IMG/VR virus record: IMGVR_UViG_2914436621_000001
Span: 32,001-96,000 of that record
Source: a virus
Taxonomy: Duplodnaviria > Caudoviricetes
DNA: 64,000 nt
Reading direction: 5' to 3' (one strand)
A model generated the notes under the pieces. It made no database searches, was not told the DNA's origin, and saw nothing but the letters and a program-made list of their open reading frames with translations. Position 1 is the first letter of the stretch; each line of letters opens with the position of its first letter. A program made the translations under genes and the position numbers. This document shows, one piece after another, positions 1 to 64,000 of the stretch.

Positions 1-1
1 T

Positions 2-274
2 GATCGCCAGGTCGATAATTTCTAGTTCATCAATGTCACCGCCACCCCGCTGCCGTCGCGGAGCTGGCTCTTTTTTGGGGGATGAGTCCAGAATTCCGGA
101 CTGCTTGGGTTTGGCATTGATGGAAATAACTTTTTGCTCTCGCCAGTTGCCATCGTCTGCCCAACGTTCGATCGTGCGGCGGCTGACCCCTAATCGCTGA
201 GCGATTGAGGCGATCGTTTCTCCGGCTAAAAGTGCTTGTTTGGCTACCTGCTTGCGTGGATCGTCCTGCGACAT
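2..274 (-). CDS. HTH protein, probable terminase small subunit (truncated by window edge)
   Basis: Manual translation MSQDDPRKQVAKQALLAGETIASIAQRLGVSRRTIERWADDGNW..., open to the edge; N-terminal HTH; lies downstream of the XerC-like gene, as the packaging genes do in element B. Confidence 0.6.
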   Translation of the reverse strand, partial: MSQDDPRKQVAKQALLAGETIASIAQRLGVSRRTIERWADDGNWREQKVISINAKPKQSGILDSSPKKEPAPRRQRGGGDIDELEIIDLAI

Positions 275-435
275 TGGCTGCGACACTGCGACATCGACAT
301 CGCCAGAATTCCTACAGCGTCAATGGTTCAGCCAATGTCGTAGCTGTGAAAATGCGTCACGGGGGCGATCACTCCTAGCAAAACCCCAGCCGCGATGGAC
401 TGGGGCATCATTTCCTTTAGCAATCAATCCGTCGG

Positions 436-666
436 CTAGAGTCGCCAGGTCGTAGAGCCGAGACTGTCTTGTGTCTCGGCTCCCCACACTTCAAATCCGA
501 GGTTGCGGAGTTGGAATGCGGCCTCCTCAAGGCTCAACGATCGTACAACACAAAACACGTAGAGCGCCGTATGGTGGCGGCAGGCGGCAACAGGCACTGC
601 CCAGCCCACCTGAAAAATGCTGTGATCGGGATTCTTGAGAATGAGCCGAAGAGTAGTAGGCACCAT
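436..666 (-). CDS. Hypothetical protein
   Basis: Starts right after the recombinase stop, same strand. Confidence 0.4.
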   Translation of the reverse strand: MVPTTLRLILKNPDHSIFQVGWAVPVAACRHHTALYVFCVVRSLSLEEAAFQLRNLGFEVWGAETQDSLGSTTWRL

Positions 667-667
667 G

Positions 668-1642
668 TCAATCGATCAAATCTGATAGCAGCCCTGTCAC
701 GCCTGCCTGAACCCCGGCACGGTTATCGTCATAAATCATGACGGTCTCGATTTTGGAGTGGCGGCTTAACTTTTGTACGCGCCGCACGTCCCCTCCGGTT
801 GCATCCAATGCTGCGGTAATGGCGCTGTGGCGACATCGATGGGGAGACATGACCTTATTAATGCCAGCCGCCTCAGCCGTCTCTCGCACTAATTTATAGA
901 TGGCGTTGCCGCTGAGTCGGTGCCCGTAGGAGACGCGATCGAGCGCAATAAATAGAGGATCGGTCGCCAATCCAGTGCCCTGTGCCAGCATCCAGGCGGC
1001 GATCGCCTCCGTTGACTTGCTTGATAGATCAATGGTTTGCGCCTGCGTGCCTCGCCCCTTGCCCAAAACCTTGAGCTTGCGGGCATCTGGGTCGAAGTCG
1101 CCGCGATCGCACTTCGACACCTCGCCCCGCCGCAGCGCATTGTCCCAGAGCAGCCGGAGGATGGCGTAGTCGCGCTTTCCTTTGAGAGTGGCGCGATCGG
1201 GCACGGCCAACAGTTTGCGATATTGCGCCTGGTCTACGCCGCTGGTGTCTCGATAGACCTGAACTTTCTCGCCTTGAACCTCCTCCAGGCTCCATTCACA
1301 CTTGCCGATTTTTTGGGCGAATTGAACCAGCGATCGAATTGCCGCCAGCCGTCGGTTGACCGTGGCCTCCTTCAACCCTCGCTGAATCAGATGCGATTTG
1401 TAATTGAGAACCAGGCCGATTGCCGTGAATCTCTCCAGCCGGAGGAATTCGCTGACCAGTTGGGGTGTGGGGTCGCGATCGCTGATGACGTGGAAGAAAT
1501 CGTTCAGGTCGCGTCGATAGGCTCGTTTGGTTTCCAGGCTGCGCTTGTCCTCTAGCAGCTCGGCAAGGATATCGCGCTCTTGAACTTTAAAGAAGCTGGA
1601 AGATGGAGCCTGGAAAGAGAGGGACGAAAGAGATTCAGCCAC
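668..1642 (-). CDS. XerC/D-like tyrosine recombinase (probable resolvase)
   Basis: RDYAILRLL..LRRGEV, SPHRCRHS, LSRHSKIETVMIY; GTG start at 1642 inferred from the paralog at 57724-58695 (ORF track extends to 1717). Confidence 0.92.
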   Translation of the reverse strand: MAESLSSLSFQAPSSSFFKVQERDILAELLEDKRSLETKRAYRRDLNDFFHVISDRDPTPQLVSEFLRLERFTAIGLVLNYKSHLIQRGLKEATVNRRLAAIRSLVQFAQKIGKCEWSLEEVQGEKVQVYRDTSGVDQAQYRKLLAVPDRATLKGKRDYAILRLLWDNALRRGEVSKCDRGDFDPDARKLKVLGKGRGTQAQTIDLSSKSTEAIAAWMLAQGTGLATDPLFIALDRVSYGHRLSGNAIYKLVRETAEAAGINKVMSPHRCRHSAITAALDATGGDVRRVQKLSRHSKIETVMIYDDNRAGVQAGVTGLLSDLID

Positions 1643-2423
1643 ACTGCACTTCCTCGTGTATCTGGGAAAGACGCTGGATTGAAGCTGCGTGGAATTTAGG
1701 ATCTCGCTCCACTGCAATGAAGTTGCGCCCAGTCGTTAAGCAGGCCGCAGCGGTAGAGCCAGACCCGCTGAATGGATCAAGGACGACTCCTCCGAGATCC
1801 GTGTAACTCAGCACCAGCCACTTCATCAGCTCTAATGGTTTTTGAGTAGGGTGGTAGGCTGCCTCCCCATTACGAAAGCCGCCAGAAACGTTATTGAACT
1901 TCAATACATCTCGTGGGTAGCGATCACCCGTGTTGTCTGTCTTCCTGCCAGCATGTCTACCATAGTGCTGGCAGACATGCTCGGAACTCTTTGCCTTATA
2001 AGGTTTTCCGGGGGTTTTCTGCGGGTTGTAAGTGCAGCGGGAGTCTGCATCCTTACCTCGGAAGCGGTGGCAGAAAACCAAAATCAACTCATGGCAGCGC
2101 AAGGGACGAATGTTGGCATCTAGAAACCCTAGAGCCATCGGTTTCTCCCAAACCAACTCATAGCGAAATTGTTTTCGGTTGCTAACAATTAACTCTGTCG
2201 CGAACGGCTGTTGAGCGAACAAGGCTTTGATGGCCTTTGGCTTACAAATCCGTTCTGCCTCACTCCAAAACAACTGCCAGTCAACCTTGGTATCCCAGGT
2301 GAAGTTGGTCGTGTTGTACGGCGGATCGCTAATTAATGCATCAATACATCCATCGGGCAGCGACCTCATTACCTCGATCGCTTCTCCTAACACCACTTGA
2401 TTCATCGGTAATGCGGAACTCAT
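1635..2423 (-). CDS. DNA methyltransferase, N4/N6 beta class
   Basis: DPPY motif IV, HPTQKP, VLDPFSGSGST motif I. Confidence 0.93.
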   Translation of the reverse strand: MSSALPMNQVVLGEAIEVMRSLPDGCIDALISDPPYNTTNFTWDTKVDWQLFWSEAERICKPKAIKALFAQQPFATELIVSNRKQFRYELVWEKPMALGFLDANIRPLRCHELILVFCHRFRGKDADSRCTYNPQKTPGKPYKAKSSEHVCQHYGRHAGRKTDNTGDRYPRDVLKFNNVSGGFRNGEAAYHPTQKPLELMKWLVLSYTDLGGVVLDPFSGSGSTAAACLTTGRNFIAVERDPKFHAASIQRLSQIHEEVQCG

Positions 2424-2463
2424 AATTCAAAACTCAGAACTCGTCGCCGCAGGGTTCCTACTG

Positions 2464-2497
2464 CAAGGGTGTGGTAATGGACATTTACGCACCCTTG
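2464..2497. promoter_or_regulatory. dif/lox-like inverted repeat, candidate recombinase site
   Basis: caagggtgtggtaa-tggaca-tttacgcacccttg: 14-6-14 with 11/14 arm match, upstream of the MTase-recombinase operon. Confidence 0.5.
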
Positions 2498-2658
2498 TCT
2501 GAGTATTTTTTCTCTAGACAAGGTAGCCAACTTTACAAAAACATTACGTAATTGCTAAGGCTTTGTAAATTACACGCCAACTCAGCAAAACCACAGAGCG
2601 AGAGTCTTTGTGGCAGCGGGTATGACTGAGATATGAGAGTGCAGGAGAAGCCCCCCCT

Positions 2659-3483
2659 TTGCCTCGATCGCTACAAACTTGGGCAAGGATGACAGCAATG
2701 GAACGGACACGCATGGCAACTGAGCAGGTTTGGTCTCGATATCGCAAAGTTGCAACCAGACGGGCGGAATTAACCACTCTGCGAAATAACATCGCGACGG
2801 CAAATGACAAGCTGGCGCTCAAAATCGCACACCGGATGGCCGCTCAGAGTGCGGAGCCGATTGACGATCTCATTCAACTGGCGAGAATTGGTCTGTTGAA
2901 GGCGGTTGAGAAATTCGATCCGACCAAGGGCGTGGCATTCAGCAGCTTTGCGGTGCCTTATATCCAGGGCGAGATCCTCCACTTCCAACGCGACCACTGG
3001 AGCCACGTCAAGGTACCGCGCCGCAGCCGCGAATTTTTTGCCAGGGTTAAGGCCACGCAGCGCAAGCTGGCTGCCAAAGGTCAAACGGTGGATGCTGAGA
3101 AAATTGCAATTTCTTTGTTGCTCAACGGGCGATATGCCACGCAGGAGGCGATCGCCGCTGCACGGGGGAAATGGCAACAGATTCAGGAAGAATGCGAGCG
3201 CAAGCCACTGCTGACGCTAGATGAGGTTCTGCATCATTCCGGTGCGGATGAGTTGGAGGATGAGTCAGAGGATGAGGCACTACGCAAAGAAGTGCGCCAA
3301 AACCTGGCTAAACTGCCCGATCGTCTGCGTCGCTGTATTGTGGAGCGCTATTTCGATGACCTCAGCGAAGAGCAAATCGCCAAACAGCAGAATGTGACGG
3401 TGGACGTGGTGCAGAGCTGGCTGAATGAAGGGTTGCAACGCCTGCGGATCGGGCATGATGGAGATCAGCAGCGCTTGGGTTAA
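2659..3483 (+). CDS. Sigma-70 family sigma factor (SigF/SigB-like)
   Basis: DDLIQLARIGLLKAVEKFDPTKGVAFSSFAVPYIQGEILH region 2; region 4 HTH at the C-terminus. Confidence 0.92.
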   Translation: MPRSLQTWARMTAMERTRMATEQVWSRYRKVATRRAELTTLRNNIATANDKLALKIAHRMAAQSAEPIDDLIQLARIGLLKAVEKFDPTKGVAFSSFAVPYIQGEILHFQRDHWSHVKVPRRSREFFARVKATQRKLAAKGQTVDAEKIAISLLLNGRYATQEAIAAARGKWQQIQEECERKPLLTLDEVLHHSGADELEDESEDEALRKEVRQNLAKLPDRLRRCIVERYFDDLSEEQIAKQQNVTVDVVQSWLNEGLQRLRIGHDGDQQRLG

Positions 3484-3486
3484 AAA

Positions 3487-4260
3487 ATGGCGACAGCAGT
3501 AGAAGTGTTGTATGACTTCGACTACAACCAGCTCGATGTAGAGCAGCGGGTTGTTGTGCAGCAGCGGACGAGCGAGATTAAGTCTCTGCTACGACACAGG
3601 GCACAAAATGCTGTTGAGATTGGACAGAAGTTGTTGGAAACCAAAGAAATTCTTGGTTATGGACATTACCGAGCCTGGATAGAATCTGAATTTGCCTTAG
3701 GCAAAACGATCGCCAATCATTTCGAGAATGTCGCCAAACAGTTTGCCAACGTCCCTAATGTGGACAGTTTCGACTCTAGTGCGCTCCGAGTGTTGGCAGC
3801 TCCGTCTGTTCCTGAGGAGATTAGACAAGAGGCGATCGCCCTGGCCGCTGCGGGGGAGTATGTCTCCCATGCCAAAGCCAAAGAGTTGACTGGCAAGGCC
3901 AAACCTGAAGCAAAGGAACTGTTTCAGCCCGGTCAGGCCGTTCAGGTAACGGATTTCGCGGCCAGCCACCAGGGAGAAACGGTAGAGGTATTAGAGGTCA
4001 GCCGAGACCTGATTGAATGCAAAACGCCAGACGGGGAAACGGTTTCGTTCTTTCGCTCTGATCTGGACACTGGCGAGGCAGCTCCATCCGCAAAGCCAGC
4101 ACCCAAACCGAAAGCTTCTAAGCCGCATCCGATCGCCACACTGGATGCCAAGTTAGACCTCGCCAGCACCCGACTGGAGTTGATGGCTGATTTGTTGCGG
4201 CGATCGCTCATCTATCTGCCACCCGAACTGAAGGCGGAGGCTGAAGAGCTTTTAAACTAA
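3487..4260 (+). CDS. DUF3102-like phage protein
   Basis: VEIGQKLLETKEILGYGHYRAWIESEF motif. Confidence 0.75.
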   Translation: MATAVEVLYDFDYNQLDVEQRVVVQQRTSEIKSLLRHRAQNAVEIGQKLLETKEILGYGHYRAWIESEFALGKTIANHFENVAKQFANVPNVDSFDSSALRVLAAPSVPEEIRQEAIALAAAGEYVSHAKAKELTGKAKPEAKELFQPGQAVQVTDFAASHQGETVEVLEVSRDLIECKTPDGETVSFFRSDLDTGEAAPSAKPAPKPKASKPHPIATLDAKLDLASTRLELMADLLRRSLIYLPPELKAEAEELLN

Positions 4261-4584
4261 GGTCGTGCGCTTAATTTCTTGACCCATCTCCTCTAGAGCA
4301 TTTGCCCAAGGCAATAGTGCTACTGCCTCGGTTGTGGCAGGAATGTGAGCAAACATCCATCTCCACAAACCGGCCTTAAGTGATTCGTCTTCTGCCGGGG
4401 GCGCTTCAATTTCAATCTGGTGTGCGGCACAGTAGCGGATTGCAGTTGCAGTTCTAATCAACAGCTCAACTACTTCTACTGCCTTGTGATCGTGCAAACA
4501 AATCCCAACCCTGTCGGCTAGCCAGTAGCGCAATTTGCTCTTGATGGAGCCGACAAGTGCCAAATCGATGTGCTGTACTTCCAT
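4252..4584 (-). CDS. Hypothetical protein
   Basis: 110-aa ORF filling the gap. Confidence 0.5.
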   Translation of the reverse strand: MEVQHIDLALVGSIKSKLRYWLADRVGICLHDHKAVEVVELLIRTATAIRYCAAHQIEIEAPPAEDESLKAGLWRWMFAHIPATTEAVALLPWANALEEMGQEIKRTTLV

Positions 4585-4674
4585 AATTCATGAGCGCTAT
4601 ACGATCGCGCCTCTCCTAAATCAGGATGCCCTTGCCGTAGGGAACGCTGGAGTTGCAGATTTACTCTCCCCTCC

Positions 4675-4848
4675 ATGCTCACCCGGCTACAAAAGCTTGA
4701 TCCAGATGCCATTACGACAATGGCTGGCATTGCAGGCGCGATAACGACTTATCTTGCCGCCCAACAGGTCTTAGACAGCCATACAGCTCAACTGATCAGC
4801 GCCGTGCTATTGCTGATCAACGGCTACTACACCAACCGCAGAGGGTAA
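4675..4848 (+). CDS. Small 2-TM holin-like protein (not in ORF track)
   Basis: Manual translation MLTRLQKLDPDAITTMAGIAGAITTYLAAQQVLDSHTAQLISAVLLLINGYYTNRRG; stop 4 nt before the next ORF. Confidence 0.6.
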   Translation: MLTRLQKLDPDAITTMAGIAGAITTYLAAQQVLDSHTAQLISAVLLLINGYYTNRRG

Positions 4849-4852
4849 GCGA

Positions 4853-5236
4853 GTGCCCTACAGACGCGCCTTACTCAGCCGTTATTTACGCAGCGAAATC
4901 TGGTTGGTGATCCTTTTCCTAGCGTTTGATTTCATAGCCTTTCCAACCCAAGTTGCTCAACGGCTGAATTTAGGCTGGGCATCTGTCGGTACATGGACTG
5001 TTTGGTTGACCGTAACGGCAGCGATTGGGCTGGTTGCCATCCACCGGAAAAGTGGGCGGCTGTGGCGGCTGTTCTGCGCCACTTCAATCTTTTTACTGCT
5101 GACCCTGGCAACGATTTGCCTTCTAGCCAAGGGATACACCGGGTTCACAACCTACGGCACGCTGGCCTACAGTGCCTTGCTGCGGCTGCTTGAGATTCCC
5201 TCATTCACCCTGTTTGGCACCAGACGGGAGGAATGA
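4853..5236 (+). CDS. Multi-TM membrane protein
   Basis: About four hydrophobic segments; overlaps the start of the next gene. Confidence 0.7.
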   Translation: MPYRRALLSRYLRSEIWLVILFLAFDFIAFPTQVAQRLNLGWASVGTWTVWLTVTAAIGLVAIHRKSGRLWRLFCATSIFLLLTLATICLLAKGYTGFTTYGTLAYSALLRLLEIPSFTLFGTRREE

Positions 5237-5586
5237 TGGACCCACAAATTTATCCGTATCTGGCTGGACTGGTTGGCGCGATCGCTGGCTCATGCATTTC
5301 TCTAATTAAGGAGCGGCGATCGGGCAAAACGCTGGATTTGGAATATGTGCGCGGTTTGATTGATGAACAGATTGAAGACCTGCGGACGGAGCGCGATAAG
5401 AGCAGGTCAGAGATGGTCAAACTGCGCGAGCGGATTGCTGTAATGGAATCCCATCTGCGAGCGATGGAGCAAAGAAAGAATTTAGAAATTGCCCAATTGC
5501 GTGAGGAAAACCAGGGACTGAGGCGGCTGAATGCCAAGCTGGCGGCTGAAAATGTGCAGTTCAAGGCTCGTCTTGGTGTAACCTGA
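5233..5586 (+). CDS. Membrane-anchored coiled-coil protein (lysis-cassette-like)
   Basis: N-terminal TM segment followed by a long heptad region. Confidence 0.7.
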   Translation: MMDPQIYPYLAGLVGAIAGSCISLIKERRSGKTLDLEYVRGLIDEQIEDLRTERDKSRSEMVKLRERIAVMESHLRAMEQRKNLEIAQLREENQGLRRLNAKLAAENVQFKARLGVT

Positions 5587-5591
5587 CCACT

Positions 5592-5618
5592 AAAAAACCC
5601 CGTCAATGGCGGGGTGTT
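5592..5618. terminator. Intrinsic terminator between convergent operons
   Basis: aaaaaaccccgtcaatggcggggtgtt hairpin. Confidence 0.65.
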
Positions 5619-5640
5619 CAGGGTGCATTTACTAGCCCTA

Positions 5641-6069
5641 TTATGTGCTCTGAGTCTTCCGTTGCTTCAGTTGGCGCAATAGTGCCACGGCTTTATCTGG
5701 TAGTGGATCAGCTTCAATTTTCACTTCCTTAAAGGTAACGAGCCGCTCGTAAATTGTTTCATCCCCGTCCTTTCCGGTGGCGCGACTGTACCAAATGGCA
5801 ACTCCAAACTTATTAACAGGGCAACGGCGAGTGTAAATTTTGCCGCCATGCCTGACTGCGATCGCGCCATGCTTGTCTTTGGCAATGATTTCGGCATTGA
5901 TTGAGTTCCAGGCAAACCCAGGATAGTCGGCTAAGTCTCTTACGATATCTGGTGCGGGTTGGGGCTGCGCTTCAAGTACGGTGGCAATCCGTTCGAGCTG
6001 AATGCAAATTTGGGCAAGGATGTCTGGGGTATCCATTGGGGTGGGGCACTCCTGATTGCCGTGGGTCAA
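5641..6069 (-). CDS. DdrB-like single-stranded DNA-binding protein
   Basis: F-x-W-x-x-I-x-A ... HGGKIYTRR ... AIWYSR pattern recalls Deinococcus DdrB. Confidence 0.6.
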   Translation of the reverse strand: MTHGNQECPTPMDTPDILAQICIQLERIATVLEAQPQPAPDIVRDLADYPGFAWNSINAEIIAKDKHGAIAVRHGGKIYTRRCPVNKFGVAIWYSRATGKDGDETIYERLVTFKEVKIEADPLPDKAVALLRQLKQRKTQST

Positions 6070-6128
6070 TGGTTTCTTTTAAAGCAATCGCCCCCTGCTG
6101 GTGACAAGAGGGCGATCGCCATCAAACG

Positions 6129-6464
6129 CTAGCTAGATTGTTTTGGTTGACAGGTTCCAGTCTCCTGATCCCATTGCCCTCCTAAACTTGTGCAAGTGTA
6201 GGTCGCAATTTGTGGAGCGGGTTCTGCGAGGGCAGGTTCAAACTGACACCGACCAGAGGTCTTGCGACAGCCTTCTGGCTGGGCAGGTTCACCCTGCTCA
6301 TCGCCACGTTGATTGATTTGGCCATCGTTGACGAGGGGAGGAGTGGATTGAACGAATAGACCGATTGAGATTGAAAGTTCAAGTAGCATGGTATTGCCTG
6401 TTAGCAGAATAGGTATCCAGCCGCTGACCCGTGGAAAGAGAGGCGGCTGGGTTAACTGGGGCAA
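6129..6464 (-). CDS. Hypothetical, possibly secreted Cys-containing protein
   Basis: Same-strand operon member; start uncertain. Confidence 0.45.
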   Translation of the reverse strand: MPQLTQPPLFPRVSGWIPILLTGNTMLLELSISIGLFVQSTPPLVNDGQINQRGDEQGEPAQPEGCRKTSGRCQFEPALAEPAPQIATYTCTSLGGQWDQETGTCQPKQSS

Positions 6465-6494
6465 CCTTGGAGAGGGGCTTCTTACAGGTGAAGA

Positions 6495-6845
6495 TTAGGC
6501 GCTGGCAGTACGCAACTCCATGATGGCGATCGCATGTCTCTGCTCTAACTTCGCGACAGAGAAGCGGTTGAGCAGAAGTTGCAATTCAATCTCCATCTCA
6601 GCATGTTTATCCTTGGCAGCTTGATAGACTTCAGCCACTTCCAAATATTCCGGAGACTCCAGCAATTCAGTTCGTTTCGCTTTGCGCTGAGCATCGTTTT
6701 TGAGGTCAGCATCAAAGGCGATCGCACTGTCAATCTTTGCAGTGAGCCGAGTTAGCTGCTCTTGCAATCGGCGCACAGTTCGTTCAGCCAGGAGTAGTTG
6801 GAATTGGGACTGAGCGATCGCTTCTGGATAGTTGGAAAGATTCAT
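6495..6845 (-). CDS. Coiled-coil hypothetical protein
   Basis: MNLSNYPEAIAQ...LKNDAQRKAKR; internal ATG chosen. Confidence 0.7.
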   Translation of the reverse strand: MNLSNYPEAIAQSQFQLLLAERTVRRLQEQLTRLTAKIDSAIAFDADLKNDAQRKAKRTELLESPEYLEVAEVYQAAKDKHAEMEIELQLLLNRFSVAKLEQRHAIAIMELRTASA

Positions 6846-6850
6846 GTTGG

Positions 6851-7117
6851 TCACCATTTGAAATTGCAAATCCAGCAGAGGCGTGGGGTGTTCTTCTGGC
6901 GCTTGAGTTGACGCTCTAGAGAGCGATCGCCAATCCATTCGCGTGCAACGATGAAGCCGATATCACGTTCTTTTGCCACTTGGCACAACCGTGAACCGTG
7001 ACCTCGTTCGTGCTGTGTAATGCGGTTCTCGATGTTGTCGCTATAGCCGAGATAATGCTGTGCGGTGTGGCGATCGCTGATGGGTCGATCGAAGTGGAGG
7101 AGGTAGCAGCCTTGCAT
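6851..7117 (-). CDS. Small GIY-YIG-like endonuclease
   Basis: GCYLLHF...HYLGYSDNIENRITQH...LERQLK; GGAGG RBS upstream. Confidence 0.8.
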   Translation of the reverse strand: MQGCYLLHFDRPISDRHTAQHYLGYSDNIENRITQHERGHGSRLCQVAKERDIGFIVAREWIGDRSLERQLKRQKNTPRLCWICNFKW

Positions 7118-7200
7118 CTACTACCTCCCTGACCCACGGTGGAAGCAGAGGGCAGCGGTGGAAGCTGCCCAGATGATTGGGTTCATCTGAGCAGTTCCTA

Positions 7201-7533
7201 CTAGCTAGCGATCGGAACCAGGTGAATCTTCATACCGTTTTGGCGAAGGTGCTCACTCTGCTGAGCGAATACCTCCTTCATGAATCCGAACTCAACTGCC
7301 ATGCTTTTGACGTTTGATTGAACCAGGGCAAACAGTTCGGTCAGTTCGGTAGGGTTGTCGCCGCGATCGTTCGCCTTCAACAACTCTTGAATGTGATCGG
7401 CCAGCATGGCTAGATCGTCAAGCACCAGGTCGTCAATTAATTCGGGTTCGGGGGCGATCGCTTCTGCTTGTGTCTCAAGCAATTGGTTTAATTCAGCTTG
7501 AGCGATCGTTTGGGTGTCGAGAGTGTATGTCAT
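7201..7533 (-). CDS. Hypothetical protein
   Basis: First gene of the leftward operon divergent from the XRE gene. Confidence 0.65.
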   Translation of the reverse strand: MTYTLDTQTIAQAELNQLLETQAEAIAPEPELIDDLVLDDLAMLADHIQELLKANDRGDNPTELTELFALVQSNVKSMAVEFGFMKEVFAQQSEHLRQNGMKIHLVPIAS

Positions 7534-7744
7534 ATTGGTTCTAGACCTTTAATTAAGGGTTCACTCAACCCGCTCCTTCTGCCGTTCCGCCAAGTTCGAT
7601 AGGAAGGAAGCGGGTTTTGGTTTGGCTGTTCTTCGCCTCACCTGAATTAAATATAACTCCAATTATTTGGATATGTCAATATTGATTGGATATTTGTGCT
7701 TTACTTGGAGTGCAAGCATTTTGTGATGTTCCAAGGAGGGATAT

Positions 7745-8005
7745 ATGCTGATTGTTGGAGTTCAACAACAGCCCGTGAAGTTAAGCTTTTCTGAGTGGCT
7801 CAAGGTGACACGCGATCGCACAGGAGTGACGCAGGCTCGATTAGCAGCAGAGTTGCAGGTCAGGCCGCAAACGATTAGCAACTGGGAGAACGGAGTATCT
7901 TCTCCGAGCCTTGATCCTGTTCAAATGCTCAAGCTCTGCACTTTGCTCAAGGTGAGCCTTGAAGAATTGGCGATTGCGTATCAAAGCGAAGGGCACGATG
8001 CCTAA
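7745..8005 (+). CDS. XRE-family HTH regulator
   Basis: TQARLAAELQVRPQTISNWENG. Confidence 0.9.
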   Translation: MLIVGVQQQPVKLSFSEWLKVTRDRTGVTQARLAAELQVRPQTISNWENGVSSPSLDPVQMLKLCTLLKVSLEELAIAYQSEGHDA

Positions 8006-8104
8006 ATACAAAAAACCGCCCCATGTGGGACAGCAAAGCAGTTAGTAGTGTAAGTGCGTGGCTCTCGAACGGAAAACCATTTACAAGGCTAGCGTTCCCG
8101 ATTC

Positions 8105-8138
8105 AAACAAAAGCACCCTGCCGAGGGTGCTTTTGTTT
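8105..8138. terminator. Bidirectional intrinsic terminator
   Basis: aaacaaaagcaccct-gccg-agggtgcttttgttt perfect stem between convergent genes. Confidence 0.8.
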
Positions 8139-8360
8139 TGCGGTGGTGGGGCGATCGCTCATCCGTTTGAAATCAGATGAGAAACAGTGTCTGAGGCAAG
8201 CTGCACTAAGGTTCTTGCTTGCAGAAGCTTGCCGTCACTGCTGCATTCATAGAGTCCGAGCTTTTCATTTTTGCTGGCCTCTGAAACGCCGAAAGGCTGA
8301 AATATCTTGTTAAATCCAGCTACCGATATGTTTGAGCCTTGCCAAGTCATCCGTACCTCC

Positions 8361-8777
8361 TTACTTTTTGCTTTGCTGTGGTGGGGCGATCGCCGCCCAA
8401 TCAAGACATTGAGGCTGTGGCTTTTCCACAGGATGAACTGAGCAGGGATTAGCTAGATAGTCGATCGCCGCCACGCTGAAATACTTGCAGTTAAAGCATT
8501 CTGCACATTCCTCAATCTCTTCGCGATCGCTGTAATGGCGGATCGCCAGACAACCGCCTACCAGCACCCAGGTCAGGCTAAGTCCCGTTGCGGTAGCTGA
8601 GGTCTGAACCACTCCAATAATTTGACCTTCCCGATGGTCGCTGATAAAAGGGCTGGCAACAAACAGGGTACTGGTGGATAGCAAGGTTGCAGCCAAAGCA
8701 CTCAGAAAGGTTGAAGCAGCGGCGCAGCAGTTAGCGCCAATGAGCTTTTCTGCAATGGTTCTTTTGGGGTCGGTCAT
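8361..8777 (-). CDS. 2-TM protein with Cys-rich C-terminus (DUF6464-like)
   Basis: CFNCKYFS...CSVHP...CLDW. Confidence 0.65.
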   Translation of the reverse strand: MTDPKRTIAEKLIGANCCAAASTFLSALAATLLSTSTLFVASPFISDHREGQIIGVVQTSATATGLSLTWVLVGGCLAIRHYSDREEIEECAECFNCKYFSVAAIDYLANPCSVHPVEKPQPQCLDWAAIAPPQQSKK

Positions 8778-8795
8778 GAATCAGTCCTTATCGAT

Positions 8796-10388
8796 CTATC
8801 TGGTTTCTTCAACCTGAAATTTGGCGAGCAAGCTATCAATGTATTTAGAAATTTCCTGCCGCTTCCTGCCGCTGGTTACTCCCATGTGTTGCTCAATAAA
8901 TCTGGTTCGCCCCATGCCTTTGCTGAGCGTCAAAAACAATCCGAGAAAACTCCGCTCGCTCAGGCCAGCCCAATTTTGTCCCAATTCTTGAATCAACCCT
9001 AAAACGGGTTTGTCCACCAGTCCATGCGGGTTGTCCGGGTTTTGTCCAGCGCTTGTCCCGGTTTTGTCCGGGTTTTGTCCATCTCTGTCCGGTGTTTGTC
9101 TTGACCCATTTGAGCTGGTCAGTTCAGGGAATCGAGTTAACATCCAAACCACTGGATCTGGATGCCCATACTCATTAGTTTCGGTGAGAATCCATGATGG
9201 CAACTCCCATCGGTCTTCTCTACCGTTTCGATCGATCAGATATTTGCCAGTGGGCGATCGCTCACCCATTTCGTCTTCAGTGTGAACGGCAAAGATGCCA
9301 ACACGACCACTGCGCCAGGTCGCATCCATGCCTTTCAACCCATGAGCGCCGGAGGTGTCATTTTGGCTGATGCCGATGAAACCTATGCCGCTCTTTGGTC
9401 CTTTCATCAGCACAGCGGTGAGCAGCTTCTGCAAATCGATTTCGTATTGGCTAGCAGCGGCCAGCATTTCGTCAAAAATGACAGACTGATGCTTTAAAGA
9501 ATGTTTTGAGGCGGATTCAATAGCACGGGTCATCCGGTCAACACCCTGAGAGTAAGCTCGAAAGTTGCTGGCTACCTCGCTCCAGGCAATTCGTTTGGGG
9601 TAATCATCGTCGGTGCTAAAATAGCCAACCTGATGATCTAAGGCTAACCGGGCGATCGCCAGCATCAAGGCAGCGGTTGTTTTCCCGCTTTGGGACGCGC
9701 CATAAAACCAGACAAACGGATGGTGGATTAGCGACCCAAGCGGGAAACCGTCACGACCTAGCACCGTGAGCAGATCCACCATCCGCGCCCTGGGGTCAGG
9801 GTTGGATAAGTCAGGCTCCATTGAGCGCTGCTCATCGCTATCATCTGGCTCATCATTGGCAGGTAGGTCAATCGACCTTTCTTCTGACTCTGATCCAACG
9901 GCTTGATTGGTGAAGGCAGACGGAGTAAGCGTTGCAGGTTCAAGCAATTTATTTAATGACTCCTTCCGCTGAGGCTTAGGCTTCTCCTGACGCTGCCTCC
10001 AAAGGTTGAGCAACGCCTCTGCATCGGGCGATAGCCGCAACCCTTTCTTCTCCGCCCATATCAACTGCGCGATCGCAGTCTCGTCGCCATACTGTTCGCA
10101 ATACTCGCCTAGCGAATGACCTTCTAACTCATGAGCAACGCAGCCATACTGCTGGATGGCTGTCTGACTCTCGCTCATTTCTTTGTTCCGTCGCCAAGCA
10201 GTGTGGATGCCGATGATAGCAGGCGGCAAGAATGCGAAACCTGTTCCAGTAACTGCCGCGAGGGCAACCCCCGCAACAATGCCACTCACCCCAATCAATC
10301 CAGTGTGGGTGCCCTTAGCGGCTTTGAGGTAAGCATGCTCGATCCATTGTTCATCTGTCAGTTTTGCTGATTCCATAGAGAATTTCAT
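8796..10388 (-). CDS. Membrane-anchored P-loop ATPase (FtsK/TraB/coupling-protein-like)
   Basis: Two N-terminal TMs, Walker A GASQSGKTT, Walker B VIFDE, later GISQ motif. Confidence 0.75.
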   Translation of the reverse strand: MKFSMESAKLTDEQWIEHAYLKAAKGTHTGLIGVSGIVAGVALAAVTGTGFAFLPPAIIGIHTAWRRNKEMSESQTAIQQYGCVAHELEGHSLGEYCEQYGDETAIAQLIWAEKKGLRLSPDAEALLNLWRQRQEKPKPQRKESLNKLLEPATLTPSAFTNQAVGSESEERSIDLPANDEPDDSDEQRSMEPDLSNPDPRARMVDLLTVLGRDGFPLGSLIHHPFVWFYGASQSGKTTAALMLAIARLALDHQVGYFSTDDDYPKRIAWSEVASNFRAYSQGVDRMTRAIESASKHSLKHQSVIFDEMLAAASQYEIDLQKLLTAVLMKGPKSGIGFIGISQNDTSGAHGLKGMDATWRSGRVGIFAVHTEDEMGERSPTGKYLIDRNGREDRWELPSWILTETNEYGHPDPVVWMLTRFPELTSSNGSRQTPDRDGQNPDKTGTSAGQNPDNPHGLVDKPVLGLIQELGQNWAGLSERSFLGLFLTLSKGMGRTRFIEQHMGVTSGRKRQEISKYIDSLLAKFQVEETR

Positions 10389-10401
10389 ACGTCAGCACCT
10401 T

Positions 10402-11145
10402 CTAGCGGTGAGCCTTGAGATGGGTGATTAGGTTGGACAAGCCGAACATCACTTTGACCAGGAACTCGACGCAGTACAGGCAGAAGCCGATCGCTGCCAC
10501 GTTACCCCAGTTGATTTGATTCCACTGCCCGGTCATCAGGACTAACCACGCTCTATCAAACCCACCTTCAATTGGCGGGTAAATGGTGCTAACAACGCAG
10601 AAGTCGAGAATGTACGCAAAGCAGGCGGCATTCCTGGCTGTTGCAACCGTTTGCAGTGGTAAGCGGTTGTAGACTTTTTTCAAGGATTGAAGCAACGGGT
10701 CTTCCCAGGGGCGAACGCTATATTTTCTGCCGGACTCAGCATCATTGATGATGCCTTGCATCAAAATTCGGTTGCGTTCAACAAAGACTGGAGCCGTCTC
10801 GCAAATCTGGATGAATAGCCAAAGAATTGCTCCCAAGAGCCAGAAGATGATGCTCAAAGGAATGCCAGCCAGCCAAGCGACTACTCCACTAGTCGGGACA
10901 ACTCCAGTCAGGCCGACGAGATACTCAACGGCTCTACTGTAGGGGAAGATGTTCAACCAGCAAAAGAATAGTGCAATGAGTGCGGCTGTCCAATATAGGA
11001 GACTGAAGATCCAGGTGTCTTTTAACGCGGAAAGCCATCGTCGGCCCTGCCATTTGCCGCTGCTGCTATCCGCTGGCTCTTGCCAGTTAGATTGCGGTGC
11101 CTGGTAGTCCTCTTCATGCCGTCTGGTTCTGGATTGATAGGCCAT
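10402..11145 (-). CDS. Multi-TM membrane protein
   Basis: About four TM helices; in an operon with the ATPase. Confidence 0.75.
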   Translation of the reverse strand: MAYQSRTRRHEEDYQAPQSNWQEPADSSSGKWQGRRWLSALKDTWIFSLLYWTAALIALFFCWLNIFPYSRAVEYLVGLTGVVPTSGVVAWLAGIPLSIIFWLLGAILWLFIQICETAPVFVERNRILMQGIINDAESGRKYSVRPWEDPLLQSLKKVYNRLPLQTVATARNAACFAYILDFCVVSTIYPPIEGGFDRAWLVLMTGQWNQINWGNVAAIGFCLYCVEFLVKVMFGLSNLITHLKAHR

Positions 11146-11148
11146 TAG

Positions 11149-11661
11149 TTAGTTCCTCACGGGGTTTGAGTAAGTGCCTTCTGCAAACTGGCGTTGCTCT
11201 GCTTCTCGAACGATCGCCTTGTTGCCTGTATAGGCAGGCAGGCTGATTTTGCTGTTGCCATCTAGGATTGCAGTGTTGCCGTTAGCGTCGCAGACCACCG
11301 TGCCAGGTGGCAGTGGTGAGCCATCGACCGGATCGACCACGCGTGCCCCAACGGCAACATTGGCGTATTGATTGGGAGTGTCTGCAAAGTAAATGAACAT
11401 ACAGCCTGCGACGTATCGCCCTTCGGCGATCGCGGCCTGCTGTTCAGCGAAAAGGGTGGAAGCTTCTGCCTCGGCGCTCAAAGCCGCATTGGCTTTGATT
11501 TGCTGCGCTCGAACTTCAGACGCTTTCATGTTTTCGAGAATGTTTTGATGGTTCATTGCTGCGATCGCTGCCGTGGCCACCAATGCGAGGGAAAGCATGG
11601 GATTTCGCTGCGCCCAGTTTTTACGGCTGGTATTGGACTGGAGTTCTTGGAATAAGCTCAT
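11149..11661 (-). CDS. Membrane-anchored exported protein
   Basis: Single N-terminal TM; coupled to the upstream ORF. Confidence 0.7.
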   Translation of the reverse strand: MSLFQELQSNTSRKNWAQRNPMLSLALVATAAIAAMNHQNILENMKASEVRAQQIKANAALSAEAEASTLFAEQQAAIAEGRYVAGCMFIYFADTPNQYANVAVGARVVDPVDGSPLPPGTVVCDANGNTAILDGNSKISLPAYTGNKAIVREAEQRQFAEGTYSNPVRN

Positions 11662-11996
11662 CAGGCGAACACTCCTTGCTGAACCTGAGCAATGAGGGCA
11701 GCGAGTAGATCAAGGAGGTCGCGTTCGGGCAGATCGAAGATATCGATTAAGGCTTCATCCAGGCCAACAGCCTTCAGTTCGTCCTCGACTACGTACTGGA
11801 GCGGGAATTCGACGTACTGTTCGGGCGACAGATATAATTCCAGTTCGTCTGTCGCTAGCACAGAACCGATCGCCCCGACCAGTGTGAGCTTGCAGCGTTT
11901 GGTCATCTTTTGGAAGGTGGAGCCAAACTCCTGGGTCAATCCTTCACAAATTTCTGTGTAGGTAGGGCTTTCTGGATAAGTAGCGTTTTCTGGCAT
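11661..11996 (-). CDS. Acidic hypothetical protein
   Basis: AGAGGA RBS; TGATG overlap with the next gene. Confidence 0.7.
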   Translation of the reverse strand: MPENATYPESPTYTEICEGLTQEFGSTFQKMTKRCKLTLVGAIGSVLATDELELYLSPEQYVEFPLQYVVEDELKAVGLDEALIDIFDLPERDLLDLLAALIAQVQQGVFA

Positions 11997-12070
11997 GTTG
12001 GAATCCTCTTGGCTATATGGGCTGGATTGAATAGCTGGACCGGAATTCCAGTCCGGAATTCCGGACTGGG

Positions 12071-12232
12071 TTAGCGACTGGAATAACGATTGAGCAAAGC
12101 CATGTAGTTGGCTTTAGTAATGCGCCGCCTGCCGCCATCGGGCAAAAGGGCGTAATAGATGCGATTCTTTCCGGTTTCTCCGTTGTTGGTTATTCCGCAG
12201 CATTCATTTGCTGCAACTCGTTTCAGTGCCAT
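12071..12232 (-). CDS. Small hypothetical protein (not in ORF track)
   Basis: Manual translation MALKRVAANECCGITNNGETGKNRIYYALLPDGGRRRITKANYMALLNRYSSR. Confidence 0.4.
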   Translation of the reverse strand: MALKRVAANECCGITNNGETGKNRIYYALLPDGGRRRITKANYMALLNRYSSR

Positions 12233-12319
12233 TGTTTTGTGAGCATAAAGGGCTGTTGAAGAGATGCCATGCGGTGAGGACGGAACCCACCAGCATGGCG
12301 AGGACGAGCGCTTTGCAGA

Positions 12320-12769
12320 TCAGGAACCCGTTAGATTCCGCTGGATTGGGATTCCGGGAAGCGCGAAAAAATCCCCAAACTCCACCTCAAATACCTGTGA
12401 ATCTGCGATTTGCTCTGGCTTTTCATACTGGCGATCGAGGTTTTCGATCTTTTCCACAGCAGCGGCAAAGATGCGAGCTTTGGTTGTGCGATGCAGCTCA
12501 ACCAACACGTCAGAGGCTTGCTCCACGTAGCGCTGATTTGCCTGAATTGCACCTGCCAGCTCTTGATTTAGTTCGGCAGTTTGCTGGTGAAATCGGTTGG
12601 CAGTAATACGCGTGTTGTCGGCATAGACACGAGCAATCTCTCCGGTTTCAACAGGCTGAAATGCTTTATCAGTCTGCTTTTGGCTAGGGTGAATTGGTCG
12701 CTTAATCTGCTGCTTTTGGTTGTTTAGAACAGCTTGCTCTTCGGGGGTTAAATTGCTGTGTTCAGTCAT
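12320..12769 (-). CDS. Hypothetical coiled-coil protein
   Basis: Internal ATG (MTEHSN) overlapping the upstream stop region. Confidence 0.6.
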   Translation of the reverse strand: MTEHSNLTPEEQAVLNNQKQQIKRPIHPSQKQTDKAFQPVETGEIARVYADNTRITANRFHQQTAELNQELAGAIQANQRYVEQASDVLVELHRTTKARIFAAAVEKIENLDRQYEKPEQIADSQVFEVEFGDFFALPGIPIQRNLTGS

Positions 12770-13031
12770 TGGGGTACCTTTCAGGGTGTTGATTAAGGTC
12801 TTTAAGTAGCGCAGTTTTTGCTCGCTCAAGGGAGCGATCGCGCTTTAGGTGATTGGCAATAAAGAGGAACTTAGCGACATCGCGCTTGCCATATAGCGGC
12901 TTACGTTGCACCAGACAGAAGGGGAGCCACTCATAAAACTGGGAGACGCTTAACTCGCGATCAGCCCATATCAGTAGCTCTCGCCTAACGTCATCTCTGG
13001 TGTAGTCCTCTAGTAGTTGTGCTGTGGGCAT
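12762..13031 (-). CDS. Putative MerR-like DNA-binding protein
   Basis: YTRDDVRREL...SVSQFYEW...LYGKRDV; first gene of the ATPase operon. Confidence 0.55.
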   Translation of the reverse strand: MPTAQLLEDYTRDDVRRELLIWADRELSVSQFYEWLPFCLVQRKPLYGKRDVAKFLFIANHLKRDRSLERAKTALLKDLNQHPERYPND

Positions 13032-13229
13032 TTCAGGCTCTCGGCTGAATGTCACCGGAATCTCAAGCAATTCTGATCAGATTCGGGTGACATTCCGGAT
13101 ACATGCAAAATAGCACATTTTTAGTAGCTGTAAAGCTACTAGATAGTAGCTAGCTAAAGTTTTTAAGCTGAATAGTAGCCAAACGGCTGTTAGTTCTTAC
13201 GATGGAAAGGAAGCAACAACGGAGCGTAT

Positions 13230-13631
13230 GTGAGCAAGCGCGTATTTTTAACCTTGCCTGACGGCGTAGCTGCCGACTTGAAGCGATGGGCTGATAGCGA
13301 AAGCAATAATTCTGCTGGATTGGCAGGTTTCCTGGTAGAGCAAGCGGTGCGCCAGGCGAAGGAGGAGGGCAAGATTCCTCCACCTCCTGGTGGGTCACCA
13401 CTACCGGAATACAAATCCCTATCTCAGCTAGTTATGCACAACCTCAGCAAGCTAGCCGAGTCAGGCAAGCTACCACAAAAGCGGCTGAAGGAGCTGATGG
13501 ACGGCGATCGCCCCACAGAAGTCGAAGTTTTGCGGATTGCTCTGTTACTGGAGTTGACCGAAGAGTACGTTTCAGACCTGCCAATCAATGGAGGAGTGAA
13601 TGGCGACAAAACAAAAACTGGAACTAAATGA
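13230..13631 (+). CDS. Ribbon-helix-helix regulator with C-terminal HTH-like part
   Basis: KRVFLTLPDGVAADLKRWA..FLVEQAV. Confidence 0.75.
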   Translation: MSKRVFLTLPDGVAADLKRWADSESNNSAGLAGFLVEQAVRQAKEEGKIPPPPGGSPLPEYKSLSQLVMHNLSKLAESGKLPQKRLKELMDGDRPTEVEVLRIALLLELTEEYVSDLPINGGVNGDKTKTGTK

Positions 13632-14295
13632 TTACTTGCCAAGCAATTGGCAAGTTCTACCAACAGCTAATGGCGTTCGCCTGGTGGCACCTAACGGTAT
13701 GGATGCTCAGTTCTTCTATGAAGGAGCAAGAGAGTATTTAAAGCTTTCGGCGCAAACTCTTGGCTCAATCGAATTGCTCTGGGATGGCTGCGCTCAGCCA
13801 ATCAAGGTGGAAGGCATGGCTAGCGCTAAGTCACCAAGCATCGACAGCTACGCTCCCTCTAAAATCAGCCCTGATGCTAACCATGAGGCGGTGGCAGACT
13901 TCATCAAAGGCAAAAAAGCTGAAGGGCTAATTGTCACCATTACCAGCATGGTGAGCGATAAATGTTTACTGGTTAACGATCTTCAGGTATTCGATCGCGG
14001 CGGTGGCTGGACCGGCGATGACTGGATTGGATTGGATTTCAAAAAGCTATGGCGAGACTCGTTTCAGATTGGCAAGACCAACTACTACGGGCAGCTCGTT
14101 CAAGCAATTGAACGCGATCGCGGTATTTCAGATTTTCACTATCACATCCGCCGCCCGTCCGGAGCGCTGGCAGAATATAGCAGCAGCTACCACTTTGTAG
14201 AAAACTTTTTGGAAGTGCCCGTCAGGATTGCAGTATCCAAGGTGGGTGACTGGAGAGTTATTGAGAGTGCAACTGACGGCAGTGAAACGATCTAG
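13600..14295 (+). CDS. Hypothetical protein with PAS-like C-terminus
   Basis: DDWIGLDFKKLW...YHIRRPSG pattern; GGAGGAG RBS. Confidence 0.6.
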   Translation: MATKQKLELNDYLPSNWQVLPTANGVRLVAPNGMDAQFFYEGAREYLKLSAQTLGSIELLWDGCAQPIKVEGMASAKSPSIDSYAPSKISPDANHEAVADFIKGKKAEGLIVTITSMVSDKCLLVNDLQVFDRGGGWTGDDWIGLDFKKLWRDSFQIGKTNYYGQLVQAIERDRGISDFHYHIRRPSGALAEYSSSYHFVENFLEVPVRIAVSKVGDWRVIESATDGSETI

Positions 14296-14627
14296 ATCAA
14301 ATCCGCAACCGTTGCGGATTTGGAAGAGTCGATCGCCCCTACCTCTTCTTGCTACTCTTTACCCGTCGCCACGCCCAACGCAGCGGCCAGGTGACAAGCC
14401 AGAGCAACCAAAGGACGATCGCAACATCATAACGGCGGGTAAATCGATGCATGAAGTCTCCTGATTTCGCTGGGTTCAGCGTGCCCAAATTCGCAATGGG
14501 GCACAATGGAAACAACTGTTCTACGACAGCCAGCGGCGGTTGCTCTTCCAAGGGGTAGCAGCCGCTTTTGCGTTAGATGGAGCTGGCGGTTGGGGACTTT
14601 AAACCAGAACCCCTTGGAAGAAACAAC

Positions 14628-14858
14628 ATGACAACACAACCATCTGGACAACCCAACTCTCAGAACCCAACATTGATGGAGCTGCGATCGCTACGGCGTG
14701 AGTTTGCAGAACTCAAATCAGAAGTAACTGGATTACGTGCAGACCTCAATAACAAGAAACCGCTTGACATCACAGACCAGGTAGCGAAGGGTGTCGTGGT
14801 TGCAGGTTTCTTCTGGATTGTGATGGCTGCGTTCTTTCAGGCTTGTATGTCTCTCTAG
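14628..14858 (+). CDS. Small coiled-coil protein with C-terminal TM
   Basis: LRREFAELKSEVTGLR coil followed by a hydrophobic tail. Confidence 0.6.
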   Translation: MTTQPSGQPNSQNPTLMELRSLRREFAELKSEVTGLRADLNNKKPLDITDQVAKGVVVAGFFWIVMAAFFQACMSL

Positions 14859-14951
14859 CGTGGTGAGCGGTCGAACAGGCTGAACCAAACAACTGAAGAC
14901 GGAAGAAGTCAGTAACCCTAGCTACTCCAGCTAGGGTTACTGACTCGATCT

Positions 14952-15659
14952 TTAGAGCATCCAACTATGTTCAGGGCAGTAAGCATTGATGGCGGCTACA
15001 TTAATTGCTGCAAGAAGTGAAGCAGGCACATCGCTAGCGGCCTGTTGTCGTAATACAACCTGCAAAGAGCCATGTGCTTGAACGGTTGGGCAAATCATAC
15101 GTGCATACGAAACGATCGTTGCAGGTTCAACAGATCTAGCAGACTCTAATACTCTTGGGTAATCTGCTCCAATGCCTGAGAAAATAGCCCAAAACTGCTC
15201 GTCCAAAACACCAGAAGCAGTAACAGGAGCGGCAGCAACAGGCTGTGAATAGCCGCTAGTTGATGGTGTTGTGGTTTGAGGTCTTGCACTTTCAACCGAT
15301 GCAAGTGCTCTATCCCAATCAAACGATTGTCCCGATGCTTGTTGAGAAGATGGTTGAATGACAGTGGATGTTGATTGGCATCTCGGATCGCTGCTTCGAG
15401 CGTATTCCACCCTGGAAGCTCGGTAACCATCTAACTGGCTGCGATAAGCAACGAGCTGTTGGCGATAATCTGGAGTAATTTCGGCAGAACCAATTAGTTG
15501 TTGTATGGCAGCTATGGCATTATTCCAATCACTCGCACAGACAGAATTTTGCAGTTGAGACTGTAATTGTTGGACGTTGCTGACTTGAGCGATCGCAGGC
15601 GACATAATTGCTACGGCAAGAGATGCTACAGCAGCGGGCAGAGCACAAACCTTCAGCAT
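14952..15659 (-). CDS. Secreted protein
   Basis: Signal peptide ending AIA-Q; paired cysteines. Confidence 0.7.
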   Translation of the reverse strand: MLKVCALPAAVASLAVAIMSPAIAQVSNVQQLQSQLQNSVCASDWNNAIAAIQQLIGSAEITPDYRQQLVAYRSQLDGYRASRVEYARSSDPRCQSTSTVIQPSSQQASGQSFDWDRALASVESARPQTTTPSTSGYSQPVAAAPVTASGVLDEQFWAIFSGIGADYPRVLESARSVEPATIVSYARMICPTVQAHGSLQVVLRQQAASDVPASLLAAINVAAINAYCPEHSWML

Positions 15660-15830
15660 ATTGAAGAGGAAGAAAACGCTATACGCTCAACGTGCCCGAG
15701 ACCTATGAACCTAAAACGCAACAAGAGTAAAGCTTGAATAAAGCCTTAGTTTCTCCCACGATCGGGTGATATTTCGGTGTTTCCAACTGACACAGTGACA
15801 TCACTTAAAGCTGATTTGTTACCTTAGCAA

Positions 15831-16217
15831 ATGCATCCGTCAACATCAGGGATGCACATGAAATTGACTCGGATTGAATACCGAAACTGGATAATTTTGG
15901 TTTTGCCTGTCGGAAGTAGGTGGAGGTTTTCATGCTCTCCTCCCAGCGGAGGAAGCATTACAGACAACAAGATTTATCAAGACCTTCATATCACCTGCGC
16001 GATCGCCAAAGCCCTTGTAGATCGCATCATTATTCGATGTGAAATAACAGGACTGCTTGACACTTGGCTGGAGTCAGGTCAAATTGCCACGGGGCAGTAC
16101 TTTGAAATTAGTCGCTTGATATCAGCACTAGTTAAGTCACAGCTTTCCGTTCATCTAGAAGACGATCAAACACGACCCTCGCCACCTCCGAAAAATCATC
16201 CCGACCCATCGCTCTGA
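15831..16217 (+). CDS. Hypothetical protein
   Basis: 128-aa ORF overlapping the repressor 3' end. Confidence 0.5.
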   Translation: MHPSTSGMHMKLTRIEYRNWIILVLPVGSRWRFSCSPPSGGSITDNKIYQDLHITCAIAKALVDRIIIRCEITGLLDTWLESGQIATGQYFEISRLISALVKSQLSVHLEDDQTRPSPPPKNHPDPSL

Positions 16218-16488
16218 TTTCTTGCAGGACTTCATCTAGTAACTTTTGCGGCTGCACCGGGATGTCATCCAAATATGACTCCAATTCCACTGGAGTCATA
16301 TTTAGGACGGGTGCAATAGATTCTCTTGTTTCTTGGCTTGGATAGGTCACCGCATCAAGATAAGCCAATGCACTTGGCTGACTTACACCTAATCTCCGAG
16401 CGAGTTGCCGCCCCGACAAATTATTTTCTTGCATGTATCGGATCAGCAGCGCTGCGAGCCGATCTTTTTTTGCCTGAAGCCTAGACAA
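16132..16488 (-). CDS. XRE-family repressor (CI-like)
   Basis: LSGRQLARRLGVSQPSALAYL HTH; divergent from the early/replication operon. Confidence 0.8.
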   Translation of the reverse strand: MSRLQAKKDRLAALLIRYMQENNLSGRQLARRLGVSQPSALAYLDAVTYPSQETRESIAPVLNMTPVELESYLDDIPVQPQKLLDEVLQEIRAMGRDDFSEVARVVFDRLLDERKAVT

Positions 16489-16636
16489 GCTTTAATCCAA
16501 ACGCCCTTACGAGCATCTAATCACGCATATAACAGGTGGTTGTTACAAGATTTGATGAAAGGTTATTGTGATCGTTTTGATAGCAGGAAGCTATAATCCA
16601 ATTGAAAGAGCTTTTGCGTTCAGGTGTAAAAACATC

Positions 16637-16849
16637 ATGCCTAGGCTGAAACCGTTGAAACCGCTGAGAGTGCGGCGAACCGTTTACATTCTTGACTCTG
16701 TGGATAAAGCGCTAGGTCACACCTCTATTGAGGTCGGCCAGGACAAGAGCGATCTAGTGACCGAAGCACTGCGCCAATATCTACCTAAAATCTCCAACCT
16801 GCCCGTTGTGCTTGAGCTTCTCGAAAGAGATCGACAAATCGCCTCATAG
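16637..16849 (+). CDS. Small RHH regulator in Cro position
   Basis: RRTVYILDSVDKAL...KSDLVTEALRQYL. Confidence 0.7.
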   Translation: MPRLKPLKPLRVRRTVYILDSVDKALGHTSIEVGQDKSDLVTEALRQYLPKISNLPVVLELLERDRQIAS

Positions 16850-17199
16850 CAAGACCGCCCCAGTTGCAGGACTGGAGCGGTTTTTGAATATTTCTGAATA
16901 AGGCGAGAAAGCCGCCAAAAGTTTCTCAGACCGTAACGGCTCTCTCAGACCTCTAGTTATCCCGTGCCCATTAGCGAGATACCACCCAACAGGCAAAACC
17001 TGCCGAAAGAAGTACACCCGGTGATCAACAGCCGCCCCGCCTTGAAAGTGTGACGGCTGTTGTCTGCCCTAACGGACAACAAAATGTTTCACATAACTAC
17101 AAGCATACCAGCCCCAAATCCGGACTGTCAGCCACAAGCGACACTTCTGCCCTTAAACAATTCTCTCTCTAGAGGAAGAATGACTGTCGGAGGTGCGGC

Positions 17200-17532
17200 A
17201 TGAACGCCATCGACCTGCTTGGCACCTGGGGCAAACTCGAACCTGACCAATATAAAGCCTGGGTTGAGCGTTCTCAGGGGATGGACGATCGCGCCGCCCA
17301 AGCCGAACTACTCCAAACCCTGCTGGAGGCGATCGCCTCCAGCGAAAGTGCCAGAGTGCGCCTTGAAAATTCGTCCCAAGGGTGGCACGCCACCCTTGGG
17401 AAACGGCTTCCAGATTCAAACAGCTTCCAGTTTTTAGTATTTGCCAAAGATCCTGATCCTGCCCTGGCACTGCTAACGGCCTGGGTTGAGTTCCTGGAGA
17501 AAGCAGCGATTGCCTCGGAGGTAGCCCAATGA
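17200..17532 (+). CDS. Hypothetical protein
   Basis: GGAGGT RBS; ATGA overlap with the rep gene. Confidence 0.7.
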   Translation: MNAIDLLGTWGKLEPDQYKAWVERSQGMDDRAAQAELLQTLLEAIASSESARVRLENSSQGWHATLGKRLPDSNSFQFLVFAKDPDPALALLTAWVEFLEKAAIASEVAQ

Positions 17533-20500
17533 CCTCTACCACTCGTTTCACTACTGAACTCGATCGCATTGACCTTCAAGCCATCAAACCGGATCACATC
17601 ACCGTCAAGCACTGGAATGAGTGGTGTGTAGAAAGCGCTGTCGATCCAGACATCACACGGCTCAACATCCGCAGTATCAGCGATTTAGAAGTTGACCCCG
17701 TCACCCGTGAGGTGTCTACACCAATCGCCGATCTGCTCAATTGGCGATATACCCGCTTTGGGCAACGTGCCAAAACAAATTTAGAGGGCTGGCTCTGCCA
17801 GGGAGTTGACCCTCTAAATAACTGCCAGCCGATGGATTGGGTCAGGTTCAAACCCAACCTCCCATTGCTGGACGAAAACGGCAAACCTAAAAGATATCTT
17901 GCCCCCAAAAACGTGTCGAGCCGCGCTACGTTCTTGCGGGTGAGCTGGAAAGCTGGCCTTAAAATCGCGAGGAGCTTAGGACATGAAGAAGTCTACGTCA
18001 AACGGATTTTGCAAGCGCACCAGGGCAGCGAAGCAGAAACGCAGAGCCGAGAAACGCATCCAGCAATTGAAGAGATCGGGAATTTCAGCGACGCTGTGTT
18101 ACATTCCGGAGCTGGACGAGTGGCATCCTCAGTGCTACCTGCGGGATCTGCCCTCCAGCATGAAGACCCAGATTTTTGGGAATGGGTTTTTACAAACGGA
18201 CTCCCAATCACCCTGACTGAAGGCGAAAAGAAGGCTGGCTGTTTGCTTACGCAAGGGGTGGTCGCGATCGCCCTCCCTGGTATCACAATGGGCGCTCGCA
18301 GTAAAGATGAGCATGGCAACCCATGCCTGCCCCGACTGATTCCAGAGTTAGAGCATTTCGCCACCAAAGACCGAGAATGGCTTATCTGCTTCGACTATGA
18401 GACCAAGGCAAAAACCGCATGGGCGGTTCGACGTGAAACAGAAAAGCTGTGCCGCTTAGCCCAACTGGCAGGCTGCACAGCCAAAGTTGTGCCCCTACCC
18501 GGCCCCGAAAAAGGCGTTGATGATTTCATCGTGGCACAGGGCGCAGAGGCGTTTAGATCCTGTTATGAAGCGGCTCTACCGCACGAAGTCTGGCAGATTG
18601 AGCATTACACCAAGCTCAGCCATACTCCCACCCTGGAACTCAATCAACGATACCTGGGGGCAATGTGCCTGCTGAACAACCCCAAACTGCTAGCCATTAA
18701 GTCACCAAAGGGCACTGGCAAGACAGAAAGTTTCGTTGAGTTAGTTTCTGAAGCAGTTCAAACCGGGCAGCGGGTTCTACTGCTCACCCACCGCACTCAA
18801 CTAGGACAGGCCATCTGCGATCGCATTGGAATCGATTTCGTATCGGAAATTCGCGTTTCCGAGACCCGTGGACTGCTCGGCTATGGACTCTGCCTGGACT
18901 CCCTGCATCCAGGCTCTCAGGCGCGGTTTGACGCTGAACACTGGAATGATGCCATCGTCATCATTGACGAATGTGAGCAGGTCTTCTGGCATCTGTTCTC
19001 CGCTGAAACTGAAATCAGCAAACACCGCATTGCCGTCTTACGCCAACTCCGCCAACTGCTCATCAACACACTGGAGAGCGATCGCGGAATGGTCATCCTA
19101 TCCGATGCTGACCTATCCGATCTGAGTATCGAGTTTGTTCAGAAACATACCGAAATCAGGACTGCCCCCTACTTAATCGTCAACCATTGGAGACCCGGAT
19201 CTGAGCAAAGCTGGGAGATCTACCACTACAGCCAGACCGAACCAACCGAATGGTACAACTCCCTGGTTGGTGCGATCGCTCAGGGTGGACACCACTTTGT
19301 CTGCACCCACTCCCAAAGAACGAAGAGCCGCTGGAGTACCTGCACAATGGAGTCTCACCTCCGCAGGCGGTTTCCAGACAAGCGAATCCTCCGGATTGAT
19401 AGCAAGAGCATCGGCGACAAAACACACCCAGCCTACGGTTGCATTAGCCGACTGAATGAAATCGTAGGCAACTACGACATAATTCTCGCCTCTCCCAGTA
19501 TCGAAACCGGGGTCAGCGTTGATATTAAGGGGCACTTCACAGCAGTCTGGGGCTGCTTTCAGGGCTGCACCCCAGAAAATACCGTAAGACAATCCCTGGC
19601 ACGGGTAAGAGAACCCGTTGAGCGGCACATCTGGATCGCCAAACACGGACTTGGCAAAGTGGGCAGTGGTGCCACCTCGCCACAAGCGCTGCTGAAATCT
19701 CAGCAAAAGATGGCGCAAGCCAGTTTAAAGCTGGTAGATCTCGATTTTGACTCAACAACAGGCGAATTCTTCAGCCACCATGCCGCCCTCAACACTTGGG
19801 CAAAAATGGCCGCCCGAATCAACATTGGTATGATTCGCTACCGAGAAGTGGTGCTCTACGGACTTCGGGGGGAGGGACACCAAATCTTTGAATTCGGCTG
19901 GAAGGTCGATCGCTCCGAGCTAAAGGAAGAGATCACAGCTGTTCGAGATGAGGAGTATTTAAAGGAGCGGGAGGCCATCACTACTGCCGATGAGATCACC
20001 CCCAGCCAATACGAAACCCTTAAATCTCAGAAAAATAAAAGAATGGAGGAGTGGCATAAAGAGCGAAAACATAAGCTGCAACAGCGCTACGGGTCAGAAG
20101 TCACACCAGAACTAATCGAGAAGGACGACAAGGGCTGGCACCCCCAGATCCGGCTCCACTACTATCTGGTGTATGGCCGCCAATTCCTCAAAGACCGCGA
20201 TCGGGCTGTTGTGGATGCGGCTGTGCAAAGCCATGAAATCTGGCTACCGTCCCTAAATCACGCTCAACTTGGCGTTCAAATTGGGGCATTGGAGTTTTTG
20301 GGGATTCCACAACTACTAGACCCAAATCGGGAATTCCGCTGCACCGATGCTGACTTAATCGAATTTGCCAAAAAAGCGAAGGCACACGCCTACGACCTGA
20401 AAACCGTTCTCAATGTCACGATTTCTCAAAAAGATACGCCGATTGCGATCGTGCAAACACTGTTGGGCAAGATTGGGCAGCGGCTTACCTATGACCGGAG

Positions 20501-20651
20501 GGAGGGGTCAAGGGGCAATCGCGTCCGGGTCTATCTGTATCGTCCAGCCAGAGACGGCAGGGACGAGGTTTACTTGCGCTGGATAGAGCGTGACCAGATT
20601 AAAAGTCAATCAGCGGTGTCCAGCCCCGGTATAGATCAAATAACAGCGTAG
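17529..20651 (+). CDS. DUF3854 Toprim plus SF2 helicase replication protein (CyRepA1-type)
   Basis: TEGEKKAG, ICFDYE, KGVDDF Toprim; SPKGTGKT Walker A; IIDECEQ; SPSIETGVSVD; 1040 aa. Confidence 0.88.
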   Translation: MTSTTRFTTELDRIDLQAIKPDHITVKHWNEWCVESAVDPDITRLNIRSISDLEVDPVTREVSTPIADLLNWRYTRFGQRAKTNLEGWLCQGVDPLNNCQPMDWVRFKPNLPLLDENGKPKRYLAPKNVSSRATFLRVSWKAGLKIARSLGHEEVYVKRILQAHQGSEAETQSRETHPAIEEIGNFSDAVLHSGAGRVASSVLPAGSALQHEDPDFWEWVFTNGLPITLTEGEKKAGCLLTQGVVAIALPGITMGARSKDEHGNPCLPRLIPELEHFATKDREWLICFDYETKAKTAWAVRRETEKLCRLAQLAGCTAKVVPLPGPEKGVDDFIVAQGAEAFRSCYEAALPHEVWQIEHYTKLSHTPTLELNQRYLGAMCLLNNPKLLAIKSPKGTGKTESFVELVSEAVQTGQRVLLLTHRTQLGQAICDRIGIDFVSEIRVSETRGLLGYGLCLDSLHPGSQARFDAEHWNDAIVIIDECEQVFWHLFSAETEISKHRIAVLRQLRQLLINTLESDRGMVILSDADLSDLSIEFVQKHTEIRTAPYLIVNHWRPGSEQSWEIYHYSQTEPTEWYNSLVGAIAQGGHHFVCTHSQRTKSRWSTCTMESHLRRRFPDKRILRIDSKSIGDKTHPAYGCISRLNEIVGNYDIILASPSIETGVSVDIKGHFTAVWGCFQGCTPENTVRQSLARVREPVERHIWIAKHGLGKVGSGATSPQALLKSQQKMAQASLKLVDLDFDSTTGEFFSHHAALNTWAKMAARINIGMIRYREVVLYGLRGEGHQIFEFGWKVDRSELKEEITAVRDEEYLKEREAITTADEITPSQYETLKSQKNKRMEEWHKERKHKLQQRYGSEVTPELIEKDDKGWHPQIRLHYYLVYGRQFLKDRDRAVVDAAVQSHEIWLPSLNHAQLGVQIGALEFLGIPQLLDPNREFRCTDADLIEFAKKAKAHAYDLKTVLNVTISQKDTPIAIVQTLLGKIGQRLTYDRREGSRGNRVRVYLYRPARDGRDEVYLRWIERDQIKSQSAVSSPGIDQITA

Positions 20652-20664
20652 GTGGACACAGAAC

Positions 20665-21054
20665 ATGAACACCACCCTACCGCCCTGGCTTCAATCCAAC
20701 TGCCCCGCATACCACAGGCCGACTGGCACTCTGTTCATCGCCAGCAGGCTAGTCCGCTGCCCCACCACGGGCGAATACCTCCTGATGGATGCCCCCAGAG
20801 GGTGCAAAGGCAACAGCTATCGCCTCAGCGAGTGTTGCGAACCCACCATCAAGCATCTATACGCTGGCTTGATGGTGGTCAACGGCAAGGCGCTGAGCGT
20901 GAGCGTCGATCGCAACCTCATCACCATTGCCGACGGGCAGCGCCGCATCGGTGTGCGAATTCCTGAGCAATCTCCTGAAACTGAGGATTTGAAGGCGATC
21001 GCCCAAAACTTCGCCCAATTCTTCAATGGCAAAATTATTGAGGAGGTGACCTGA
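20665..21054 (+). CDS. Hypothetical protein
   Basis: Operon member; TGATG overlap with the next gene. Confidence 0.65.
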   Translation: MNTTLPPWLQSNCPAYHRPTGTLFIASRLVRCPTTGEYLLMDAPRGCKGNSYRLSECCEPTIKHLYAGLMVVNGKALSVSVDRNLITIADGQRRIGVRIPEQSPETEDLKAIAQNFAQFFNGKIIEEVT

Positions 21055-21536
21055 TGCCGATGGATCGTCGTCGCTATCCCAAGGCATGGGAGTCGATCGC
21101 CCTCCAGATCAAAACTGCCGCCAACTGGACATGCGAAGCCTGTAACCGTCCATGTCGGCGACCTGGCGAGTTGGATGCCGAACTGGTTGAACGCATCGAA
21201 ACAGACCATTCCGCATGGGCGAAAGACCTATACGAATGGCAAGAAACTGAGGAATTTGGGGCGATCGAAATCCCAAAGCTCACCCGATTCACGCTGACGA
21301 CTGCCCATCCAAACCACGACCCGGAGAACCCAGACGCTGAGCTGAAAGCGTGGTGCTCTCCATGCCATTGTCGCTACGACCTCAAAGCAATGGGGACTAA
21401 GAAACGGCTGAAGTTGGAGCGTAGCGGCCAACTCACGATTGATTTGATAGGCATCACTGACCCAATACCAGCAGGGCAGGGCAAAGATCCGACACGAATT
21501 CAATTACCCCTTCGCGAAGAATTAGGAGGCTTATGA
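21054..21536 (+). CDS. HNH-like zinc-binding protein
   Basis: YPKAW...CEAC...LTTAHPNHDPEN...WCSPCH. Confidence 0.8.
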   Translation: MPMDRRRYPKAWESIALQIKTAANWTCEACNRPCRRPGELDAELVERIETDHSAWAKDLYEWQETEEFGAIEIPKLTRFTLTTAHPNHDPENPDAELKAWCSPCHCRYDLKAMGTKKRLKLERSGQLTIDLIGITDPIPAGQGKDPTRIQLPLREELGGL

Positions 21537-21570
21537 AAGCACACAATCAACTTGTCGGGAGGGCTTCGTA

Positions 21571-23583
21571 ATGGTCGCTTCCGCTGAAAAGGATATTCGT
21601 AAAAAGTTTTCCGTTGGCGCGACGTTGCTCGACAGGAACGGGAGAGTGGGGAAGGTGACAAAACACATCAGTAGCGCCCTGCTCGAAATTAGCTGGCAGG
21701 GTGAGGCTCCCACCAAGCATCATCGGGATTCGATCACATCTCTAGATGTCCGTGAAATCGAACAACTCAGCGCGGATGAACAGGGTGAGGCTCCCGAAGT
21801 GGCTCCTATTCAAAAATTCCGAAGAGACGATCGCGTCTTCCCGTCCAAACCCGTCGAGGTCAGCGCCGTTGCCGTTTACCAGGGCGAAGCTTACTACAGC
21901 GAAGGCAAGCAAGGCGCATGGCGCACCGCTACTCCAGACGACATCAAAAACCTAAAAAAGGGCGATCGCGTCTCAATAGCCAACCAAAACTGGGTCTACA
22001 CCTATGTGCGATGGGATTCAGTTGAGGCTGAAGCTGTAGTGAAATTTGTGGGCTACAACTTTCGCACCCGGATTCCGGTGGCAAAACTTCAGGTGGAGGG
22101 GTTGAAAACGCCTGAACCAGAGACTTTTCATGACAACGATGTCGCTGAGGGCGAGGTGATCGCCCTTGCTGAACCTAGCAAAGTTCCGGAAGAGGAGCCG
22201 CCTGGGGATATTAACGCTGCTTTGCTGGCAGCACTAAAAAGCGATAAGTGGAAGGAATTTCAGGATCAAGGAGCTAGCGATGAGCAATTGAAGTGGGCGA
22301 TCGCTGACCATTTTGGGATTGAAGTAGGCAGCTCTAGCCCACACTGGTGGCGCGCCAAAGGCGGTAAAAATCCCAGGTTTTGGAACCGATCATCGTCCCA
22401 GGGTAAGCCTGATTTGCAAGGCAAAGCGCTGGTGGCGCGAGTGAGGGAGTTGCTAGGGATTCCTAAATTAAGCGATCGCCCTGCCACAGTTGAAGACCCT
22501 GTATCCTCTCTAGAGCCAATTCATCAACAGATTGCGCGACTAGCAACTGTTCCCTCTAACTGTCACGGCGACGAACTTGCGCTACGTCAAGGCTGGAAGC
22601 TTGATTTGCAAGGTAAAGCGCCAGTGGGAGCGATCGCTACCGATAATAAGCCCCTAACTATTATTGAAAGCCCTACTGAATCGATAACAAGGCTTGATGC
22701 CCTCGCCACCGAAATCAACGCCCTCTACGGACAGTTAGAGGAAGCGGAGGAAGTCGCCAGCAGCGCCGCCCGTAGCGCTCTCACCTTTGCCCGTGAGATG
22801 GGGCAAAAGCTGCTAGAGGCTAAGAAACAATGTGGGCACGGCAACTGGGAGGAATGGCGCAAACAACTCGTTTCATCCCGCTCTGGCAAGCCGCTCCCCA
22901 GCTCCACGGCCAGCCTCTACCAGCGCATCGCCAAACGTTGGGAGGAGGTTGAGCAGGCCGAAACCCTTAGAGATGCGGCTGCACTGCTGAAGAGCGATCG
23001 CCAACTCTCATCATCTGTAAATAAATCCACTTCCAAATCCGCAACGGAAGTGTCGATGGTTGCGGATTTGAAGAAAGAGGTGGTGCCAGCCGAGCAAATC
23101 GTCAGCGTCACTCACTCCGGCTGGATACAAACCAAAGAAGGGCGATCGCTAAACCCTGAACACTACGAACCGGAACAACCGCTGGTCTGCAAACCCTCTA
23201 TCACACCGGAGGAGTTTAACCGAGAGATGACAGCAGACAACTGTTTTAGCGGTTGCCATAGCTGTAGGCACCGGATGCTGGCAGGCAGCGGCGATCGCTA
23301 CCGCTGCGAGATGGATGAGTTTGGTGAGGGAATCAAAACTCTCTCGCTCAAAGAAAACTGGTTTGAGCTAAACGAAGGGTGCAAAAACTACAGCGGAGGT
23401 GGCACTCAGCCCACTATGGCGATCGCCACCACTAATAGTTGCGCTGGGATGCCAGCCATTCAAAAAGCGGTTTGGGAATGGCTAAACCTCAACGGAATTG
23501 AGGCCGATGAGGTTGCTGCCAGCAACGCGGCTGATGCGATTTATGAATACCTACACGGCCAATTTCTGGAGGTTGAAGACTGA
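21571..23583 (+). CDS. Large multidomain protein with DUF3102-like segment
   Basis: AREMGQKLLEAKKQCGHGNWEEW; Cys-rich C-terminal part. Confidence 0.7.
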   Translation: MVASAEKDIRKKFSVGATLLDRNGRVGKVTKHISSALLEISWQGEAPTKHHRDSITSLDVREIEQLSADEQGEAPEVAPIQKFRRDDRVFPSKPVEVSAVAVYQGEAYYSEGKQGAWRTATPDDIKNLKKGDRVSIANQNWVYTYVRWDSVEAEAVVKFVGYNFRTRIPVAKLQVEGLKTPEPETFHDNDVAEGEVIALAEPSKVPEEEPPGDINAALLAALKSDKWKEFQDQGASDEQLKWAIADHFGIEVGSSSPHWWRAKGGKNPRFWNRSSSQGKPDLQGKALVARVRELLGIPKLSDRPATVEDPVSSLEPIHQQIARLATVPSNCHGDELALRQGWKLDLQGKAPVGAIATDNKPLTIIESPTESITRLDALATEINALYGQLEEAEEVASSAARSALTFAREMGQKLLEAKKQCGHGNWEEWRKQLVSSRSGKPLPSSTASLYQRIAKRWEEVEQAETLRDAAALLKSDRQLSSSVNKSTSKSATEVSMVADLKKEVVPAEQIVSVTHSGWIQTKEGRSLNPEHYEPEQPLVCKPSITPEEFNREMTADNCFSGCHSCRHRMLAGSGDRYRCEMDEFGEGIKTLSLKENWFELNEGCKNYSGGGTQPTMAIATTNSCAGMPAIQKAVWEWLNLNGIEADEVAASNAADAIYEYLHGQFLEVED

Positions 23584-23584
23584 T

Positions 23585-23809
23585 ATGCATAAACTCAGAA
23601 TTTTTCTATGGGCCGCACTTCATCATGAGCAGTTCCGATACTGCTATCTGATTCTGCCGATCACCATTCGGTTCTATCAGGCACAGCCACACACATGGAG
23701 GTTAGAACTCAGGCTGCAAACTTTCTCAACCTACGTTCCTTGGACTGTCCAGAGCGCCTATCTCGGAGCCAAAGGATACAAGCCTGACCTTGAAGACATC
23801 CCGTTCTAG
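23585..23809 (+). CDS. Hypothetical protein
   Basis: ATG 1 nt after the upstream stop; ends in EDIPF. Confidence 0.5.
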   Translation: MHKLRIFLWAALHHEQFRYCYLILPITIRFYQAQPHTWRLELRLQTFSTYVPWTVQSAYLGAKGYKPDLEDIPF

Positions 23810-23817
23810 CCGCAGCC

Positions 23818-24162
23818 ATGCCGAACTCCAGATATGACCCCTCAGACTCCCGATACTGGGAGGAACCTGAAAGCAACGAAGACCTAGATCCAGGCTACTA
23901 CTACGCTGAAGACCACTACGACGAGGACGACGATTCAATGAACACGTTAATTGAAAAACAAGCAGAAATTATCCAAACCCTTCAAGCAAAAGCGCTTGAA
24001 GATCCTTCGCCACAGACAATCGCATCATTGACCGCTGCAACATTGGCATTGAAAAACTTGCTAGAGATTAAGCAGGTAGTGGATCGCGATGGTTTGCCTA
24101 CCGTTGAGGAATTGGTGGGGATTTTGGCCGATAGAAATAAGAAGGGCGATCGCAATGACTAA
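23818..24162 (+). CDS. Hypothetical protein
   Basis: Operon member. Confidence 0.55.
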   Translation: MPNSRYDPSDSRYWEEPESNEDLDPGYYYAEDHYDEDDDSMNTLIEKQAEIIQTLQAKALEDPSPQTIASLTAATLALKNLLEIKQVVDRDGLPTVEELVGILADRNKKGDRND

Positions 24163-24373
24163 GCAAGGAGCAGCTTATGAATTCGGAGAAATTGTAAAAA
24201 CGCCACACAACGAACTAGGGGAGGTTATTGGCATTTGGAAGGACGGTGCGCGGTGGCGTTACAGACTTAAATACCTTCACCATTGGACGGATTCGTGGTG
24301 GAAGGAAGACCAGCTTACCCGCGCCACTATTAATCAGGAACAACAGAGGATAGAGGAGGGCGATCGCCAGTGA
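24155..24373 (+). CDS. Small SH3/KOW-like hypothetical protein
   Basis: YEFGEIVKT...GEVIGI...WRYRL. Confidence 0.55.
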   Translation: MTKQGAAYEFGEIVKTPHNELGEVIGIWKDGARWRYRLKYLHHWTDSWWKEDQLTRATINQEQQRIEEGDRQ

Positions 24374-24711
24374 CCAAACCCAACATCGGAGAATTAAATC
24401 AACGGCTAGCCCTGCTGGAAGCTCAACAAGAATGGATCACTGCCATTCTTCAGGCGTATGGCATACAGGGAGTATGGCTCTCACCAGGTAAGGCAGCCAG
24501 CATCCTCGGAGTCACCCGCGATCGCATCATGGGCGAGATCCGCCGCGCCGAGCGGTTGAGAGCCGTCCGCAAAAGAGGGGATTGTCTATATGATGTCCAT
24601 TACCGTGACGATCGAGATCCAGAAGAAGGCGTGGAGCCTGTCTGGAAAGCAAACATCATCGAATTTCGCAAACTCCTGGCAATCCCACCCGATGAACGAA
24701 AACTGCCCTAA
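24370..24711 (+). CDS. Putative excisionase / recombination directionality factor
   Basis: WLSPGKAASILGVTRDRI HTH; convergent with the integrase. Confidence 0.65.
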   Translation: MTKPNIGELNQRLALLEAQQEWITAILQAYGIQGVWLSPGKAASILGVTRDRIMGEIRRAERLRAVRKRGDCLYDVHYRDDRDPEEGVEPVWKANIIEFRKLLAIPPDERKLP

Positions 24712-25802
24712 GAACGCCGCCTCATTACCTCCTGATACACCTTCAGATAGGGTTGTTCTCCCCACCACGCCCGATATTTAGTCAGATGAGTGTCAAGGCT
24801 GTGCCCCATTGACTTAGCGAGAAAGTCTGGCGGGAAACCAAACTCAAACCCGCGCCGAGCATAACAATGGCGCAAATCATAGGGAGTGAATCCAACCTCA
24901 AGTTGGCGAAATCTTTGAGAAAGAGACATCCCTAATTGATTGTTATTTCGCCCCTCGATCTTTATGGATGGAATCTGATAATTTTGAACATCAAATTCCC
25001 AAAAGTCGGCGGGAATTGGGAAGGCGGTATGTTGTCCAGTTTTGGTTTCTTCTGGAACTTCCAACACCGCTGGCTCCTGGCCTAGTCGGTCGGTATGCAC
25101 CACAAACGCTTCATGAGGGCGCAAACCATAAACGCACAAAGCATCGTAAAGCCACACCCAGCCGTAAGATTGAAATTTTTTTCTAGCCGCAGCGATGAGG
25201 CGATCGCTAGGCAGATCTCGTGGATTAACCGATCTAGACGCAGAATATCCCTTACCCATCTCCTTCAGGTCATCCGCCCCTACCAGCTCAGCAAACTCTG
25301 CCAGCAGTCGAAACGCCATTGCATATCCCTGCCTGCTTCGAGTTCCTGGATCGCTGCGCTCCAAAATAATTCGCTTCAACAGCTCCAGGCTCAACGGCTC
25401 ATCTAGCGGTAGGTGACGAAACTTCAGTTCATAATCCTTGTGCCACGAATTGAGCGTGGAAGGAGTTTGTTTGGTATTGTTCCAATGATGATCTGTAAAC
25501 TTCTCAACCCACTCCCCTACTGTCTCGGAGGGTTTTTGCTTGCCCTTGAGATAGGGCGTCCAGTCAAATTTCTCCTTAATTAGTTGACTTTCCATCTCCT
25601 GAGCAATGGCGAACGCCATCCGCAACCCAGCAAACGTAGCTGGCTTACCCGCACTAATCTCGTAAGATTTAGCATGACTACCGTCCCCTGGCTTTGGCGG
25701 AAATGTGCCACGAATCGATAGCCGTTTACCTCTAATGCGAATGCTGACCAACGACAAGAGTTGGTTGGTTTCGGCCAGACGCTCATCAAATCCAGTTCCC
25801 AT
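24708..25802 (-). CDS. int: Phage integrase (tyrosine recombinase)
   Basis: YGLRPHE, KTG, PYDLRHCYA, MGHSLDTHLTKY; adjacent to the tRNA fragment. Confidence 0.93.
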   Translation of the reverse strand: MGTGFDERLAETNQLLSLVSIRIRGKRLSIRGTFPPKPGDGSHAKSYEISAGKPATFAGLRMAFAIAQEMESQLIKEKFDWTPYLKGKQKPSETVGEWVEKFTDHHWNNTKQTPSTLNSWHKDYELKFRHLPLDEPLSLELLKRIILERSDPGTRSRQGYAMAFRLLAEFAELVGADDLKEMGKGYSASRSVNPRDLPSDRLIAAARKKFQSYGWVWLYDALCVYGLRPHEAFVVHTDRLGQEPAVLEVPEETKTGQHTAFPIPADFWEFDVQNYQIPSIKIEGRNNNQLGMSLSQRFRQLEVGFTPYDLRHCYARRGFEFGFPPDFLAKSMGHSLDTHLTKYRAWWGEQPYLKVYQEVMRRRS

Positions 25803-25828
25803 TTGCCCAAAATTTGCCCAAAAAATAA

Positions 25829-25874
25829 CCTCAGACAGACCTAGTTTTTGATTAAAAACCTATTCTGTCTGAGG
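25829..25874. repeat. Inverted repeat between att core and int
   Basis: cctcagacaga ... tctgtctgagg with inner gttttt/aaaaac. Confidence 0.7.
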
Positions 25875-25899
25875 CAAGCTTAAGGCTAAAACCTAGAAA

Positions 25900-25959
25900 C
25901 GGAGAGGGAGGGATTCGAACCCTCGGATACCCCTAAAGGCATCAACAGATTAGCAATCT
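25900..25959 (-). pseudogene. 3' fragment of tRNA-Ser(GCT), att core
   Basis: Minus strand AGATT-GCT-AATCT anticodon arm, long variable arm, GAGGGTTCGAATCCCTC T-arm, CCTCTCCG end; no D-arm or 5' acceptor strand upstream. Confidence 0.88.
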
Positions 25960-26139
25960 ACTCAACAATTCTTCTAAGGCTTGATGCAGAAGCCTTGTGA
26001 AAATTGCCAAAAAACAAATTCCCCCATTTCTCCCCCAAATAGGGTGTTTTAAGCCCTTCACATCTGTCGCTATTCGGGGGTGTGGGGCGCTAGTCGAGCT
26101 AATTGAGCGGATCGCTCCGCCGCTCTAGGCCGGGTAAGC

Positions 26140-26820
26140 TTACAACAAAATTTGATGGTTGCTCTGCACATATTTGTCAGCGATCGCATTAATCAGTTCC
26201 TCCCACCTAATTTCATCGTCGTGAAAGAGGAGAAGCTGTTGAGCGAGATCGGCGGCAATGAATCGAGCGTAATGATTGGGATGCTTAAGGGTCTGAATCC
26301 CAACAAGATCGCAGAGATAAGCAAACCGAACGCGAACTCGAATGGTCTTTGTGAGGGGATCGGGAATCCTTGCCACCTCAACCAATGCAAGAATATGCGT
26401 CGGTGTCGGATGGCGACGAGCGGAAAGTGCGACATCCCAAGATGCTCTAACACTTCCCGGCTCAAGGGATCGGCGCTCTCCAGCTCCGTTAGGTGATGCC
26501 GTCCATCTAACCTGATCGCAGGTAAGGAGTAGGTCATATTGCCCTTGATAGGCTGGGATGAATCGGTAAGTGGCCGCAGCTCCCGCCACCGATCGCTTGA
26601 GTCGATGGAGAACTCCGAGATTGGATTGCCAGCTTCGTTCGACGGAGACAGTTTCTCGTTGCGATCGTCTGGCGAGTCGCTTAATCCATCGGAGTAGTCG
26701 CGTGAGCCAGTCATTGTTGTGTTGTGCCACTATCGTCGGGCATGGTTGGGCTTGAGATGGCACGATCGACCGGGGCGATCGTCTGTGCAATTTTTTCATC
26801 CAATGAGCGGGTTGGAGCAA
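26140..26820 (-). CDS. Hypothetical protein (frame and start uncertain)
   Basis: Three overlapping ORFs here; the C-terminus of this one looks most protein-like. Confidence 0.3.
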   Translation of the reverse strand: MLQPAHWMKKLHRRSPRSIVPSQAQPCPTIVAQHNNDWLTRLLRWIKRLARRSQRETVSVERSWQSNLGVLHRLKRSVAGAAATYRFIPAYQGQYDLLLTCDQVRWTASPNGAGERRSLEPGSVRASWDVALSARRHPTPTHILALVEVARIPDPLTKTIRVRVRFAYLCDLVGIQTLKHPNHYARFIAADLAQQLLLFHDDEIRWEELINAIADKYVQSNHQILL

Positions 26821-26968
26821 GCCACGCGCCCGTCATAACCGTCAGGCCAAGCGAGATTTGAGCCGACGGGTCGTAGTCGGAAACCAGATTGGATTTGTGC
26901 AGGGCTTGCGCGATGATCAGCAATCCTGCTACAACCCCAAAAGACTCCACTGAGAGAAATTTACGCAT
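26711..26968 (-). CDS. 2-TM holin-like protein
   Basis: MRKFLSVESFGVVAGLLIIAQAL...LGLTVMTGAWL; at the end of the tail operon. Confidence 0.55.
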   Translation of the reverse strand: MRKFLSVESFGVVAGLLIIAQALHKSNLVSDYDPSAQISLGLTVMTGAWLAPTRSLDEKIAQTIAPVDRAISSPTMPDDSGTTQQ

Positions 26969-26972
26969 TGTT

Positions 26973-27491
26973 CTAGGGGATAGGTTGGAGATCAAAATCG
27001 TCTGGATTGAAGCCGTGGATTTCGAGGCGCGATCGCAGCCATTCCAGCTCTTCGGCTGTGAAGTCTCCAATGCCCGCAATGCCTCGCAATCCATCACGAA
27101 CATCAGCAATAGCAGTCGCGAAATCGCTCAGATGATGGGTGGTCGTCAGGGTGCCATAGAGCAAAGTGAACGCTTTATTCGCCTTTAAAGTTCGCCCCGC
27201 TCCTTCGTAGACCTTTGCCCAAGGCATCGATCGTCGCAGATCCTCAACTAGGCCATCCCAATTCTGTAAAGGCATAGGAACCGGAAGTGGAGGCAATTCC
27301 CAACTGCTCTCATTCCAGTAGTGTAGTGAGCTGGGTTGAGGCGGTTTTGCAACAACTGCCGTGCCGTCAAAATAAGCTTCTGCGGGTTCTAGCTCTTCAC
27401 CTTCTGCTAAAGCAAATCCCACAGGCAGCACCTCAGGCTTGGTGTCCATCGGCGGACTTACCACCTGATTATCAGCAATGAAATACCACAT
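26973..27491 (-). CDS. Putative tail fibre assembly protein
   Basis: Follows the fibre genes; KPPQPSSLHYW motif. Confidence 0.55.
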   Translation of the reverse strand: MWYFIADNQVVSPPMDTKPEVLPVGFALAEGEELEPAEAYFDGTAVVAKPPQPSSLHYWNESSWELPPLPVPMPLQNWDGLVEDLRRSMPWAKVYEGAGRTLKANKAFTLLYGTLTTTHHLSDFATAIADVRDGLRGIAGIGDFTAEELEWLRSRLEIHGFNPDDFDLQPIP

Positions 27492-27492
27492 A

Positions 27493-28827
27493 TCAGCCCA
27501 CCGGTAAGAGAGTTCGATTTGTTAGCAGGCCAGCGACTCCAGCTCCTTGGTGGCTGCCACCTGCCCCACCAAAGCCACCACCACCACCGCCTGCATAGCC
27601 TGTTCCCGTGCTTGTGCCAGCAGTCCCACCTGTCAGCAGAATTGTTCCTGATGGAGAATTGTTGGGCGACAGAAAAGCGCCATGCCCACCACCGCCACCG
27701 CCACCACCAAAACTGCCAGAACTGCCAGTTCCGCCAACAGCGTTGCTGCCATTGCCACCGCGCACGTCAACGGTTGAGCCTGCTTGCAGCGTGATCGAGA
27801 TGAGCGATTTTACAAGCACCAACCCACCAGAACCACCTCCTGATCCGCCAAGGGTTCCAGATGACGTGCCTAGCGTTCCAACAACGGCATTGCCGCCTCT
27901 AGCGAGAATCGAGCCGGTTGATCCCAGGATGAATGCTCCAGCGCAATCAAAAATCAATGTTCCGCCCGCATCTCCCCCCTTCGAACCAGAACCGCCTGTT
28001 CCGACGGCAGTTAAGAAGATCGTGCCGTTTGCGCCGCTTGATCCAATTGGATTGAGGAAGTAGTTGTAGGCGCTACCACCAAACACCTCGCCACCCAAAC
28101 CGCTGCCTAAGCCAGGGTTGGCAACAATAATTGTGTTGGCGTAGGCGAGTGTTCTTGCCCCGGCTCCTGCTAGGGATGTCGTAACATTTATCGTGCCATT
28201 GATAGTGCAGGTGCCACTGATATGGATCTTTGCGCCAGCAGAGATGGTCAGGGTGGCAGCAGATTCAATCGTGAAGTTGCGAAAGTAATACTCGCCCTGG
28301 TTAAACGTGGCGGTTGTGGTGAGCAAATAATCGCCTTGATCCCCACTCCCCCCAAAAACTCGGATTGCTTCTGCTCGGGGTAGTACCGGCTGTGCATCTC
28401 TCGGAAAAGCAGGGACGATCGCAGTAACAACGCCTGCCACCGTCGTCACTTGCGCTAGTGGTACAGACGCGACAGGACGTAGGATGGCTGTACTGACAAC
28501 GCCAGTTGTGGAAATGAAGACAAAAGAGGTGCTGTTGTCAGGCAGTGCTAAAGCCCCTGGAGCAATGGTGGTGATCGCCCCGTTAGGCAGCGTGATCGCA
28601 CCTCCGGTATGGTTGATGCTTAAACCGATACCAGCCGTGACCTTGAGCACGTCCCTGAACGTGCGCCATTCCTGCTTGATCTGCCCTGCCGCATTGCTCA
28701 GTTCATCGTCGGTAAGTCGAGGGTAATGCCCATCGATATCTTGGTCGTCGAAGACAAGGTTTTGGATGGCATTAAACCAAGCTGCATAAGCCCTAGAGCC
28801 ATTGGCGTAGACTGTTTTCGCCATCAA
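27493..28827 (-). CDS. Gly-rich tail fibre protein
   Basis: GGGSGG repeats; follows the baseplate genes. Confidence 0.75.
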   Translation of the reverse strand: MMAKTVYANGSRAYAAWFNAIQNLVFDDQDIDGHYPRLTDDELSNAAGQIKQEWRTFRDVLKVTAGIGLSINHTGGAITLPNGAITTIAPGALALPDNSTSFVFISTTGVVSTAILRPVASVPLAQVTTVAGVVTAIVPAFPRDAQPVLPRAEAIRVFGGSGDQGDYLLTTTATFNQGEYYFRNFTIESAATLTISAGAKIHISGTCTINGTINVTTSLAGAGARTLAYANTIIVANPGLGSGLGGEVFGGSAYNYFLNPIGSSGANGTIFLTAVGTGGSGSKGGDAGGTLIFDCAGAFILGSTGSILARGGNAVVGTLGTSSGTLGGSGGGSGGLVLVKSLISITLQAGSTVDVRGGNGSNAVGGTGSSGSFGGGGGGGGHGAFLSPNNSPSGTILLTGGTAGTSTGTGYAGGGGGGFGGAGGSHQGAGVAGLLTNRTLLPVG

Positions 28828-30200
28828 TCAATTCTCCATAACTCAACTTCGGTAAAGATTTCGGAAATAGTTGCTTCCCCGCACGCTCCTCCCAAACCGC
28901 TGCCTGCGAAGGCATTAAGGCAGTAATGGCGGATCTCAAAGTCGGTATTTGCAGCGATCGTAAAAGTGCCTTGCAGCAAGGAAAGGGAGGCTACTACATC
29001 AGTCGAGTTAGAGTAGCTTGGCTTGCCATCGATCGTTCGCGTCGAACTAGTTGCATTCCACAGAAAAATTCGATGAGCGTTAACCGCAATTCCGGGAGCA
29101 GACGCAAAAATGCGGTACGTGCCAGCTCTTAAGGTGAAGCGGTTTGAACTCAGGTTGGTGACATCGCCTGAGTTGGTAACAATCGAGTTCAGGGTTCGAG
29201 TCTGAATTCCTGCAAATGCTGACCCACCGTTTGTTCCTGATGCCTTACTATCCACAATTCGGGAATAGCGATGAACGCTATCTTTCACAAACTTGCAGTT
29301 CGCAACCCTCCCTCCATTCGTGGCGATCGCCACGTTCTGATCCTGATTGGGAGTAGTCGGGTTGCCCGTCAAAGCAGCATTGTTCAGCCGACTGACGATT
29401 TCTGCAACTGTAAATGCTGTTGTTGCCAGTCGGGTTGTGTTATTCCCAACGGTTTGTGTTGGAGCAGTCGGATTCCCTGTTAATGCCGCATTGGCTAGGG
29501 GTGCTAGCGTCACCAGAAAATCTCGCACCGCATTCGCACTGGGTGCCCACAGCGCTCCATCCCACCCGGCTGAATTGAAGGCCGTATCCTGCCCCCCGGT
29601 GCCCCCTGAATCACCTTTCGCGCCAGATTGCATCCAGTTTGAGTTAGCGATCGCGGGTGTTTGGCCTGCGGCTGGAGTGGCGCTAATCCAAATCCAGCTC
29701 GATCCCGCATAAGAAACGCAGTCGTCAAGCTGATAGTGAGTTGCAGCGTTATATTCCCCCAGGTACCTCGGCCCACCTCGTAATGCTGCGGCGTATTGCT
29801 GATTTGTGGTCAACAGCCGCGCCAACCGAGCGATCGCCGTATCCAGGGAATCGGTGCTAACGCCAGTGGGAATCAGCTCTGAGAAGTCAACCGATGCCAA
29901 ATTCGGGACAAAAGCGTGAAAGTCAATCAGCGGATCGTTGTCTAATCCGGTTTCAGTTGCAGCATTTGTTGCCCAAAACTGGAAATGATAGGTGACTCGC
30001 GCCGTCTCACTTTCGTGCAGGTTGATGTTGAGGTTGCTAGCAGTGGCAGCGATTGCAAACTTGTACAGGCGCGGCAAGACAGTGGTGTGAGGCGTTGTGG
30101 ACGAATTCACAACTGCGCTATCAGCCTGCACCCAAAGTTGACCCGCTAGAAGCTGCCCTCCAGAATCCTGAAGAGTGCCTTTAATATTGCAAAGGGACAT
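28824..30200 (-). CDS. Tail fibre protein
   Basis: Repeated AALTGNPTAPT...TRLATTAF motifs typical of P2 gpH-like fibres. Confidence 0.8.
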   Translation of the reverse strand: MSLCNIKGTLQDSGGQLLAGQLWVQADSAVVNSSTTPHTTVLPRLYKFAIAATASNLNINLHESETARVTYHFQFWATNAATETGLDNDPLIDFHAFVPNLASVDFSELIPTGVSTDSLDTAIARLARLLTTNQQYAAALRGGPRYLGEYNAATHYQLDDCVSYAGSSWIWISATPAAGQTPAIANSNWMQSGAKGDSGGTGGQDTAFNSAGWDGALWAPSANAVRDFLVTLAPLANAALTGNPTAPTQTVGNNTTRLATTAFTVAEIVSRLNNAALTGNPTTPNQDQNVAIATNGGRVANCKFVKDSVHRYSRIVDSKASGTNGGSAFAGIQTRTLNSIVTNSGDVTNLSSNRFTLRAGTYRIFASAPGIAVNAHRIFLWNATSSTRTIDGKPSYSNSTDVVASLSLLQGTFTIAANTDFEIRHYCLNAFAGSGLGGACGEATISEIFTEVELWRID

Positions 30201-30203
30201 TTG

Positions 30204-30830
30204 TTAAGCCTCAAAAACCGGATCACCGCAGGCGCTGAAACCCACGTAAAAAGCGTCGTAACAGACCAGCGAATCGCAAAACGCAGGGGAATAAAGCCGA
30301 TTCAGCTTCTCTGCCAGCTTGAACTCGGAACTCTCCCGCAGATATTTCAGTGGCAGCAGGAGATAATAAACCCATTCCGGGCTGCCCAACGTGCCTGGTA
30401 GTTCAGAAATGCCAACCAGGAATGAAGCTCCCAGCCAAACTTCATGATCGATATCAAATAGCTCAAGCAGGTAGGCTAAGACAACCTCGCTGCCTTTGTT
30501 TGCCCAGATATCAACGCCGTCGAAGGCGTTGGCAATGAGCGATCGCTTCACCTCGTCTGACCACGCCTTATCCCAGTACTCGCCAGTGAACCCGCAGAGC
30601 AGTCTCAGGAAATCCAGCCATGCCGGATCGCAAGTCGCGGGATTGAGCTGTCGGGGCAGATCGCCAACGGTAGTTTTGGTTGCAATTAGGAGTTCATCAA
30701 AGTAGACCGTTAACCAGTCTGCGATCGGTTCTCCTTCTTCTTTGCGGTAACCCTCATTGACTCCCGGCAGGCGGCTATAGATGGGGCGACCGGATTGCCA
30801 CGCTTCATAGGTGCTAGACATAGTCCTCAC
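30204..30830 (-). CDS. Baseplate/tail protein (P2 gpI-like)
   Basis: LNPATCDPAWLDFL...KGS. Confidence 0.8.
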   Translation of the reverse strand: MRTMSSTYEAWQSGRPIYSRLPGVNEGYRKEEGEPIADWLTVYFDELLIATKTTVGDLPRQLNPATCDPAWLDFLRLLCGFTGEYWDKAWSDEVKRSLIANAFDGVDIWANKGSEVVLAYLLELFDIDHEVWLGASFLVGISELPGTLGSPEWVYYLLLPLKYLRESSEFKLAEKLNRLYSPAFCDSLVCYDAFYVGFSACGDPVFEA

Positions 30831-31980
30831 CCGCTCCCTTCAAGATGGCGTATTGATTGCCAATGTCATCAATCAGCGTGCAGTAAAGGCTGTGAGCCTT
30901 GGGCAGCGAGTAGGGGTAGGGCATTGGCAAGTTGGTCGTTTGCTCGTTTAGAGTCAATGCCTGTATATAGCCGATGCCCCCGGCCAGCCGCAGTGCGTAC
31001 TCCACCTCTTTGTGAATCACACTGCTGCCTGTAGAGAACTTAGTTGGCGCAAGATAATCTTGGTACGCTTCCCAGAGGCGTTGCGCCACATCGGTTGGAT
31101 CTTCTCCAACTCCAAGCTTTGCGACCAAATCTGCATCAACGTTGACTAGGTCGATCGAGCTGACATAGAGCGACGTGCCGATCTGCGTTCTAGGGGCGAT
31201 CGCTTCATAAACCTGGCTCAACTGAGCAGAATTTGCCGCCTCTCCACTCTGGTTGAGCATAAACAAATGAACTGCCCCAAGCTGGTAGCTGATCTTGTCT
31301 CCCGATAGGAGTCCGATCGCTTTTACAACTGAGCCTTCCCCTAGAACAGCTTTGGCTTCCTGCTCATAGTCATCCGCTGTGACAATGTTGCGACGGCGAA
31401 TGGCATTCAACCCACGGGCGATCGCACTCTCTTGAGACTCCTCATCCGTTCCTCCAGCGGCGGCTTCCAGATTGATGACCGAGGCCAGATAGGTCAACGG
31501 CTGGGTGAAGCGGGTGATGGTGTAGGCAGGCAGGTTGCTTGTTGTGCCGATCGCCTCTGCTGTAGCTGGTACCGTGCCGCTAATTCCACCAGGTGGGATG
31601 GTGAGCAGGGCATTGGTTGTAAAAGTAACGCGGTTGCTGCTATCAGCGACCTGAAACCCCTGAGGAATCGTATAGGGTGTCGATAGAGGCTGAGCCAGGG
31701 TGAAGGTGACATTGACAGTTGCTTTGGTTCCTAGACGACGTTCAACGCCTGCATTCCTCAAAAACGCAATGAGCAGGGCTGCGGGCAGTTTGTTGACATG
31801 CCACAACATCTCGGCGGCACAAAATCCCATCCCCTCAACAAAGACCCTCACCACGCTGCTGGTAGAGAAGTCGTTGAGCTTTCTCTCGCTGGCGTTATAG
31901 GTTCTGACTAGCGATTGTTCTACAAGCTGGCGCTCATTCCTCGGATCTAGAACCGGGTATTCAAGTGGCTGGCTATCCAT
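30814..31980 (-). CDS. Baseplate J/gp47-like protein
   Basis: GVERRLGTKA, GGTDEES, IVTADDYE. Confidence 0.9.
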   Translation of the reverse strand: MDSQPLEYPVLDPRNERQLVEQSLVRTYNASERKLNDFSTSSVVRVFVEGMGFCAAEMLWHVNKLPAALLIAFLRNAGVERRLGTKATVNVTFTLAQPLSTPYTIPQGFQVADSSNRVTFTTNALLTIPPGGISGTVPATAEAIGTTSNLPAYTITRFTQPLTYLASVINLEAAAGGTDEESQESAIARGLNAIRRRNIVTADDYEQEAKAVLGEGSVVKAIGLLSGDKISYQLGAVHLFMLNQSGEAANSAQLSQVYEAIAPRTQIGTSLYVSSIDLVNVDADLVAKLGVGEDPTDVAQRLWEAYQDYLAPTKFSTGSSVIHKEVEYALRLAGGIGYIQALTLNEQTTNLPMPYPYSLPKAHSLYCTLIDDIGNQYAILKGAGEDYV

Positions 31981-31993
31981 GTTCTAGGGGAAG

Positions 31994-32362
31994 CTAATTG
32001 GCTAGTTGAAAGTTGAGTGGTGGCTGGGGTAAACCGTTCACAGTCCAGTAGATAGAGACGATCGCCGCCCCGTTTTCACCAATTCGACCAGTCACGTTGA
32101 ACTCGATGTTAGAAACTTCTCGCTCTAGTGCCTGTCTAACGGTTTGTGCCGTCAGGTGAACATCAGGAACTGCATTAAACAGCAGGTCGGGGGTGCCGTA
32201 CTGCGGCTGCATGATCCGTTCTAGGGGTTCTGTCTCCAAAACGGAGAGGATGTGGCAGCGAGTCAGCTCCACATCTTCTGCTAGTTTCAGCGTTCCATTT
32301 TCGATTTGAAGCGGGTATGCAATGCCCCGTTGAGTTGCCACAAATGAATCCAAGCCCTTCAC
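31994..32362 (-). CDS. gp25/GPW-like baseplate wedge protein
   Basis: LETEPLERIMQPQYGTP. Confidence 0.85.
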   Translation of the reverse strand: MKGLDSFVATQRGIAYPLQIENGTLKLAEDVELTRCHILSVLETEPLERIMQPQYGTPDLLFNAVPDVHLTAQTVRQALEREVSNIEFNVTGRIGENGAAIVSIYWTVNGLPQPPLNFQLAN

Positions 32363-32379
32363 CTATAGGCTTTGTCCAG

Positions 32380-33057
32380 TCAATCTTTCAAAAAGAGTTC
32401 TCGTTCTGCGTTCCGCCGACGAACCAGGCCAGGCAGAATACGTCCGCCAGCTTTGTTCCAGGCACGGAACTGGTCAGCGGCTGACTGATATTGCTTTTGG
32501 TTTAGCAGTCGTAAAAGGGTCGATCGCTCCAGTGCCCCAACCCCCACGTTGAAGGCAAAGCTGACCAGCGCTGCGAACTGATTGCCTGTCAGCTTGACAT
32601 TAACCAGTCGCTCGACGGCACGTTCAAACCGCTCCAAATCTGCACGGAGTAATGCCTCAGCTTCGGTTTGGGTGATGGTCATGCCCATTTTGACCCCTTT
32701 TGTTGAGCCATACCCGATTGTGGGCACTCCCGCAGGGCATTTGTATGCCGCCAGCCTGCACCCTTCAAATTCTTTGATCAGGCTCAAACCAGCCTGATTG
32801 ATTTGGCGTGATTTGGGGGCGATCGCTTCAACGGGCTTGCCATCAACCTCAACATGCCTACCAAACACGATCCACTCATGTCGCCCCAGAAGCGGAGTGA
32901 GCAGTACCACGCGTAAGTGCCCGTTATCGGTTGGTTCAAAGGAGTGAATTTGAAACACATCGCCTCTGGCGACAAAGACTTTCTGATCTGGGGCAAGTTG
33001 AGAGGCTTGATCCGTGGAAAATTTAAACGCTGTAGGTTCTGTGGTCTTGAGTTGCAT
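32380..33057 (-). CDS. GH24 lysozyme (endolysin) with N-terminal accessory domain
   Basis: LIKEFEGCRLAAYKCPAGVPTIGYG, ALVSFAFNVG, GLVRRRNAERELF. Confidence 0.93.
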   Translation of the reverse strand: MQLKTTEPTAFKFSTDQASQLAPDQKVFVARGDVFQIHSFEPTDNGHLRVVLLTPLLGRHEWIVFGRHVEVDGKPVEAIAPKSRQINQAGLSLIKEFEGCRLAAYKCPAGVPTIGYGSTKGVKMGMTITQTEAEALLRADLERFERAVERLVNVKLTGNQFAALVSFAFNVGVGALERSTLLRLLNQKQYQSAADQFRAWNKAGGRILPGLVRRRNAERELFLKD

Positions 33058-33096
33058 TGTTGAGCATGAAATGAGGTCTCAACAATGGGGTTTGTC

Positions 33097-33411
33097 CTAT
33101 AAGATTTTGTTCATCTTGCGTTTATCCAAATCTTGAATTGCAGCCCAAAGTGTTGCGATCGCCCCCTCAATTTGGGTCAGCCGAGTGGATAATGTGCTGA
33201 TTTGAGTGCTTAGTGTGGCGATCTGAGCTGTTGTTGGTGAATCCGATGGTGAAGCGCTCATCAATCTCACTATCAGGTGAGAGAATGCCTGTTCACTTGG
33301 TGTTTTGCTGATTCCATCCTCCCACTGCTGCGATTTCAGCGCGGCAACATCAGCGGTCGATAGCGCTCCTTTCTGGACAAATTTATCTGTGTATTTCGTG
33401 CGAATCATCAA
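33097..33411 (-). CDS. Hypothetical coiled-coil protein
   Basis: Overlaps the spike gene stop. Confidence 0.6.
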   Translation of the reverse strand: MMIRTKYTDKFVQKGALSTADVAALKSQQWEDGISKTPSEQAFSHLIVRLMSASPSDSPTTAQIATLSTQISTLSTRLTQIEGAIATLWAAIQDLDKRKMNKIL

Positions 33412-34037
33412 TATCCTCTCGTTTCCAAAACGTCCCCATCGGAATCAACTGCGCCAATCGTGGCAACATCCTTGCCGTTGATGGTGACACCGCTACTGGT
33501 CAGCTCTAGGGTGTACCCTCCAACTTGAAGCTTGATGCGCTCTCCTGCTTTGATAGTCAGGCTTTTCCCTACCTCAATGGTTTGAGTTTCACCCACCGTG
33601 AGAATGTCATCTTTGCCGATTTTGAGGACGCGATCGCCTTCAATCGTCCGAGCATCATCATTGATTGGATCGTCACTCTCGCGTTCAGGGTTGGGTAGGT
33701 TGGTGATCACCCCCCCGTAAATCCCTTGATGTGGGTCTCCATTGATGAAGCGGACTTCAACTGTCATTCCTGGTTTAGGTATCTGCGGATCGTCGCTATG
33801 GCTATTGGTCGATCGCCATAGCCAGTCCGTTTCAACCTTGCCCCCGGTATGCTGAAGGGTGCATTTGATGCGCCGTTTCCCCAATGGATCATCATTGCGG
33901 GTGACAATACCTAAATAGGTGAATGGGAGCCGCCCTTTCAGGTCGTTGGCAATCTGGCTGGCTTGTTTGCCTGATCGCAGCAGTTTAAAGATTTCACTCA
34001 TGTTCTGGGGGAGGATTGATGGCTGAGTGGCTAGCAC
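33408..34037 (-). CDS. Baseplate spike (gpV/gp5 OB-fold)
   Basis: GIVTRNDDPLGKRRIK...PKPGMTVEVRFINGDP; beta-helix-like C-terminus. Confidence 0.85.
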   Translation of the reverse strand: MLATQPSILPQNMSEIFKLLRSGKQASQIANDLKGRLPFTYLGIVTRNDDPLGKRRIKCTLQHTGGKVETDWLWRSTNSHSDDPQIPKPGMTVEVRFINGDPHQGIYGGVITNLPNPERESDDPINDDARTIEGDRVLKIGKDDILTVGETQTIEVGKSLTIKAGERIKLQVGGYTLELTSSGVTINGKDVATIGAVDSDGDVLETRGY

Positions 34038-36235
34038 TTGAGGCGATAAAAGCGGCCTTGAACCCTGTAATAACGGTTCATTTCAGAGTTTGGCGCGACC
34101 CAAGCAAAGCGGGCGCGGCTGGATGAGTTGGAGATAACCTGCGTCGCACCTGATGCCAGCACAATGCCGATGTGAGAGCCACCGTTGCCCTTCCAGACGA
34201 CGATGTCTCCAGGCAGAGAAGCAGCTTCTGCTACTTGCGTTCCGCCGCCATTTTGCAAGCCTGCTTCCGCCGCCGCCACAGCATCAGAGCCGCCCCAGGG
34301 ATTGCTGATTCCAGCACGCTCTAAAACGCGGTTCACGGCATAGACGCACGCTATGTTGCCATTGCCTGGGCCATTGGCCGTGCTGAATCCTTGCATTGAT
34401 ATTGCTGCCTGATAAAGGCGTTGAGCGCAGGGGCTGGCTGGATCAACCGTTCCACCTGCTCCAGCTTCACCGATCGCCTCTCCGATTTTGGGTGCCATTG
34501 GCGCGTAGAAGCGAATGCTGGATTTGAGACCTCCCTGCTGGTAGTCATGGCTGACGGTTTCGATCGCCCATGCTCGGTTCAAGAAATCAGCATGATGTCC
34601 CGCTGTGATAAACGGTGTGTCGGGTGTGAGTAGCAAAGCAGCAGGGGTGGTGGTAAACGTCGCTGAACCGGGAAACCCTTTGACTCGCAGCGCCGCATCT
34701 CGATTTGCACCATCGGCAACGTCGGTTTCTCCAGTTGTTCTAGGGGATAGGGGAGGCGTTGCGGCTCCGGTAGTAGCAACCGTTCCTGCTGTGGCAGTGC
34801 CCGTTGCTCCCTGATTTTCGGGTTGCTCTTCGTTGATCTGCCCCGTAAGCGGGTCAATCGTTGTTTTCAGCTCTCCGCTTGTGCTGGCGGTCGTTGGTTG
34901 TGAAGCGATCGCCCCTCCGCCCTGATCGGTTTGCGCCTGGTCGTTCACCTCGAACGAGTCCATGTTGACTCCGTATTCCAGCACAAACCCCAATGGACGG
35001 TTTTTGCGGGGTTCAATGCAAAGCTTCGGCCCCTCATCGTAAATGCGGTATCCAATACGATCGCACTCCCGCCGCAGCAGTGCGTAGTCTGAAATACCGG
35101 TTTGATCCAAATGCTCGTAAGTGGGGCCGTCCGCTTCCATCTGGAGTGTTAGACCATAAGCGTTAGCTACCCGCTGCGCGAGCTGCTTTAAAGTGAGGTT
35201 TTGATAGGTTGAGTTCTTCAGTCGCCGCGTCATTGTCCAGCGAACGCTCTGCCCCTCAAAGGTTGTGGTACTGAGATCCATCCCTTTGAATCGGGTGCCC
35301 GTGTGAATGAACGAAAACTCAGCTAGTTGGTCGGGTTCATAGCCCATCCAAATCGTGATTTGTGCCCCCTTGTCGGCAATTTCTATCAGGGTCGGTGCTT
35401 CTGTTGTTGGGGGTTGAGCGGGTGGCGATGTAGGCTGGCCTTGCATCAGCCCATCAATTTGCCCCAACCATTGCTGAGCATAGCCAGCAATCAAATCCGC
35501 GCGATCGGTGCCGTTCACCACCCGCCGAGCATTACGAAAGTCGCGTCGATTCCCGCCCACATAACGATCGAGCCTTGCGCCAGTAAAGACGCCGTTGCTC
35601 ATTCCATGAACAAGGGTGTACAGAGCGATATCGGGGTCTGCTGCTCTTGTCGGATTGGAAACCAGGTCAACTCCGGTCAGTTCGCTATAGCGGGTATAGT
35701 TGCGCCGTCCGGTGATCTGCACATAGCCTCGCCCTTTAAAGCGTTGCCCATCTCCAGGCTGGGTGTTACCCAGATCGTTAACCCTTCCCTCATACGCAGC
35801 ACCGCTGGCAATCTCCGTCATGAGTTGCCCCATGTTGGATTCGTGTTGAGCCGTTGCCAGAATGTAGGCAATCTGAGCGCGATCGGTTACCCCTTGGCGC
35901 AAGCATTCGCCGACGATGGCCTTTGCTGTAGCATCGCTGTTACCTCCGCCAAAGCCCGACAAACCCGCTACTGCACCCTGGTTCACGGGTGAGGGAAGCC
36001 CGGTCAACCCACCCTGATTAAAGGAAGCAGTCATATACTGATCTGCCCATTTCTGGAGCGGATCGTAAATCTCGAAATTGCAACGGCTCGATCGCTCTCC
36101 CTCTCCCAAGCTCACGCTGGCTGCCATCAAATAGCCATCGCCACTGGAGAACAGATCATTGCCAATTTTGCATTTAACGAATGGGCAAATTAGCCGCAGC
36201 CCTGCGGCATTGTTGAGGCTCTGAAGTTGTGGCAT
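34031..36235 (-). CDS. Baseplate hub (gpD-like) with GH19 insert and NlpC/P60-CHAP-like C-terminus
   Basis: YILATAQHES, FKGRGYVQITGRRNY; DQTGISDYALL hub motif; CVYAVNRVL...SHIGIV. Confidence 0.85.
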   Translation of the reverse strand: MPQLQSLNNAAGLRLICPFVKCKIGNDLFSSGDGYLMAASVSLGEGERSSRCNFEIYDPLQKWADQYMTASFNQGGLTGLPSPVNQGAVAGLSGFGGGNSDATAKAIVGECLRQGVTDRAQIAYILATAQHESNMGQLMTEIASGAAYEGRVNDLGNTQPGDGQRFKGRGYVQITGRRNYTRYSELTGVDLVSNPTRAADPDIALYTLVHGMSNGVFTGARLDRYVGGNRRDFRNARRVVNGTDRADLIAGYAQQWLGQIDGLMQGQPTSPPAQPPTTEAPTLIEIADKGAQITIWMGYEPDQLAEFSFIHTGTRFKGMDLSTTTFEGQSVRWTMTRRLKNSTYQNLTLKQLAQRVANAYGLTLQMEADGPTYEHLDQTGISDYALLRRECDRIGYRIYDEGPKLCIEPRKNRPLGFVLEYGVNMDSFEVNDQAQTDQGGGAIASQPTTASTSGELKTTIDPLTGQINEEQPENQGATGTATAGTVATTGAATPPLSPRTTGETDVADGANRDAALRVKGFPGSATFTTTPAALLLTPDTPFITAGHHADFLNRAWAIETVSHDYQQGGLKSSIRFYAPMAPKIGEAIGEAGAGGTVDPASPCAQRLYQAAISMQGFSTANGPGNGNIACVYAVNRVLERAGISNPWGGSDAVAAAEAGLQNGGGTQVAEAASLPGDIVVWKGNGGSHIGIVLASGATQVISNSSSRARFAWVAPNSEMNRYYRVQGRFYRLKC

Positions 36236-36254
36236 GGCTTAGGTTTGGAGCGCC

Positions 36255-36545
36255 CTAATACAAAAAGCTAATTAACTTGATGGCCTGGTTGAGGCTTTGC
36301 CCATTCACGCCACGGGCGAGGCTGCTCAAATCTGCTTCCCCTAGAACAGATCCAATGCGATCGCGTGCCAATCGTTCAATATCTTGCACTGACGGGATTT
36401 GCAGCTCGGTGCCGATGGGGATGTTAGAGAAGATGTCTATGCTGTTCAGATCTGCCAAATCACGCCAACGATCGACGATACCCAGTTCCCGATGGGCGAT
36501 CGTTGCCAAGCTTTCTCCCAGTTCAAATCTCGCAGAACGCGCCAT
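36255..36545 (-). CDS. LysM/gpX-like tail protein
   Basis: GESLATIAHRELG...WRDLADLN...GTELQIP. Confidence 0.8.
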   Translation of the reverse strand: MARSARFELGESLATIAHRELGIVDRWRDLADLNSIDIFSNIPIGTELQIPSVQDIERLARDRIGSVLGEADLSSLARGVNGQSLNQAIKLISFLY

Positions 36546-36751
36546 ATACCCACTTCGTTATTAAGCCAACTCCGCCTTTAAACTCAATCATTTGGGGATT
36601 GACCCCATGCTTTCTAGCTATGGCGATCGCCGCATCCGGGTCAACAGCCAGAAACTCTATTCCATAAATCAGTCCGTACTCAGTTCCTACGATTTCAAGG
36701 GTGTGACGAAATGGCAGCGGGCGTGGAATTCGCTCGCACCATAGACGCACC

Positions 36752-37549
36752 TTAGTCAAGCGATTGCTCGCTAACATCGAACGTGCGCCCGTCCCATGTG
36801 CCAACTGTGCCAATTGCCTCTCCCTGCTCATCTGTGATTCTCACAGCCCCCGTCTCCCGGTCGCTCGAAAATCGATAACGGCTTGCCCTGATCCGATCTT
36901 GTAGCGCAGCCGGTAGTTTACTGAGGTTGGCCTGTAGCCAGTTTCGCGCCTCGGCTCCGGCCTCTTCGAGTTGGCGATCGGTCAAAGGGCTTGCTAACTT
37001 CTCGCCGTCACCCTCTGGTTCTGGCCGTGAGGGAGGACGCTCTTTAGGAATTTCGACCAGGGTTAGTGAAAGCCGAATGCTGGCAGGCTGTCCGTCACTA
37101 AGCCATGCTGACTCTCGCCGTTTGATGCTGGTCAGAACACATGGTCCAAACTGCCTTGAACCCCACACAAAGTAGAGTACCGGTGGGTTGAGGTTTTGAG
37201 ACTGGTAGTCACGCGAAAGGAGCGATCGCAACTTGTTGATGATGGGTTGCAGGCTGCGGCGGGCAAACCAGGTCTCCAGCAGCAGGTCATTGAGTTGCAA
37301 GGTTTCCCCGTCGGTGTAATACCACTGCTGATCCTGCACGTTCGTCGCGGCGGCGGTTGCCTTGGAGTACACCGCCTGCTGGTCAAAGTTCAGCTCCTCA
37401 GGATTGGCAAGGAAGGTGAACGACGTTTGCTCACCCTGACCCGTGCCAGTAAGTTGTGATTCCAGAATCAGCGATGCCCAGATGCGATCGCCACTTTTAG
37501 GAACCTCAGGCAACTCCCCTAGAACAGCCGGATTGTTAAATGAGGTCAT
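36752..37549 (-). CDS. Tube initiator (CIS tube/gpU-like)
   Basis: FLANPEEL...PPVLYFVWG...CVLTS...LSLTLVE. Confidence 0.8.
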   Translation of the reverse strand: MTSFNNPAVLGELPEVPKSGDRIWASLILESQLTGTGQGEQTSFTFLANPEELNFDQQAVYSKATAAATNVQDQQWYYTDGETLQLNDLLLETWFARRSLQPIINKLRSLLSRDYQSQNLNPPVLYFVWGSRQFGPCVLTSIKRRESAWLSDGQPASIRLSLTLVEIPKERPPSRPEPEGDGEKLASPLTDRQLEEAGAEARNWLQANLSKLPAALQDRIRASRYRFSSDRETGAVRITDEQGEAIGTVGTWDGRTFDVSEQSLD

Positions 37550-39858
37550 GTTAGGAACCCGGCCTCATACGCTTGATATTGCTCGTCCATCCGCGCCATC
37601 AGCCGATCGAGTAAAGAGTCCATATTCTCTCCAGGCTGCTGGTAGAGATTGATTTGCGGAGCGAACGTGCCACCTCCACGACCGCCCATTGATGCGGCAA
37701 CTGCCCGTTGCTGACCCTGGTTCAAAATCGCTTCCGAGCTGTTGGCAACGACTAAGCGAGAGCCGCTAGGCATCCGGCGCGTTTCGGCGATCGCTGCACC
37801 CAGCAAGCTACCTAAAGAGCCGCCTGCTGCATTTCCGGCTACGCCTGCAATGGGAACCCCTCCGCCAAAGAGACCTCCCGCCACTGGAATGCGAGACATA
37901 AACCCGCCAATCGCGGCCGAAGCGCCCCCTACTCCAGACTGAATGCCCTTGGTGAGATTTCCAATTAGATCTGCCCCAGCCTGGAACATACGAGAGCCAA
38001 CGTTTTGAATGGTGGCAAGGATGCTGTCTCCCATCGCTGTGACCGTCGAGATAACCCCTTCGATCGCTGAGACGACAGCCGCTTTTGTCTCCAGCCAGGT
38101 CATGCGAATGTCTAGTCCCAGGTTGACAAACAGCATCTTGATGCTCGTTACCCAACTGCCAGCGATCGCCCCAATCGAGGTGAAAATCATGCGAATATTT
38201 AGCCCTACATCGACAAACATCATTTTGATGTTCGTTATCCAACTGCCAGCGATCGCCCCAATCGAGGTGAAAATCTGAGTCAAATGGCCGGGAAGGTGAA
38301 CGACTGAGCCGATAACAGAAGCAGCCATCAACCCGAATGCCTCCCCAATATTTCTGGCACCGGCTGCCGCTTCACCCTGCCCAAACCAACTGCTGATCAT
38401 TTGCAGAGTCTGCTGAATCTGCTCACCAGACCAGACGATCAGCGGCATCATTTCCGTGATGATTGGCTCAACTCCAGTCTTGAAGCCTTCAGCAAAGCCA
38501 GTAAAGAATTCTTTTATGGTGGCCCAGTTTTTGTAGATGACGACTCCGATCGCGGCAATTGCGCCTAGCCCCAACAGGATGGGGGCAAACGAAATGCCTG
38601 CAACGAATCCAACCACGGTTGTGAGGGCTGGCAACAGTGGCGTAATGGCGGCAACTGCCAGCGTTGCACTGCCCACGAATGTTAGAACTCCCCCAGCAAC
38701 AGCGGCGATCGCCGCTGCCATGCGAGTGACGCCAGGATGTTCAGCGGCAAAACTGGCAATTCCCTGCACCAACGGCACAAATGTGCCCACTAGAGAGTTC
38801 ATGCTGGGGAGCAGTGCTCTGCCGACGTGGATTTGAATTTCCTGAAATGCATTCCTTAGCTGGGCGATGCCGTTGGCGGATGTTCCCACCCGTGCTTCAA
38901 ATTCGGCCTGCATCGAGCCTGCGTACTGCGACTCATCTGCAACCATTTCCAGCGCTTTGGTTAAGCCGGTAGCATCGTTGGCTAATGTTGCCATCACCCG
39001 CGCATCACCCCCATCGCCAAACAAGCGATTGATGGCAGATGCTCTCATGGTTGGTTCCAACCGATTGAGCTGCTGAGTCAGTAGAACGATCGCTCCGGCT
39101 GCATCCTGCTGTACTGCCTGTTCCATACCTGCCGCAGAGATGCCGATATCATCCAGCGCTGCCTGGAATTTGGGCATCTGGCTGGTGGCGGTTTGCAATT
39201 TGGGCAACATGCTGGAGATCGCTGTTGCAGCAACTTCTGGGGCGTTCCCCAACGCAATAATTGAGCTGGAGAGCGCCGCAGATTCGGTGCTGCTCAGGCC
39301 AAACGATCGCGCCACACCCCCGATCCGGGTCATCGTGTTGACGATGTCCGCTGCCGTGGAGGCGCTGTTGTTGCTCAGGTGGTTGATTGCGTCTGCAACG
39401 GTTCCCGCTCCGTCAACCGAGAGTGAGAACACGTTCATCAGTTTGGCGGTAGACTCACCCGCCTGCCCTGCTGCCATATCAAAGGCAATGCCCATTTTGG
39501 CAGTCTGCTCGGTGAAGGCAGTGATGTCACCCGCTGCGATGCCGAGTTGTCCGCCTGATGCCGCGATGTTAGCCAGATCAACCGCTGTATTGGGAATCGT
39601 GCGGCTGAGTTTGAGTAAGGCGTCATCGACTTTATACGCCTGAACTTCCTCAACCCCTAGAACCTTGTTAACATCTGCCATTGCAGACTCAAAGGTCATA
39701 GCAGCATTGGCTGACATCCCCAGCGCCGCACTAATTGTTGCGCCAATTCCTGTGGTAACGGCCCCCAGCCCAACGAACTTGCCAGTGGCTTCTTTAAGAG
39801 CAGGAGTCAGCTCGTCGATCGCATCCAGGATGACGGTGACACGGTTGGTTCTAGCCAT
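37546..39858 (-). CDS. Tail tape measure protein (TP901-like core)
   Basis: FESAMADVNKV, AASGGQLG, ADAINHLSNN; 29-aa tandem repeat near 38100-38280. Confidence 0.93.
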   Translation of the reverse strand: MARTNRVTVILDAIDELTPALKEATGKFVGLGAVTTGIGATISAALGMSANAAMTFESAMADVNKVLGVEEVQAYKVDDALLKLSRTIPNTAVDLANIAASGGQLGIAAGDITAFTEQTAKMGIAFDMAAGQAGESTAKLMNVFSLSVDGAGTVADAINHLSNNSASTAADIVNTMTRIGGVARSFGLSSTESAALSSSIIALGNAPEVAATAISSMLPKLQTATSQMPKFQAALDDIGISAAGMEQAVQQDAAGAIVLLTQQLNRLEPTMRASAINRLFGDGGDARVMATLANDATGLTKALEMVADESQYAGSMQAEFEARVGTSANGIAQLRNAFQEIQIHVGRALLPSMNSLVGTFVPLVQGIASFAAEHPGVTRMAAAIAAVAGGVLTFVGSATLAVAAITPLLPALTTVVGFVAGISFAPILLGLGAIAAIGVVIYKNWATIKEFFTGFAEGFKTGVEPIITEMMPLIVWSGEQIQQTLQMISSWFGQGEAAAGARNIGEAFGLMAASVIGSVVHLPGHLTQIFTSIGAIAGSWITNIKMMFVDVGLNIRMIFTSIGAIAGSWVTSIKMLFVNLGLDIRMTWLETKAAVVSAIEGVISTVTAMGDSILATIQNVGSRMFQAGADLIGNLTKGIQSGVGGASAAIGGFMSRIPVAGGLFGGGVPIAGVAGNAAGGSLGSLLGAAIAETRRMPSGSRLVVANSSEAILNQGQQRAVAASMGGRGGGTFAPQINLYQQPGENMDSLLDRLMARMDEQYQAYEAGFLT

Positions 39859-40094
39859 TAGCTATCCTTCTTTTCCTGGTGGAACTCCAGCCAGGTCTCA
39901 AATAGGTACAAAACTTCAGCAAGGGGCTTACGCTGAGCCTCAGAAAAGAAGCTGTTGTAATGCCCTCCACACATGGCTAGAACTGCTTTTGTCAGCTCAC
40001 CGACCCGAAATACGCGTCCTTGCAGAGCAAAGACCGGATCAGACTCCGTAAAGCTGTCCGAGCTGGGTAACCGAATCGAAAAACCGAAAAAAGT
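39858..40094 (-). CDS. Putative frameshift extension of the tail assembly chaperone
   Basis: Frame open from the TTTTTT run to a TAATG overlap with the tape measure start. Confidence 0.5.
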   Translation of the reverse strand, partial: TFFGFSIRLPSSDSFTESDPVFALQGRVFRVGELTKAVLAMCGGHYNSFFSEAQRKPLAEVLYLFETWLEFHQEKKDS

Positions 40095-40449
40095 CCAGGG
40101 CTGCCTTGTAGCGTCGCTGGTTTGGAACCAGTTTTGACAGCGGCATTGAAGTTAAATCTTTGTAGGTGATGCCAGGGCGATCGCCATGCTGCACGCACAA
40201 GATTTCGACCGCCTTGTAGATCAAGGCATTCATCCCGGTACTTTCTTCTCGTTGCTGCCGCTGAAGTACGAACGATTCGATTCGGGTGACGTCTTCTCCC
40301 GTCGGCTCACGAAATACACATTCTTGCCCGTCTTCCAGGAAGAAGGCGATCGAGCCGTCATCGTTCACAGAAATTTCCATCGTTGCTGATTGCTGAGGAG
40401 TAGCGATCGCATCAGCAGTGCCGTTGGTTTCAACTGGTTTAACTTTCAT
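40039..40449 (-). CDS. Tail assembly chaperone
   Basis: Between tube and tape measure; FREPTGED motif. Confidence 0.75.
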   Translation of the reverse strand: MKVKPVETNGTADAIATPQQSATMEISVNDDGSIAFFLEDGQECVFREPTGEDVTRIESFVLQRQQREESTGMNALIYKAVEILCVQHGDRPGITYKDLTSMPLSKLVPNQRRYKAALDFFRFFDSVTQLGQLYGV

Positions 40450-40532
40450 AGATTTCTGAGGGCAGAGGTGGCAGGTAAGAGCGATCGGTCTGCCACATCA
40501 CGCGATCGCCCTCAACTATGGGAAACGTCCAA

Positions 40533-40569
40533 TAAAAAAATCCCCGCAGTTCTGGCTGCGGGGATTTTT
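40533..40569. terminator. Intrinsic terminator hairpin
   Basis: aaaaaaatccccgcag-ttctgg-ctgcggggattttt. Confidence 0.7.
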
Positions 40570-40621
40570 AGGGTTCTGAAGTTCCCTGCTACAATGCCTT
40601 TGCGAGTTTGCGGGGATTTAT

Positions 40622-40897
40622 ATGAACAAAGGTGAACTGATCGACAAGGTGGCAGAAACAGCCAGCGTTACAAAGAAGCAGGCTGATGCGGTCGTAACGG
40701 CTGCGATCGACTCCATAATGGAAGCGGTTTCGACGGGCGAAAAAGTGACGCTTGTTGGCTTCGGTTCGTTTGAATCCCGCGAGCGCAAGGAGCGTGAGGG
40801 ACGGAACCCCAAAACCGGAGAAGTCATGCAAATTCCTGCAACAAAGATTCCAGCCTTTTCAGCCGGAAAGCTGTTTAAAGAGAAAGTGGCAAGTTGA
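40622..40897 (+). CDS. hup: Histone-like DNA-binding protein HU
   Basis: MNKGELI...VTLVGFGSF...GRNPKTGE...PAFSAGK. Confidence 0.96.
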   Translation: MNKGELIDKVAETASVTKKQADAVVTAAIDSIMEAVSTGEKVTLVGFGSFESRERKEREGRNPKTGEVMQIPATKIPAFSAGKLFKEKVAS

Positions 40898-40938
40898 TTT
40901 CGCAACCGTTGCAGATTTGGGCAGGCTCCTACCCGATA

Positions 40939-41379
40939 TCAGGCACGTTCGAGGTGATCGACGGACAATTCAACTTCCAGCATTGCCGCATCACTCGAAT
41001 CCAAGTCGGCTTCCGGGTCTTTGAATTTGATAACCTGGCAGCCGTAATAGGTGCGTGGCTTACCAAACTGCGTTCTTTGTTTGTCCTGCTTGATCGACTG
41101 AACTGTGACTGACACATCCCCTGGCTCACCGTTATCCCGGTAGTTTTGCCACCAATCAACGATGGGGGCATCCTCTTCGGGATGGTAAGGTTTTGCGAGC
41201 TTCAGGTTGCCAACCTTGCTCACGCCTCGAACGGTCTTTTTCTTGCGATCGTTCGGGTCAACGTAATCACCCGTCTCAAACTCCTCTTCACCGCCAGCAC
41301 ACTTGCTCCAAGTGCCCTTAATGCCGGCGATCGTAATTAAATACGCACTCTTAGTAATTGGTCGAAGTACCTTTGCCAT
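40939..41379 (-). CDS. Tail tube protein
   Basis: 146 aa directly after the sheath; DAAMLEVELSVD C-terminus. Confidence 0.8.
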   Translation of the reverse strand: MAKVLRPITKSAYLITIAGIKGTWSKCAGGEEEFETGDYVDPNDRKKKTVRGVSKVGNLKLAKPYHPEEDAPIVDWWQNYRDNGEPGDVSVTVQSIKQDKQRTQFGKPRTYYGCQVIKFKDPEADLDSSDAAMLEVELSVDHLERA

Positions 41380-41386
41380 TGCTTGT

Positions 41387-42571
41387 TTAACCCTCTACAG
41401 AGCCTGCTGCTACCTGAACTTGCCCGATCGTTGTCCTGTAAAGCTGTATGAAGATGCGTTCGCTCACTGGGGAAGGAGCTGCCCACATTGCCGCAATAAC
41501 GGCTCCGGCTTCTAGTGTGATGCCCTGATTCAGTTCGTGGTCGCATTTGACCTCATAGGCATCCTTGGGCGTTTGACCGTACAACGCCTTACCACGCCAC
41601 ATCAAGAAGCCAATCTGGTTCAGTGTTTCTTTGATGCGGGTGTAGTATTCGCCTTGTCCATCGACAGAGCTGAACACTTCGCTGTCAAATGCCCCGCGAG
41701 CTGTACCGGACAGCACGTTGAAAATCACGCGAGTGGTGACAAAGCGGTAATACTCACTACTGCTGCGAGTGCGAGACCCCCAGCACACCACGCCTTTGTT
41801 GGGCAGCTTGCGAATGGCGTTGATACCAAGTGGATTGCCGATTTCCTGATGAGCTTTTGTCACCTTCACGGCCACATCCTTCACTCCCTTGAGCGGGAAT
41901 TTTGCCCCGGCTGGTGGTTCCTGGAAGCCTTGCTTTTTGTAGCGACGAATCGCCAAACCTGCGATCGCTGCCGATGGGGGCACTACGTTGTCTAACAGGT
42001 CAATCACATACGGGAAAAAGTAAGCTAGATGCCCCCGTTCTGAGGTGTAAAGCTGCCCTTCTGTCACGGCTTCAGCATGAGTATCGATTGTTCCGCTGGG
42101 GCCAGAATCGACGAGTGCCATCCAGTCAAACCCTTCTTTGGAGGCTAAATTCTCCATTGCGGTTGCGACAGAGGTGCGATCGCCCTGCACTGTGAGCTGG
42201 CTGAATGCCTGTGGCGCAATCAGGAAGCCCTGAGGCATTTCCTCGTCAAAGCTGTTTTGGATTGCGGCAACAAACTCCGCTGCGGTTGGGGCTGCGTCAT
42301 CCACGGCTGTAATCCGGACAAAGAACAGCACCCCATTGGGGTTGTTAGCAAAGTAAAGCTTGACCGGGTTAAGACTGGCAGAGGTGCCGAAAACGTTGGT
42401 GAAGTCTTCAACGCTGACCACTTGCACTGGTTCGTTTTCCGCTCCCGTAGCAGAGCTGCCAACCATGTAGGTTGTGTTGAATGAGGACAGTTCCGTGGGG
42501 ATGTATCCTGCTGTGTCTTCAGTAACGTAAACGCCTGGAGCAAGGTTGGCGTTGATATTGAGTAGTACCAT
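41387..42571 (-). CDS. Tail sheath protein
   Basis: APGVYV, VPPSAAIAG, GINAIR, WGSRT. Confidence 0.93.
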   Translation of the reverse strand: MVLLNINANLAPGVYVTEDTAGYIPTELSSFNTTYMVGSSATGAENEPVQVVSVEDFTNVFGTSASLNPVKLYFANNPNGVLFFVRITAVDDAAPTAAEFVAAIQNSFDEEMPQGFLIAPQAFSQLTVQGDRTSVATAMENLASKEGFDWMALVDSGPSGTIDTHAEAVTEGQLYTSERGHLAYFFPYVIDLLDNVVPPSAAIAGLAIRRYKKQGFQEPPAGAKFPLKGVKDVAVKVTKAHQEIGNPLGINAIRKLPNKGVVCWGSRTRSSSEYYRFVTTRVIFNVLSGTARGAFDSEVFSSVDGQGEYYTRIKETLNQIGFLMWRGKALYGQTPKDAYEVKCDHELNQGITLEAGAVIAAMWAAPSPVSERIFIQLYRTTIGQVQVAAGSVEG

Positions 42572-42626
42572 TGGCAATAAAAAACCCGCTCAGGGCGGGT
42601 TGATAGGAGAAGAATTGGGTGGCCGC

Positions 42627-43169
42627 TTATTGGCTAGAATTTCGGCGATCGCGCTGCATTCGTCGATCGCCCGCTGTTCGATAGCCTTTTGGTCTAGGGA
42701 CTGTGTACTGCCGGATCGCAGCGCGATCGCCACTCGCCAGGCGGCTAACAATTTCGGCGTATTCCCGTTGGGTAGTTCCCCTGGGAACTCGCACTAACTT
42801 TCGAGGATTTGCCGTTTCGAATATTTGTTTGTTGATGGCGGCAATCTTCGCCTCCGTCCGTCCAACCCGTCTTGGATTCAGCGATTGCTCCAGGCTTTCA
42901 CGAAACAGTTGGCGTTGCCTCTCTCGGCTTTGCCTGGTTGAGCCAAGCGTTGATTCGATGACATTTTTGGCGTTTTGGCGATCGATCGCCTTTGTTGCCT
43001 GCGCCCCCAATCCCTGCAACTCGTCCATGCGAGACTGAAGTTGCCCCAGCAGACGCTTACGTTCTCGAACCGTGAACGGGACGATGTTGTTATCCCCGGT
43101 CAGGCGCTCAACGGTTTTCCCGGTGGGTTTGAATTTGCCGCCCTTCCAGCTCCCTCCTTTTGATGCCAT
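42627..43169 (-). CDS. Basic protein with MASKGGSWK leader (copy 1)
   Basis: N-terminus MASKGGSWKGGKF; Arg-rich body. Confidence 0.75.
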   Translation of the reverse strand: MASKGGSWKGGKFKPTGKTVERLTGDNNIVPFTVRERKRLLGQLQSRMDELQGLGAQATKAIDRQNAKNVIESTLGSTRQSRERQRQLFRESLEQSLNPRRVGRTEAKIAAINKQIFETANPRKLVRVPRGTTQREYAEIVSRLASGDRAAIRQYTVPRPKGYRTAGDRRMQRDRRNSSQ

Positions 43170-43180
43170 TCTGGTTACCT

Positions 43181-43798
43181 TTATTGTTCTAAAGAAATAT
43201 TCAGGAGGCGATCGAGCGTGTAACTGCCCGGATCAATCGGGTTTACTGGGTAGTAGGAACGGTTCAGCCCAACTTGGATTGACGTAGGTGTAAAGGGTTC
43301 TTCGGAGTCGGTTCCAGGCTGAAGCGATCCAAAATCAGCCTCAGCGTTGCTGACAAACTCAATATTGAGTTCAATTCGACCAATCAATAGCCAGTCTTTG
43401 TCTTCCCCCTCAATCCGGGCGATCGAGACGGGATTGGCGATCGAATCGATATCAAGGGTAACGATGTCGTCAAACAGGGTTTGGGGATAGGCAACCGCCT
43501 GCTCAGCCAAATAATGAATCAGGTTTTCAACCAGTTTGACAGGCAACTGTTCCTTGGCAGCTCGGGCAGTATATCGATAGAGGATGCCATACATAAAGCG
43601 GCCTGAGGCTTCAAGATATCCGTTTGCTTTGCGAACACCAAAGTCTTTGATAGGCAATTCAACCGCGCAATTGGATGGATAGCGCTGCTCATTGATGATG
43701 GTGGGCACGTTGGCAGGGACATCTAGATCCCAAGCGTCAACCCTGACCGTGCTTTCAATCCACGATCGAATTCCTGTTCTCAGTTGGCGGATGCTCAT
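43181..43798 (-). CDS. Putative tail terminator/completion protein
   Basis: Position upstream of the sheath. Confidence 0.6.
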   Translation of the reverse strand: MSIRQLRTGIRSWIESTVRVDAWDLDVPANVPTIINEQRYPSNCAVELPIKDFGVRKANGYLEASGRFMYGILYRYTARAAKEQLPVKLVENLIHYLAEQAVAYPQTLFDDIVTLDIDSIANPVSIARIEGEDKDWLLIGRIELNIEFVSNAEADFGSLQPGTDSEEPFTPTSIQVGLNRSYYPVNPIDPGSYTLDRLLNISLEQ

Positions 43799-43808
43799 GT
43801 TCTAGGGG

Positions 43809-44312
43809 CTAATAATTCACCGTCACAGTTTGGTCAACGTAGTGGTCGCGAACCTTCCGCAGAATCAGCGTCCAGGTCAGCAACTCCTTATCCATCACGG
43901 TCAGCAGCTTACAAAAGTCGCCGCTAGCCGGATTCCCTTTGCTGTCATAGGCGATCGCTCCCAGAGCATCCATTGGCGGGTCAATCACATACACATCAAC
44001 ATTTTCTTGAAGGAACTGGAGGCTGTAACTCCGGGGGATACCCGTGACCTGGTAATCTTCCTGGCTAATGGTGATGCCACTCGATGATTGAAATGCACCG
44101 CTGCTGCCAATTTCTAAGCCGACAAGCTTGGCTGGAACCTGCGTGATATAGGGTTTGGGTTCAATCAGAGCATCCGTATGGGATGTTGCCAGAAGATCGT
44201 CATCTAGCTCAACATGTCGGATCAAAAGCGTTTTGTGCTGAGGAACCCCAAGTCTGACGGGAATGGATGTAAGACGGGCGTTGAGCGCTGTCATGCGGTC
44301 GATTAGTGCCAT
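43809..44312 (-). CDS. Putative head closure protein
   Basis: Position in the neck module. Confidence 0.55.
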   Translation of the reverse strand: MALIDRMTALNARLTSIPVRLGVPQHKTLLIRHVELDDDLLATSHTDALIEPKPYITQVPAKLVGLEIGSSGAFQSSSGITISQEDYQVTGIPRSYSLQFLQENVDVYVIDPPMDALGAIAYDSKGNPASGDFCKLLTVMDKELLTWTLILRKVRDHYVDQTVTVNY

Positions 44313-44641
44313 CAGCCCAAACTCCTCAGGTGCCGAGAGAGTGACTCTTCGTAGAGTTCACCAATTTCAGGAACGGACTTCTCTGCGTAGAAGCGCCCCT
44401 CCATTTTGGAGGTGCCCTCCTCTACCCAAGCCGAATAGGGAGTGGCGTTGAAGATGGTGTTTCGATCATTGTCTTCCCAGTTGGACTGGAGGTAGGCCGT
44501 GCGAACTGGTGTATAACGTTGAGCAATTTCCTTTCCAGGCTCCAAGGTCTCTTTTGTGGCCTGCACGATCGCCTGCTCCACAGCTCCTGCTTCAAACAGT
44601 AGCCCTTCAAGCCGAACTCGTCCTTTAAAATCCATTACCAA
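44312..44641 (-). CDS. HK97 gp10-like neck protein
   Basis: TPVRTAYLQSNW...YSAWVEEGTSKM. Confidence 0.85.
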   Translation of the reverse strand: MVMDFKGRVRLEGLLFEAGAVEQAIVQATKETLEPGKEIAQRYTPVRTAYLQSNWEDNDRNTIFNATPYSAWVEEGTSKMEGRFYAEKSVPEIGELYEESLSRHLRSLG

Positions 44642-44985
44642 TAGTTCGCGACAGAGATCGATCGCCCGCCGTATTTGTTGTAGGCGATGCTGATACCTAA
44701 CAGATGGCTCAATTCCTTCATCAGGCGTGAACCTTCTGATTTAAGGTGGCTGACGTGTTGAGAGTAGGACAGGCTCAACTGCCCAACTTGCTTAGCCATG
44801 CTGTCTTGACGAGCCGCCGATAGCTGCCCATCAATTTCACCCAGCTCATCCAGAAGCGCGATCGCCCGGTCAATGATGGCTGGCGATCGCGCTTCTGAGA
44901 GTTCAGTAGTGAGCAAATTGGGCATTGACGCATACCCCAGAACAATCTTGAGGGTGTCAATCTGATCTGGGGTAAACGTTGCCAT
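44635..44985 (-). CDS. Putative head-tail adaptor
   Basis: Position after the capsid gene; KQVGQLSLSY. Confidence 0.6.
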   Translation of the reverse strand: MATFTPDQIDTLKIVLGYASMPNLLTTELSEARSPAIIDRAIALLDELGEIDGQLSAARQDSMAKQVGQLSLSYSQHVSHLKSEGSRLMKELSHLLGISIAYNKYGGRSISVANYW

Positions 44986-45182
44986 TAGTCGGGGTAGTAA
45001 TAGGTGATGCCTTGTGCAGCATAGGCTTTGGCTTGCTCTGCCGCCTCTGAAGCTGGAACTCCTCTAGCGGCGAGCTGTGCCAAAACCTCAACAAAAATCC
45101 GTTGCTCTAGCTGCTGGCGATCGCTGTTAGGTTGAGCAACTTCAGTTTGAGGTTGGGCGGATTCTGTGCGTGGTGTAGCCAT
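44985..45182 (-). CDS. Small hypothetical protein
   Basis: TAATG overlap with the next gene. Confidence 0.6.
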   Translation of the reverse strand: MATPRTESAQPQTEVAQPNSDRQQLEQRIFVEVLAQLAARGVPASEAAEQAKAYAAQGITYYYPD

Positions 45183-45220
45183 GTCTATGCTCTGAAATCG
45201 TTATCCAGAGCATAGCGCGG

Positions 45221-46216
45221 CTACTGGTTGATATCCTTCAGGGCTGCTACGCACTTGGGCTGGCGAATCTGGAATTGAGCCTGGAGCGAAATCTCCATCT
45301 CAAGTAGATGAGGGTTACGATTTTTCAGTTCAGCAACCAGGAAGTTCATGCCCATCGTCTTTTGAGCATTGGTCATTGCGCCGACTACCCGCCCATTTTC
45401 GTCCTTCACTTCGCCCAACGCATAGGTCTTGAGCTTGAGCTTGCGGAAGTCGAGGAAGAACACCGTCCCATCAGGGCAGGCAGTATCTTCGATGATGGGC
45501 ACACGCCGATAAGCGTGACCGCTAAAACCCACGTCAGCAATACCGTTGAGCTGGTTCACCGTGAGCGATCGCTCGGCATTGAACGTATCTTCGTACTTTT
45601 TGATGATTTCAGGGGTGGTGTAGATGTGGGTGTAGGTCATGCCGCGACGCTTCACCGCTGTATCAACCCCATCCATCAGTGCCTTAGACAGGTTGCGACC
45701 CGTGCCGCCATTTGCCATTACGGTTGCCGCCCAATCAGGGTAGGTTGCCGTCGCAATACCTGCATAGGCAGGGTTGGTCAAGACGTTGTTTAGGCCATAG
45801 ATTCCGTGCGATGCTGCCGTACCGTCTCCGGTGTAGATAGCTTTATTCAGTTCAAACGGGATAATCTCAAATGCCCGTTCGATGTGCATACCAAACAGAG
45901 CCTTCAAAGCGCCTGGACCAGTACGCTTTGCCTCTGCAATTTTGTTGCGAAGCACCTGAAATCCATGCCCTAGAACGCGATCGCCGATGGGTAGGTTTGC
46001 TTGCTTGGTTGCATCTGCATTATCGGTGGAAGCATCAGCAGTCGTTGCTCGTCCGTGAGCTTGCCCGCCTCCTAGCGTTACGTCCCACTTCACCTGGGAC
46101 TGGTATTCGTCTTCTTTGAGCAAGTTGCTGAGTAGCGTAAAAGGACGAAACTCAACTTTCTCGATTTCTTCTTCGATCAGGAGGCTAAGTGCCTCAACGG
46201 GAGCAAGAGTTGACAT
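45221..46216 (-). CDS. Major capsid protein
   Basis: 331 aa after the scaffold; AIYTGDG..GIYGL, VPIIED..CPDG HK97-fold-like motifs. Confidence 0.85.
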   Translation of the reverse strand: MSTLAPVEALSLLIEEEIEKVEFRPFTLLSNLLKEDEYQSQVKWDVTLGGGQAHGRATTADASTDNADATKQANLPIGDRVLGHGFQVLRNKIAEAKRTGPGALKALFGMHIERAFEIIPFELNKAIYTGDGTAASHGIYGLNNVLTNPAYAGIATATYPDWAATVMANGGTGRNLSKALMDGVDTAVKRRGMTYTHIYTTPEIIKKYEDTFNAERSLTVNQLNGIADVGFSGHAYRRVPIIEDTACPDGTVFFLDFRKLKLKTYALGEVKDENGRVVGAMTNAQKTMGMNFLVAELKNRNPHLLEMEISLQAQFQIRQPKCVAALKDINQ

Positions 46217-46295
46217 GTTTGTTGATGAAATAAAAAGTGGGCACGAAAAAACCGGGACTCCTGCCCCGGATTAGATTCGTTGAAATTGCCGATCG

Positions 46296-46934
46296 CTAGA
46301 ATGCGGCAGCTAATGCCTCTCCAGCCTTCGTAGTTGGCTCTGGAGTGGGAGTGGTGGTTTTGGATTCAGTAGACCCCGCGCCCTGGGTTGTGCTGGCAGG
46401 GACAAATACCTTGCCCTCGTCAGTCCCCAAATAACCCTTCATCGCATCATCCAAGGTGGCAACCTGTTCGCCATTTTTGACATACCAAATGCCGTTCTCC
46501 TCAGTGAGCTGCCCGCCGTTGCGAGCTAGAAATGCTGTGTGCAACAGCCCTTGATTGATAGTTCCAGCTTTGGCGATCGCCTCCGACACAGAGCTGCGTT
46601 TCCGAGCTTCGAATGCCTGAACTTCCTTCTCTTTGAGCTGACTTTGCAGTGTTTCAAACTGCTTTGCCTGCTCCTGTAACTGGGTTTCGAGCGCTTTGAG
46701 GCTGAGCCTACCTTTGTCGGTTTCAGAAGTTGGGTTGGTAGGGTCAGGTTGGGGTGGCTGCGGTTGCGGTTGAGGTGCAGGTGGGGTTTCACCTAGCTTT
46801 TTAATTTGCCGTTCCAAACTGGCGGCAAGGCCACTGTTCGCAGTATTGACCTGATTCATCAAGGTTGTGCTTAGGGTCGTGTTGTTGGCTTCCAGCATTT
46901 GCTGCACCAACGCGCGGATCTGTGCTTCATCCAT
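46296..46934 (-). CDS. Capsid scaffolding protein
   Basis: Coiled coil and Pro-rich linker, directly upstream of the capsid gene. Confidence 0.7.
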   Translation of the reverse strand: MDEAQIRALVQQMLEANNTTLSTTLMNQVNTANSGLAASLERQIKKLGETPPAPQPQPQPPQPDPTNPTSETDKGRLSLKALETQLQEQAKQFETLQSQLKEKEVQAFEARKRSSVSEAIAKAGTINQGLLHTAFLARNGGQLTEENGIWYVKNGEQVATLDDAMKGYLGTDEGKVFVPASTTQGAGSTESKTTTPTPEPTTKAGEALAAAF

Positions 46935-47172
46935 AAATTGTTTAAATTCCTTGCTGGATATCCCCTAGAACATCCCTGGGGTTCGGGCTTCTCCGGTTTA
47001 CGCCTTCCCGGTTGGCATTGAAAAAGCGATCGCCCATACAGAAGTAGGAAGGGGCGATCGCCAAAGGGAAATTTGAAGAATCTATCTATTGGCTTTGTCC
47101 AAATTAATTTGAGCGCTTCTTGCAAAAGAGTGCTCAACTGGTAGACTGAGATAAAAACTAGTGAGTAGAAAC

Positions 47173-47391
47173 ATGGGACGCAAAAAGCTAGACCGAAGGG
47201 AATTCAAAGCCAATGTTGCTCCTGAAACGCCTGATCGCCTTCATGCGATCGCTCGCTCAGTCGGCTTAAAATATGGTGAAGGTGGCAATATTGGAGGGTT
47301 GCTGGATCTCATAGCGAAGAGAGGGCAGGTGTCTGACTTGGCGGGAAAAAGTTTTTTGATTGTCCCTCTTGACATAGAAACTAGTGAGTAG
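47173..47391 (+). CDS. Small putative DNA-binding regulator
   Basis: MGRKK...RLHAIARSVGL...NIGGLLDLIA; flanked by 14-bp direct repeats. Confidence 0.6.
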   Translation: MGRKKLDRREFKANVAPETPDRLHAIARSVGLKYGEGGNIGGLLDLIAKRGQVSDLAGKSFLIVPLDIETSE

Positions 47392-47398
47392 TTATAAC
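47369..47398 (+). promoter_or_regulatory. Sigma70-type promoter
   Basis: TTGACA-18 nt-TATAAC. Confidence 0.6.
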
Positions 47399-47608
47399 TG
47401 ATTCAGTTGGGGAGCGGCACCCCATTAAAAAAGCCTTCCGGTAGCCCCAGCCAGGAGATGGGGACAGGTTCAACCCCTTGGTTGAGGCTCTAATCTCACC
47501 ACCGCGCAACGGTACGGTGCCAGTCCCAAGTCTGGATAAAGAGAGAGGGGAGTCCACGCGGCCTCGCTACAACGCCGCATCTGCAAACCACTACGGAGAA
47601 TTCAATCC

Positions 47609-48325
47609 ATGCAATCCACCATCGCTTCATTTCAAATCACCGCTCAGTCTGCCTGGTCAACGCTACTCATCTGCGATCGCCAAGCCCGCAAAGATGCAGC
47701 TAAGGTTGGCCGCTTCACCCGCTCAACCTACCGCATTTTGAAAAGCCCAAGCGCTATCAAAACCTACCGCTGCATTGGGTTAGCGCTTCAAATCGCTGGA
47801 CTGACGGCGATCGCTCTTGGCTCGTCTATCCGTGAAGCTGTCCGGGTCTTCCGGCAATGGGCTGATGCCTACGTTGAATCGTGCCTGGAGCAGCCTGCGA
47901 TCGAGGTAGTAGAGCCTCAACAGGTAAGCGAACCCCATGAGCGTTGCGAGTTCGTAATGCTGCTGAACGGGTACACCATTGCGGCTTCGCCCGAAAGAGC
48001 GGCGCAAGTTAGAGCAGAGCAGAACGCCTTGGCTCAAGCCATGATGGGCCGTGGGTTTACCGTCTCTGATCCCTGGAGTCTTCCCCTAGAACAGGCTGTG
48101 ATCGAAGAGGCGATCGTTCAGCCTCAACCCTCTCCTCAACCCTCTCCTCAACCCTCTCCTCAACCCTCTCCTCAACCCTCTCCTCAACCTCTGTTGCTCT
48201 TGCCAGCCGCAGCGGAACTCGTTCAACCCAAGAGCAAGCGCAGCAGATCCCGCAAAGCGGAGGCGGCTCCAGCTCAACCCAAGGGCAAGCGCGGCAGACC
48301 TCGTAAGGCTGAGGTGGTAGCGTAG
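47609..48325 (+). CDS. Hypothetical protein with QPSP repeats and basic AT-hook-like tail
   Basis: GGAGA RBS; KRGRPRK C-terminus. Confidence 0.7.
   Translation: MQSTIASFQITAQSAWSTLLICDRQARKDAAKVGRFTRSTYRILKSPSAIKTYRCIGLALQIAGLTAIALGSSIREAVRVFRQWADAYVESCLEQPAIEVVEPQQVSEPHERCEFVMLLNGYTIAASPERAAQVRAEQNALAQAMMGRGFTVSDPWSLPLEQAVIEEAIVQPQPSPQPSPQPSPQPSPQPSPQPLLLLPAAAELVQPKSKRSRSRKAEAAPAQPKGKRGRPRKAEVVA
48122..48189 (+). repeat. 12-bp tandem repeat CCTCAACCCTCT, 5 copies plus a partial one
   Basis: Read directly; encodes (PQPS)n. Confidence 0.95.
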
Positions 48326-48326
48326 T

Positions 48327-49889
48327 CTATGCCGCAGCAGGCAGGGGATCGTCTCCTGCCTGCTGAATTTGCTTCATCTTCACTGCTTCCACCGCGTCTT
48401 TCAGCAGGGCAGAGCGATCGAACAGTTGCTCAATTTCTTCTGCAATCTGTGCCTGCTGCTCGGCTGAGGCATTTTTCACCAGCAAGTTAGAGAGCTGCTG
48501 GTAGAACAGTTTTAGCACCGTGATCGGGAGGTGATCTTCAATCTGGGTGATTTCAATCGCGATCGCCAGCATGGTCTCTAGTGAATCAACATCGAATGAG
48601 TCAAGCCCTGTAACCGAAATGGTTTCAGCTTCCTCTTTGCGATGACCCGCAACGATCGCCACCAGTTGTAGGAGGTCTTGATAAGCATCACAAACCAGTG
48701 AGCCGTAGCTTTTGAGAATCAGCTCCTGCACCACGTAGTCGAGCTTCTTGCTGATACCCGATTGCTCAACTGCTCCCTTGGTCGCTGATGCGCGTGCCAT
48801 GCCAATCATGTCCTGAATGACATCGCGAATTTCCTGAAGTACGCCTCCAACTGAGGCAAGGGAGGTTCCCTGAGCTTCGCTGAACGAAAAATCTCCCTTG
48901 ATGACGTACTGATTCCCGGTCTTTAGCTCCTCTTCTGTATCGACAAAGGTGTGGTCAAGGTCGGTGTCTGCCACGACATGTGGCTTCCAGGTGCGCTGAA
49001 CATAGCCCACCATCTCTGCGGTATCTGACCTGGAATTTTCCAGCCTCAGATGTTCTAACGCTTTGAGATACGCCTGGTTGGTCACCCACAGGTCGTCTGG
49101 TACCTCCATCATCACCACAGGCAGCTTCCCCGCCCGATGGGGCACTGCCCGCAAGAGGGAAACTTTGGCATCTTCACCTGTCTCCAGCGTGTCGCCTTTC
49201 TGGTTAACGAGTTCGGCGATCGCCCCACCCTTCCCCAGCTTGACAAACGCTTCGTATTTGGCAGTATGGGTGCCAGTTATGAATGTCCAGGTTGCTTTGA
49301 GGGCAGGTTTCGCAAACGGACTGGTAACCGTGGTTACCTGCCGGATTTTGATCCAATCCAGCGCGGTTGTATCCCCTTCTCCCCAATTCGTGACGTGCAG
49401 TGGCGTGTAGAGGCAGATGTATGGACTTGCCCCTAATGCCTCCTCTTCCTGCTTTGTTCTAGGGGAGACTTCTAAATAGGGTTTTTCAACGTGTAGATAT
49501 ACCCGTTTGAATTTGAGCGCGTCCCTGAACGTTTCTGTGAGCAGTTGCTTTTCACTGCGTCCCTTACGATTATTATTCTCTCGAAATTTTTGCCAGAACT
49601 TATCGTGGGATTCCAGTCCGGTGACAGAAAGGCTACTGCTGCTCAGTTTTGAGGCTTGTTGGGCGATCGCGCCCCCTAGAACATTGGTGTAGGTGAATTT
49701 CTGCAACCGCAGTTCATACAGTTCCTGCTCCTCACCTGTTCTCGGCTTGAGATATTGCCGCTTTTTTGCTTCAAGTTGATGGCCCCCGGCTGCGAGGTCA
49801 TCAATGCGAGTCAGGGTAGGAGCGATCGCCATATAGTCTGGATGCTGTGTTTCCAGGGTTTTAAGCGGGAGAAAATCAGGAAAATCCAC
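48327..49889 (-). CDS. Portal protein
   Basis: HPDY...YLKP..GEEQELYELRL, SGISKKLD; 520 aa after TerL. Confidence 0.85.
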   Translation of the reverse strand: MDFPDFLPLKTLETQHPDYMAIAPTLTRIDDLAAGGHQLEAKKRQYLKPRTGEEQELYELRLQKFTYTNVLGGAIAQQASKLSSSSLSVTGLESHDKFWQKFRENNNRKGRSEKQLLTETFRDALKFKRVYLHVEKPYLEVSPRTKQEEEALGASPYICLYTPLHVTNWGEGDTTALDWIKIRQVTTVTSPFAKPALKATWTFITGTHTAKYEAFVKLGKGGAIAELVNQKGDTLETGEDAKVSLLRAVPHRAGKLPVVMMEVPDDLWVTNQAYLKALEHLRLENSRSDTAEMVGYVQRTWKPHVVADTDLDHTFVDTEEELKTGNQYVIKGDFSFSEAQGTSLASVGGVLQEIRDVIQDMIGMARASATKGAVEQSGISKKLDYVVQELILKSYGSLVCDAYQDLLQLVAIVAGHRKEEAETISVTGLDSFDVDSLETMLAIAIEITQIEDHLPITVLKLFYQQLSNLLVKNASAEQQAQIAEEIEQLFDRSALLKDAVEAVKMKQIQQAGDDPLPAAA

Positions 49890-49940
49890 GGTCAGCCTCG
49901 GTGTCTGGGTAGCCTAATAGTTGGAAATGTCCAGTTGAGG

Positions 49941-50306
49941 ATGGCATCAATGACAGAGCAGGAATTCACGGGCAGCCTAATCATTCCGTGTGAGACTGGA
50001 AAAGTGTCAGATGGCTACCATACTTTTGATGAGTTGTATGAGCATCGATGCTTGCTGTTTCTGGCACTGATGCGATCGCACCCCCACCAGTCCTGGAAAT
50101 CCAGGAAACATCATGATGGCAGCGTATTTGAAGGTTGGTTTATTGCAGGGCTAATACTCCCAAGCGGAGCCGTGACCTACCATCTGCCAGACAGGATGTG
50201 GAACTTGTGCCGATGCCACGAGGTTGAGCTTGCTCCTGAATGGGATGGGCACACATCGAAGGATGTAATTGATAGGTTGACCCAGTGGCTAGGGGACGAT
50301 CGCTAA
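49941..50306 (+). CDS. Phage protein with WDGH motif
   Basis: SDGYHTFDELYEHR...APEWDGHT. Confidence 0.75.
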   Translation: MASMTEQEFTGSLIIPCETGKVSDGYHTFDELYEHRCLLFLALMRSHPHQSWKSRKHHDGSVFEGWFIAGLILPSGAVTYHLPDRMWNLCRCHEVELAPEWDGHTSKDVIDRLTQWLGDDR

Positions 50307-50849
50307 ATGCTTACATCCAGCTCACTCCAGCGTGAAACTGCTCAAACGACGGTAAAACTCCGTCGTCTCACGTCGGAACTAAGAACCGATCGCCTTCCCC
50401 TAGAACAATGGCAATCCCGCTTCACCGACACGCTCAGAGCAGCCCATCTGAGTGCCGCTGAAATTGCCGCTGATGGAACGCTGACACCGCCGTATGAGGC
50501 GATCGTGGATGAGGTGTTAGCGGAAGAGTTGGATTATTTGAGCAAGTTCGCCGATGACCTTGCCAGTGGGCAGTATGACGAAGAAGTTAGCCCGGTTCGC
50601 TACACTGCGCTAGAAAGAGCAGGGCTATACGCTGCCGCCTTGGCGTTGACCTACTCAAGGGCAACCATTCTCACTCGCCAATCACAAGGCCACACTCAAG
50701 CCTGGAGACGGCTGAATGCACTTGCTCGCAGTTGCAAGCAATGCGTTGAGTATCAGACGTTTGGCTGGGTGGGAATTGATGAAGTGGTGGCGATCGGGCA
50801 TCGTTGCGCGTGTCGTGGACGCTGCAAATGCCATATCTCATTCAGGTAG
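50307..50849 (+). CDS. MuF/gp7-like minor head protein
   Basis: ELDYLSKFA..ERAGLYA; CKQC...CRGRCKC C-terminus. Confidence 0.65.
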   Translation: MLTSSSLQRETAQTTVKLRRLTSELRTDRLPLEQWQSRFTDTLRAAHLSAAEIAADGTLTPPYEAIVDEVLAEELDYLSKFADDLASGQYDEEVSPVRYTALERAGLYAAALALTYSRATILTRQSQGHTQAWRRLNALARSCKQCVEYQTFGWVGIDEVVAIGHRCACRGRCKCHISFR

Positions 50850-50934
50850 CGATCGGATATGCACTGGGATTACGCCATTTGGCGGAAATGCCCACCAGTG
50901 ACCTTCCTGAAAAAATGGGTCGGTGTAGCCGTTT

Positions 50935-51834
50935 TCATTGCAACTGTTGAGACTTAAATGCCTTCACCAGATTCCTAAGCTCAACTTTGTTGAATGAGAG
51001 ATCGTAGCGATCGCCGTTAGCATCAATGCCATAAGGAACGAAATAGTTGGATTTTTGTTGGTTTTGCTGAGCCTCAATAATTTGCAAATTGCTGTGAACG
51101 TGCATTCCACAAATCAATGGACTGACGAGAGGATCGATGTGATCGACATGAACTTCAAATCCCATGCTTCGTTGTTGCGCTGCCGCAATGTAAACCGCTT
51201 GGATAGCTTCAAAGTCAGCCCAACCAGGAATTGACTGCCGAAAAGTGTTGTAGCGAGTCTTGCTCAGCCTGTGTATGCGACTGCGGCTATCTTGAACATA
51301 CTGCTTCATCCACGCCGCAATTCGATCCCGGTTTTTGAGGCGATACTTACGATTTGAGGCTCTTACGGCTTCCGCATTTTCAACACGATATAGCGATCGC
51401 TTGAACAAAAAGGTTGCTCTATTGCGCTGATAATAGTTTCTCGCTTGAGTTTTTCGCTTCTCACGATTTCGCTGATTGTAATCACGGACTGCGGCTAGCC
51501 GCTTCTCACGATCTCGCTGGTAGCGCATCTTCTCGTACTGCAATCGGGCTTCGCAATTCTCCCGGTAGTAGTGGATTGACTTCTCAAGCTTCTCCTCTCG
51601 GTGCCGCAAATAATTGCGCTTTTTCTGGGCTTTTACTTTGTCCGGGTTGCTTTGCCGCCAATCGGCATGGCAAGTGCGGCAAATGGTTCGCAATCCATCT
51701 TTTTTCGAGCGATCGTTCGTGAAGCAGTTTAAAGCAAGAAACTGCTTACATTTATTGCATTGTTTGAGATCCATAATTCCTGCTGATGACAAGTCAGCGA
51801 CCTTTCTTGAACGGGCAGAGTGGTAGTCAACCAC
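50935..51834 (-). CDS. HNH endonuclease (homing-type)
   Basis: CNKC/CRTC zinc finger, Arg-rich repeats, HVDHIDPL...GMHVHSNLQII...N. Confidence 0.85.
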   Translation of the reverse strand: MVDYHSARSRKVADLSSAGIMDLKQCNKCKQFLALNCFTNDRSKKDGLRTICRTCHADWRQSNPDKVKAQKKRNYLRHREEKLEKSIHYYRENCEARLQYEKMRYQRDREKRLAAVRDYNQRNREKRKTQARNYYQRNRATFLFKRSLYRVENAEAVRASNRKYRLKNRDRIAAWMKQYVQDSRSRIHRLSKTRYNTFRQSIPGWADFEAIQAVYIAAAQQRSMGFEVHVDHIDPLVSPLICGMHVHSNLQIIEAQQNQQKSNYFVPYGIDANGDRYDLSFNKVELRNLVKAFKSQQLQ

Positions 51835-51898
51835 CTTTTCGGGAGCGACCCTAGCCCATCATCATTTTAACTTGTATAAGGGCTGGAATGTATCATCA

Positions 51899-53269
51899 TC
51901 AAGGGTTGTGGCCATCTCCTGTTAAATGGTTGAATTGCAGGCTGGCCAAACAGTAACGCAGACTATCACTTCTATGGTCAACCTGCCCTGGCGCTACTTC
52001 ATCTTTCACATTTCCATCTTTATCAACTGCTCTGTGATAGCTACGCAACTCGTCCACAAAACTCACTTCTTCGGCTTCATTGCTGAGTTCAGAACTGATA
52101 TACAACTTGTCTTGATAGAAAAAGCTGTTTACAACCTGAATTCCTTCCTTGATTCGGTTAAATGCTTTGACCGAACGCTGTAATCCTTCAATGCTGTGCT
52201 TTTTGCCTGCTTTACGAAATTCCAGAATTGAAGCGGGTCTAGACGGGTCGCAAAAAACACGCCTGACATTCCACTTGCGTGCCAATTCAACCGCTTTGCT
52301 GACGTGATCATCAATTGGCACGGTCAAGCCAGTTGTGCTGTGCCAAGCGTCTAGCACGTAGTAAATTCCATCTGCACTCTGACCAACCACGACCAAAGCG
52401 GGGTGTGTATCACCCCAGTCACAAGCCATCCAGGTTGTTCTGAATGCCTTAGGCAGCTCATCTGCAATGTGATGGTCTTGTAAATGCTCAAAGATTTGCC
52501 CGCTGAAGCTCTCCCAGCTTGCCTCAAACTCCTGCTGAAAGAGTTTTTTCGGCATTCTACGACGGGCGCTTTCAATGTTTTCCTTTGGGAAATGTGGGTT
52601 GTCTGCGGTAGTTTGATGCAGGTAGAAGAAGTCTGGATCTTCTTGAGCCTCGGTGCAGAATTTGTGGAAATAAGATCCCTTGCCCTTGGGTGTGCCGATT
52701 ACTGTAGCTGAATAGTTCCTGTTTCGCCCCAGCGCAGGCAAAAGCACGGTATCCCAAAATCCATGCCCAAAGTCTTGGAACTCGTCACAGCCTGCCCAAA
52801 CTGGGTTAATGCCTCGCAGTGCCTCACCGTTGTGAACGCCTCGCAGCATAAGCGATGGGCGATCGCCAATAAAGTCAATTCGATAGCGCGACTTATCGAG
52901 CTTTTTAACCCAGTGTCGCAGCGAACCGCCAACATCAAAAGCATTAAGCAGCGCTTGCCAATGGATATCAATTGCTTGCTTCATCCACGGCATCAAGATG
53001 ACTGCAACTTGTGGCGATCGTGGGTTGATCTTGCCTTTGTACCCCAGGCAAAACTGAATCGCAGTGGTCTGAAGCAGTACTGATTTACCCCAGCCACGAC
53101 CAGCCAATACAAGTTTAACCTTGGCCGAATAGTCAAAGACTAGTTGCTGATTCTCATGAAAGTCTGTGGGAGGGAGTTTAAGCTGCTTCGCTGTAAGCGG
53201 ACGCTTGATCTTCGCCTTCAGCTTCGGCGATAGGCTCTTCGTCCTCAATGGTAGGGTCGATAACGTCAT
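51899..53269 (-). CDS. terL: Terminase large subunit
   Basis: AGRGWGKS, GCDEFQD, IGTPKG, FQQEFEA, CDWG, DHRSDSLRY. Confidence 0.93.
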   Translation of the reverse strand: MTLSTLPLRTKSLSPKLKAKIKRPLTAKQLKLPPTDFHENQQLVFDYSAKVKLVLAGRGWGKSVLLQTTAIQFCLGYKGKINPRSPQVAVILMPWMKQAIDIHWQALLNAFDVGGSLRHWVKKLDKSRYRIDFIGDRPSLMLRGVHNGEALRGINPVWAGCDEFQDFGHGFWDTVLLPALGRNRNYSATVIGTPKGKGSYFHKFCTEAQEDPDFFYLHQTTADNPHFPKENIESARRRMPKKLFQQEFEASWESFSGQIFEHLQDHHIADELPKAFRTTWMACDWGDTHPALVVVGQSADGIYYVLDAWHSTTGLTVPIDDHVSKAVELARKWNVRRVFCDPSRPASILEFRKAGKKHSIEGLQRSVKAFNRIKEGIQVVNSFFYQDKLYISSELSNEAEEVSFVDELRSYHRAVDKDGNVKDEVAPGQVDHRSDSLRYCLASLQFNHLTGDGHNP

Positions 53270-53624
53270 AGCCCGCCGTCATTACTGCCTTCAGATGGTC
53301 TTCCAGGTCGAAATAAAGCCCAAGTAGCTTTGCCTCGTCCTGTGCAATTTGGAAAGCAGCGCCCCATTTCTCGTTTTTGTAAGCTTTGTTGTAGAGATCT
53401 CGCCGGATGGCGACATGCTCTGCGCGGGCAATCTCACGATCGACCGCAATATCCTGGGTCATCCGCTCTCTGGCACGGGAGATATATTCATCCGTTTGCC
53501 GAGTGGAGAGTCCCCACTCACTAGCGGCATACCGCAGGATGTGTTGTCTGGGTTCGCGCCTGAGCAGCAGAAGATAGACAGCGTGAACTCGCTGCTCCAG
53601 TTCCGCGTCGCTCGATTTATTCAT
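53178..53624 (-). CDS. terS: Terminase small subunit (probable)
   Basis: HTH WGLSTRQTDEYI; AKLLGL; overlaps the terL start. Confidence 0.7.
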   Translation of the reverse strand: MNKSSDAELEQRVHAVYLLLLRREPRQHILRYAASEWGLSTRQTDEYISRARERMTQDIAVDREIARAEHVAIRRDLYNKAYKNEKWGAAFQIAQDEAKLLGLYFDLEDHLKAVMTAGYDVIDPTIEDEEPIAEAEGEDQASAYSEAA

Positions 53625-53638
53625 GTTCTAGGGGATTG

Positions 53639-53836
53639 TTATGAGGCCGTTTCAGGCGGCGCAAATCCGGTCATTGCGCCCGTAAAAGCGTCGATGACTC
53701 GTCGAGGAAACTGCTGCTCCATTTGATCCAATAACTCGTCTTCTGACAGGTCGGGCTGGTTGTCTACAAACTCAACCAGCCGCTGAAGCTGTTCAGATTC
53801 TTGAGGCGATAACTCTTCGTTCATGGTGCGATTCAA
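53639..53836 (-). CDS. Small acidic protein
   Basis: 65 aa, Glu/Asp-rich. Confidence 0.55.
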   Translation of the reverse strand: MNRTMNEELSPQESEQLQRLVEFVDNQPDLSEDELLDQMEQQFPRRVIDAFTGAMTGFAPPETAS

Positions 53837-53884
53837 ACACTAATCCAGTATTAACAATCCTGCTGGCCTTTGATAAGCGGGAAT

Positions 53885-54475
53885 TTATCGATTGATAGCA
53901 CGTTCGCGATCGCGCTGTCGTCGAAGCTGCCGATAATTTCCTTCAGCAACCTGCCCGGCAGGGGTGTTTGTTTCATATTGCCTCAACGTTGCATTGTCGG
54001 GCGTTAGCTTGCCGTTGCGGACGATCGCGTACTGGGTACCTCCTGCCCGCCCTGCAACAGGTCGAGAAAAGCCAGCAGACTCATAAGCCACGGCACGGGT
54101 TGCACCTCGACTGTCTCCAATGACGGCATTGCATTCATATTTAAATCCATCAGGGCGAGTGGAGGCATCGTGAGTTATGATTCGACGGATTTTGAGAGCG
54201 GCTAAATCCGCCTCTCGTCCCTTTAACGCTCCGGCAGTCGAACTGCCATTGACGCTAAATGAAACCGAATGTGAATCTGGATCGAAGAAGTCAGGCAAGA
54301 TGTTTAAGCTAACTTTGTTGTCGCCAGACTTAAACTCATAGGTTTGAAAGCCACCTATTTTTTCGGCAGTTACCCCATCTGGTAATTTGGGCTGGCGACC
54401 GCCCTTAACCTCGCTAGAACTTTTGACGGCAAGCGCAAACTTCCCGCTTTTCCAAGAGCCGCCTTTGCTTGCCAT
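53885..54475 (-). CDS. Protein with MASKGGSWK leader (copy 2)
   Basis: N-terminus MASKGGSWKSGKF. Confidence 0.75.
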   Translation of the reverse strand: MASKGGSWKSGKFALAVKSSSEVKGGRQPKLPDGVTAEKIGGFQTYEFKSGDNKVSLNILPDFFDPDSHSVSFSVNGSSTAGALKGREADLAALKIRRIITHDASTRPDGFKYECNAVIGDSRGATRAVAYESAGFSRPVAGRAGGTQYAIVRNGKLTPDNATLRQYETNTPAGQVAEGNYRQLRRQRDRERAINR

Positions 54476-54484
54476 CAGATTTGC

Positions 54485-55138
54485 CTAAATTTCCATTAAT
54501 TGAACAATGGTCGATCGCCCCTCAGTTCTCTTCCCGGTCACCGTAAACCGAGACCCTGGAGGATAAAGGACTTCTCGCTCCCCTCTGTAGGAGCTAAGAC
54601 GGCTGAGGTCTCTAGCATTCTTGCCAGTTGCATTGATCTCAAACTGCAAGTTACCCGATCGCCGCCGATCAGCCCTGGCAGATGTGCTCATGAATCCCTT
54701 GTCGGTGTAGGTTTCGCCAACCCTAATCGACGAAATCACACTTTGAGAAACCCCTATCCCTCGATAAACAGTTCCTGTATGAGGTGGCAGCTTTTGTAAA
54801 GCCGATGCAGCAAAACGACCATCTAGCTCAAAGTTGCGACGGGCGCGATCGCTGAGATAGCTCAAGTCGCCCCCTCTAAGCAGAGTGTTGATGTTGCTGT
54901 AGCCATAGGTCGTGTAGTAGCGGAGGGCGGCGTACTCTTCCAGGTTGAGGTTGCCTAAATCCTTCGATCGCCCCTCTCTCATGTACCGCTTCAGCATCCT
55001 CTCCCTGGCACCGCCTCCCTCCATGCTCTTGAGATAGGTTTGGCGTAATTCCTCGGTGGAAGCAGTCTGGGTGGGGGCAGCTTGCATTTTCACGGGAGCA
55101 AACGTCCCGCTTTTCCAACTGCCGCCTTTGCTTGCCAT
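54485..55138 (-). CDS. R-S-E class ADP-ribosyltransferase with MASKGGSWK leader (copy 3)
   Basis: YTTYGYSNINTLLR, VYRG, FMSTS, EREVL (ExE). Confidence 0.9.
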   Translation of the reverse strand: MASKGGSWKSGTFAPVKMQAAPTQTASTEELRQTYLKSMEGGGARERMLKRYMREGRSKDLGNLNLEEYAALRYYTTYGYSNINTLLRGGDLSYLSDRARRNFELDGRFAASALQKLPPHTGTVYRGIGVSQSVISSIRVGETYTDKGFMSTSARADRRRSGNLQFEINATGKNARDLSRLSSYRGEREVLYPPGSRFTVTGKRTEGRSTIVQLMEI

Positions 55139-56356
55139 TTAAACCTCGGCGTAATAGTCACTAAACCCGTCCGGGTTGAACGCCAGATAGGGCAGATTGT
55201 GGTCGTCAACCAGTTGAATCCAGCCCCCGCTGCTGTCACGTTTGGCAGCATATGCAAAGCAGGCAGCTCGTGCCGGAGAAGCTTTGATTCGGGCATCACT
55301 CCAAACCATTTGCAGCAGATCTCGATAGGTCATCCAGTTCGACCAGTTCTCTGCTTCTCGGCACACCTGGTGAGCTGTCGCCCCAACGTAATGCCCGATG
55401 CACAATTTGCCTTTGGGGAATTTGGGGCAGAGAAAGTCTGCAAATTCGTTGAAGCTGATCAGGTCTGTGGTCTGAAGTTGGCGATCATGGCACCAATTCA
55501 CAAAGTCCTGAAGTACTCCAAATGTTTTGGGATAGAGCTGGTGATACGGCTCGAAGTAGTTGGAGCGGTTGGGTTGTCCTGCGCTGAACACTTCTAACCC
55601 CACGTCGGTGACCATCTGCCGCAGCTCCAGCCACTGCTGAAACTCATCCGGGTCAGGGTTACGTTTCTGCGCCCGTTTGATGATGCTCTCCCCGATCGCC
55701 TCCCTCCCCCGTTGCGGCATATTGCGGAGTTGTTTGTAGTTGAAGTGGATGGTTTCCGTCCAGACGCCATGCACACCACAATCTTTCAACCGCTTCAGCA
55801 ATTTAGGCGCTTGTTCTAGGGGAAGCCATTCTGGAGTCCACGGGTTCAGCCCGACGTTAACGGTGTGGCCTCTGCTGGTGAGCGTTTCGAGTAGGGAGAG
55901 GCGATCGCCAATCGACGGTGCACCTGGCTCAAGTCTGGCTCGAAGGTCATCGTCGAGCATGGCAATTGACACATACCAGCAGCTCGGCGGCAGGAATTCT
56001 AGCGCTTCCTCAATCCCTCGTCCCCCTTTGGTCTGGAGAGCGATCGGGATGCCTAGCTCAGTCATAGTCCGCATGACTGGGATGGACTGCTGGAAGTTGG
56101 AGGTAGCGAACGGATCAACACGGTTGGAGATGAGCACACCGTAGCCTTGTTGCAGTAGTTTTGCTTCTAAGGTCTGGCGGTTGTGATAGTCAGAGAGCAG
56201 CCGCATTGTCGCTTTAATGTCAGCGCGGCGATCGGGCTGGTTAAGGTTGGCGAAGCAATAGTGACAATTGTGACTACACCAATTGAATGAGGCTTCGAGG
56301 GGGAGCGGTGAGATCAAAAGCTCCCCATAGTAAACGCTGATGCTATCTCCAGCCAT
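55139..56356 (-). CDS. Radical SAM protein (spore-photoproduct-lyase-like)
   Basis: CSHNCHYC; SNRVDPF, QTK, LEPGAPS..RL. Confidence 0.9.
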   Translation of the reverse strand: MAGDSISVYYGELLISPLPLEASFNWCSHNCHYCFANLNQPDRRADIKATMRLLSDYHNRQTLEAKLLQQGYGVLISNRVDPFATSNFQQSIPVMRTMTELGIPIALQTKGGRGIEEALEFLPPSCWYVSIAMLDDDLRARLEPGAPSIGDRLSLLETLTSRGHTVNVGLNPWTPEWLPLEQAPKLLKRLKDCGVHGVWTETIHFNYKQLRNMPQRGREAIGESIIKRAQKRNPDPDEFQQWLELRQMVTDVGLEVFSAGQPNRSNYFEPYHQLYPKTFGVLQDFVNWCHDRQLQTTDLISFNEFADFLCPKFPKGKLCIGHYVGATAHQVCREAENWSNWMTYRDLLQMVWSDARIKASPARAACFAYAAKRDSSGGWIQLVDDHNLPYLAFNPDGFSDYYAEV

Positions 56357-56405
56357 TGTTTTCCTTTGCTAAAACTTTTATACAGGCTTGGCTTCGCGCC
56401 TCCCG

Positions 56406-57005
56406 TTAGCCCTGTTCCGCTGCCCGACGAGCAGCTTTGGCAGCTCTGCGTTCAGCTTCCTGTCGCTGCTGCAAGGCATCGTTTCTTTGCCGTGCATCTC
56501 GCTCCATCCTTGTGAAGGATGGGTTCCTGCCCGATCGCCCAACCAGTTCAGATCGGAACGTCTGAACAACTCTTTCGTTGTTTCTTTCAGCGGTAGACAT
56601 TCGGTTGTACAGGGATTCTGCGATCGCCTGCGCCCCAGCGCTGACACGAACCCCCAAACCCGCATCTGAGGAGGCGATCGCCTGAATACTTTGATTACTG
56701 ATGACTGCGATGACGACATCCGCCTTGCCTTCAGCAGACAGTCGGTCAAAAGTGTCTGGATTTTTTAGATATTGCAATCCTTGCTCCAGTCGAGTGGTTG
56801 GGCCGCCCAATTCCTGCACTTCTCCCGATCGCTGATCGAATGGAGTGCTTTGTAGCGCCTTCACCTCTGCAATAGTCTGCTCAGCAAATGAGGAAACTTG
56901 GCTGTCAGTTGGAGGGCGATCGCCATTTAAGGCTTCAGCCCCACCACTTTTTGAGGTGGCCGCAGCAAATTTCCCGCTCTTCCAAGAGCCGCCCTTACTC
57001 GCCAT
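56406..57005 (-). CDS. Protein with MASKGGSWK leader (copy 4)
   Basis: N-terminus MASKGGSWKSGKF. Confidence 0.75.
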   Translation of the reverse strand: MASKGGSWKSGKFAAATSKSGGAEALNGDRPPTDSQVSSFAEQTIAEVKALQSTPFDQRSGEVQELGGPTTRLEQGLQYLKNPDTFDRLSAEGKADVVIAVISNQSIQAIASSDAGLGVRVSAGAQAIAESLYNRMSTAERNNERVVQTFRSELVGRSGRNPSFTRMERDARQRNDALQQRQEAERRAAKAARRAAEQG

Positions 57006-57702
57006 TCAGCCGTACCCCTAGTTCCATTATTTTGAGGAGCGTTTTTGTGTCGTCCTTTGTCTCCAACACGACCTTGAAACCTTCCCACATCTTCTTTTGA
57101 GCGGAGGACAGCACGATCGCCAACGGATATTTCTCCTGCGGCGATTTGGAGACAGCGGTATCATCCTCCCCTTCCTGTTCTCCTTCCCCTAGAACAGAGC
57201 GATCGCTATCACTGTCATCTCCATCGCCAATCACCTGGGATGACTGGAATTCAACCCCCTCGTCTTCAAGGAACTTGTCAATTTCTGCGGGATCGAAGCC
57301 TGTCAGCCCTAAATCAAAATCCAGGCTATCTAGATCTTCGAGTTCGATAGAGAGAGCTTCATAGTCATAGCCTGACTCGGCAGACCGATTGTCTGCTAAC
57401 CGTGCCGCCTTCTTCTGAGCTTCTGATAGGTCAGCTCGGACGATGACGGGTACGCGGTCTAGACCCAGTCTAAGAGAGGCTTCTCGTCGTCCATGCCCCT
57501 TCAGGATGATGCCCTGCTCATCCACTACGATGGGTTGGTCGAAACCGAATTCTGCGATCGCTCCTGCAATCTTGTCGATCTGGCTGGTGGGATGCTTTTT
57601 GACATTGTTAGCGTAGGGAGTGAGGCTGTCAGGGTGACGCCACTCGATTTCAGCAGAAAAGACGGTTTTAGATTTGGACATAGGGGACAAAAACGCTCTC
57701 AC
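56995..57702 (-). CDS. ParB/Srx N-terminal domain protein
   Basis: LTPYANNVKKH, FGFDQPIVVD, GHGRREA, RLADNR. Confidence 0.9.
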   Translation of the reverse strand: MRAFLSPMSKSKTVFSAEIEWRHPDSLTPYANNVKKHPTSQIDKIAGAIAEFGFDQPIVVDEQGIILKGHGRREASLRLGLDRVPVIVRADLSEAQKKAARLADNRSAESGYDYEALSIELEDLDSLDFDLGLTGFDPAEIDKFLEDEGVEFQSSQVIGDGDDSDSDRSVLGEGEQEGEDDTAVSKSPQEKYPLAIVLSSAQKKMWEGFKVVLETKDDTKTLLKIMELGVRLNGE

Positions 57703-57723
57703 CTATGGGATTTGTCCAGAACC

Positions 57724-58695
57724 TCAAACATCCATCAGATCTGCTAGCATCTCCGTCACCTTGCCCTGGGCATTGACGCGATTGTCGTCGTAACGCATGA
57801 GAACCTCAGGCTTGCGGTGACGGCTCAGCTTCATGGTTTCCCGAATATTGCCATTGCTGGCATCCAACGCCGCCGTAATCCCGCTGTGGCGGCAGCGGTG
57901 GGGTGAGAACCGCTTTTTGATACCCGCCTTCTCTGCCAACTGAAACCGAACTAAGTGATAGAGTCCGTCTCCAGTCAAGCGTTGACCAAAGTGGGCGCGA
58001 TCGACTGCAATAAATAGCGGTGACTTGGGCGCGCGATCGCCCCTTGCTTCCAGCCACACCTGGAGGGCTTCAACTGCGGCACTGCTCAGGCTAACCGATT
58101 CTTTCTGGGTGCCCCTCCCCTTCCCCAGGATGGCTAGAGTTTTGGCTTCAGGATTAAAGTCTGCAACGTTGGCAGAACAAATCTCATTACGCCGCAGCAC
58201 ATTATCCCAGAGCAGCCGTAGGAGGGCGTAGTCACGCTTACCCTTAAGCGTTGAGCGATCGACGACTTGAAACAGCAGCTTGAATTCCTCTGGAGTAATG
58301 CCCGTGGTATCCCGATAGGTCTCGGTTTTCTCCAGTTCAATTTCTTCTAAGCTCCAAACACATTTGCCTACTTTCTGTGCAAAGGCAACGAGTGACTTAA
58401 TTGCAGACAGCCGTACATTGACGGTGGATTCGCTCAGCTCTCGTTTAATCAGTTGAGCTTTATAGTGCAACACCAGTTTGATGGCAGTGGCACGCTCCAA
58501 CTGAAGGAAATGCGCGACAAGTGCCGGGTCAGGCTCTTTGCCACTGATGACTTCAAAGAAATCCTTTAATCCCCTGGCATAAGTGCGACGGGTGCTCTCG
58601 CTCCGCTTGTCTGCCAGTAATTCTTGGATGAGATCTCGCTCCTCTACCAAATCGAGAAAGAAGGGAGACGAGGAAGAAGGGGCGATCGCACTCAT
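57724..58695 (-). CDS. XerC/D-like tyrosine recombinase (probable resolvase)
   Basis: RDYALLRLLWDNVLRR, SPHRCRHS, LSRH...LMRY; clear paralog of 668-1642. Confidence 0.92.
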   Translation of the reverse strand: MSAIAPSSSSPFFLDLVEERDLIQELLADKRSESTRRTYARGLKDFFEVISGKEPDPALVAHFLQLERATAIKLVLHYKAQLIKRELSESTVNVRLSAIKSLVAFAQKVGKCVWSLEEIELEKTETYRDTTGITPEEFKLLFQVVDRSTLKGKRDYALLRLLWDNVLRRNEICSANVADFNPEAKTLAILGKGRGTQKESVSLSSAAVEALQVWLEARGDRAPKSPLFIAVDRAHFGQRLTGDGLYHLVRFQLAEKAGIKKRFSPHRCRHSGITAALDASNGNIRETMKLSRHRKPEVLMRYDDNRVNAQGKVTEMLADLMDV

Positions 58696-58700
58696 GGGGA

Positions 58701-58730
58701 AGCTAATGATAATGGGCGTTTTCGTTAGTT
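58701..58730. promoter_or_regulatory. dif/lox-like inverted repeat, candidate recombinase site
   Basis: agctaatgataa-tgggcg-ttttcgttagtt: 12-6-12 with 9/12 arm match, 5 nt upstream of the recombinase ATG. Confidence 0.5.
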
Positions 58731-58779
58731 AGAAATGCTTGATATATATGCGTTTCAGCGATCGCCGTGTAATGGCAAT

Positions 58780-58805
58780 AAAAAACCCCGCCAATGACGG
58801 GGTTT
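58780..58805 (-). terminator. Intrinsic terminator
   Basis: aaaaaaccccgccaatgacggggttt hairpin after the 58837 stop. Confidence 0.7.
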
Positions 58806-58836
58806 GTGTGAGTTGAGAAGGGGAGAAATTACGAAA

Positions 58837-59679
58837 TCATGCAGGTTGCAAGGATTTGTGCATTTTTTGAGCTTCAGTCAGCAATCCGTTGTAAACCTTG
58901 GCCTCCTCTTTCTTGTATTTGAGGGCGATCGCCTGTGCCACCTTAGTCAGCCAAGCTTGAGCCTGGTCGCTTTGAGCTGCAATTTCATCAAGGTACTCTG
59001 AACGATCTTTCTCCGGAATCAGGCGCTCCAGGCAAATGCGGTAACGATTGATCACCTGAAACTCAAAGTTCTTAGGCAGCTTCATTTTGCTGGACTTTCT
59101 CGCCTTTGGCTTTGATGCTTCCGTATCAGATTCAGGTTCGGAGACAGGTGGTTCTGCAACTGCCGTTGTCGCGCCGTTTTGAACTTGAGGCTGTGTGTTT
59201 ATGAATGTCGTAATTCGAGCGCCAACCCGCTCACGAACCCGCTGCTCAAGCGAACCGTCTTTCATCCGCTGGGATAGGGCTTGATCAATTGCTTCGTTCA
59301 CCGCCTTATCTACTTCCTGGTCAATTACCTGATCTACGGTCTGGTCAATCGTTGCAGTTGCCATTGCTGGTGACTCCAGTTCATCTTCATCAAACGATGA
59401 CTCTGATTCTAGACCACCCTCAAGGGTAGAGCCTTGCCAATGAACCGCTTTCGCAAAGCAAATTAGCAATCGATCGCCTCCCAGCACCAAAAATGCCATG
59501 CGGCGAATGTGCTCCAGTCTTACCATTAACTCGTTCACCTGTTCTAGATCGAAGCAGTGAATTTGGATTTGGTTGTCCGCATCCCGGTACAGACCGACTT
59601 TGCCCACTTGCAGAATGTCATCAGCAAACCGGCTGAAGCGCGATCGCTCCAACTTACTAAAATCTTCGTTGGTCAACAT
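58837..59679 (-). CDS. Hypothetical protein
   Basis: 280-aa ORF. Confidence 0.7.
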   Translation of the reverse strand: MLTNEDFSKLERSRFSRFADDILQVGKVGLYRDADNQIQIHCFDLEQVNELMVRLEHIRRMAFLVLGGDRLLICFAKAVHWQGSTLEGGLESESSFDEDELESPAMATATIDQTVDQVIDQEVDKAVNEAIDQALSQRMKDGSLEQRVRERVGARITTFINTQPQVQNGATTAVAEPPVSEPESDTEASKPKARKSSKMKLPKNFEFQVINRYRICLERLIPEKDRSEYLDEIAAQSDQAQAWLTKVAQAIALKYKKEEAKVYNGLLTEAQKMHKSLQPA

Positions 59680-59715
59680 GGCGGCAGTAATTCTCTATCT
59701 ATGGGGCGCGTCCAA

Positions 59716-60198
59716 TTAGAGTAGGGTTCTGACAATTTCAGCCAACCGCAACAAGGCTTCGTAGTACGTCTCTTGCAAGTAACGCTCAAAGCTATCAGTC
59801 AGGGTTGAATGGGCAAAGTAATGTGCCATCAGTTGACCCAGCTCCGGGCAGTCTGGCTCGAAGTGTTGGGCGATCGCGCTGCTGTAGGGTTCTGGCAGCC
59901 GATAGAGTGCCTTCCGCATCGTGTCGCTGTCGAGTTGGCTCTCTAATGGGCGACCAGGAATGAGTTGTTCTAGGGGAAGGTACAGACGGGAGAGATCGTA
60001 GACCTCGTCGAGTGTTCCTGCCCAAAATTTAGCTAGGCAATCTTCCAGTTCAGCCAGGTCAGCGTAGCTTGTGACCGTATCAATCTCGTCGATCGCATCT
60101 GAAACCGAGACGAAGGCATCTTCCAGGGTGAGGGTTTCAAGCATGTCCGCCTCCATCAATACTGAAGAGGTTGGCGCGGAAATCGGAACGGGAACCAC
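59716..60198 (-). CDS. Acidic hypothetical protein
   Basis: GGAGG RBS before an internal Met. Confidence 0.65.
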   Translation of the reverse strand: MVPVPISAPTSSVLMEADMLETLTLEDAFVSVSDAIDEIDTVTSYADLAELEDCLAKFWAGTLDEVYDLSRLYLPLEQLIPGRPLESQLDSDTMRKALYRLPEPYSSAIAQHFEPDCPELGQLMAHYFAHSTLTDSFERYLQETYYEALLRLAEIVRTLL

Positions 60199-60613
60199 AT
60201 TCTTGGCGAGCCAGTTCTTTCTCTGCTTTGGCAGTCAGCAGACGGGTGTCGTGTGCTTCGTCAATTTCGATGATCCGCTGCATATTCGCCGCCATCCATC
60301 GCCGAACTTCAGCCTTCTGTCGAGACGACATCTGCCCATCTTTGAGATGCTCTTCGACAATTCGCAATGCTCCCTGGCGGGTAGAGCGGCTTTTACTTTT
60401 AGTGCCAAGCCGTTTTTTTAGGTTGTAGTGAATCGTGGAGCGGGGAGTTTGAAGATGCTTTTCCAGCGCTCTGACAGTCCAACCCCGAAGAAATAATAGG
60501 CAGGCGCGATCGGCTATGGCGGCATTCATGATGAATCTGTGGCGAGTTGGGTGGGGGCCGTCATTTCTCGCTACAGACCGAAGAGAAGGCGATCGCCGTC
60601 TGAGCAGAACCAA
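60137..60613 (-). CDS. HTH protein
   Basis: GWTVRALEKHLQTPRSTIHYNL. Confidence 0.65.
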   Translation of the reverse strand: MVLLRRRSPSLRSVARNDGPHPTRHRFIMNAAIADRACLLFLRGWTVRALEKHLQTPRSTIHYNLKKRLGTKSKSRSTRQGALRIVEEHLKDGQMSSRQKAEVRRWMAANMQRIIEIDEAHDTRLLTAKAEKELARQECGSRSDFRANLFSIDGGGHA

Positions 60614-60732
60614 TGAAAGGCGTATTTACAATCTGCCCTGTCCTAAATTTAGTAGTACTAGTGATTCAACGGAAACTCTTCATATTGAGTTGCAAAAGAT
60701 ACTGTGTAGTTCCCGTAAAGTGGTGCTTCTGA

Positions 60733-61596
60733 TTAACTAGAAAACCGTGATTTTAACCGCATCCATTGGCTGCGTAGCCACCAGAACTTGCTAGATTCCA
60801 TCGCATCAACTCTGGATTCGGCGCGCTTGAGGCGATTACGCACCTGCTTCAATTCACGATGCATCTGCTCTACTTCTGCTGTTACGGGATTTGGAGCATC
60901 TAGAGATTGATAAAATTCAGCGATCGCTTGCCGGTTGCTCGTTTTTCCTTTCACCCAATAGGCTTGATCTGTCTCGATGCGTTCAAGCAGTGGCTTTTCA
61001 CTATGCCTGACACAAAAATCGTAGAAAGCCTCTCTACATCCCTCCCAATAACCAAAATCGTCTAGAACGGTACAGCCGCCATTGGGAACCAACGGGTAAA
61101 ACTTTTCCAGTACTTCTGTTACGGAAGAGTACCAGTCCGCATCACAGTGCAGGAGTGCAACTTTGGTTGGACCATCTTCCTGAAATGTGTCACTAAACCA
61201 TCCTGCTTTAATGATGTAGCGCTCAGATGATGTGCCGACGCGCTGCATTACTTCATGCACGTCATTGGGACTGGCAGCACACTCACCGATGTACTGTTTA
61301 GCGTCCTCTCCATCTCTCTCTGTGGTCTGGGGCATCCCCTGGAACCCTTCATACAGCCAGAGGCGGCGATCGCCCATAAATTGCGACAAGACTGCCGCCG
61401 ATCCTCCTTTAAACGCACCGCATTCGACAATGTCGCCTTCAATCCTCTGATTATTCAAGTATTGGCAAATCCGAATTAAATTTTTCAGCCGTCCCTCTGA
61501 CAGCAGGGTGTGCGATCGAACTTGCTCAATTAGAGATGCGATTGCCTTGGGCGAATAATCTTGCATTTCCTTCCCCCTAGAACGTGATTTTGCCAA
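60733..61596 (-). CDS. TylF/MycF/NovP-family O-methyltransferase
   Basis: IEGDIVECGAFKGGS, GWFSDT, LLHCDADWYSS, VLDDFGYWEGC. Confidence 0.9.
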   Translation of the reverse strand: MAKSRSRGKEMQDYSPKAIASLIEQVRSHTLLSEGRLKNLIRICQYLNNQRIEGDIVECGAFKGGSAAVLSQFMGDRRLWLYEGFQGMPQTTERDGEDAKQYIGECAASPNDVHEVMQRVGTSSERYIIKAGWFSDTFQEDGPTKVALLHCDADWYSSVTEVLEKFYPLVPNGGCTVLDDFGYWEGCREAFYDFCVRHSEKPLLERIETDQAYWVKGKTSNRQAIAEFYQSLDAPNPVTAEVEQMHRELKQVRNRLKRAESRVDAMESSKFWWLRSQWMRLKSRFSS

Positions 61597-62158
61597 TTCG
61601 CCACGCTAACTGCCTGCCAACCCGACCTGCCTTGGTAAAGGTGAACCCATAGCGATCGCCTGCTTTTGGGGCAATGCCCAGAATCTGGCGGAGCTGCGAA
61701 CTGCTGACAGTCCAACCCTGTTCGCAAATTTCCTGGAGCTGACGTTGTGGAGCAAGGGGATCAGAAGCCGGAGGTTGGAGGCGGGCGGCGATCGCTTCTA
61801 CAAATAGGAGCCAGGCTGGGGATGTGGACAAATCAGCCGACGTGTGAACAAGTTCATGGACGGGTGCGTTGCGTTCACGAACTTGTTCACCTTGAGAACT
61901 GGATTGAGCATAACTTACTGCAAACTCTGCTGCCGCTGCTGGGTTCTCAGCCAAGAGCCGACAGTACTCATCTAGCGCTTTTAGCTGCTCAAAGGTGATA
62001 AATGCTGCTTTACCAACCCTGAACGGCTTGATGTTCAGGATGCCCATGTATTCGTACACCTTGGTTTTGCCAAGGGTGTAGCGATCGGGGTAGAGGCTGG
62101 CGACGGGGATTTTATCAATCACTTCTGCACTCATGGACACGTTCGCGAGCACGTCCAC
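61577..62158 (-). CDS. Putative DNA-binding protein
   Basis: N-terminal HTH-like YTLGKTKVYEYM; C-terminal winged-helix-like SSSQLRQILG. Confidence 0.6.
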   Translation of the reverse strand: MDVLANVSMSAEVIDKIPVASLYPDRYTLGKTKVYEYMGILNIKPFRVGKAAFITFEQLKALDEYCRLLAENPAAAAEFAVSYAQSSSQGEQVRERNAPVHELVHTSADLSTSPAWLLFVEAIAARLQPPASDPLAPQRQLQEICEQGWTVSSSQLRQILGIAPKAGDRYGFTFTKAGRVGRQLAWRIGKITF

Positions 62159-62258
62159 ACTAGTTTAGTGGAGCGGATGATTTTACCCAACAAAATGCCG
62201 CCCTGAGAACTAGAGCGGCATTGCTACCTGTCTCAACTGCTACCTATCTCAAAGAGAT

Positions 62259-62603
62259 TCACTCTTTGTCGTCTGCCAGCTCACCTGACTCCTCCCACTT
62301 CTTGAGGCGAGTCCTTACCTTCTTGTTGACTAGCACACTGTTGCTGCCGCTGGAATAAGCATGAAATCCAAGAACAATGCACAGCCTGATGAATTCTGCA
62401 TCCTTCCACCCGTCCGCATCCGCGATCTCCTGCATCTGCTCTAAAAACTGAGGAGGTAACGACGTTCTCACCTCGATCATTTTGGGTGTGTTGGTCTGTG
62501 GAGACATCGAATCTACGTTAGAAGGGTGTTCTATCGCACTCATATTACCGGAATCCTTGACACGATAGAAAAATTTTACTCCTTTAAGTCTCCGTTCTAT
62601 CAC
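62259..62603 (-). CDS. RHH-like regulator
   Basis: EVRTSLPPQFLEQMQEIADADG..AEFIR. Confidence 0.6.
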   Translation of the reverse strand: MIERRLKGVKFFYRVKDSGNMSAIEHPSNVDSMSPQTNTPKMIEVRTSLPPQFLEQMQEIADADGWKDAEFIRLCIVLGFHAYSSGSNSVLVNKKVRTRLKKWEESGELADDKE

Positions 62604-62705
62604 CGTTAGAACGGAGATATGCTATGTTTTGCCTATACAACAACACAACATGGGTACAACGTTGTACCCAACCTGTGTACACAACACCCCAAAACTGGAG
62701 GAAAA

Positions 62706-63272
62706 ATGCCCTATTCCAAGCAAGATTTGGCGAAGTTGTACGAGATTCACCCCAATACCGTTTACAACATTTGCAAAGCAATGGGGGTTAGCAATAAGTC
62801 GAGCTACCCTGACGAGTTTTTGCCCAAGTTTGAACACGCTCAGCAATTGGTCGCTGAGGGTGGTTATGACGAAGTTCGCAAGCACTATCAGCCGCAAGCG
62901 AAGCAGGTTCACCATCAAACCGCTGACACCCAAAGTGCAGATGCTTACACCAACTCCTCTGAAGAAGATGCTGCAACTGGGTTAGACATGGAGATTTTTG
63001 AAACCGTCAACGATCTGATGAAAGGGAAGGCACAAGAAGCTGCCCAGATTGCTGCACCCCTATTCGCTATTCATTTCAATAAAGAGCTGAGTGGGGACAA
63101 CTCCCACCTAAAAAAGGGATTTGCCACATTGCGGCGGAGATTGAAGGAGACGACTGCGGGCGACGGGAAGAACTTGCTGACTACGGGGCTTCAGATGAGA
63201 TCTGCGCTGCCCTCGATGCAGCCACAACTGAGCTTATCGGCAGCATCAACCAACGAATTGACCAACGAGTAA
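62706..63272 (+). CDS. HTH protein
   Basis: YSKQDLAKLYEIHPNTVYN; GGAGG RBS. Confidence 0.7.
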   Translation: MPYSKQDLAKLYEIHPNTVYNICKAMGVSNKSSYPDEFLPKFEHAQQLVAEGGYDEVRKHYQPQAKQVHHQTADTQSADAYTNSSEEDAATGLDMEIFETVNDLMKGKAQEAAQIAAPLFAIHFNKELSGDNSHLKKGFATLRRRLKETTAGDGKNLLTTGLQMRSALPSMQPQLSLSAASTNELTNE

Positions 63273-63289
63273 AGCAGGGCAAATTACTG

Positions 63290-63472
63290 ATGTTCCACAG
63301 ATTTCTTCAGGGCGGAATGATTGCTTCTAGTGTTGTCATCGCGGTTGGCACGATCGCCAATGTGCTATTCCCACCAGCGATCGTCCTCACCGCTGCGATG
63401 CTCGGCGGGTTGGCTCAAGCGTCCGCACCTGAACCCAGAGTTGTTTATGTCACAACGAGGTACAGACCATGA
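63290..63472 (+). CDS. Small 2-TM protein
   Basis: Hydrophobic; ATGA overlap with the next gene. Confidence 0.6.
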   Translation: MFHRFLQGGMIASSVVIAVGTIANVLFPPAIVLTAAMLGGLAQASAPEPRVVYVTTRYRP

Positions 63473-63876
63473 CCATGAGCCGAATCATCAAAGCTGCCAT
63501 TGCGATCGCCGTCCCTCTGCTTTTAGCTGGGGGGTCTGTTCTATCAATCAGGCATCACGCCCTTGAAGAATCTCAGGACTTAATCGATCGCCAGGGGTTG
63601 AACGGGATGCTGTCACCCATCGGGGAGGATGCCCAGCAAACCATGTTGTCTACGGCCAGAGATGGGGTGTTTACTGGATTAGCTGTTGGGTTGGTTGGCG
63701 CAACTGCGATCGCCTATGGTGTATCGCTGTTGCGAACTCCTCAGCCTCCATCAACCGGTTCAACTGAATTGAAAGACTTGCTCTCTCAGCTCAATTTCAA
63801 GGTTGATGAGCTGCGATTTGAGGTTGGACTTTTCAACATTGCCAATGACCATCAACCCGATAAGGAGGGACAGTGA
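63469..63876 (+). CDS. 2-TM membrane protein
   Basis: Two hydrophobic segments. Confidence 0.65.
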   Translation: MTMSRIIKAAIAIAVPLLLAGGSVLSIRHHALEESQDLIDRQGLNGMLSPIGEDAQQTMLSTARDGVFTGLAVGLVGATAIAYGVSLLRTPQPPSTGSTELKDLLSQLNFKVDELRFEVGLFNIANDHQPDKEGQ

Positions 63877-64000
63877 TGAGGCAGGCAGAATCGGTGCCCG
63901 TCGATTACGAGATTCCGTTAGGTGAGAGCAAGCCTGTTCGCCGGGAAACTCAGCCGATCGCCAATCCCAAAGCGGTGGCCGCACTGAATGTCTCACGCCA

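Follow-up and report, generated by a model that had tools for sequence, protein, structure and literature searches.

A non-palindromic DNA word confined to cyanobacterial mobile elements and a previously undescribed protein domain that is probably its reader

Genome-wide iterated words such as HIP1, DUS and Chi are among the clearest signs that DNA is read on the scale of a genome. The operators of phage P1 C1, which are asymmetric, and the sites of Noc, SlmA and MatP form sets of a dozen to about 70 dispersed sites at which one DNA-binding protein organises or silences a replicon; these sites are mostly intergenic or palindromic, their readers belong to the HTH, ParB and TetR families, and to our knowledge none of the sets occurs as dialects across unrelated mobile elements. 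DUS are found about once per 1-2 kb, and inverted pairs of them occur. Dialects are described for the DUS/USS of Neisseriaceae and Pasteurellaceae in the relevant part of PMC3630211. The Cluster A mycobacteriophages (L5, Bxb1 and TipsytheTRex) carry more than 20 asymmetric 13-bp repressor sites, the stoperators, across the genome; according to the passages of PMC9283540 that deal with them, their orientation follows transcription and they lie in promoters and short intergenic gaps, and related phages are reported to have diverged stoperator sites (PMC6550527). The HIPs, as parts of PMC4390886 and PMC5861425 present them, are GC-rich 8-nt palindromes found throughout the chromosome with a density above one per kb, and a section of the latter source describes the reader of HIP1 as still unknown after decades.

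The window analysed here, a stretch of DNA of 64,000 nucleotides, holds the left part of prophage B, a myovirus-like element of about 67.7 kb in a cyanobacterium. Its ends are a 62-bp tRNA-Ser att repeat, identical over 62 nt at contig 57900-57961 and 125684-125745, the second copy sitting within tRNA-Ser(GCT) (L002:9683-9773). In the left part, genes for lysis, tail, head and packaging are followed by early genes, and the Pfam and PHROGs matches of the prophage are to baseplate J, W and V, sheath, tube, tape measure, major head, portal, terminase and lysozyme. Prophage A, of 57.9 kb, lies 1 kb from prophage B in the same cell and contains no copy of the word. A preliminary description of this DNA had located 20 copies of a 10-mer in prophage B; all 20 positions and strands correspond to exact copies of CCCCTAGAAC, listed here with the features that frame them (window coordinates).

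25898..25959, no strand: attL of prophage B, formed by the 3' part of tRNA-Ser(GCT) as a direct repeat of 62 bp
25960..64000, no strand: left 38 kb of prophage B, the whole element reaching window-equivalent ~93681
26970..26979, minus: word copy, 1 nt 5' of the ATG of a small membrane-like ORF
31187..31196, minus: word copy within the baseplate J gene, sense
31338..31347, plus: word copy within the baseplate J gene, antisense
31981..31990, minus: word copy, intergenic, immediately 5' of the baseplate J ATG
32218..32227, minus: word copy in the gp25/W-like gene, sense
34737..34746, minus: word copy in the gpD-like hub/CHAP gene, sense
36338..36347, plus: word copy in a 96-aa ORF, antisense
37516..37525, plus: word copy in the tube-like gene, antisense
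39654..39663, plus: word copy in the tape-measure gene, antisense
43799..43808, minus: word copy, intergenic, immediately 5' of the ATG of ORF 43181-43798
46962..46971, plus: word copy, intergenic, in the divergent region 5' of the scaffold-like gene
48083..48092, plus: word copy in a 238-aa ORF, sense
49456..49465, minus: word copy in the portal gene, sense
49673..49682, plus: word copy in the portal gene, antisense
50397..50406, plus: word copy in a 180-aa ORF, sense
53625..53634, minus: word copy upstream of the large terminase gene, immediately 5' of the ATG of ORF 53178-53624
55813..55822, minus: word copy in the radical-SAM gene, sense
57186..57195, plus: word copy in the ParB_N-domain gene, antisense
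59967..59976, minus: word copy in a 160-aa ORF, sense
61574..61583, plus: word copy in the TylF-like methyltransferase gene, antisense

The rarity by chance that had been estimated for the word was borne out, 100 dinucleotide-preserving shuffles giving 0.03 copies on average and never more than 1 against the 20 present, and so was its absence from window positions 1-26000, where HIP1 occurs 48 times (68 times in 26001-64000). The copies in the span first given for the repeat, 26970..61583, stand, but its end does not: 61583 is merely the last copy within the window, and copies run on for 27 kb beyond the window, to window-equivalent 91018 on the contig, for a total of 33. Of the 41 copies in the whole genome, 33 are in prophage B; prophage A has none, and the 7.25 Mb that are left have 8, and the claim that the word belongs to element B thus survives the comparison with element A and the host. 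The word read backwards, as a control, occurs 10 times across the whole host genome. The conserved word is longer than 10 nt, W-CCCCTAGAAC-R, with a span of 11-12 nt. Position -1 is T in 23 of the 33 prophage B copies versus 1 of the 8 copies outside the element, and position +10 is A or G in 32 of 33 versus 2 of 8. Around the 33 copies the sequence is unconserved outside -3 to +10. Inside prophage B there are 33 exact copies versus 5 one-mismatch variants, and the 12-mer TCCCCTAGAACA is found 19 times there and nowhere else in the genome. The word differs from its own reverse complement; its copies in prophage B have a mean gap of 2002 nt (about one per 2 kb) and stand in mixed runs on the plus (20) and minus (13) strands, and a strand bias tracking replication or packaging direction, as with Chi and KOPS, is absent from the prophage. 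The oligonucleotide form of the canonical word is CCCCTAGAACA.

Most copies had been placed inside genes, and 26 of the 33 are indeed within ORFs, 13 sense and 13 antisense, the other 7 being intergenic or at ORF edges; the part that is intergenic is roughly double the non-coding fraction but still a minority. The four copies reported next to start codons (26970, 31981, 43799 and 53625) do lie 0-1 nt 5' of an ORF-opening ATG, and at 26970 the TAG of the word doubles as the stop codon of the upstream ORF 26973-27491. The same scoring of 177 sites in 13 elements, based like that of prophage B on our own crude ORF calls, gave 62 sense and 61 antisense sites and 54 that are intergenic or edge an ORF. 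The word has no transcriptional polarity and would be read on double-stranded DNA. When the 94 ORFs of prophage B were subjected to 200 synonymous shuffles, the codon-preserving comparison suggested at the outset, 5.74 copies remained on average and never more than 8, against the 33 observed, about five copies staying fixed because they lie outside the shuffled ORFs. The portal copy at 49456 encodes SPRT, whose last residue is N in all six homologs, and the portal copy at 49673 encodes VLG with codons unlike those that a homolog uses for the same residues; both fall in gap-free columns of a seven-protein alignment. Point substitutions create the word, contrary to codon usage and in both orientations relative to genes.

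The candidate reader is the C-terminal domain, of about 105 aa, of a 615-aa ORF at contig 119513-121360 (L002:3511-5355), outside the window and near the integrase end of prophage B:

L002:5023-5355: C-terminal domain of the prophage B protein

This domain is previously undescribed and is probably the reader of the word beside which it is encoded. Among 401 sampled genomes of the class its gene is present in 36, including all five word-dense genomes, and among the ORFs of prophage B it alone has matches in 13 of the 16 regions that bear the word, against 4 for the second-best ORF. Public data contain 237 clusters of the family at 50% identity. The domain is predicted to consist of a helix, a three-stranded sheet and a long helix (model pLDDT 97), an arrangement that may resemble AP2-like beta-sheet DNA-binding domains. 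No shared Pfam family was found, none of 35 members matching any at E <= 1, and Foldseek gave no match of the domain model at E <= 0.001, listing WRKY entries at E 2-5 and TM 0.16-0.22. The domain profile had a single match among PDB sequences, WRKY1 at E = 1.2, the best Z in a VIA search with the sheet core was 3.6, and in the ESM Atlas clusters of the Pfam family DUF6788 lie at TM 0.56-0.71 to the domain. The N-terminal partners of the domain vary (adenine DNA methyltransferases, AlkB-like dioxygenase, HNH, SH3-like repeats): the 65 longer relatives include MethyltransfD12 in 7, phage Dam in 5, HNH in 1 and RHH in 1, a fusion to a 2OG-Fe(II) oxygenase exists, and one fused methyltransferase, from Leptolyngbya, is annotated as Dam-family. 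The prophage B protein has SH3-like repeats as its N-terminal part, no enzyme domain and no HTH, and its gene is not adjacent to a Cro/CI-like gene. A methyltransferase-like tail was judged by eye in the domain protein of G345:C1. A pilin-like ORF adjoins the domain gene in one clade only (G345:C1, L024). At L021-L023, L025, G108 and G303 a local word copy lies 20-40 nt 5' of the domain-coding stretch, and at many loci a copy sits where the variable N-terminal part gives way to the conserved domain.

At least four further cyanobacterial genomes have mobile elements in which the word is clustered, each found from the word alone: G004 (27 copies in the genome, 15 in C1:10749-71341 and 7 in C41), G345 (22 copies in C1:2771932-2817934, which corresponds to an element with a split helicase gene at its borders and a serine recombinase at one of its ends), G247 (25 of 32 copies within 140 kb) and G185 (20 copies). 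These dense stretches are elements of 40-140 kb and are not chromosome-wide; the highest count in any of the 401 genomes is 52, and the backwards-read control reaches 40 in the same genome. The canonical word is common to phages of unrelated build and a plasmid-like contig. The G004:C1 element has a gene content like that of the word-free prophage A, and a prophage on C45 of the same genome has a B-like portal and 0 copies. Variant words one or two letters off, CCCCCAGAACR, TCCACTAGAAC and TGCCCCCAGAA, mark further elements, most of these dialect loci having been picked through the presence of the domain. In G373, 25 of 32 CCCCCAGAACR copies fall in C1:1395584-1463363, beginning beside its domain gene; in G338, 21 of 23 copies of TCCACTAGAAC fall in a 41-kb stretch around its domain gene, and the same count is 13 of 13 in G289, 5 of 5 in G108 and 3 of 3 in G303. 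The TCCACTAGAAC carriers form one well-supported clade of the domain tree. On IMG/VR contigs TGCCCCCAGAA occurs 14 times and 8 times. Inverted word pairs are present in G247 and G338.

Like the stoperators, the word is a short asymmetric, phage-specific site present in 20-35 copies over one temperate phage genome, with a reader that is probably monomeric and phage-encoded; unlike them, it is even in orientation (13/13 in prophage B, 62/61 overall) and lies mainly within ORFs (26/33), its candidate reader is without HTH and away from the Cro/CI-like gene, and phages of unrelated build share it with a plasmid-like contig. With DUS it has in common a non-palindrome of 10-12 nt in both orientations, in and between genes, with exact copies far outnumbering near-copies and with dialects of one or two letters. 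However, DUS mark the chromosome of a naturally competent host and have a competence pilin as their reader, whereas the word marks mobile elements only and is near background in host DNA; a Pfam search of prophage B found no pilin-like protein. The likeness to HIP lies in the same phylum, in being written by substitution through coding DNA against coding preferences and in a possible link to an orphan methyltransferase, but the word is a non-palindrome of 11-12 nt confined to mobile elements, and HIP1 itself is equally dense in prophage B and the host. As with P1 C1, Noc, SlmA and MatP, many dispersed specific sites are found on one replicon. A dispersed repeat (IS ends, MITE, REP) was considered and rejected on the random flanks beyond -3 to +10 and the gap-free portal columns. 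The word fits no definition of a stoperator, DUS or HIP.

We propose, with somewhat better than even confidence, that the elements carry W-CCCCTAGAAC-R as an address tag and that the domain of about 105 aa reads it. Cyanobacterial temperate phages and plasmid-like elements would write the word along their own dsDNA, about once per 2 kb, in either orientation and within and between genes; the domain, as the most likely reader, would bring the attached modules, whether DNA-acting or bridging, to the DNA of the element itself. Binding of the word by the domain would serve modification or repair targeting, silencing or compaction. The dialects track one element-encoded protein family and point to a specific reader. 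Of the earlier proposal of a binding or modification site for a phage protein, which is favoured by the confinement of the word to elements and its co-occurrence with one element-encoded domain, modification is weighed below as a rival. Several findings stand against the domain as reader. Just 11 of 40 regions found through the domain contain at least 5 copies of one iterated 9-mer; a close relative in G035:C29 has 0 word copies in 15.6 kb; L021-L025 carry 1-2 copies each, at the domain gene itself and in a host-gene context; G004:C41 has 7 copies and no domain gene of its own, the sole one in that genome being on C1; and neither Foldseek nor the VIA search found a fold match to a known DNA-binding domain. 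Residue-level co-variation is weak because the sheet residues vary widely among proteins that share the canonical word, and the co-variation of word and domain at clade level could also reflect shared ancestry. A broader and more tentative reading is self-recognition tagging by cyanobacterial temperate phages and plasmids, in which an 11-nt word through the whole element is combined with a new kind of domain that reads it and so brings methyltransferases, repair enzymes, nucleases or bridging modules to DNA in which the word occurs. If this is true, an element could treat its own DNA unlike that of the host and of rival elements, the dialects would be compatibility or immunity groups, and the system would be to mobile elements what DNA uptake sequences are to their hosts; it might also explain the origin of iterated words like HIP1.

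That the word is instead a target of DNA modification, most likely adenine methylation, with the domain as the specificity or targeting part of a methyltransferase, seems to us rather unlikely. Its abundance would then come from modification-linked repair bias or from selection, as proposed for HIP sequences, and such a role is consistent with the fusion of 12 of the 65 longer relatives to adenine methyltransferases of two Pfam families, with the Dam-family annotation in Leptolyngbya and the tail in G345:C1, and with the cognate methyltransferase to which each alternate HIP is tied in the part of Elhai 2015 (PMC4390886) that treats them. However, a Pfam search of prophage B returned no DNA methyltransferase, its TylF-like enzyme being of the small-molecule O-methyltransferase type, PHROGs gave a weak partial match alone (phrog_2060, E 1e-06), and the prophage B domain protein has no enzyme domain; 53 of the 65 relatives have no methyltransferase. 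We think it improbable that the copies are nicking or recombination hot spots, where the HNH-like neighbour of the domain gene, or else a partner of the domain protein, would act as a site-specific nuclease that cuts the word and stimulates exchange between co-resident elements, although this would account for phages of unrelated build sharing it. An HNH-like gene, its motif read by eye with no Pfam match, lies directly 5' of the domain gene in G004:C1, G345:C1 and G345:C2, one relative is fused to HNH, and the word copies at the domain junction of many loci, together with a 279-nt segment of 78% identity that prophages A and B share in genes of the domain locus, would suit such exchange. But prophage A has the HNH-like gene and 0 copies, prophage B lacks a homolog of that gene, and the shared segment (contig 120466-120744) is unflanked by copies, the nearest being at 120005 and 120929.

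A readerless by-product of mutation or repair, a HIP-like drive acting solely within these elements, would fit the excess of exact over near-copies (33 to 5) and the origin of copies by substitutions that override protein conservation, as HIP1 copies reportedly arise. A repair bias acting in trans should mark the chromosome too, yet the other 7.25 Mb holds 8 copies and the co-resident prophage A, at a distance of 1 kb, holds none; the dialects moreover follow one element-encoded protein family, and we regard this explanation as having a slim chance. Still far less credible is a compositional relic of a word-rich former host, or a longer repeat (IS, MITE) mistaken for an iterated word. Such repeat artefacts do occur, since in G064 9 of 10 copies of the 12-mer belong to one identical multicopy repeat, but in prophage B the flanks are unconserved beyond -3 to +10 and the portal sites show no insertions. 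As to a former host, the suggestion of a HIP-like signature acquired in a different host was not supported: none of the 401 sampled genomes is word-rich, the maximum being 52 copies, and where the word is dense it marks an element, not a chromosome. HIP1 is at least as dense in prophage B (1.77 per kb; 117 copies in 66 kb counted) as in the host (1.33 per kb), and the element is therefore adapted to this host.

The preferred reading, an address tag read by the domain, concerns a word confined to an element with exact borders, for which prophage A and the host chromosome serve as same-cell controls; the dialect elements are natural specificity variants, and the single candidate reader is small enough to purify, so the question is directly testable. 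If the domain binds the word, it would represent a new DNA-binding domain family, and the odd C-terminal extensions on phage Dam-type methyltransferases would be accounted for. The word is also usable as a practical marker, having traced the borders of prophage B and of the G345 element.

All 20 copies of the word, a non-palindromic 10-mer, that the preliminary description had listed were recovered at their positions and strands by a pattern search of the window, where 100 dinucleotide-preserving shuffles averaged 0.03 copies and never exceeded 1. The run had been said to end inside the window; its copies there stand as claimed, but it goes on for another 27 kb, to window-equivalent 91018. The host genome (G000; 7.31 Mb, 148 contigs) holds 41 copies, 34 of them on C148, the contig that contains the window (at 32003-96002), and 33 of these at contig positions 58972-123020; the other 7.25 Mb has 8. 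The contrast drawn earlier with HIP1, the cyanobacterial iterated palindrome, is upheld, with 48 HIP1 sites in window 1-26000, 68 in 26001-64000 and 1.33 per kb across the genome. The excess of the word is real, larger than first claimed and far past chance.

The 33 clustered copies belong to one prophage, B, which is flanked by a direct repeat:

Contig C148, 57900-57961: left copy of the 62-bp att direct repeat, the 3' part of tRNA-Ser(GCT)
Contig C148, 125684-125745: right copy of the same repeat, adjoined by an integrase gene

The two repeats and the integrase at the right copy delimit B as an element of about 67.7 kb with all 33 copies inside. Pfam and PHROGs identify it as a contractile-tailed temperate phage with baseplate J, W and V, sheath, tube, tape measure, major head, portal, large terminase and lysozyme genes, together with a Cro/CI-like HTH gene and two tyrosine recombinases. 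To its left lies prophage A, of the siphovirus type, which has a Terminase_3 large terminase and an integrase of its own abutting the left att copy. Equal density of the word in A is refuted, its 57.9 kb holding no copy.

Inside B the word extends beyond ten letters: position -1 is T in 23 of 33 copies, against 1 of 8 outside B, and position +10 is A or G in 32 of 33, against 2 of 8. An alignment of the 33 copies gives a preference for pyrimidines at -2 and -3 and random flanks further out. The 12-mer form TCCCCTAGAACA occurs 19 times in B and nowhere else in the host genome, and one-mismatch variants are scarce in B (5 versus 33 exact copies). Copies are spaced on average 2002 nt apart (sd 1598).

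The word is written into coding sequence at a cost. The codon-preserving shuffle proposed earlier as a check, run 200 times on the 94 called ORFs of B, left 5.74 copies on average and never more than 8, versus 33 observed, about 5 of the 33 lying outside the shuffled ORFs and hence remaining constant. The codons that the word imposes are CTA (12.6% of Leu codons in B) and AGA or AGG (11.7% and 8.4% of its Arg codons). When the B portal protein was aligned with six homologs (41-47% identical), both of its word copies fell in gap-free columns; one encodes NVLGGA, with the same residues as a homolog in different codons, and the other encodes SPRT, whose last residue is N in all six homologs. These gap-free columns and the changes in codon and residue indicate that copies originate by substitution, not insertion, and that a conserved residue can be overridden. 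Balanced orientation is likewise confirmed: by our own crude ORF calls, on which these tallies rest, B has 13 sense, 13 antisense and 7 intergenic or ORF-edge copies, and 177 sites in 13 elements divide into 62, 61 and 54. Intergenic copies are about twice as common as the non-coding fraction alone would predict, mostly owing to a single genome (G247). Along B, 20 plus-strand and 13 minus-strand copies fall in mixed runs with no transcription polarity. An RNA-read signal, promoter, terminator or start-associated signal was rejected, as those would be strand-specific and the word is not.

A survey took in 41 relatives first and 401 genomes of the class afterwards; none of them exceeds 52 copies, so that no sampled host is word-rich. 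The same maximum led us to reject the earlier suggestion of a HIP-like signature acquired in a former host. Clusters recur elsewhere. In G004, of the same family, 15 of 27 copies lie in C1:10749-71341 and 7 in C41:1679-19072; in G345, of another family (41% GC), C1:2771932-2817934 holds 22 of 45 and a 63-kb contig another 7, the backwards-read control scoring 0. The C1 cluster of G345 has A or G at +10 and A or T at -1 in all 22 copies, and its element, which sits between the halves of a split DEAD/RecQ-type helicase gene and carries a large serine recombinase at one end, is spanned by the word from border to border, as is B. Outside its two clusters this 3.6-Mb genome has 16 dispersed 10-mer copies (control 0), which may be remnants of older elements or reflect a process leaking onto the host chromosome. 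In G247, 25 of 32 copies lie within 140 kb, mostly between ORFs, and include four pairs of the shape GTTCTAGGGG-N10/11-CCCCTAGAAC; G185 has 20 copies on small contigs. Dispersed copies are found in G403, G082 and G202 (23-38 versus 2-12 for the control), with no clusters in these three and no domain gene (see below) in G202. G064 was discarded as a word-bearing genome because its excess is one multicopy repeat.

Outward-facing inverted pairs of fixed spacing were observed in many copies in G338:C1:16409-55708 (starts 28-29 nt apart) and G247:C1:2745916-2848479 (20-22 nt apart). The result is a perfect hairpin or a two-fold site; close pairs of this kind are absent from B.

The word moves independently of the structural genes, for the word-rich element on C1 of G004 shares its genes mainly with the word-free A and not with B, whereas a prophage of the same genome whose portal is 47% identical to that of B, on C45, has none of the genome's 27 copies. 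Portal homologs 41-47% identical to that of B exist in 6 other genomes, of which the one scanned in full (G004:C45) is word-free; no close relative of B was found in IMG/VR by portal, and no word cluster near the G264 portal locus among the matches listed.

What accompanies the word is a domain formed by the last ~105 residues of a 615-aa ORF of B (contig 119513-121360; L002:3511-5355 in the extracted locus, with the domain itself at L002:5023-5355). When the ORFs of B were compared with 16 word-bearing regions it matched 13, the next best ORF matching 4, most of these regions having been picked through the domain itself; free of this bias are the five genomes that were picked out by the word, every one of which encodes the domain. 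Across the class the domain is present in 36 of the 401 genomes. The word-free A shares the neighbouring genes, a DUF3854 primase and an HNH-like gene, but after them comes a 670-aa protein whose C-terminus is different. Word density is locally highest at the domain gene: B has 3 copies there within 1.3 kb, G345:C1 has 4 within 1.2 kb and G185 has 3 within 1.8 kb. Against the link, of 40 regions located by way of the domain no more than 11 have at least 5 copies of one word-type 9-mer; the close relative G035:C29 has no word copy in 15.6 kb. At five loci (FACHB-63, Phormidium tanganyikae and a Pseudanabaenales MAG) a small domain gene stands among host genes with 1-2 word copies, at the gene itself; these may be remnants. 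The HNH-like neighbour (g72 family) was rejected as determinant because it is present in the word-free A, and the ParB_N, radical-SAM, ART and TylF-like proteins and the DUF5131-TcmP pair of B were rejected because they have no homologs in other word-dense regions.

Around more distant domain genes the words are related yet different, including CCCCCAGAACA, TCCACTAGAACC and TGCCCCCAGAA. In G373, CCCCCAGAACR occurs 32 times genome-wide (control 2), 25 of them in the 68 kb running on from its domain gene (C1:1395584-1463363); this element also shares the DnaJ-like, the AlkB-like and two other genes of B. In G338, 21 of 23 copies of TCCACTAGAAC (control 4) surround the domain gene in C1:14871-55708, and every copy adjoins the domain gene in G289 (13/13), G108 (5/5) and G303 (3/3). 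Two IMG/VR contigs have 14 and 8 copies of TGCCCCCAGAA, all of which carry G at -1 and show no constraint past AGAA, and G383 has seven 9-mers of the TCTACCAGAAC type. The carriers of TCCACTAGAAC form one clade (100/98 support) in a maximum-likelihood tree of 42 domains. Among domain proteins with the canonical word the residues of the sheet differ considerably, which also speaks against the link.

No Pfam or NCBIfam family covers the domain, and none of 35 members matches a shared Pfam family. A profile search of 1.84 billion representatives returned 237 proteins at E <= 0.001, and in nearly all of the best 150 of these the domain is C-terminal. The AlphaFold2 model (35-row alignment; pLDDT 97) predicts a helix (2-25), three strands (33-39, 46-52 and 72-77) and a second helix (81-110). 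Foldseek and VIA gave no credible fold match to the 111-aa model or a 63-aa core model, whole-model matches being dominated by the helical hairpin; ESM Atlas rows (TM 0.56-0.71) were cyanobacterial hypothetical proteins, Dam fusions and DUF6788 clusters, and a search for literature on DUF6788/PF20586 found none. The profile had a single weak match among PDB sequences, a WRKY domain (E = 1.2); with only this and poor-TM Foldseek rows behind it, a supposed likeness to AP2/WRKY was set aside, and we claim no fold. The 65 longer relatives include MethyltransfD12 in 7, the phage Dam family in 5, and HNH, RHH and TIR in one each. One relative is fused to a 2OG-Fe(II) oxygenase; B carries a gene of this Pfam family immediately upstream of its domain gene, whose start it overlaps. 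The fusion partners mostly act on DNA as enzymes.

Taken together, the data require a signal in double-stranded DNA that is element-specific, sharp, costly to coding, and variable by lineage along with a single protein family that the elements encode. A cognate pair of site and reader, with the C-terminal domain as putative reader, would be the simplest account; the best supported reading of the word is as a binding site, its copies being candidate sites, and we rate it as the dispersed cognate sites of a mobile element. In the proposed mechanism the C-terminal domain would read the word, and the varied N-terminal parts would be cargo delivered to, or assembled on, word-tagged DNA. The purpose might be to direct methylation or repair to the element's own DNA, to silence or compact the prophage, or to tell co-resident elements apart. 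There is a fair chance that the word represents a new kind of self-tagging system.

The alternatives are weaker to differing degrees. The word could instead be the target of a modification, as the preliminary description had allowed beside a binding site; methylase fusions of the domain are on record, and we regard this as unlikely but the most serious of the rivals. Nicking or recombination hot spots we hold improbable. To the same slight degree we credit a repair drive acting without a reader. A former-host relic or a repeat artefact is scarcely credible given the portal columns and the survey of the class.

Among known systems, DNA uptake sequences are non-polar and sharp, come with dialects and inverted pairs, and lie on host chromosomes; the word resembles them in length, non-polarity, sharpness, dialects and inverted pairs but, unlike them, does not mark host chromosomes. 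The reader of DNA uptake sequences is a minor pilin, and this likeness lends interest to a ~210-aa protein with a type IV pilin N-terminal methylation motif observed near the domain gene at two related loci, L014:12514-13149 (G345:C1) and L024:2622-3248; Pfam finds no protein of this kind in B. The stoperators of Cluster A mycobacteriophages, as described in PMC9283540, are oriented with transcription and lie between genes; they are like the word in copy number, asymmetry and phage specificity, but the word is neither transcription-oriented nor, as a rule, between genes. HIP1 and the alternate HIPs share with the word the phylum and the manner of writing through genes, yet they are palindromes spread chromosome-wide (PMC4390886 and PMC5861425); Elhai 2015 (PMC4390886) mentions no phage or prophage. 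Since a defining feature of each of the three was looked for in the word and found lacking, we file it under none of them. Full-text literature searches with the word and its complement gave only unrelated primer-type matches among those listed.

Several features of the two prophages were recorded besides. A spans window 1-25897 and C148:1-32002 (loci L005 and L006), its left end running off the contig, and encodes Terminase_3, a tail tube, a 2670-aa ORF, a sigma factor, an N6_N4 methylase and the DUF3854 primase; A and B stand in tandem at one shared tRNA-Ser att copy. The repeats proper to A are GTCCGGAATTCCGGAC, a 16-bp palindrome present at contig 22362 and again at 44053 (window 12051), and CAAATCCGCAAC, which forms inverted pairs at contig 10316/10329, at 46300/46313 (window 14298/14311) and at 55036/55061 (window 23034/23059); they look like hairpins or operators. 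A single 279-nt segment is common to A and B at 78% identity (C148:53830-54108, window 21828-22106, versus 120466-120744); lying within the 670-aa and 615-aa proteins and encoding a small beta-rich repeat domain, it is a sign of exchange between the two. Rfam finds no family in window 25000-64000, including a 270-nt stretch at window 40621-40890, between the tail tube and tape-measure genes, that recurs with 88% identity at C63:52762-53031 and about 74% at two sites in G004:C1; a 95-aa ORF across it looks spurious, and the stretch may be a small mobile or RNA-coding piece. Finally, B carries a row of ADP-ribosyltransferase-like, radical-SAM and ParB_N-domain genes (window 54488-57702) and a DUF5131 gene paired with a TcmP (three-Cys-motif partner) gene (L001:14623-16731), which are possible DNA-modification or counter-defence genes.
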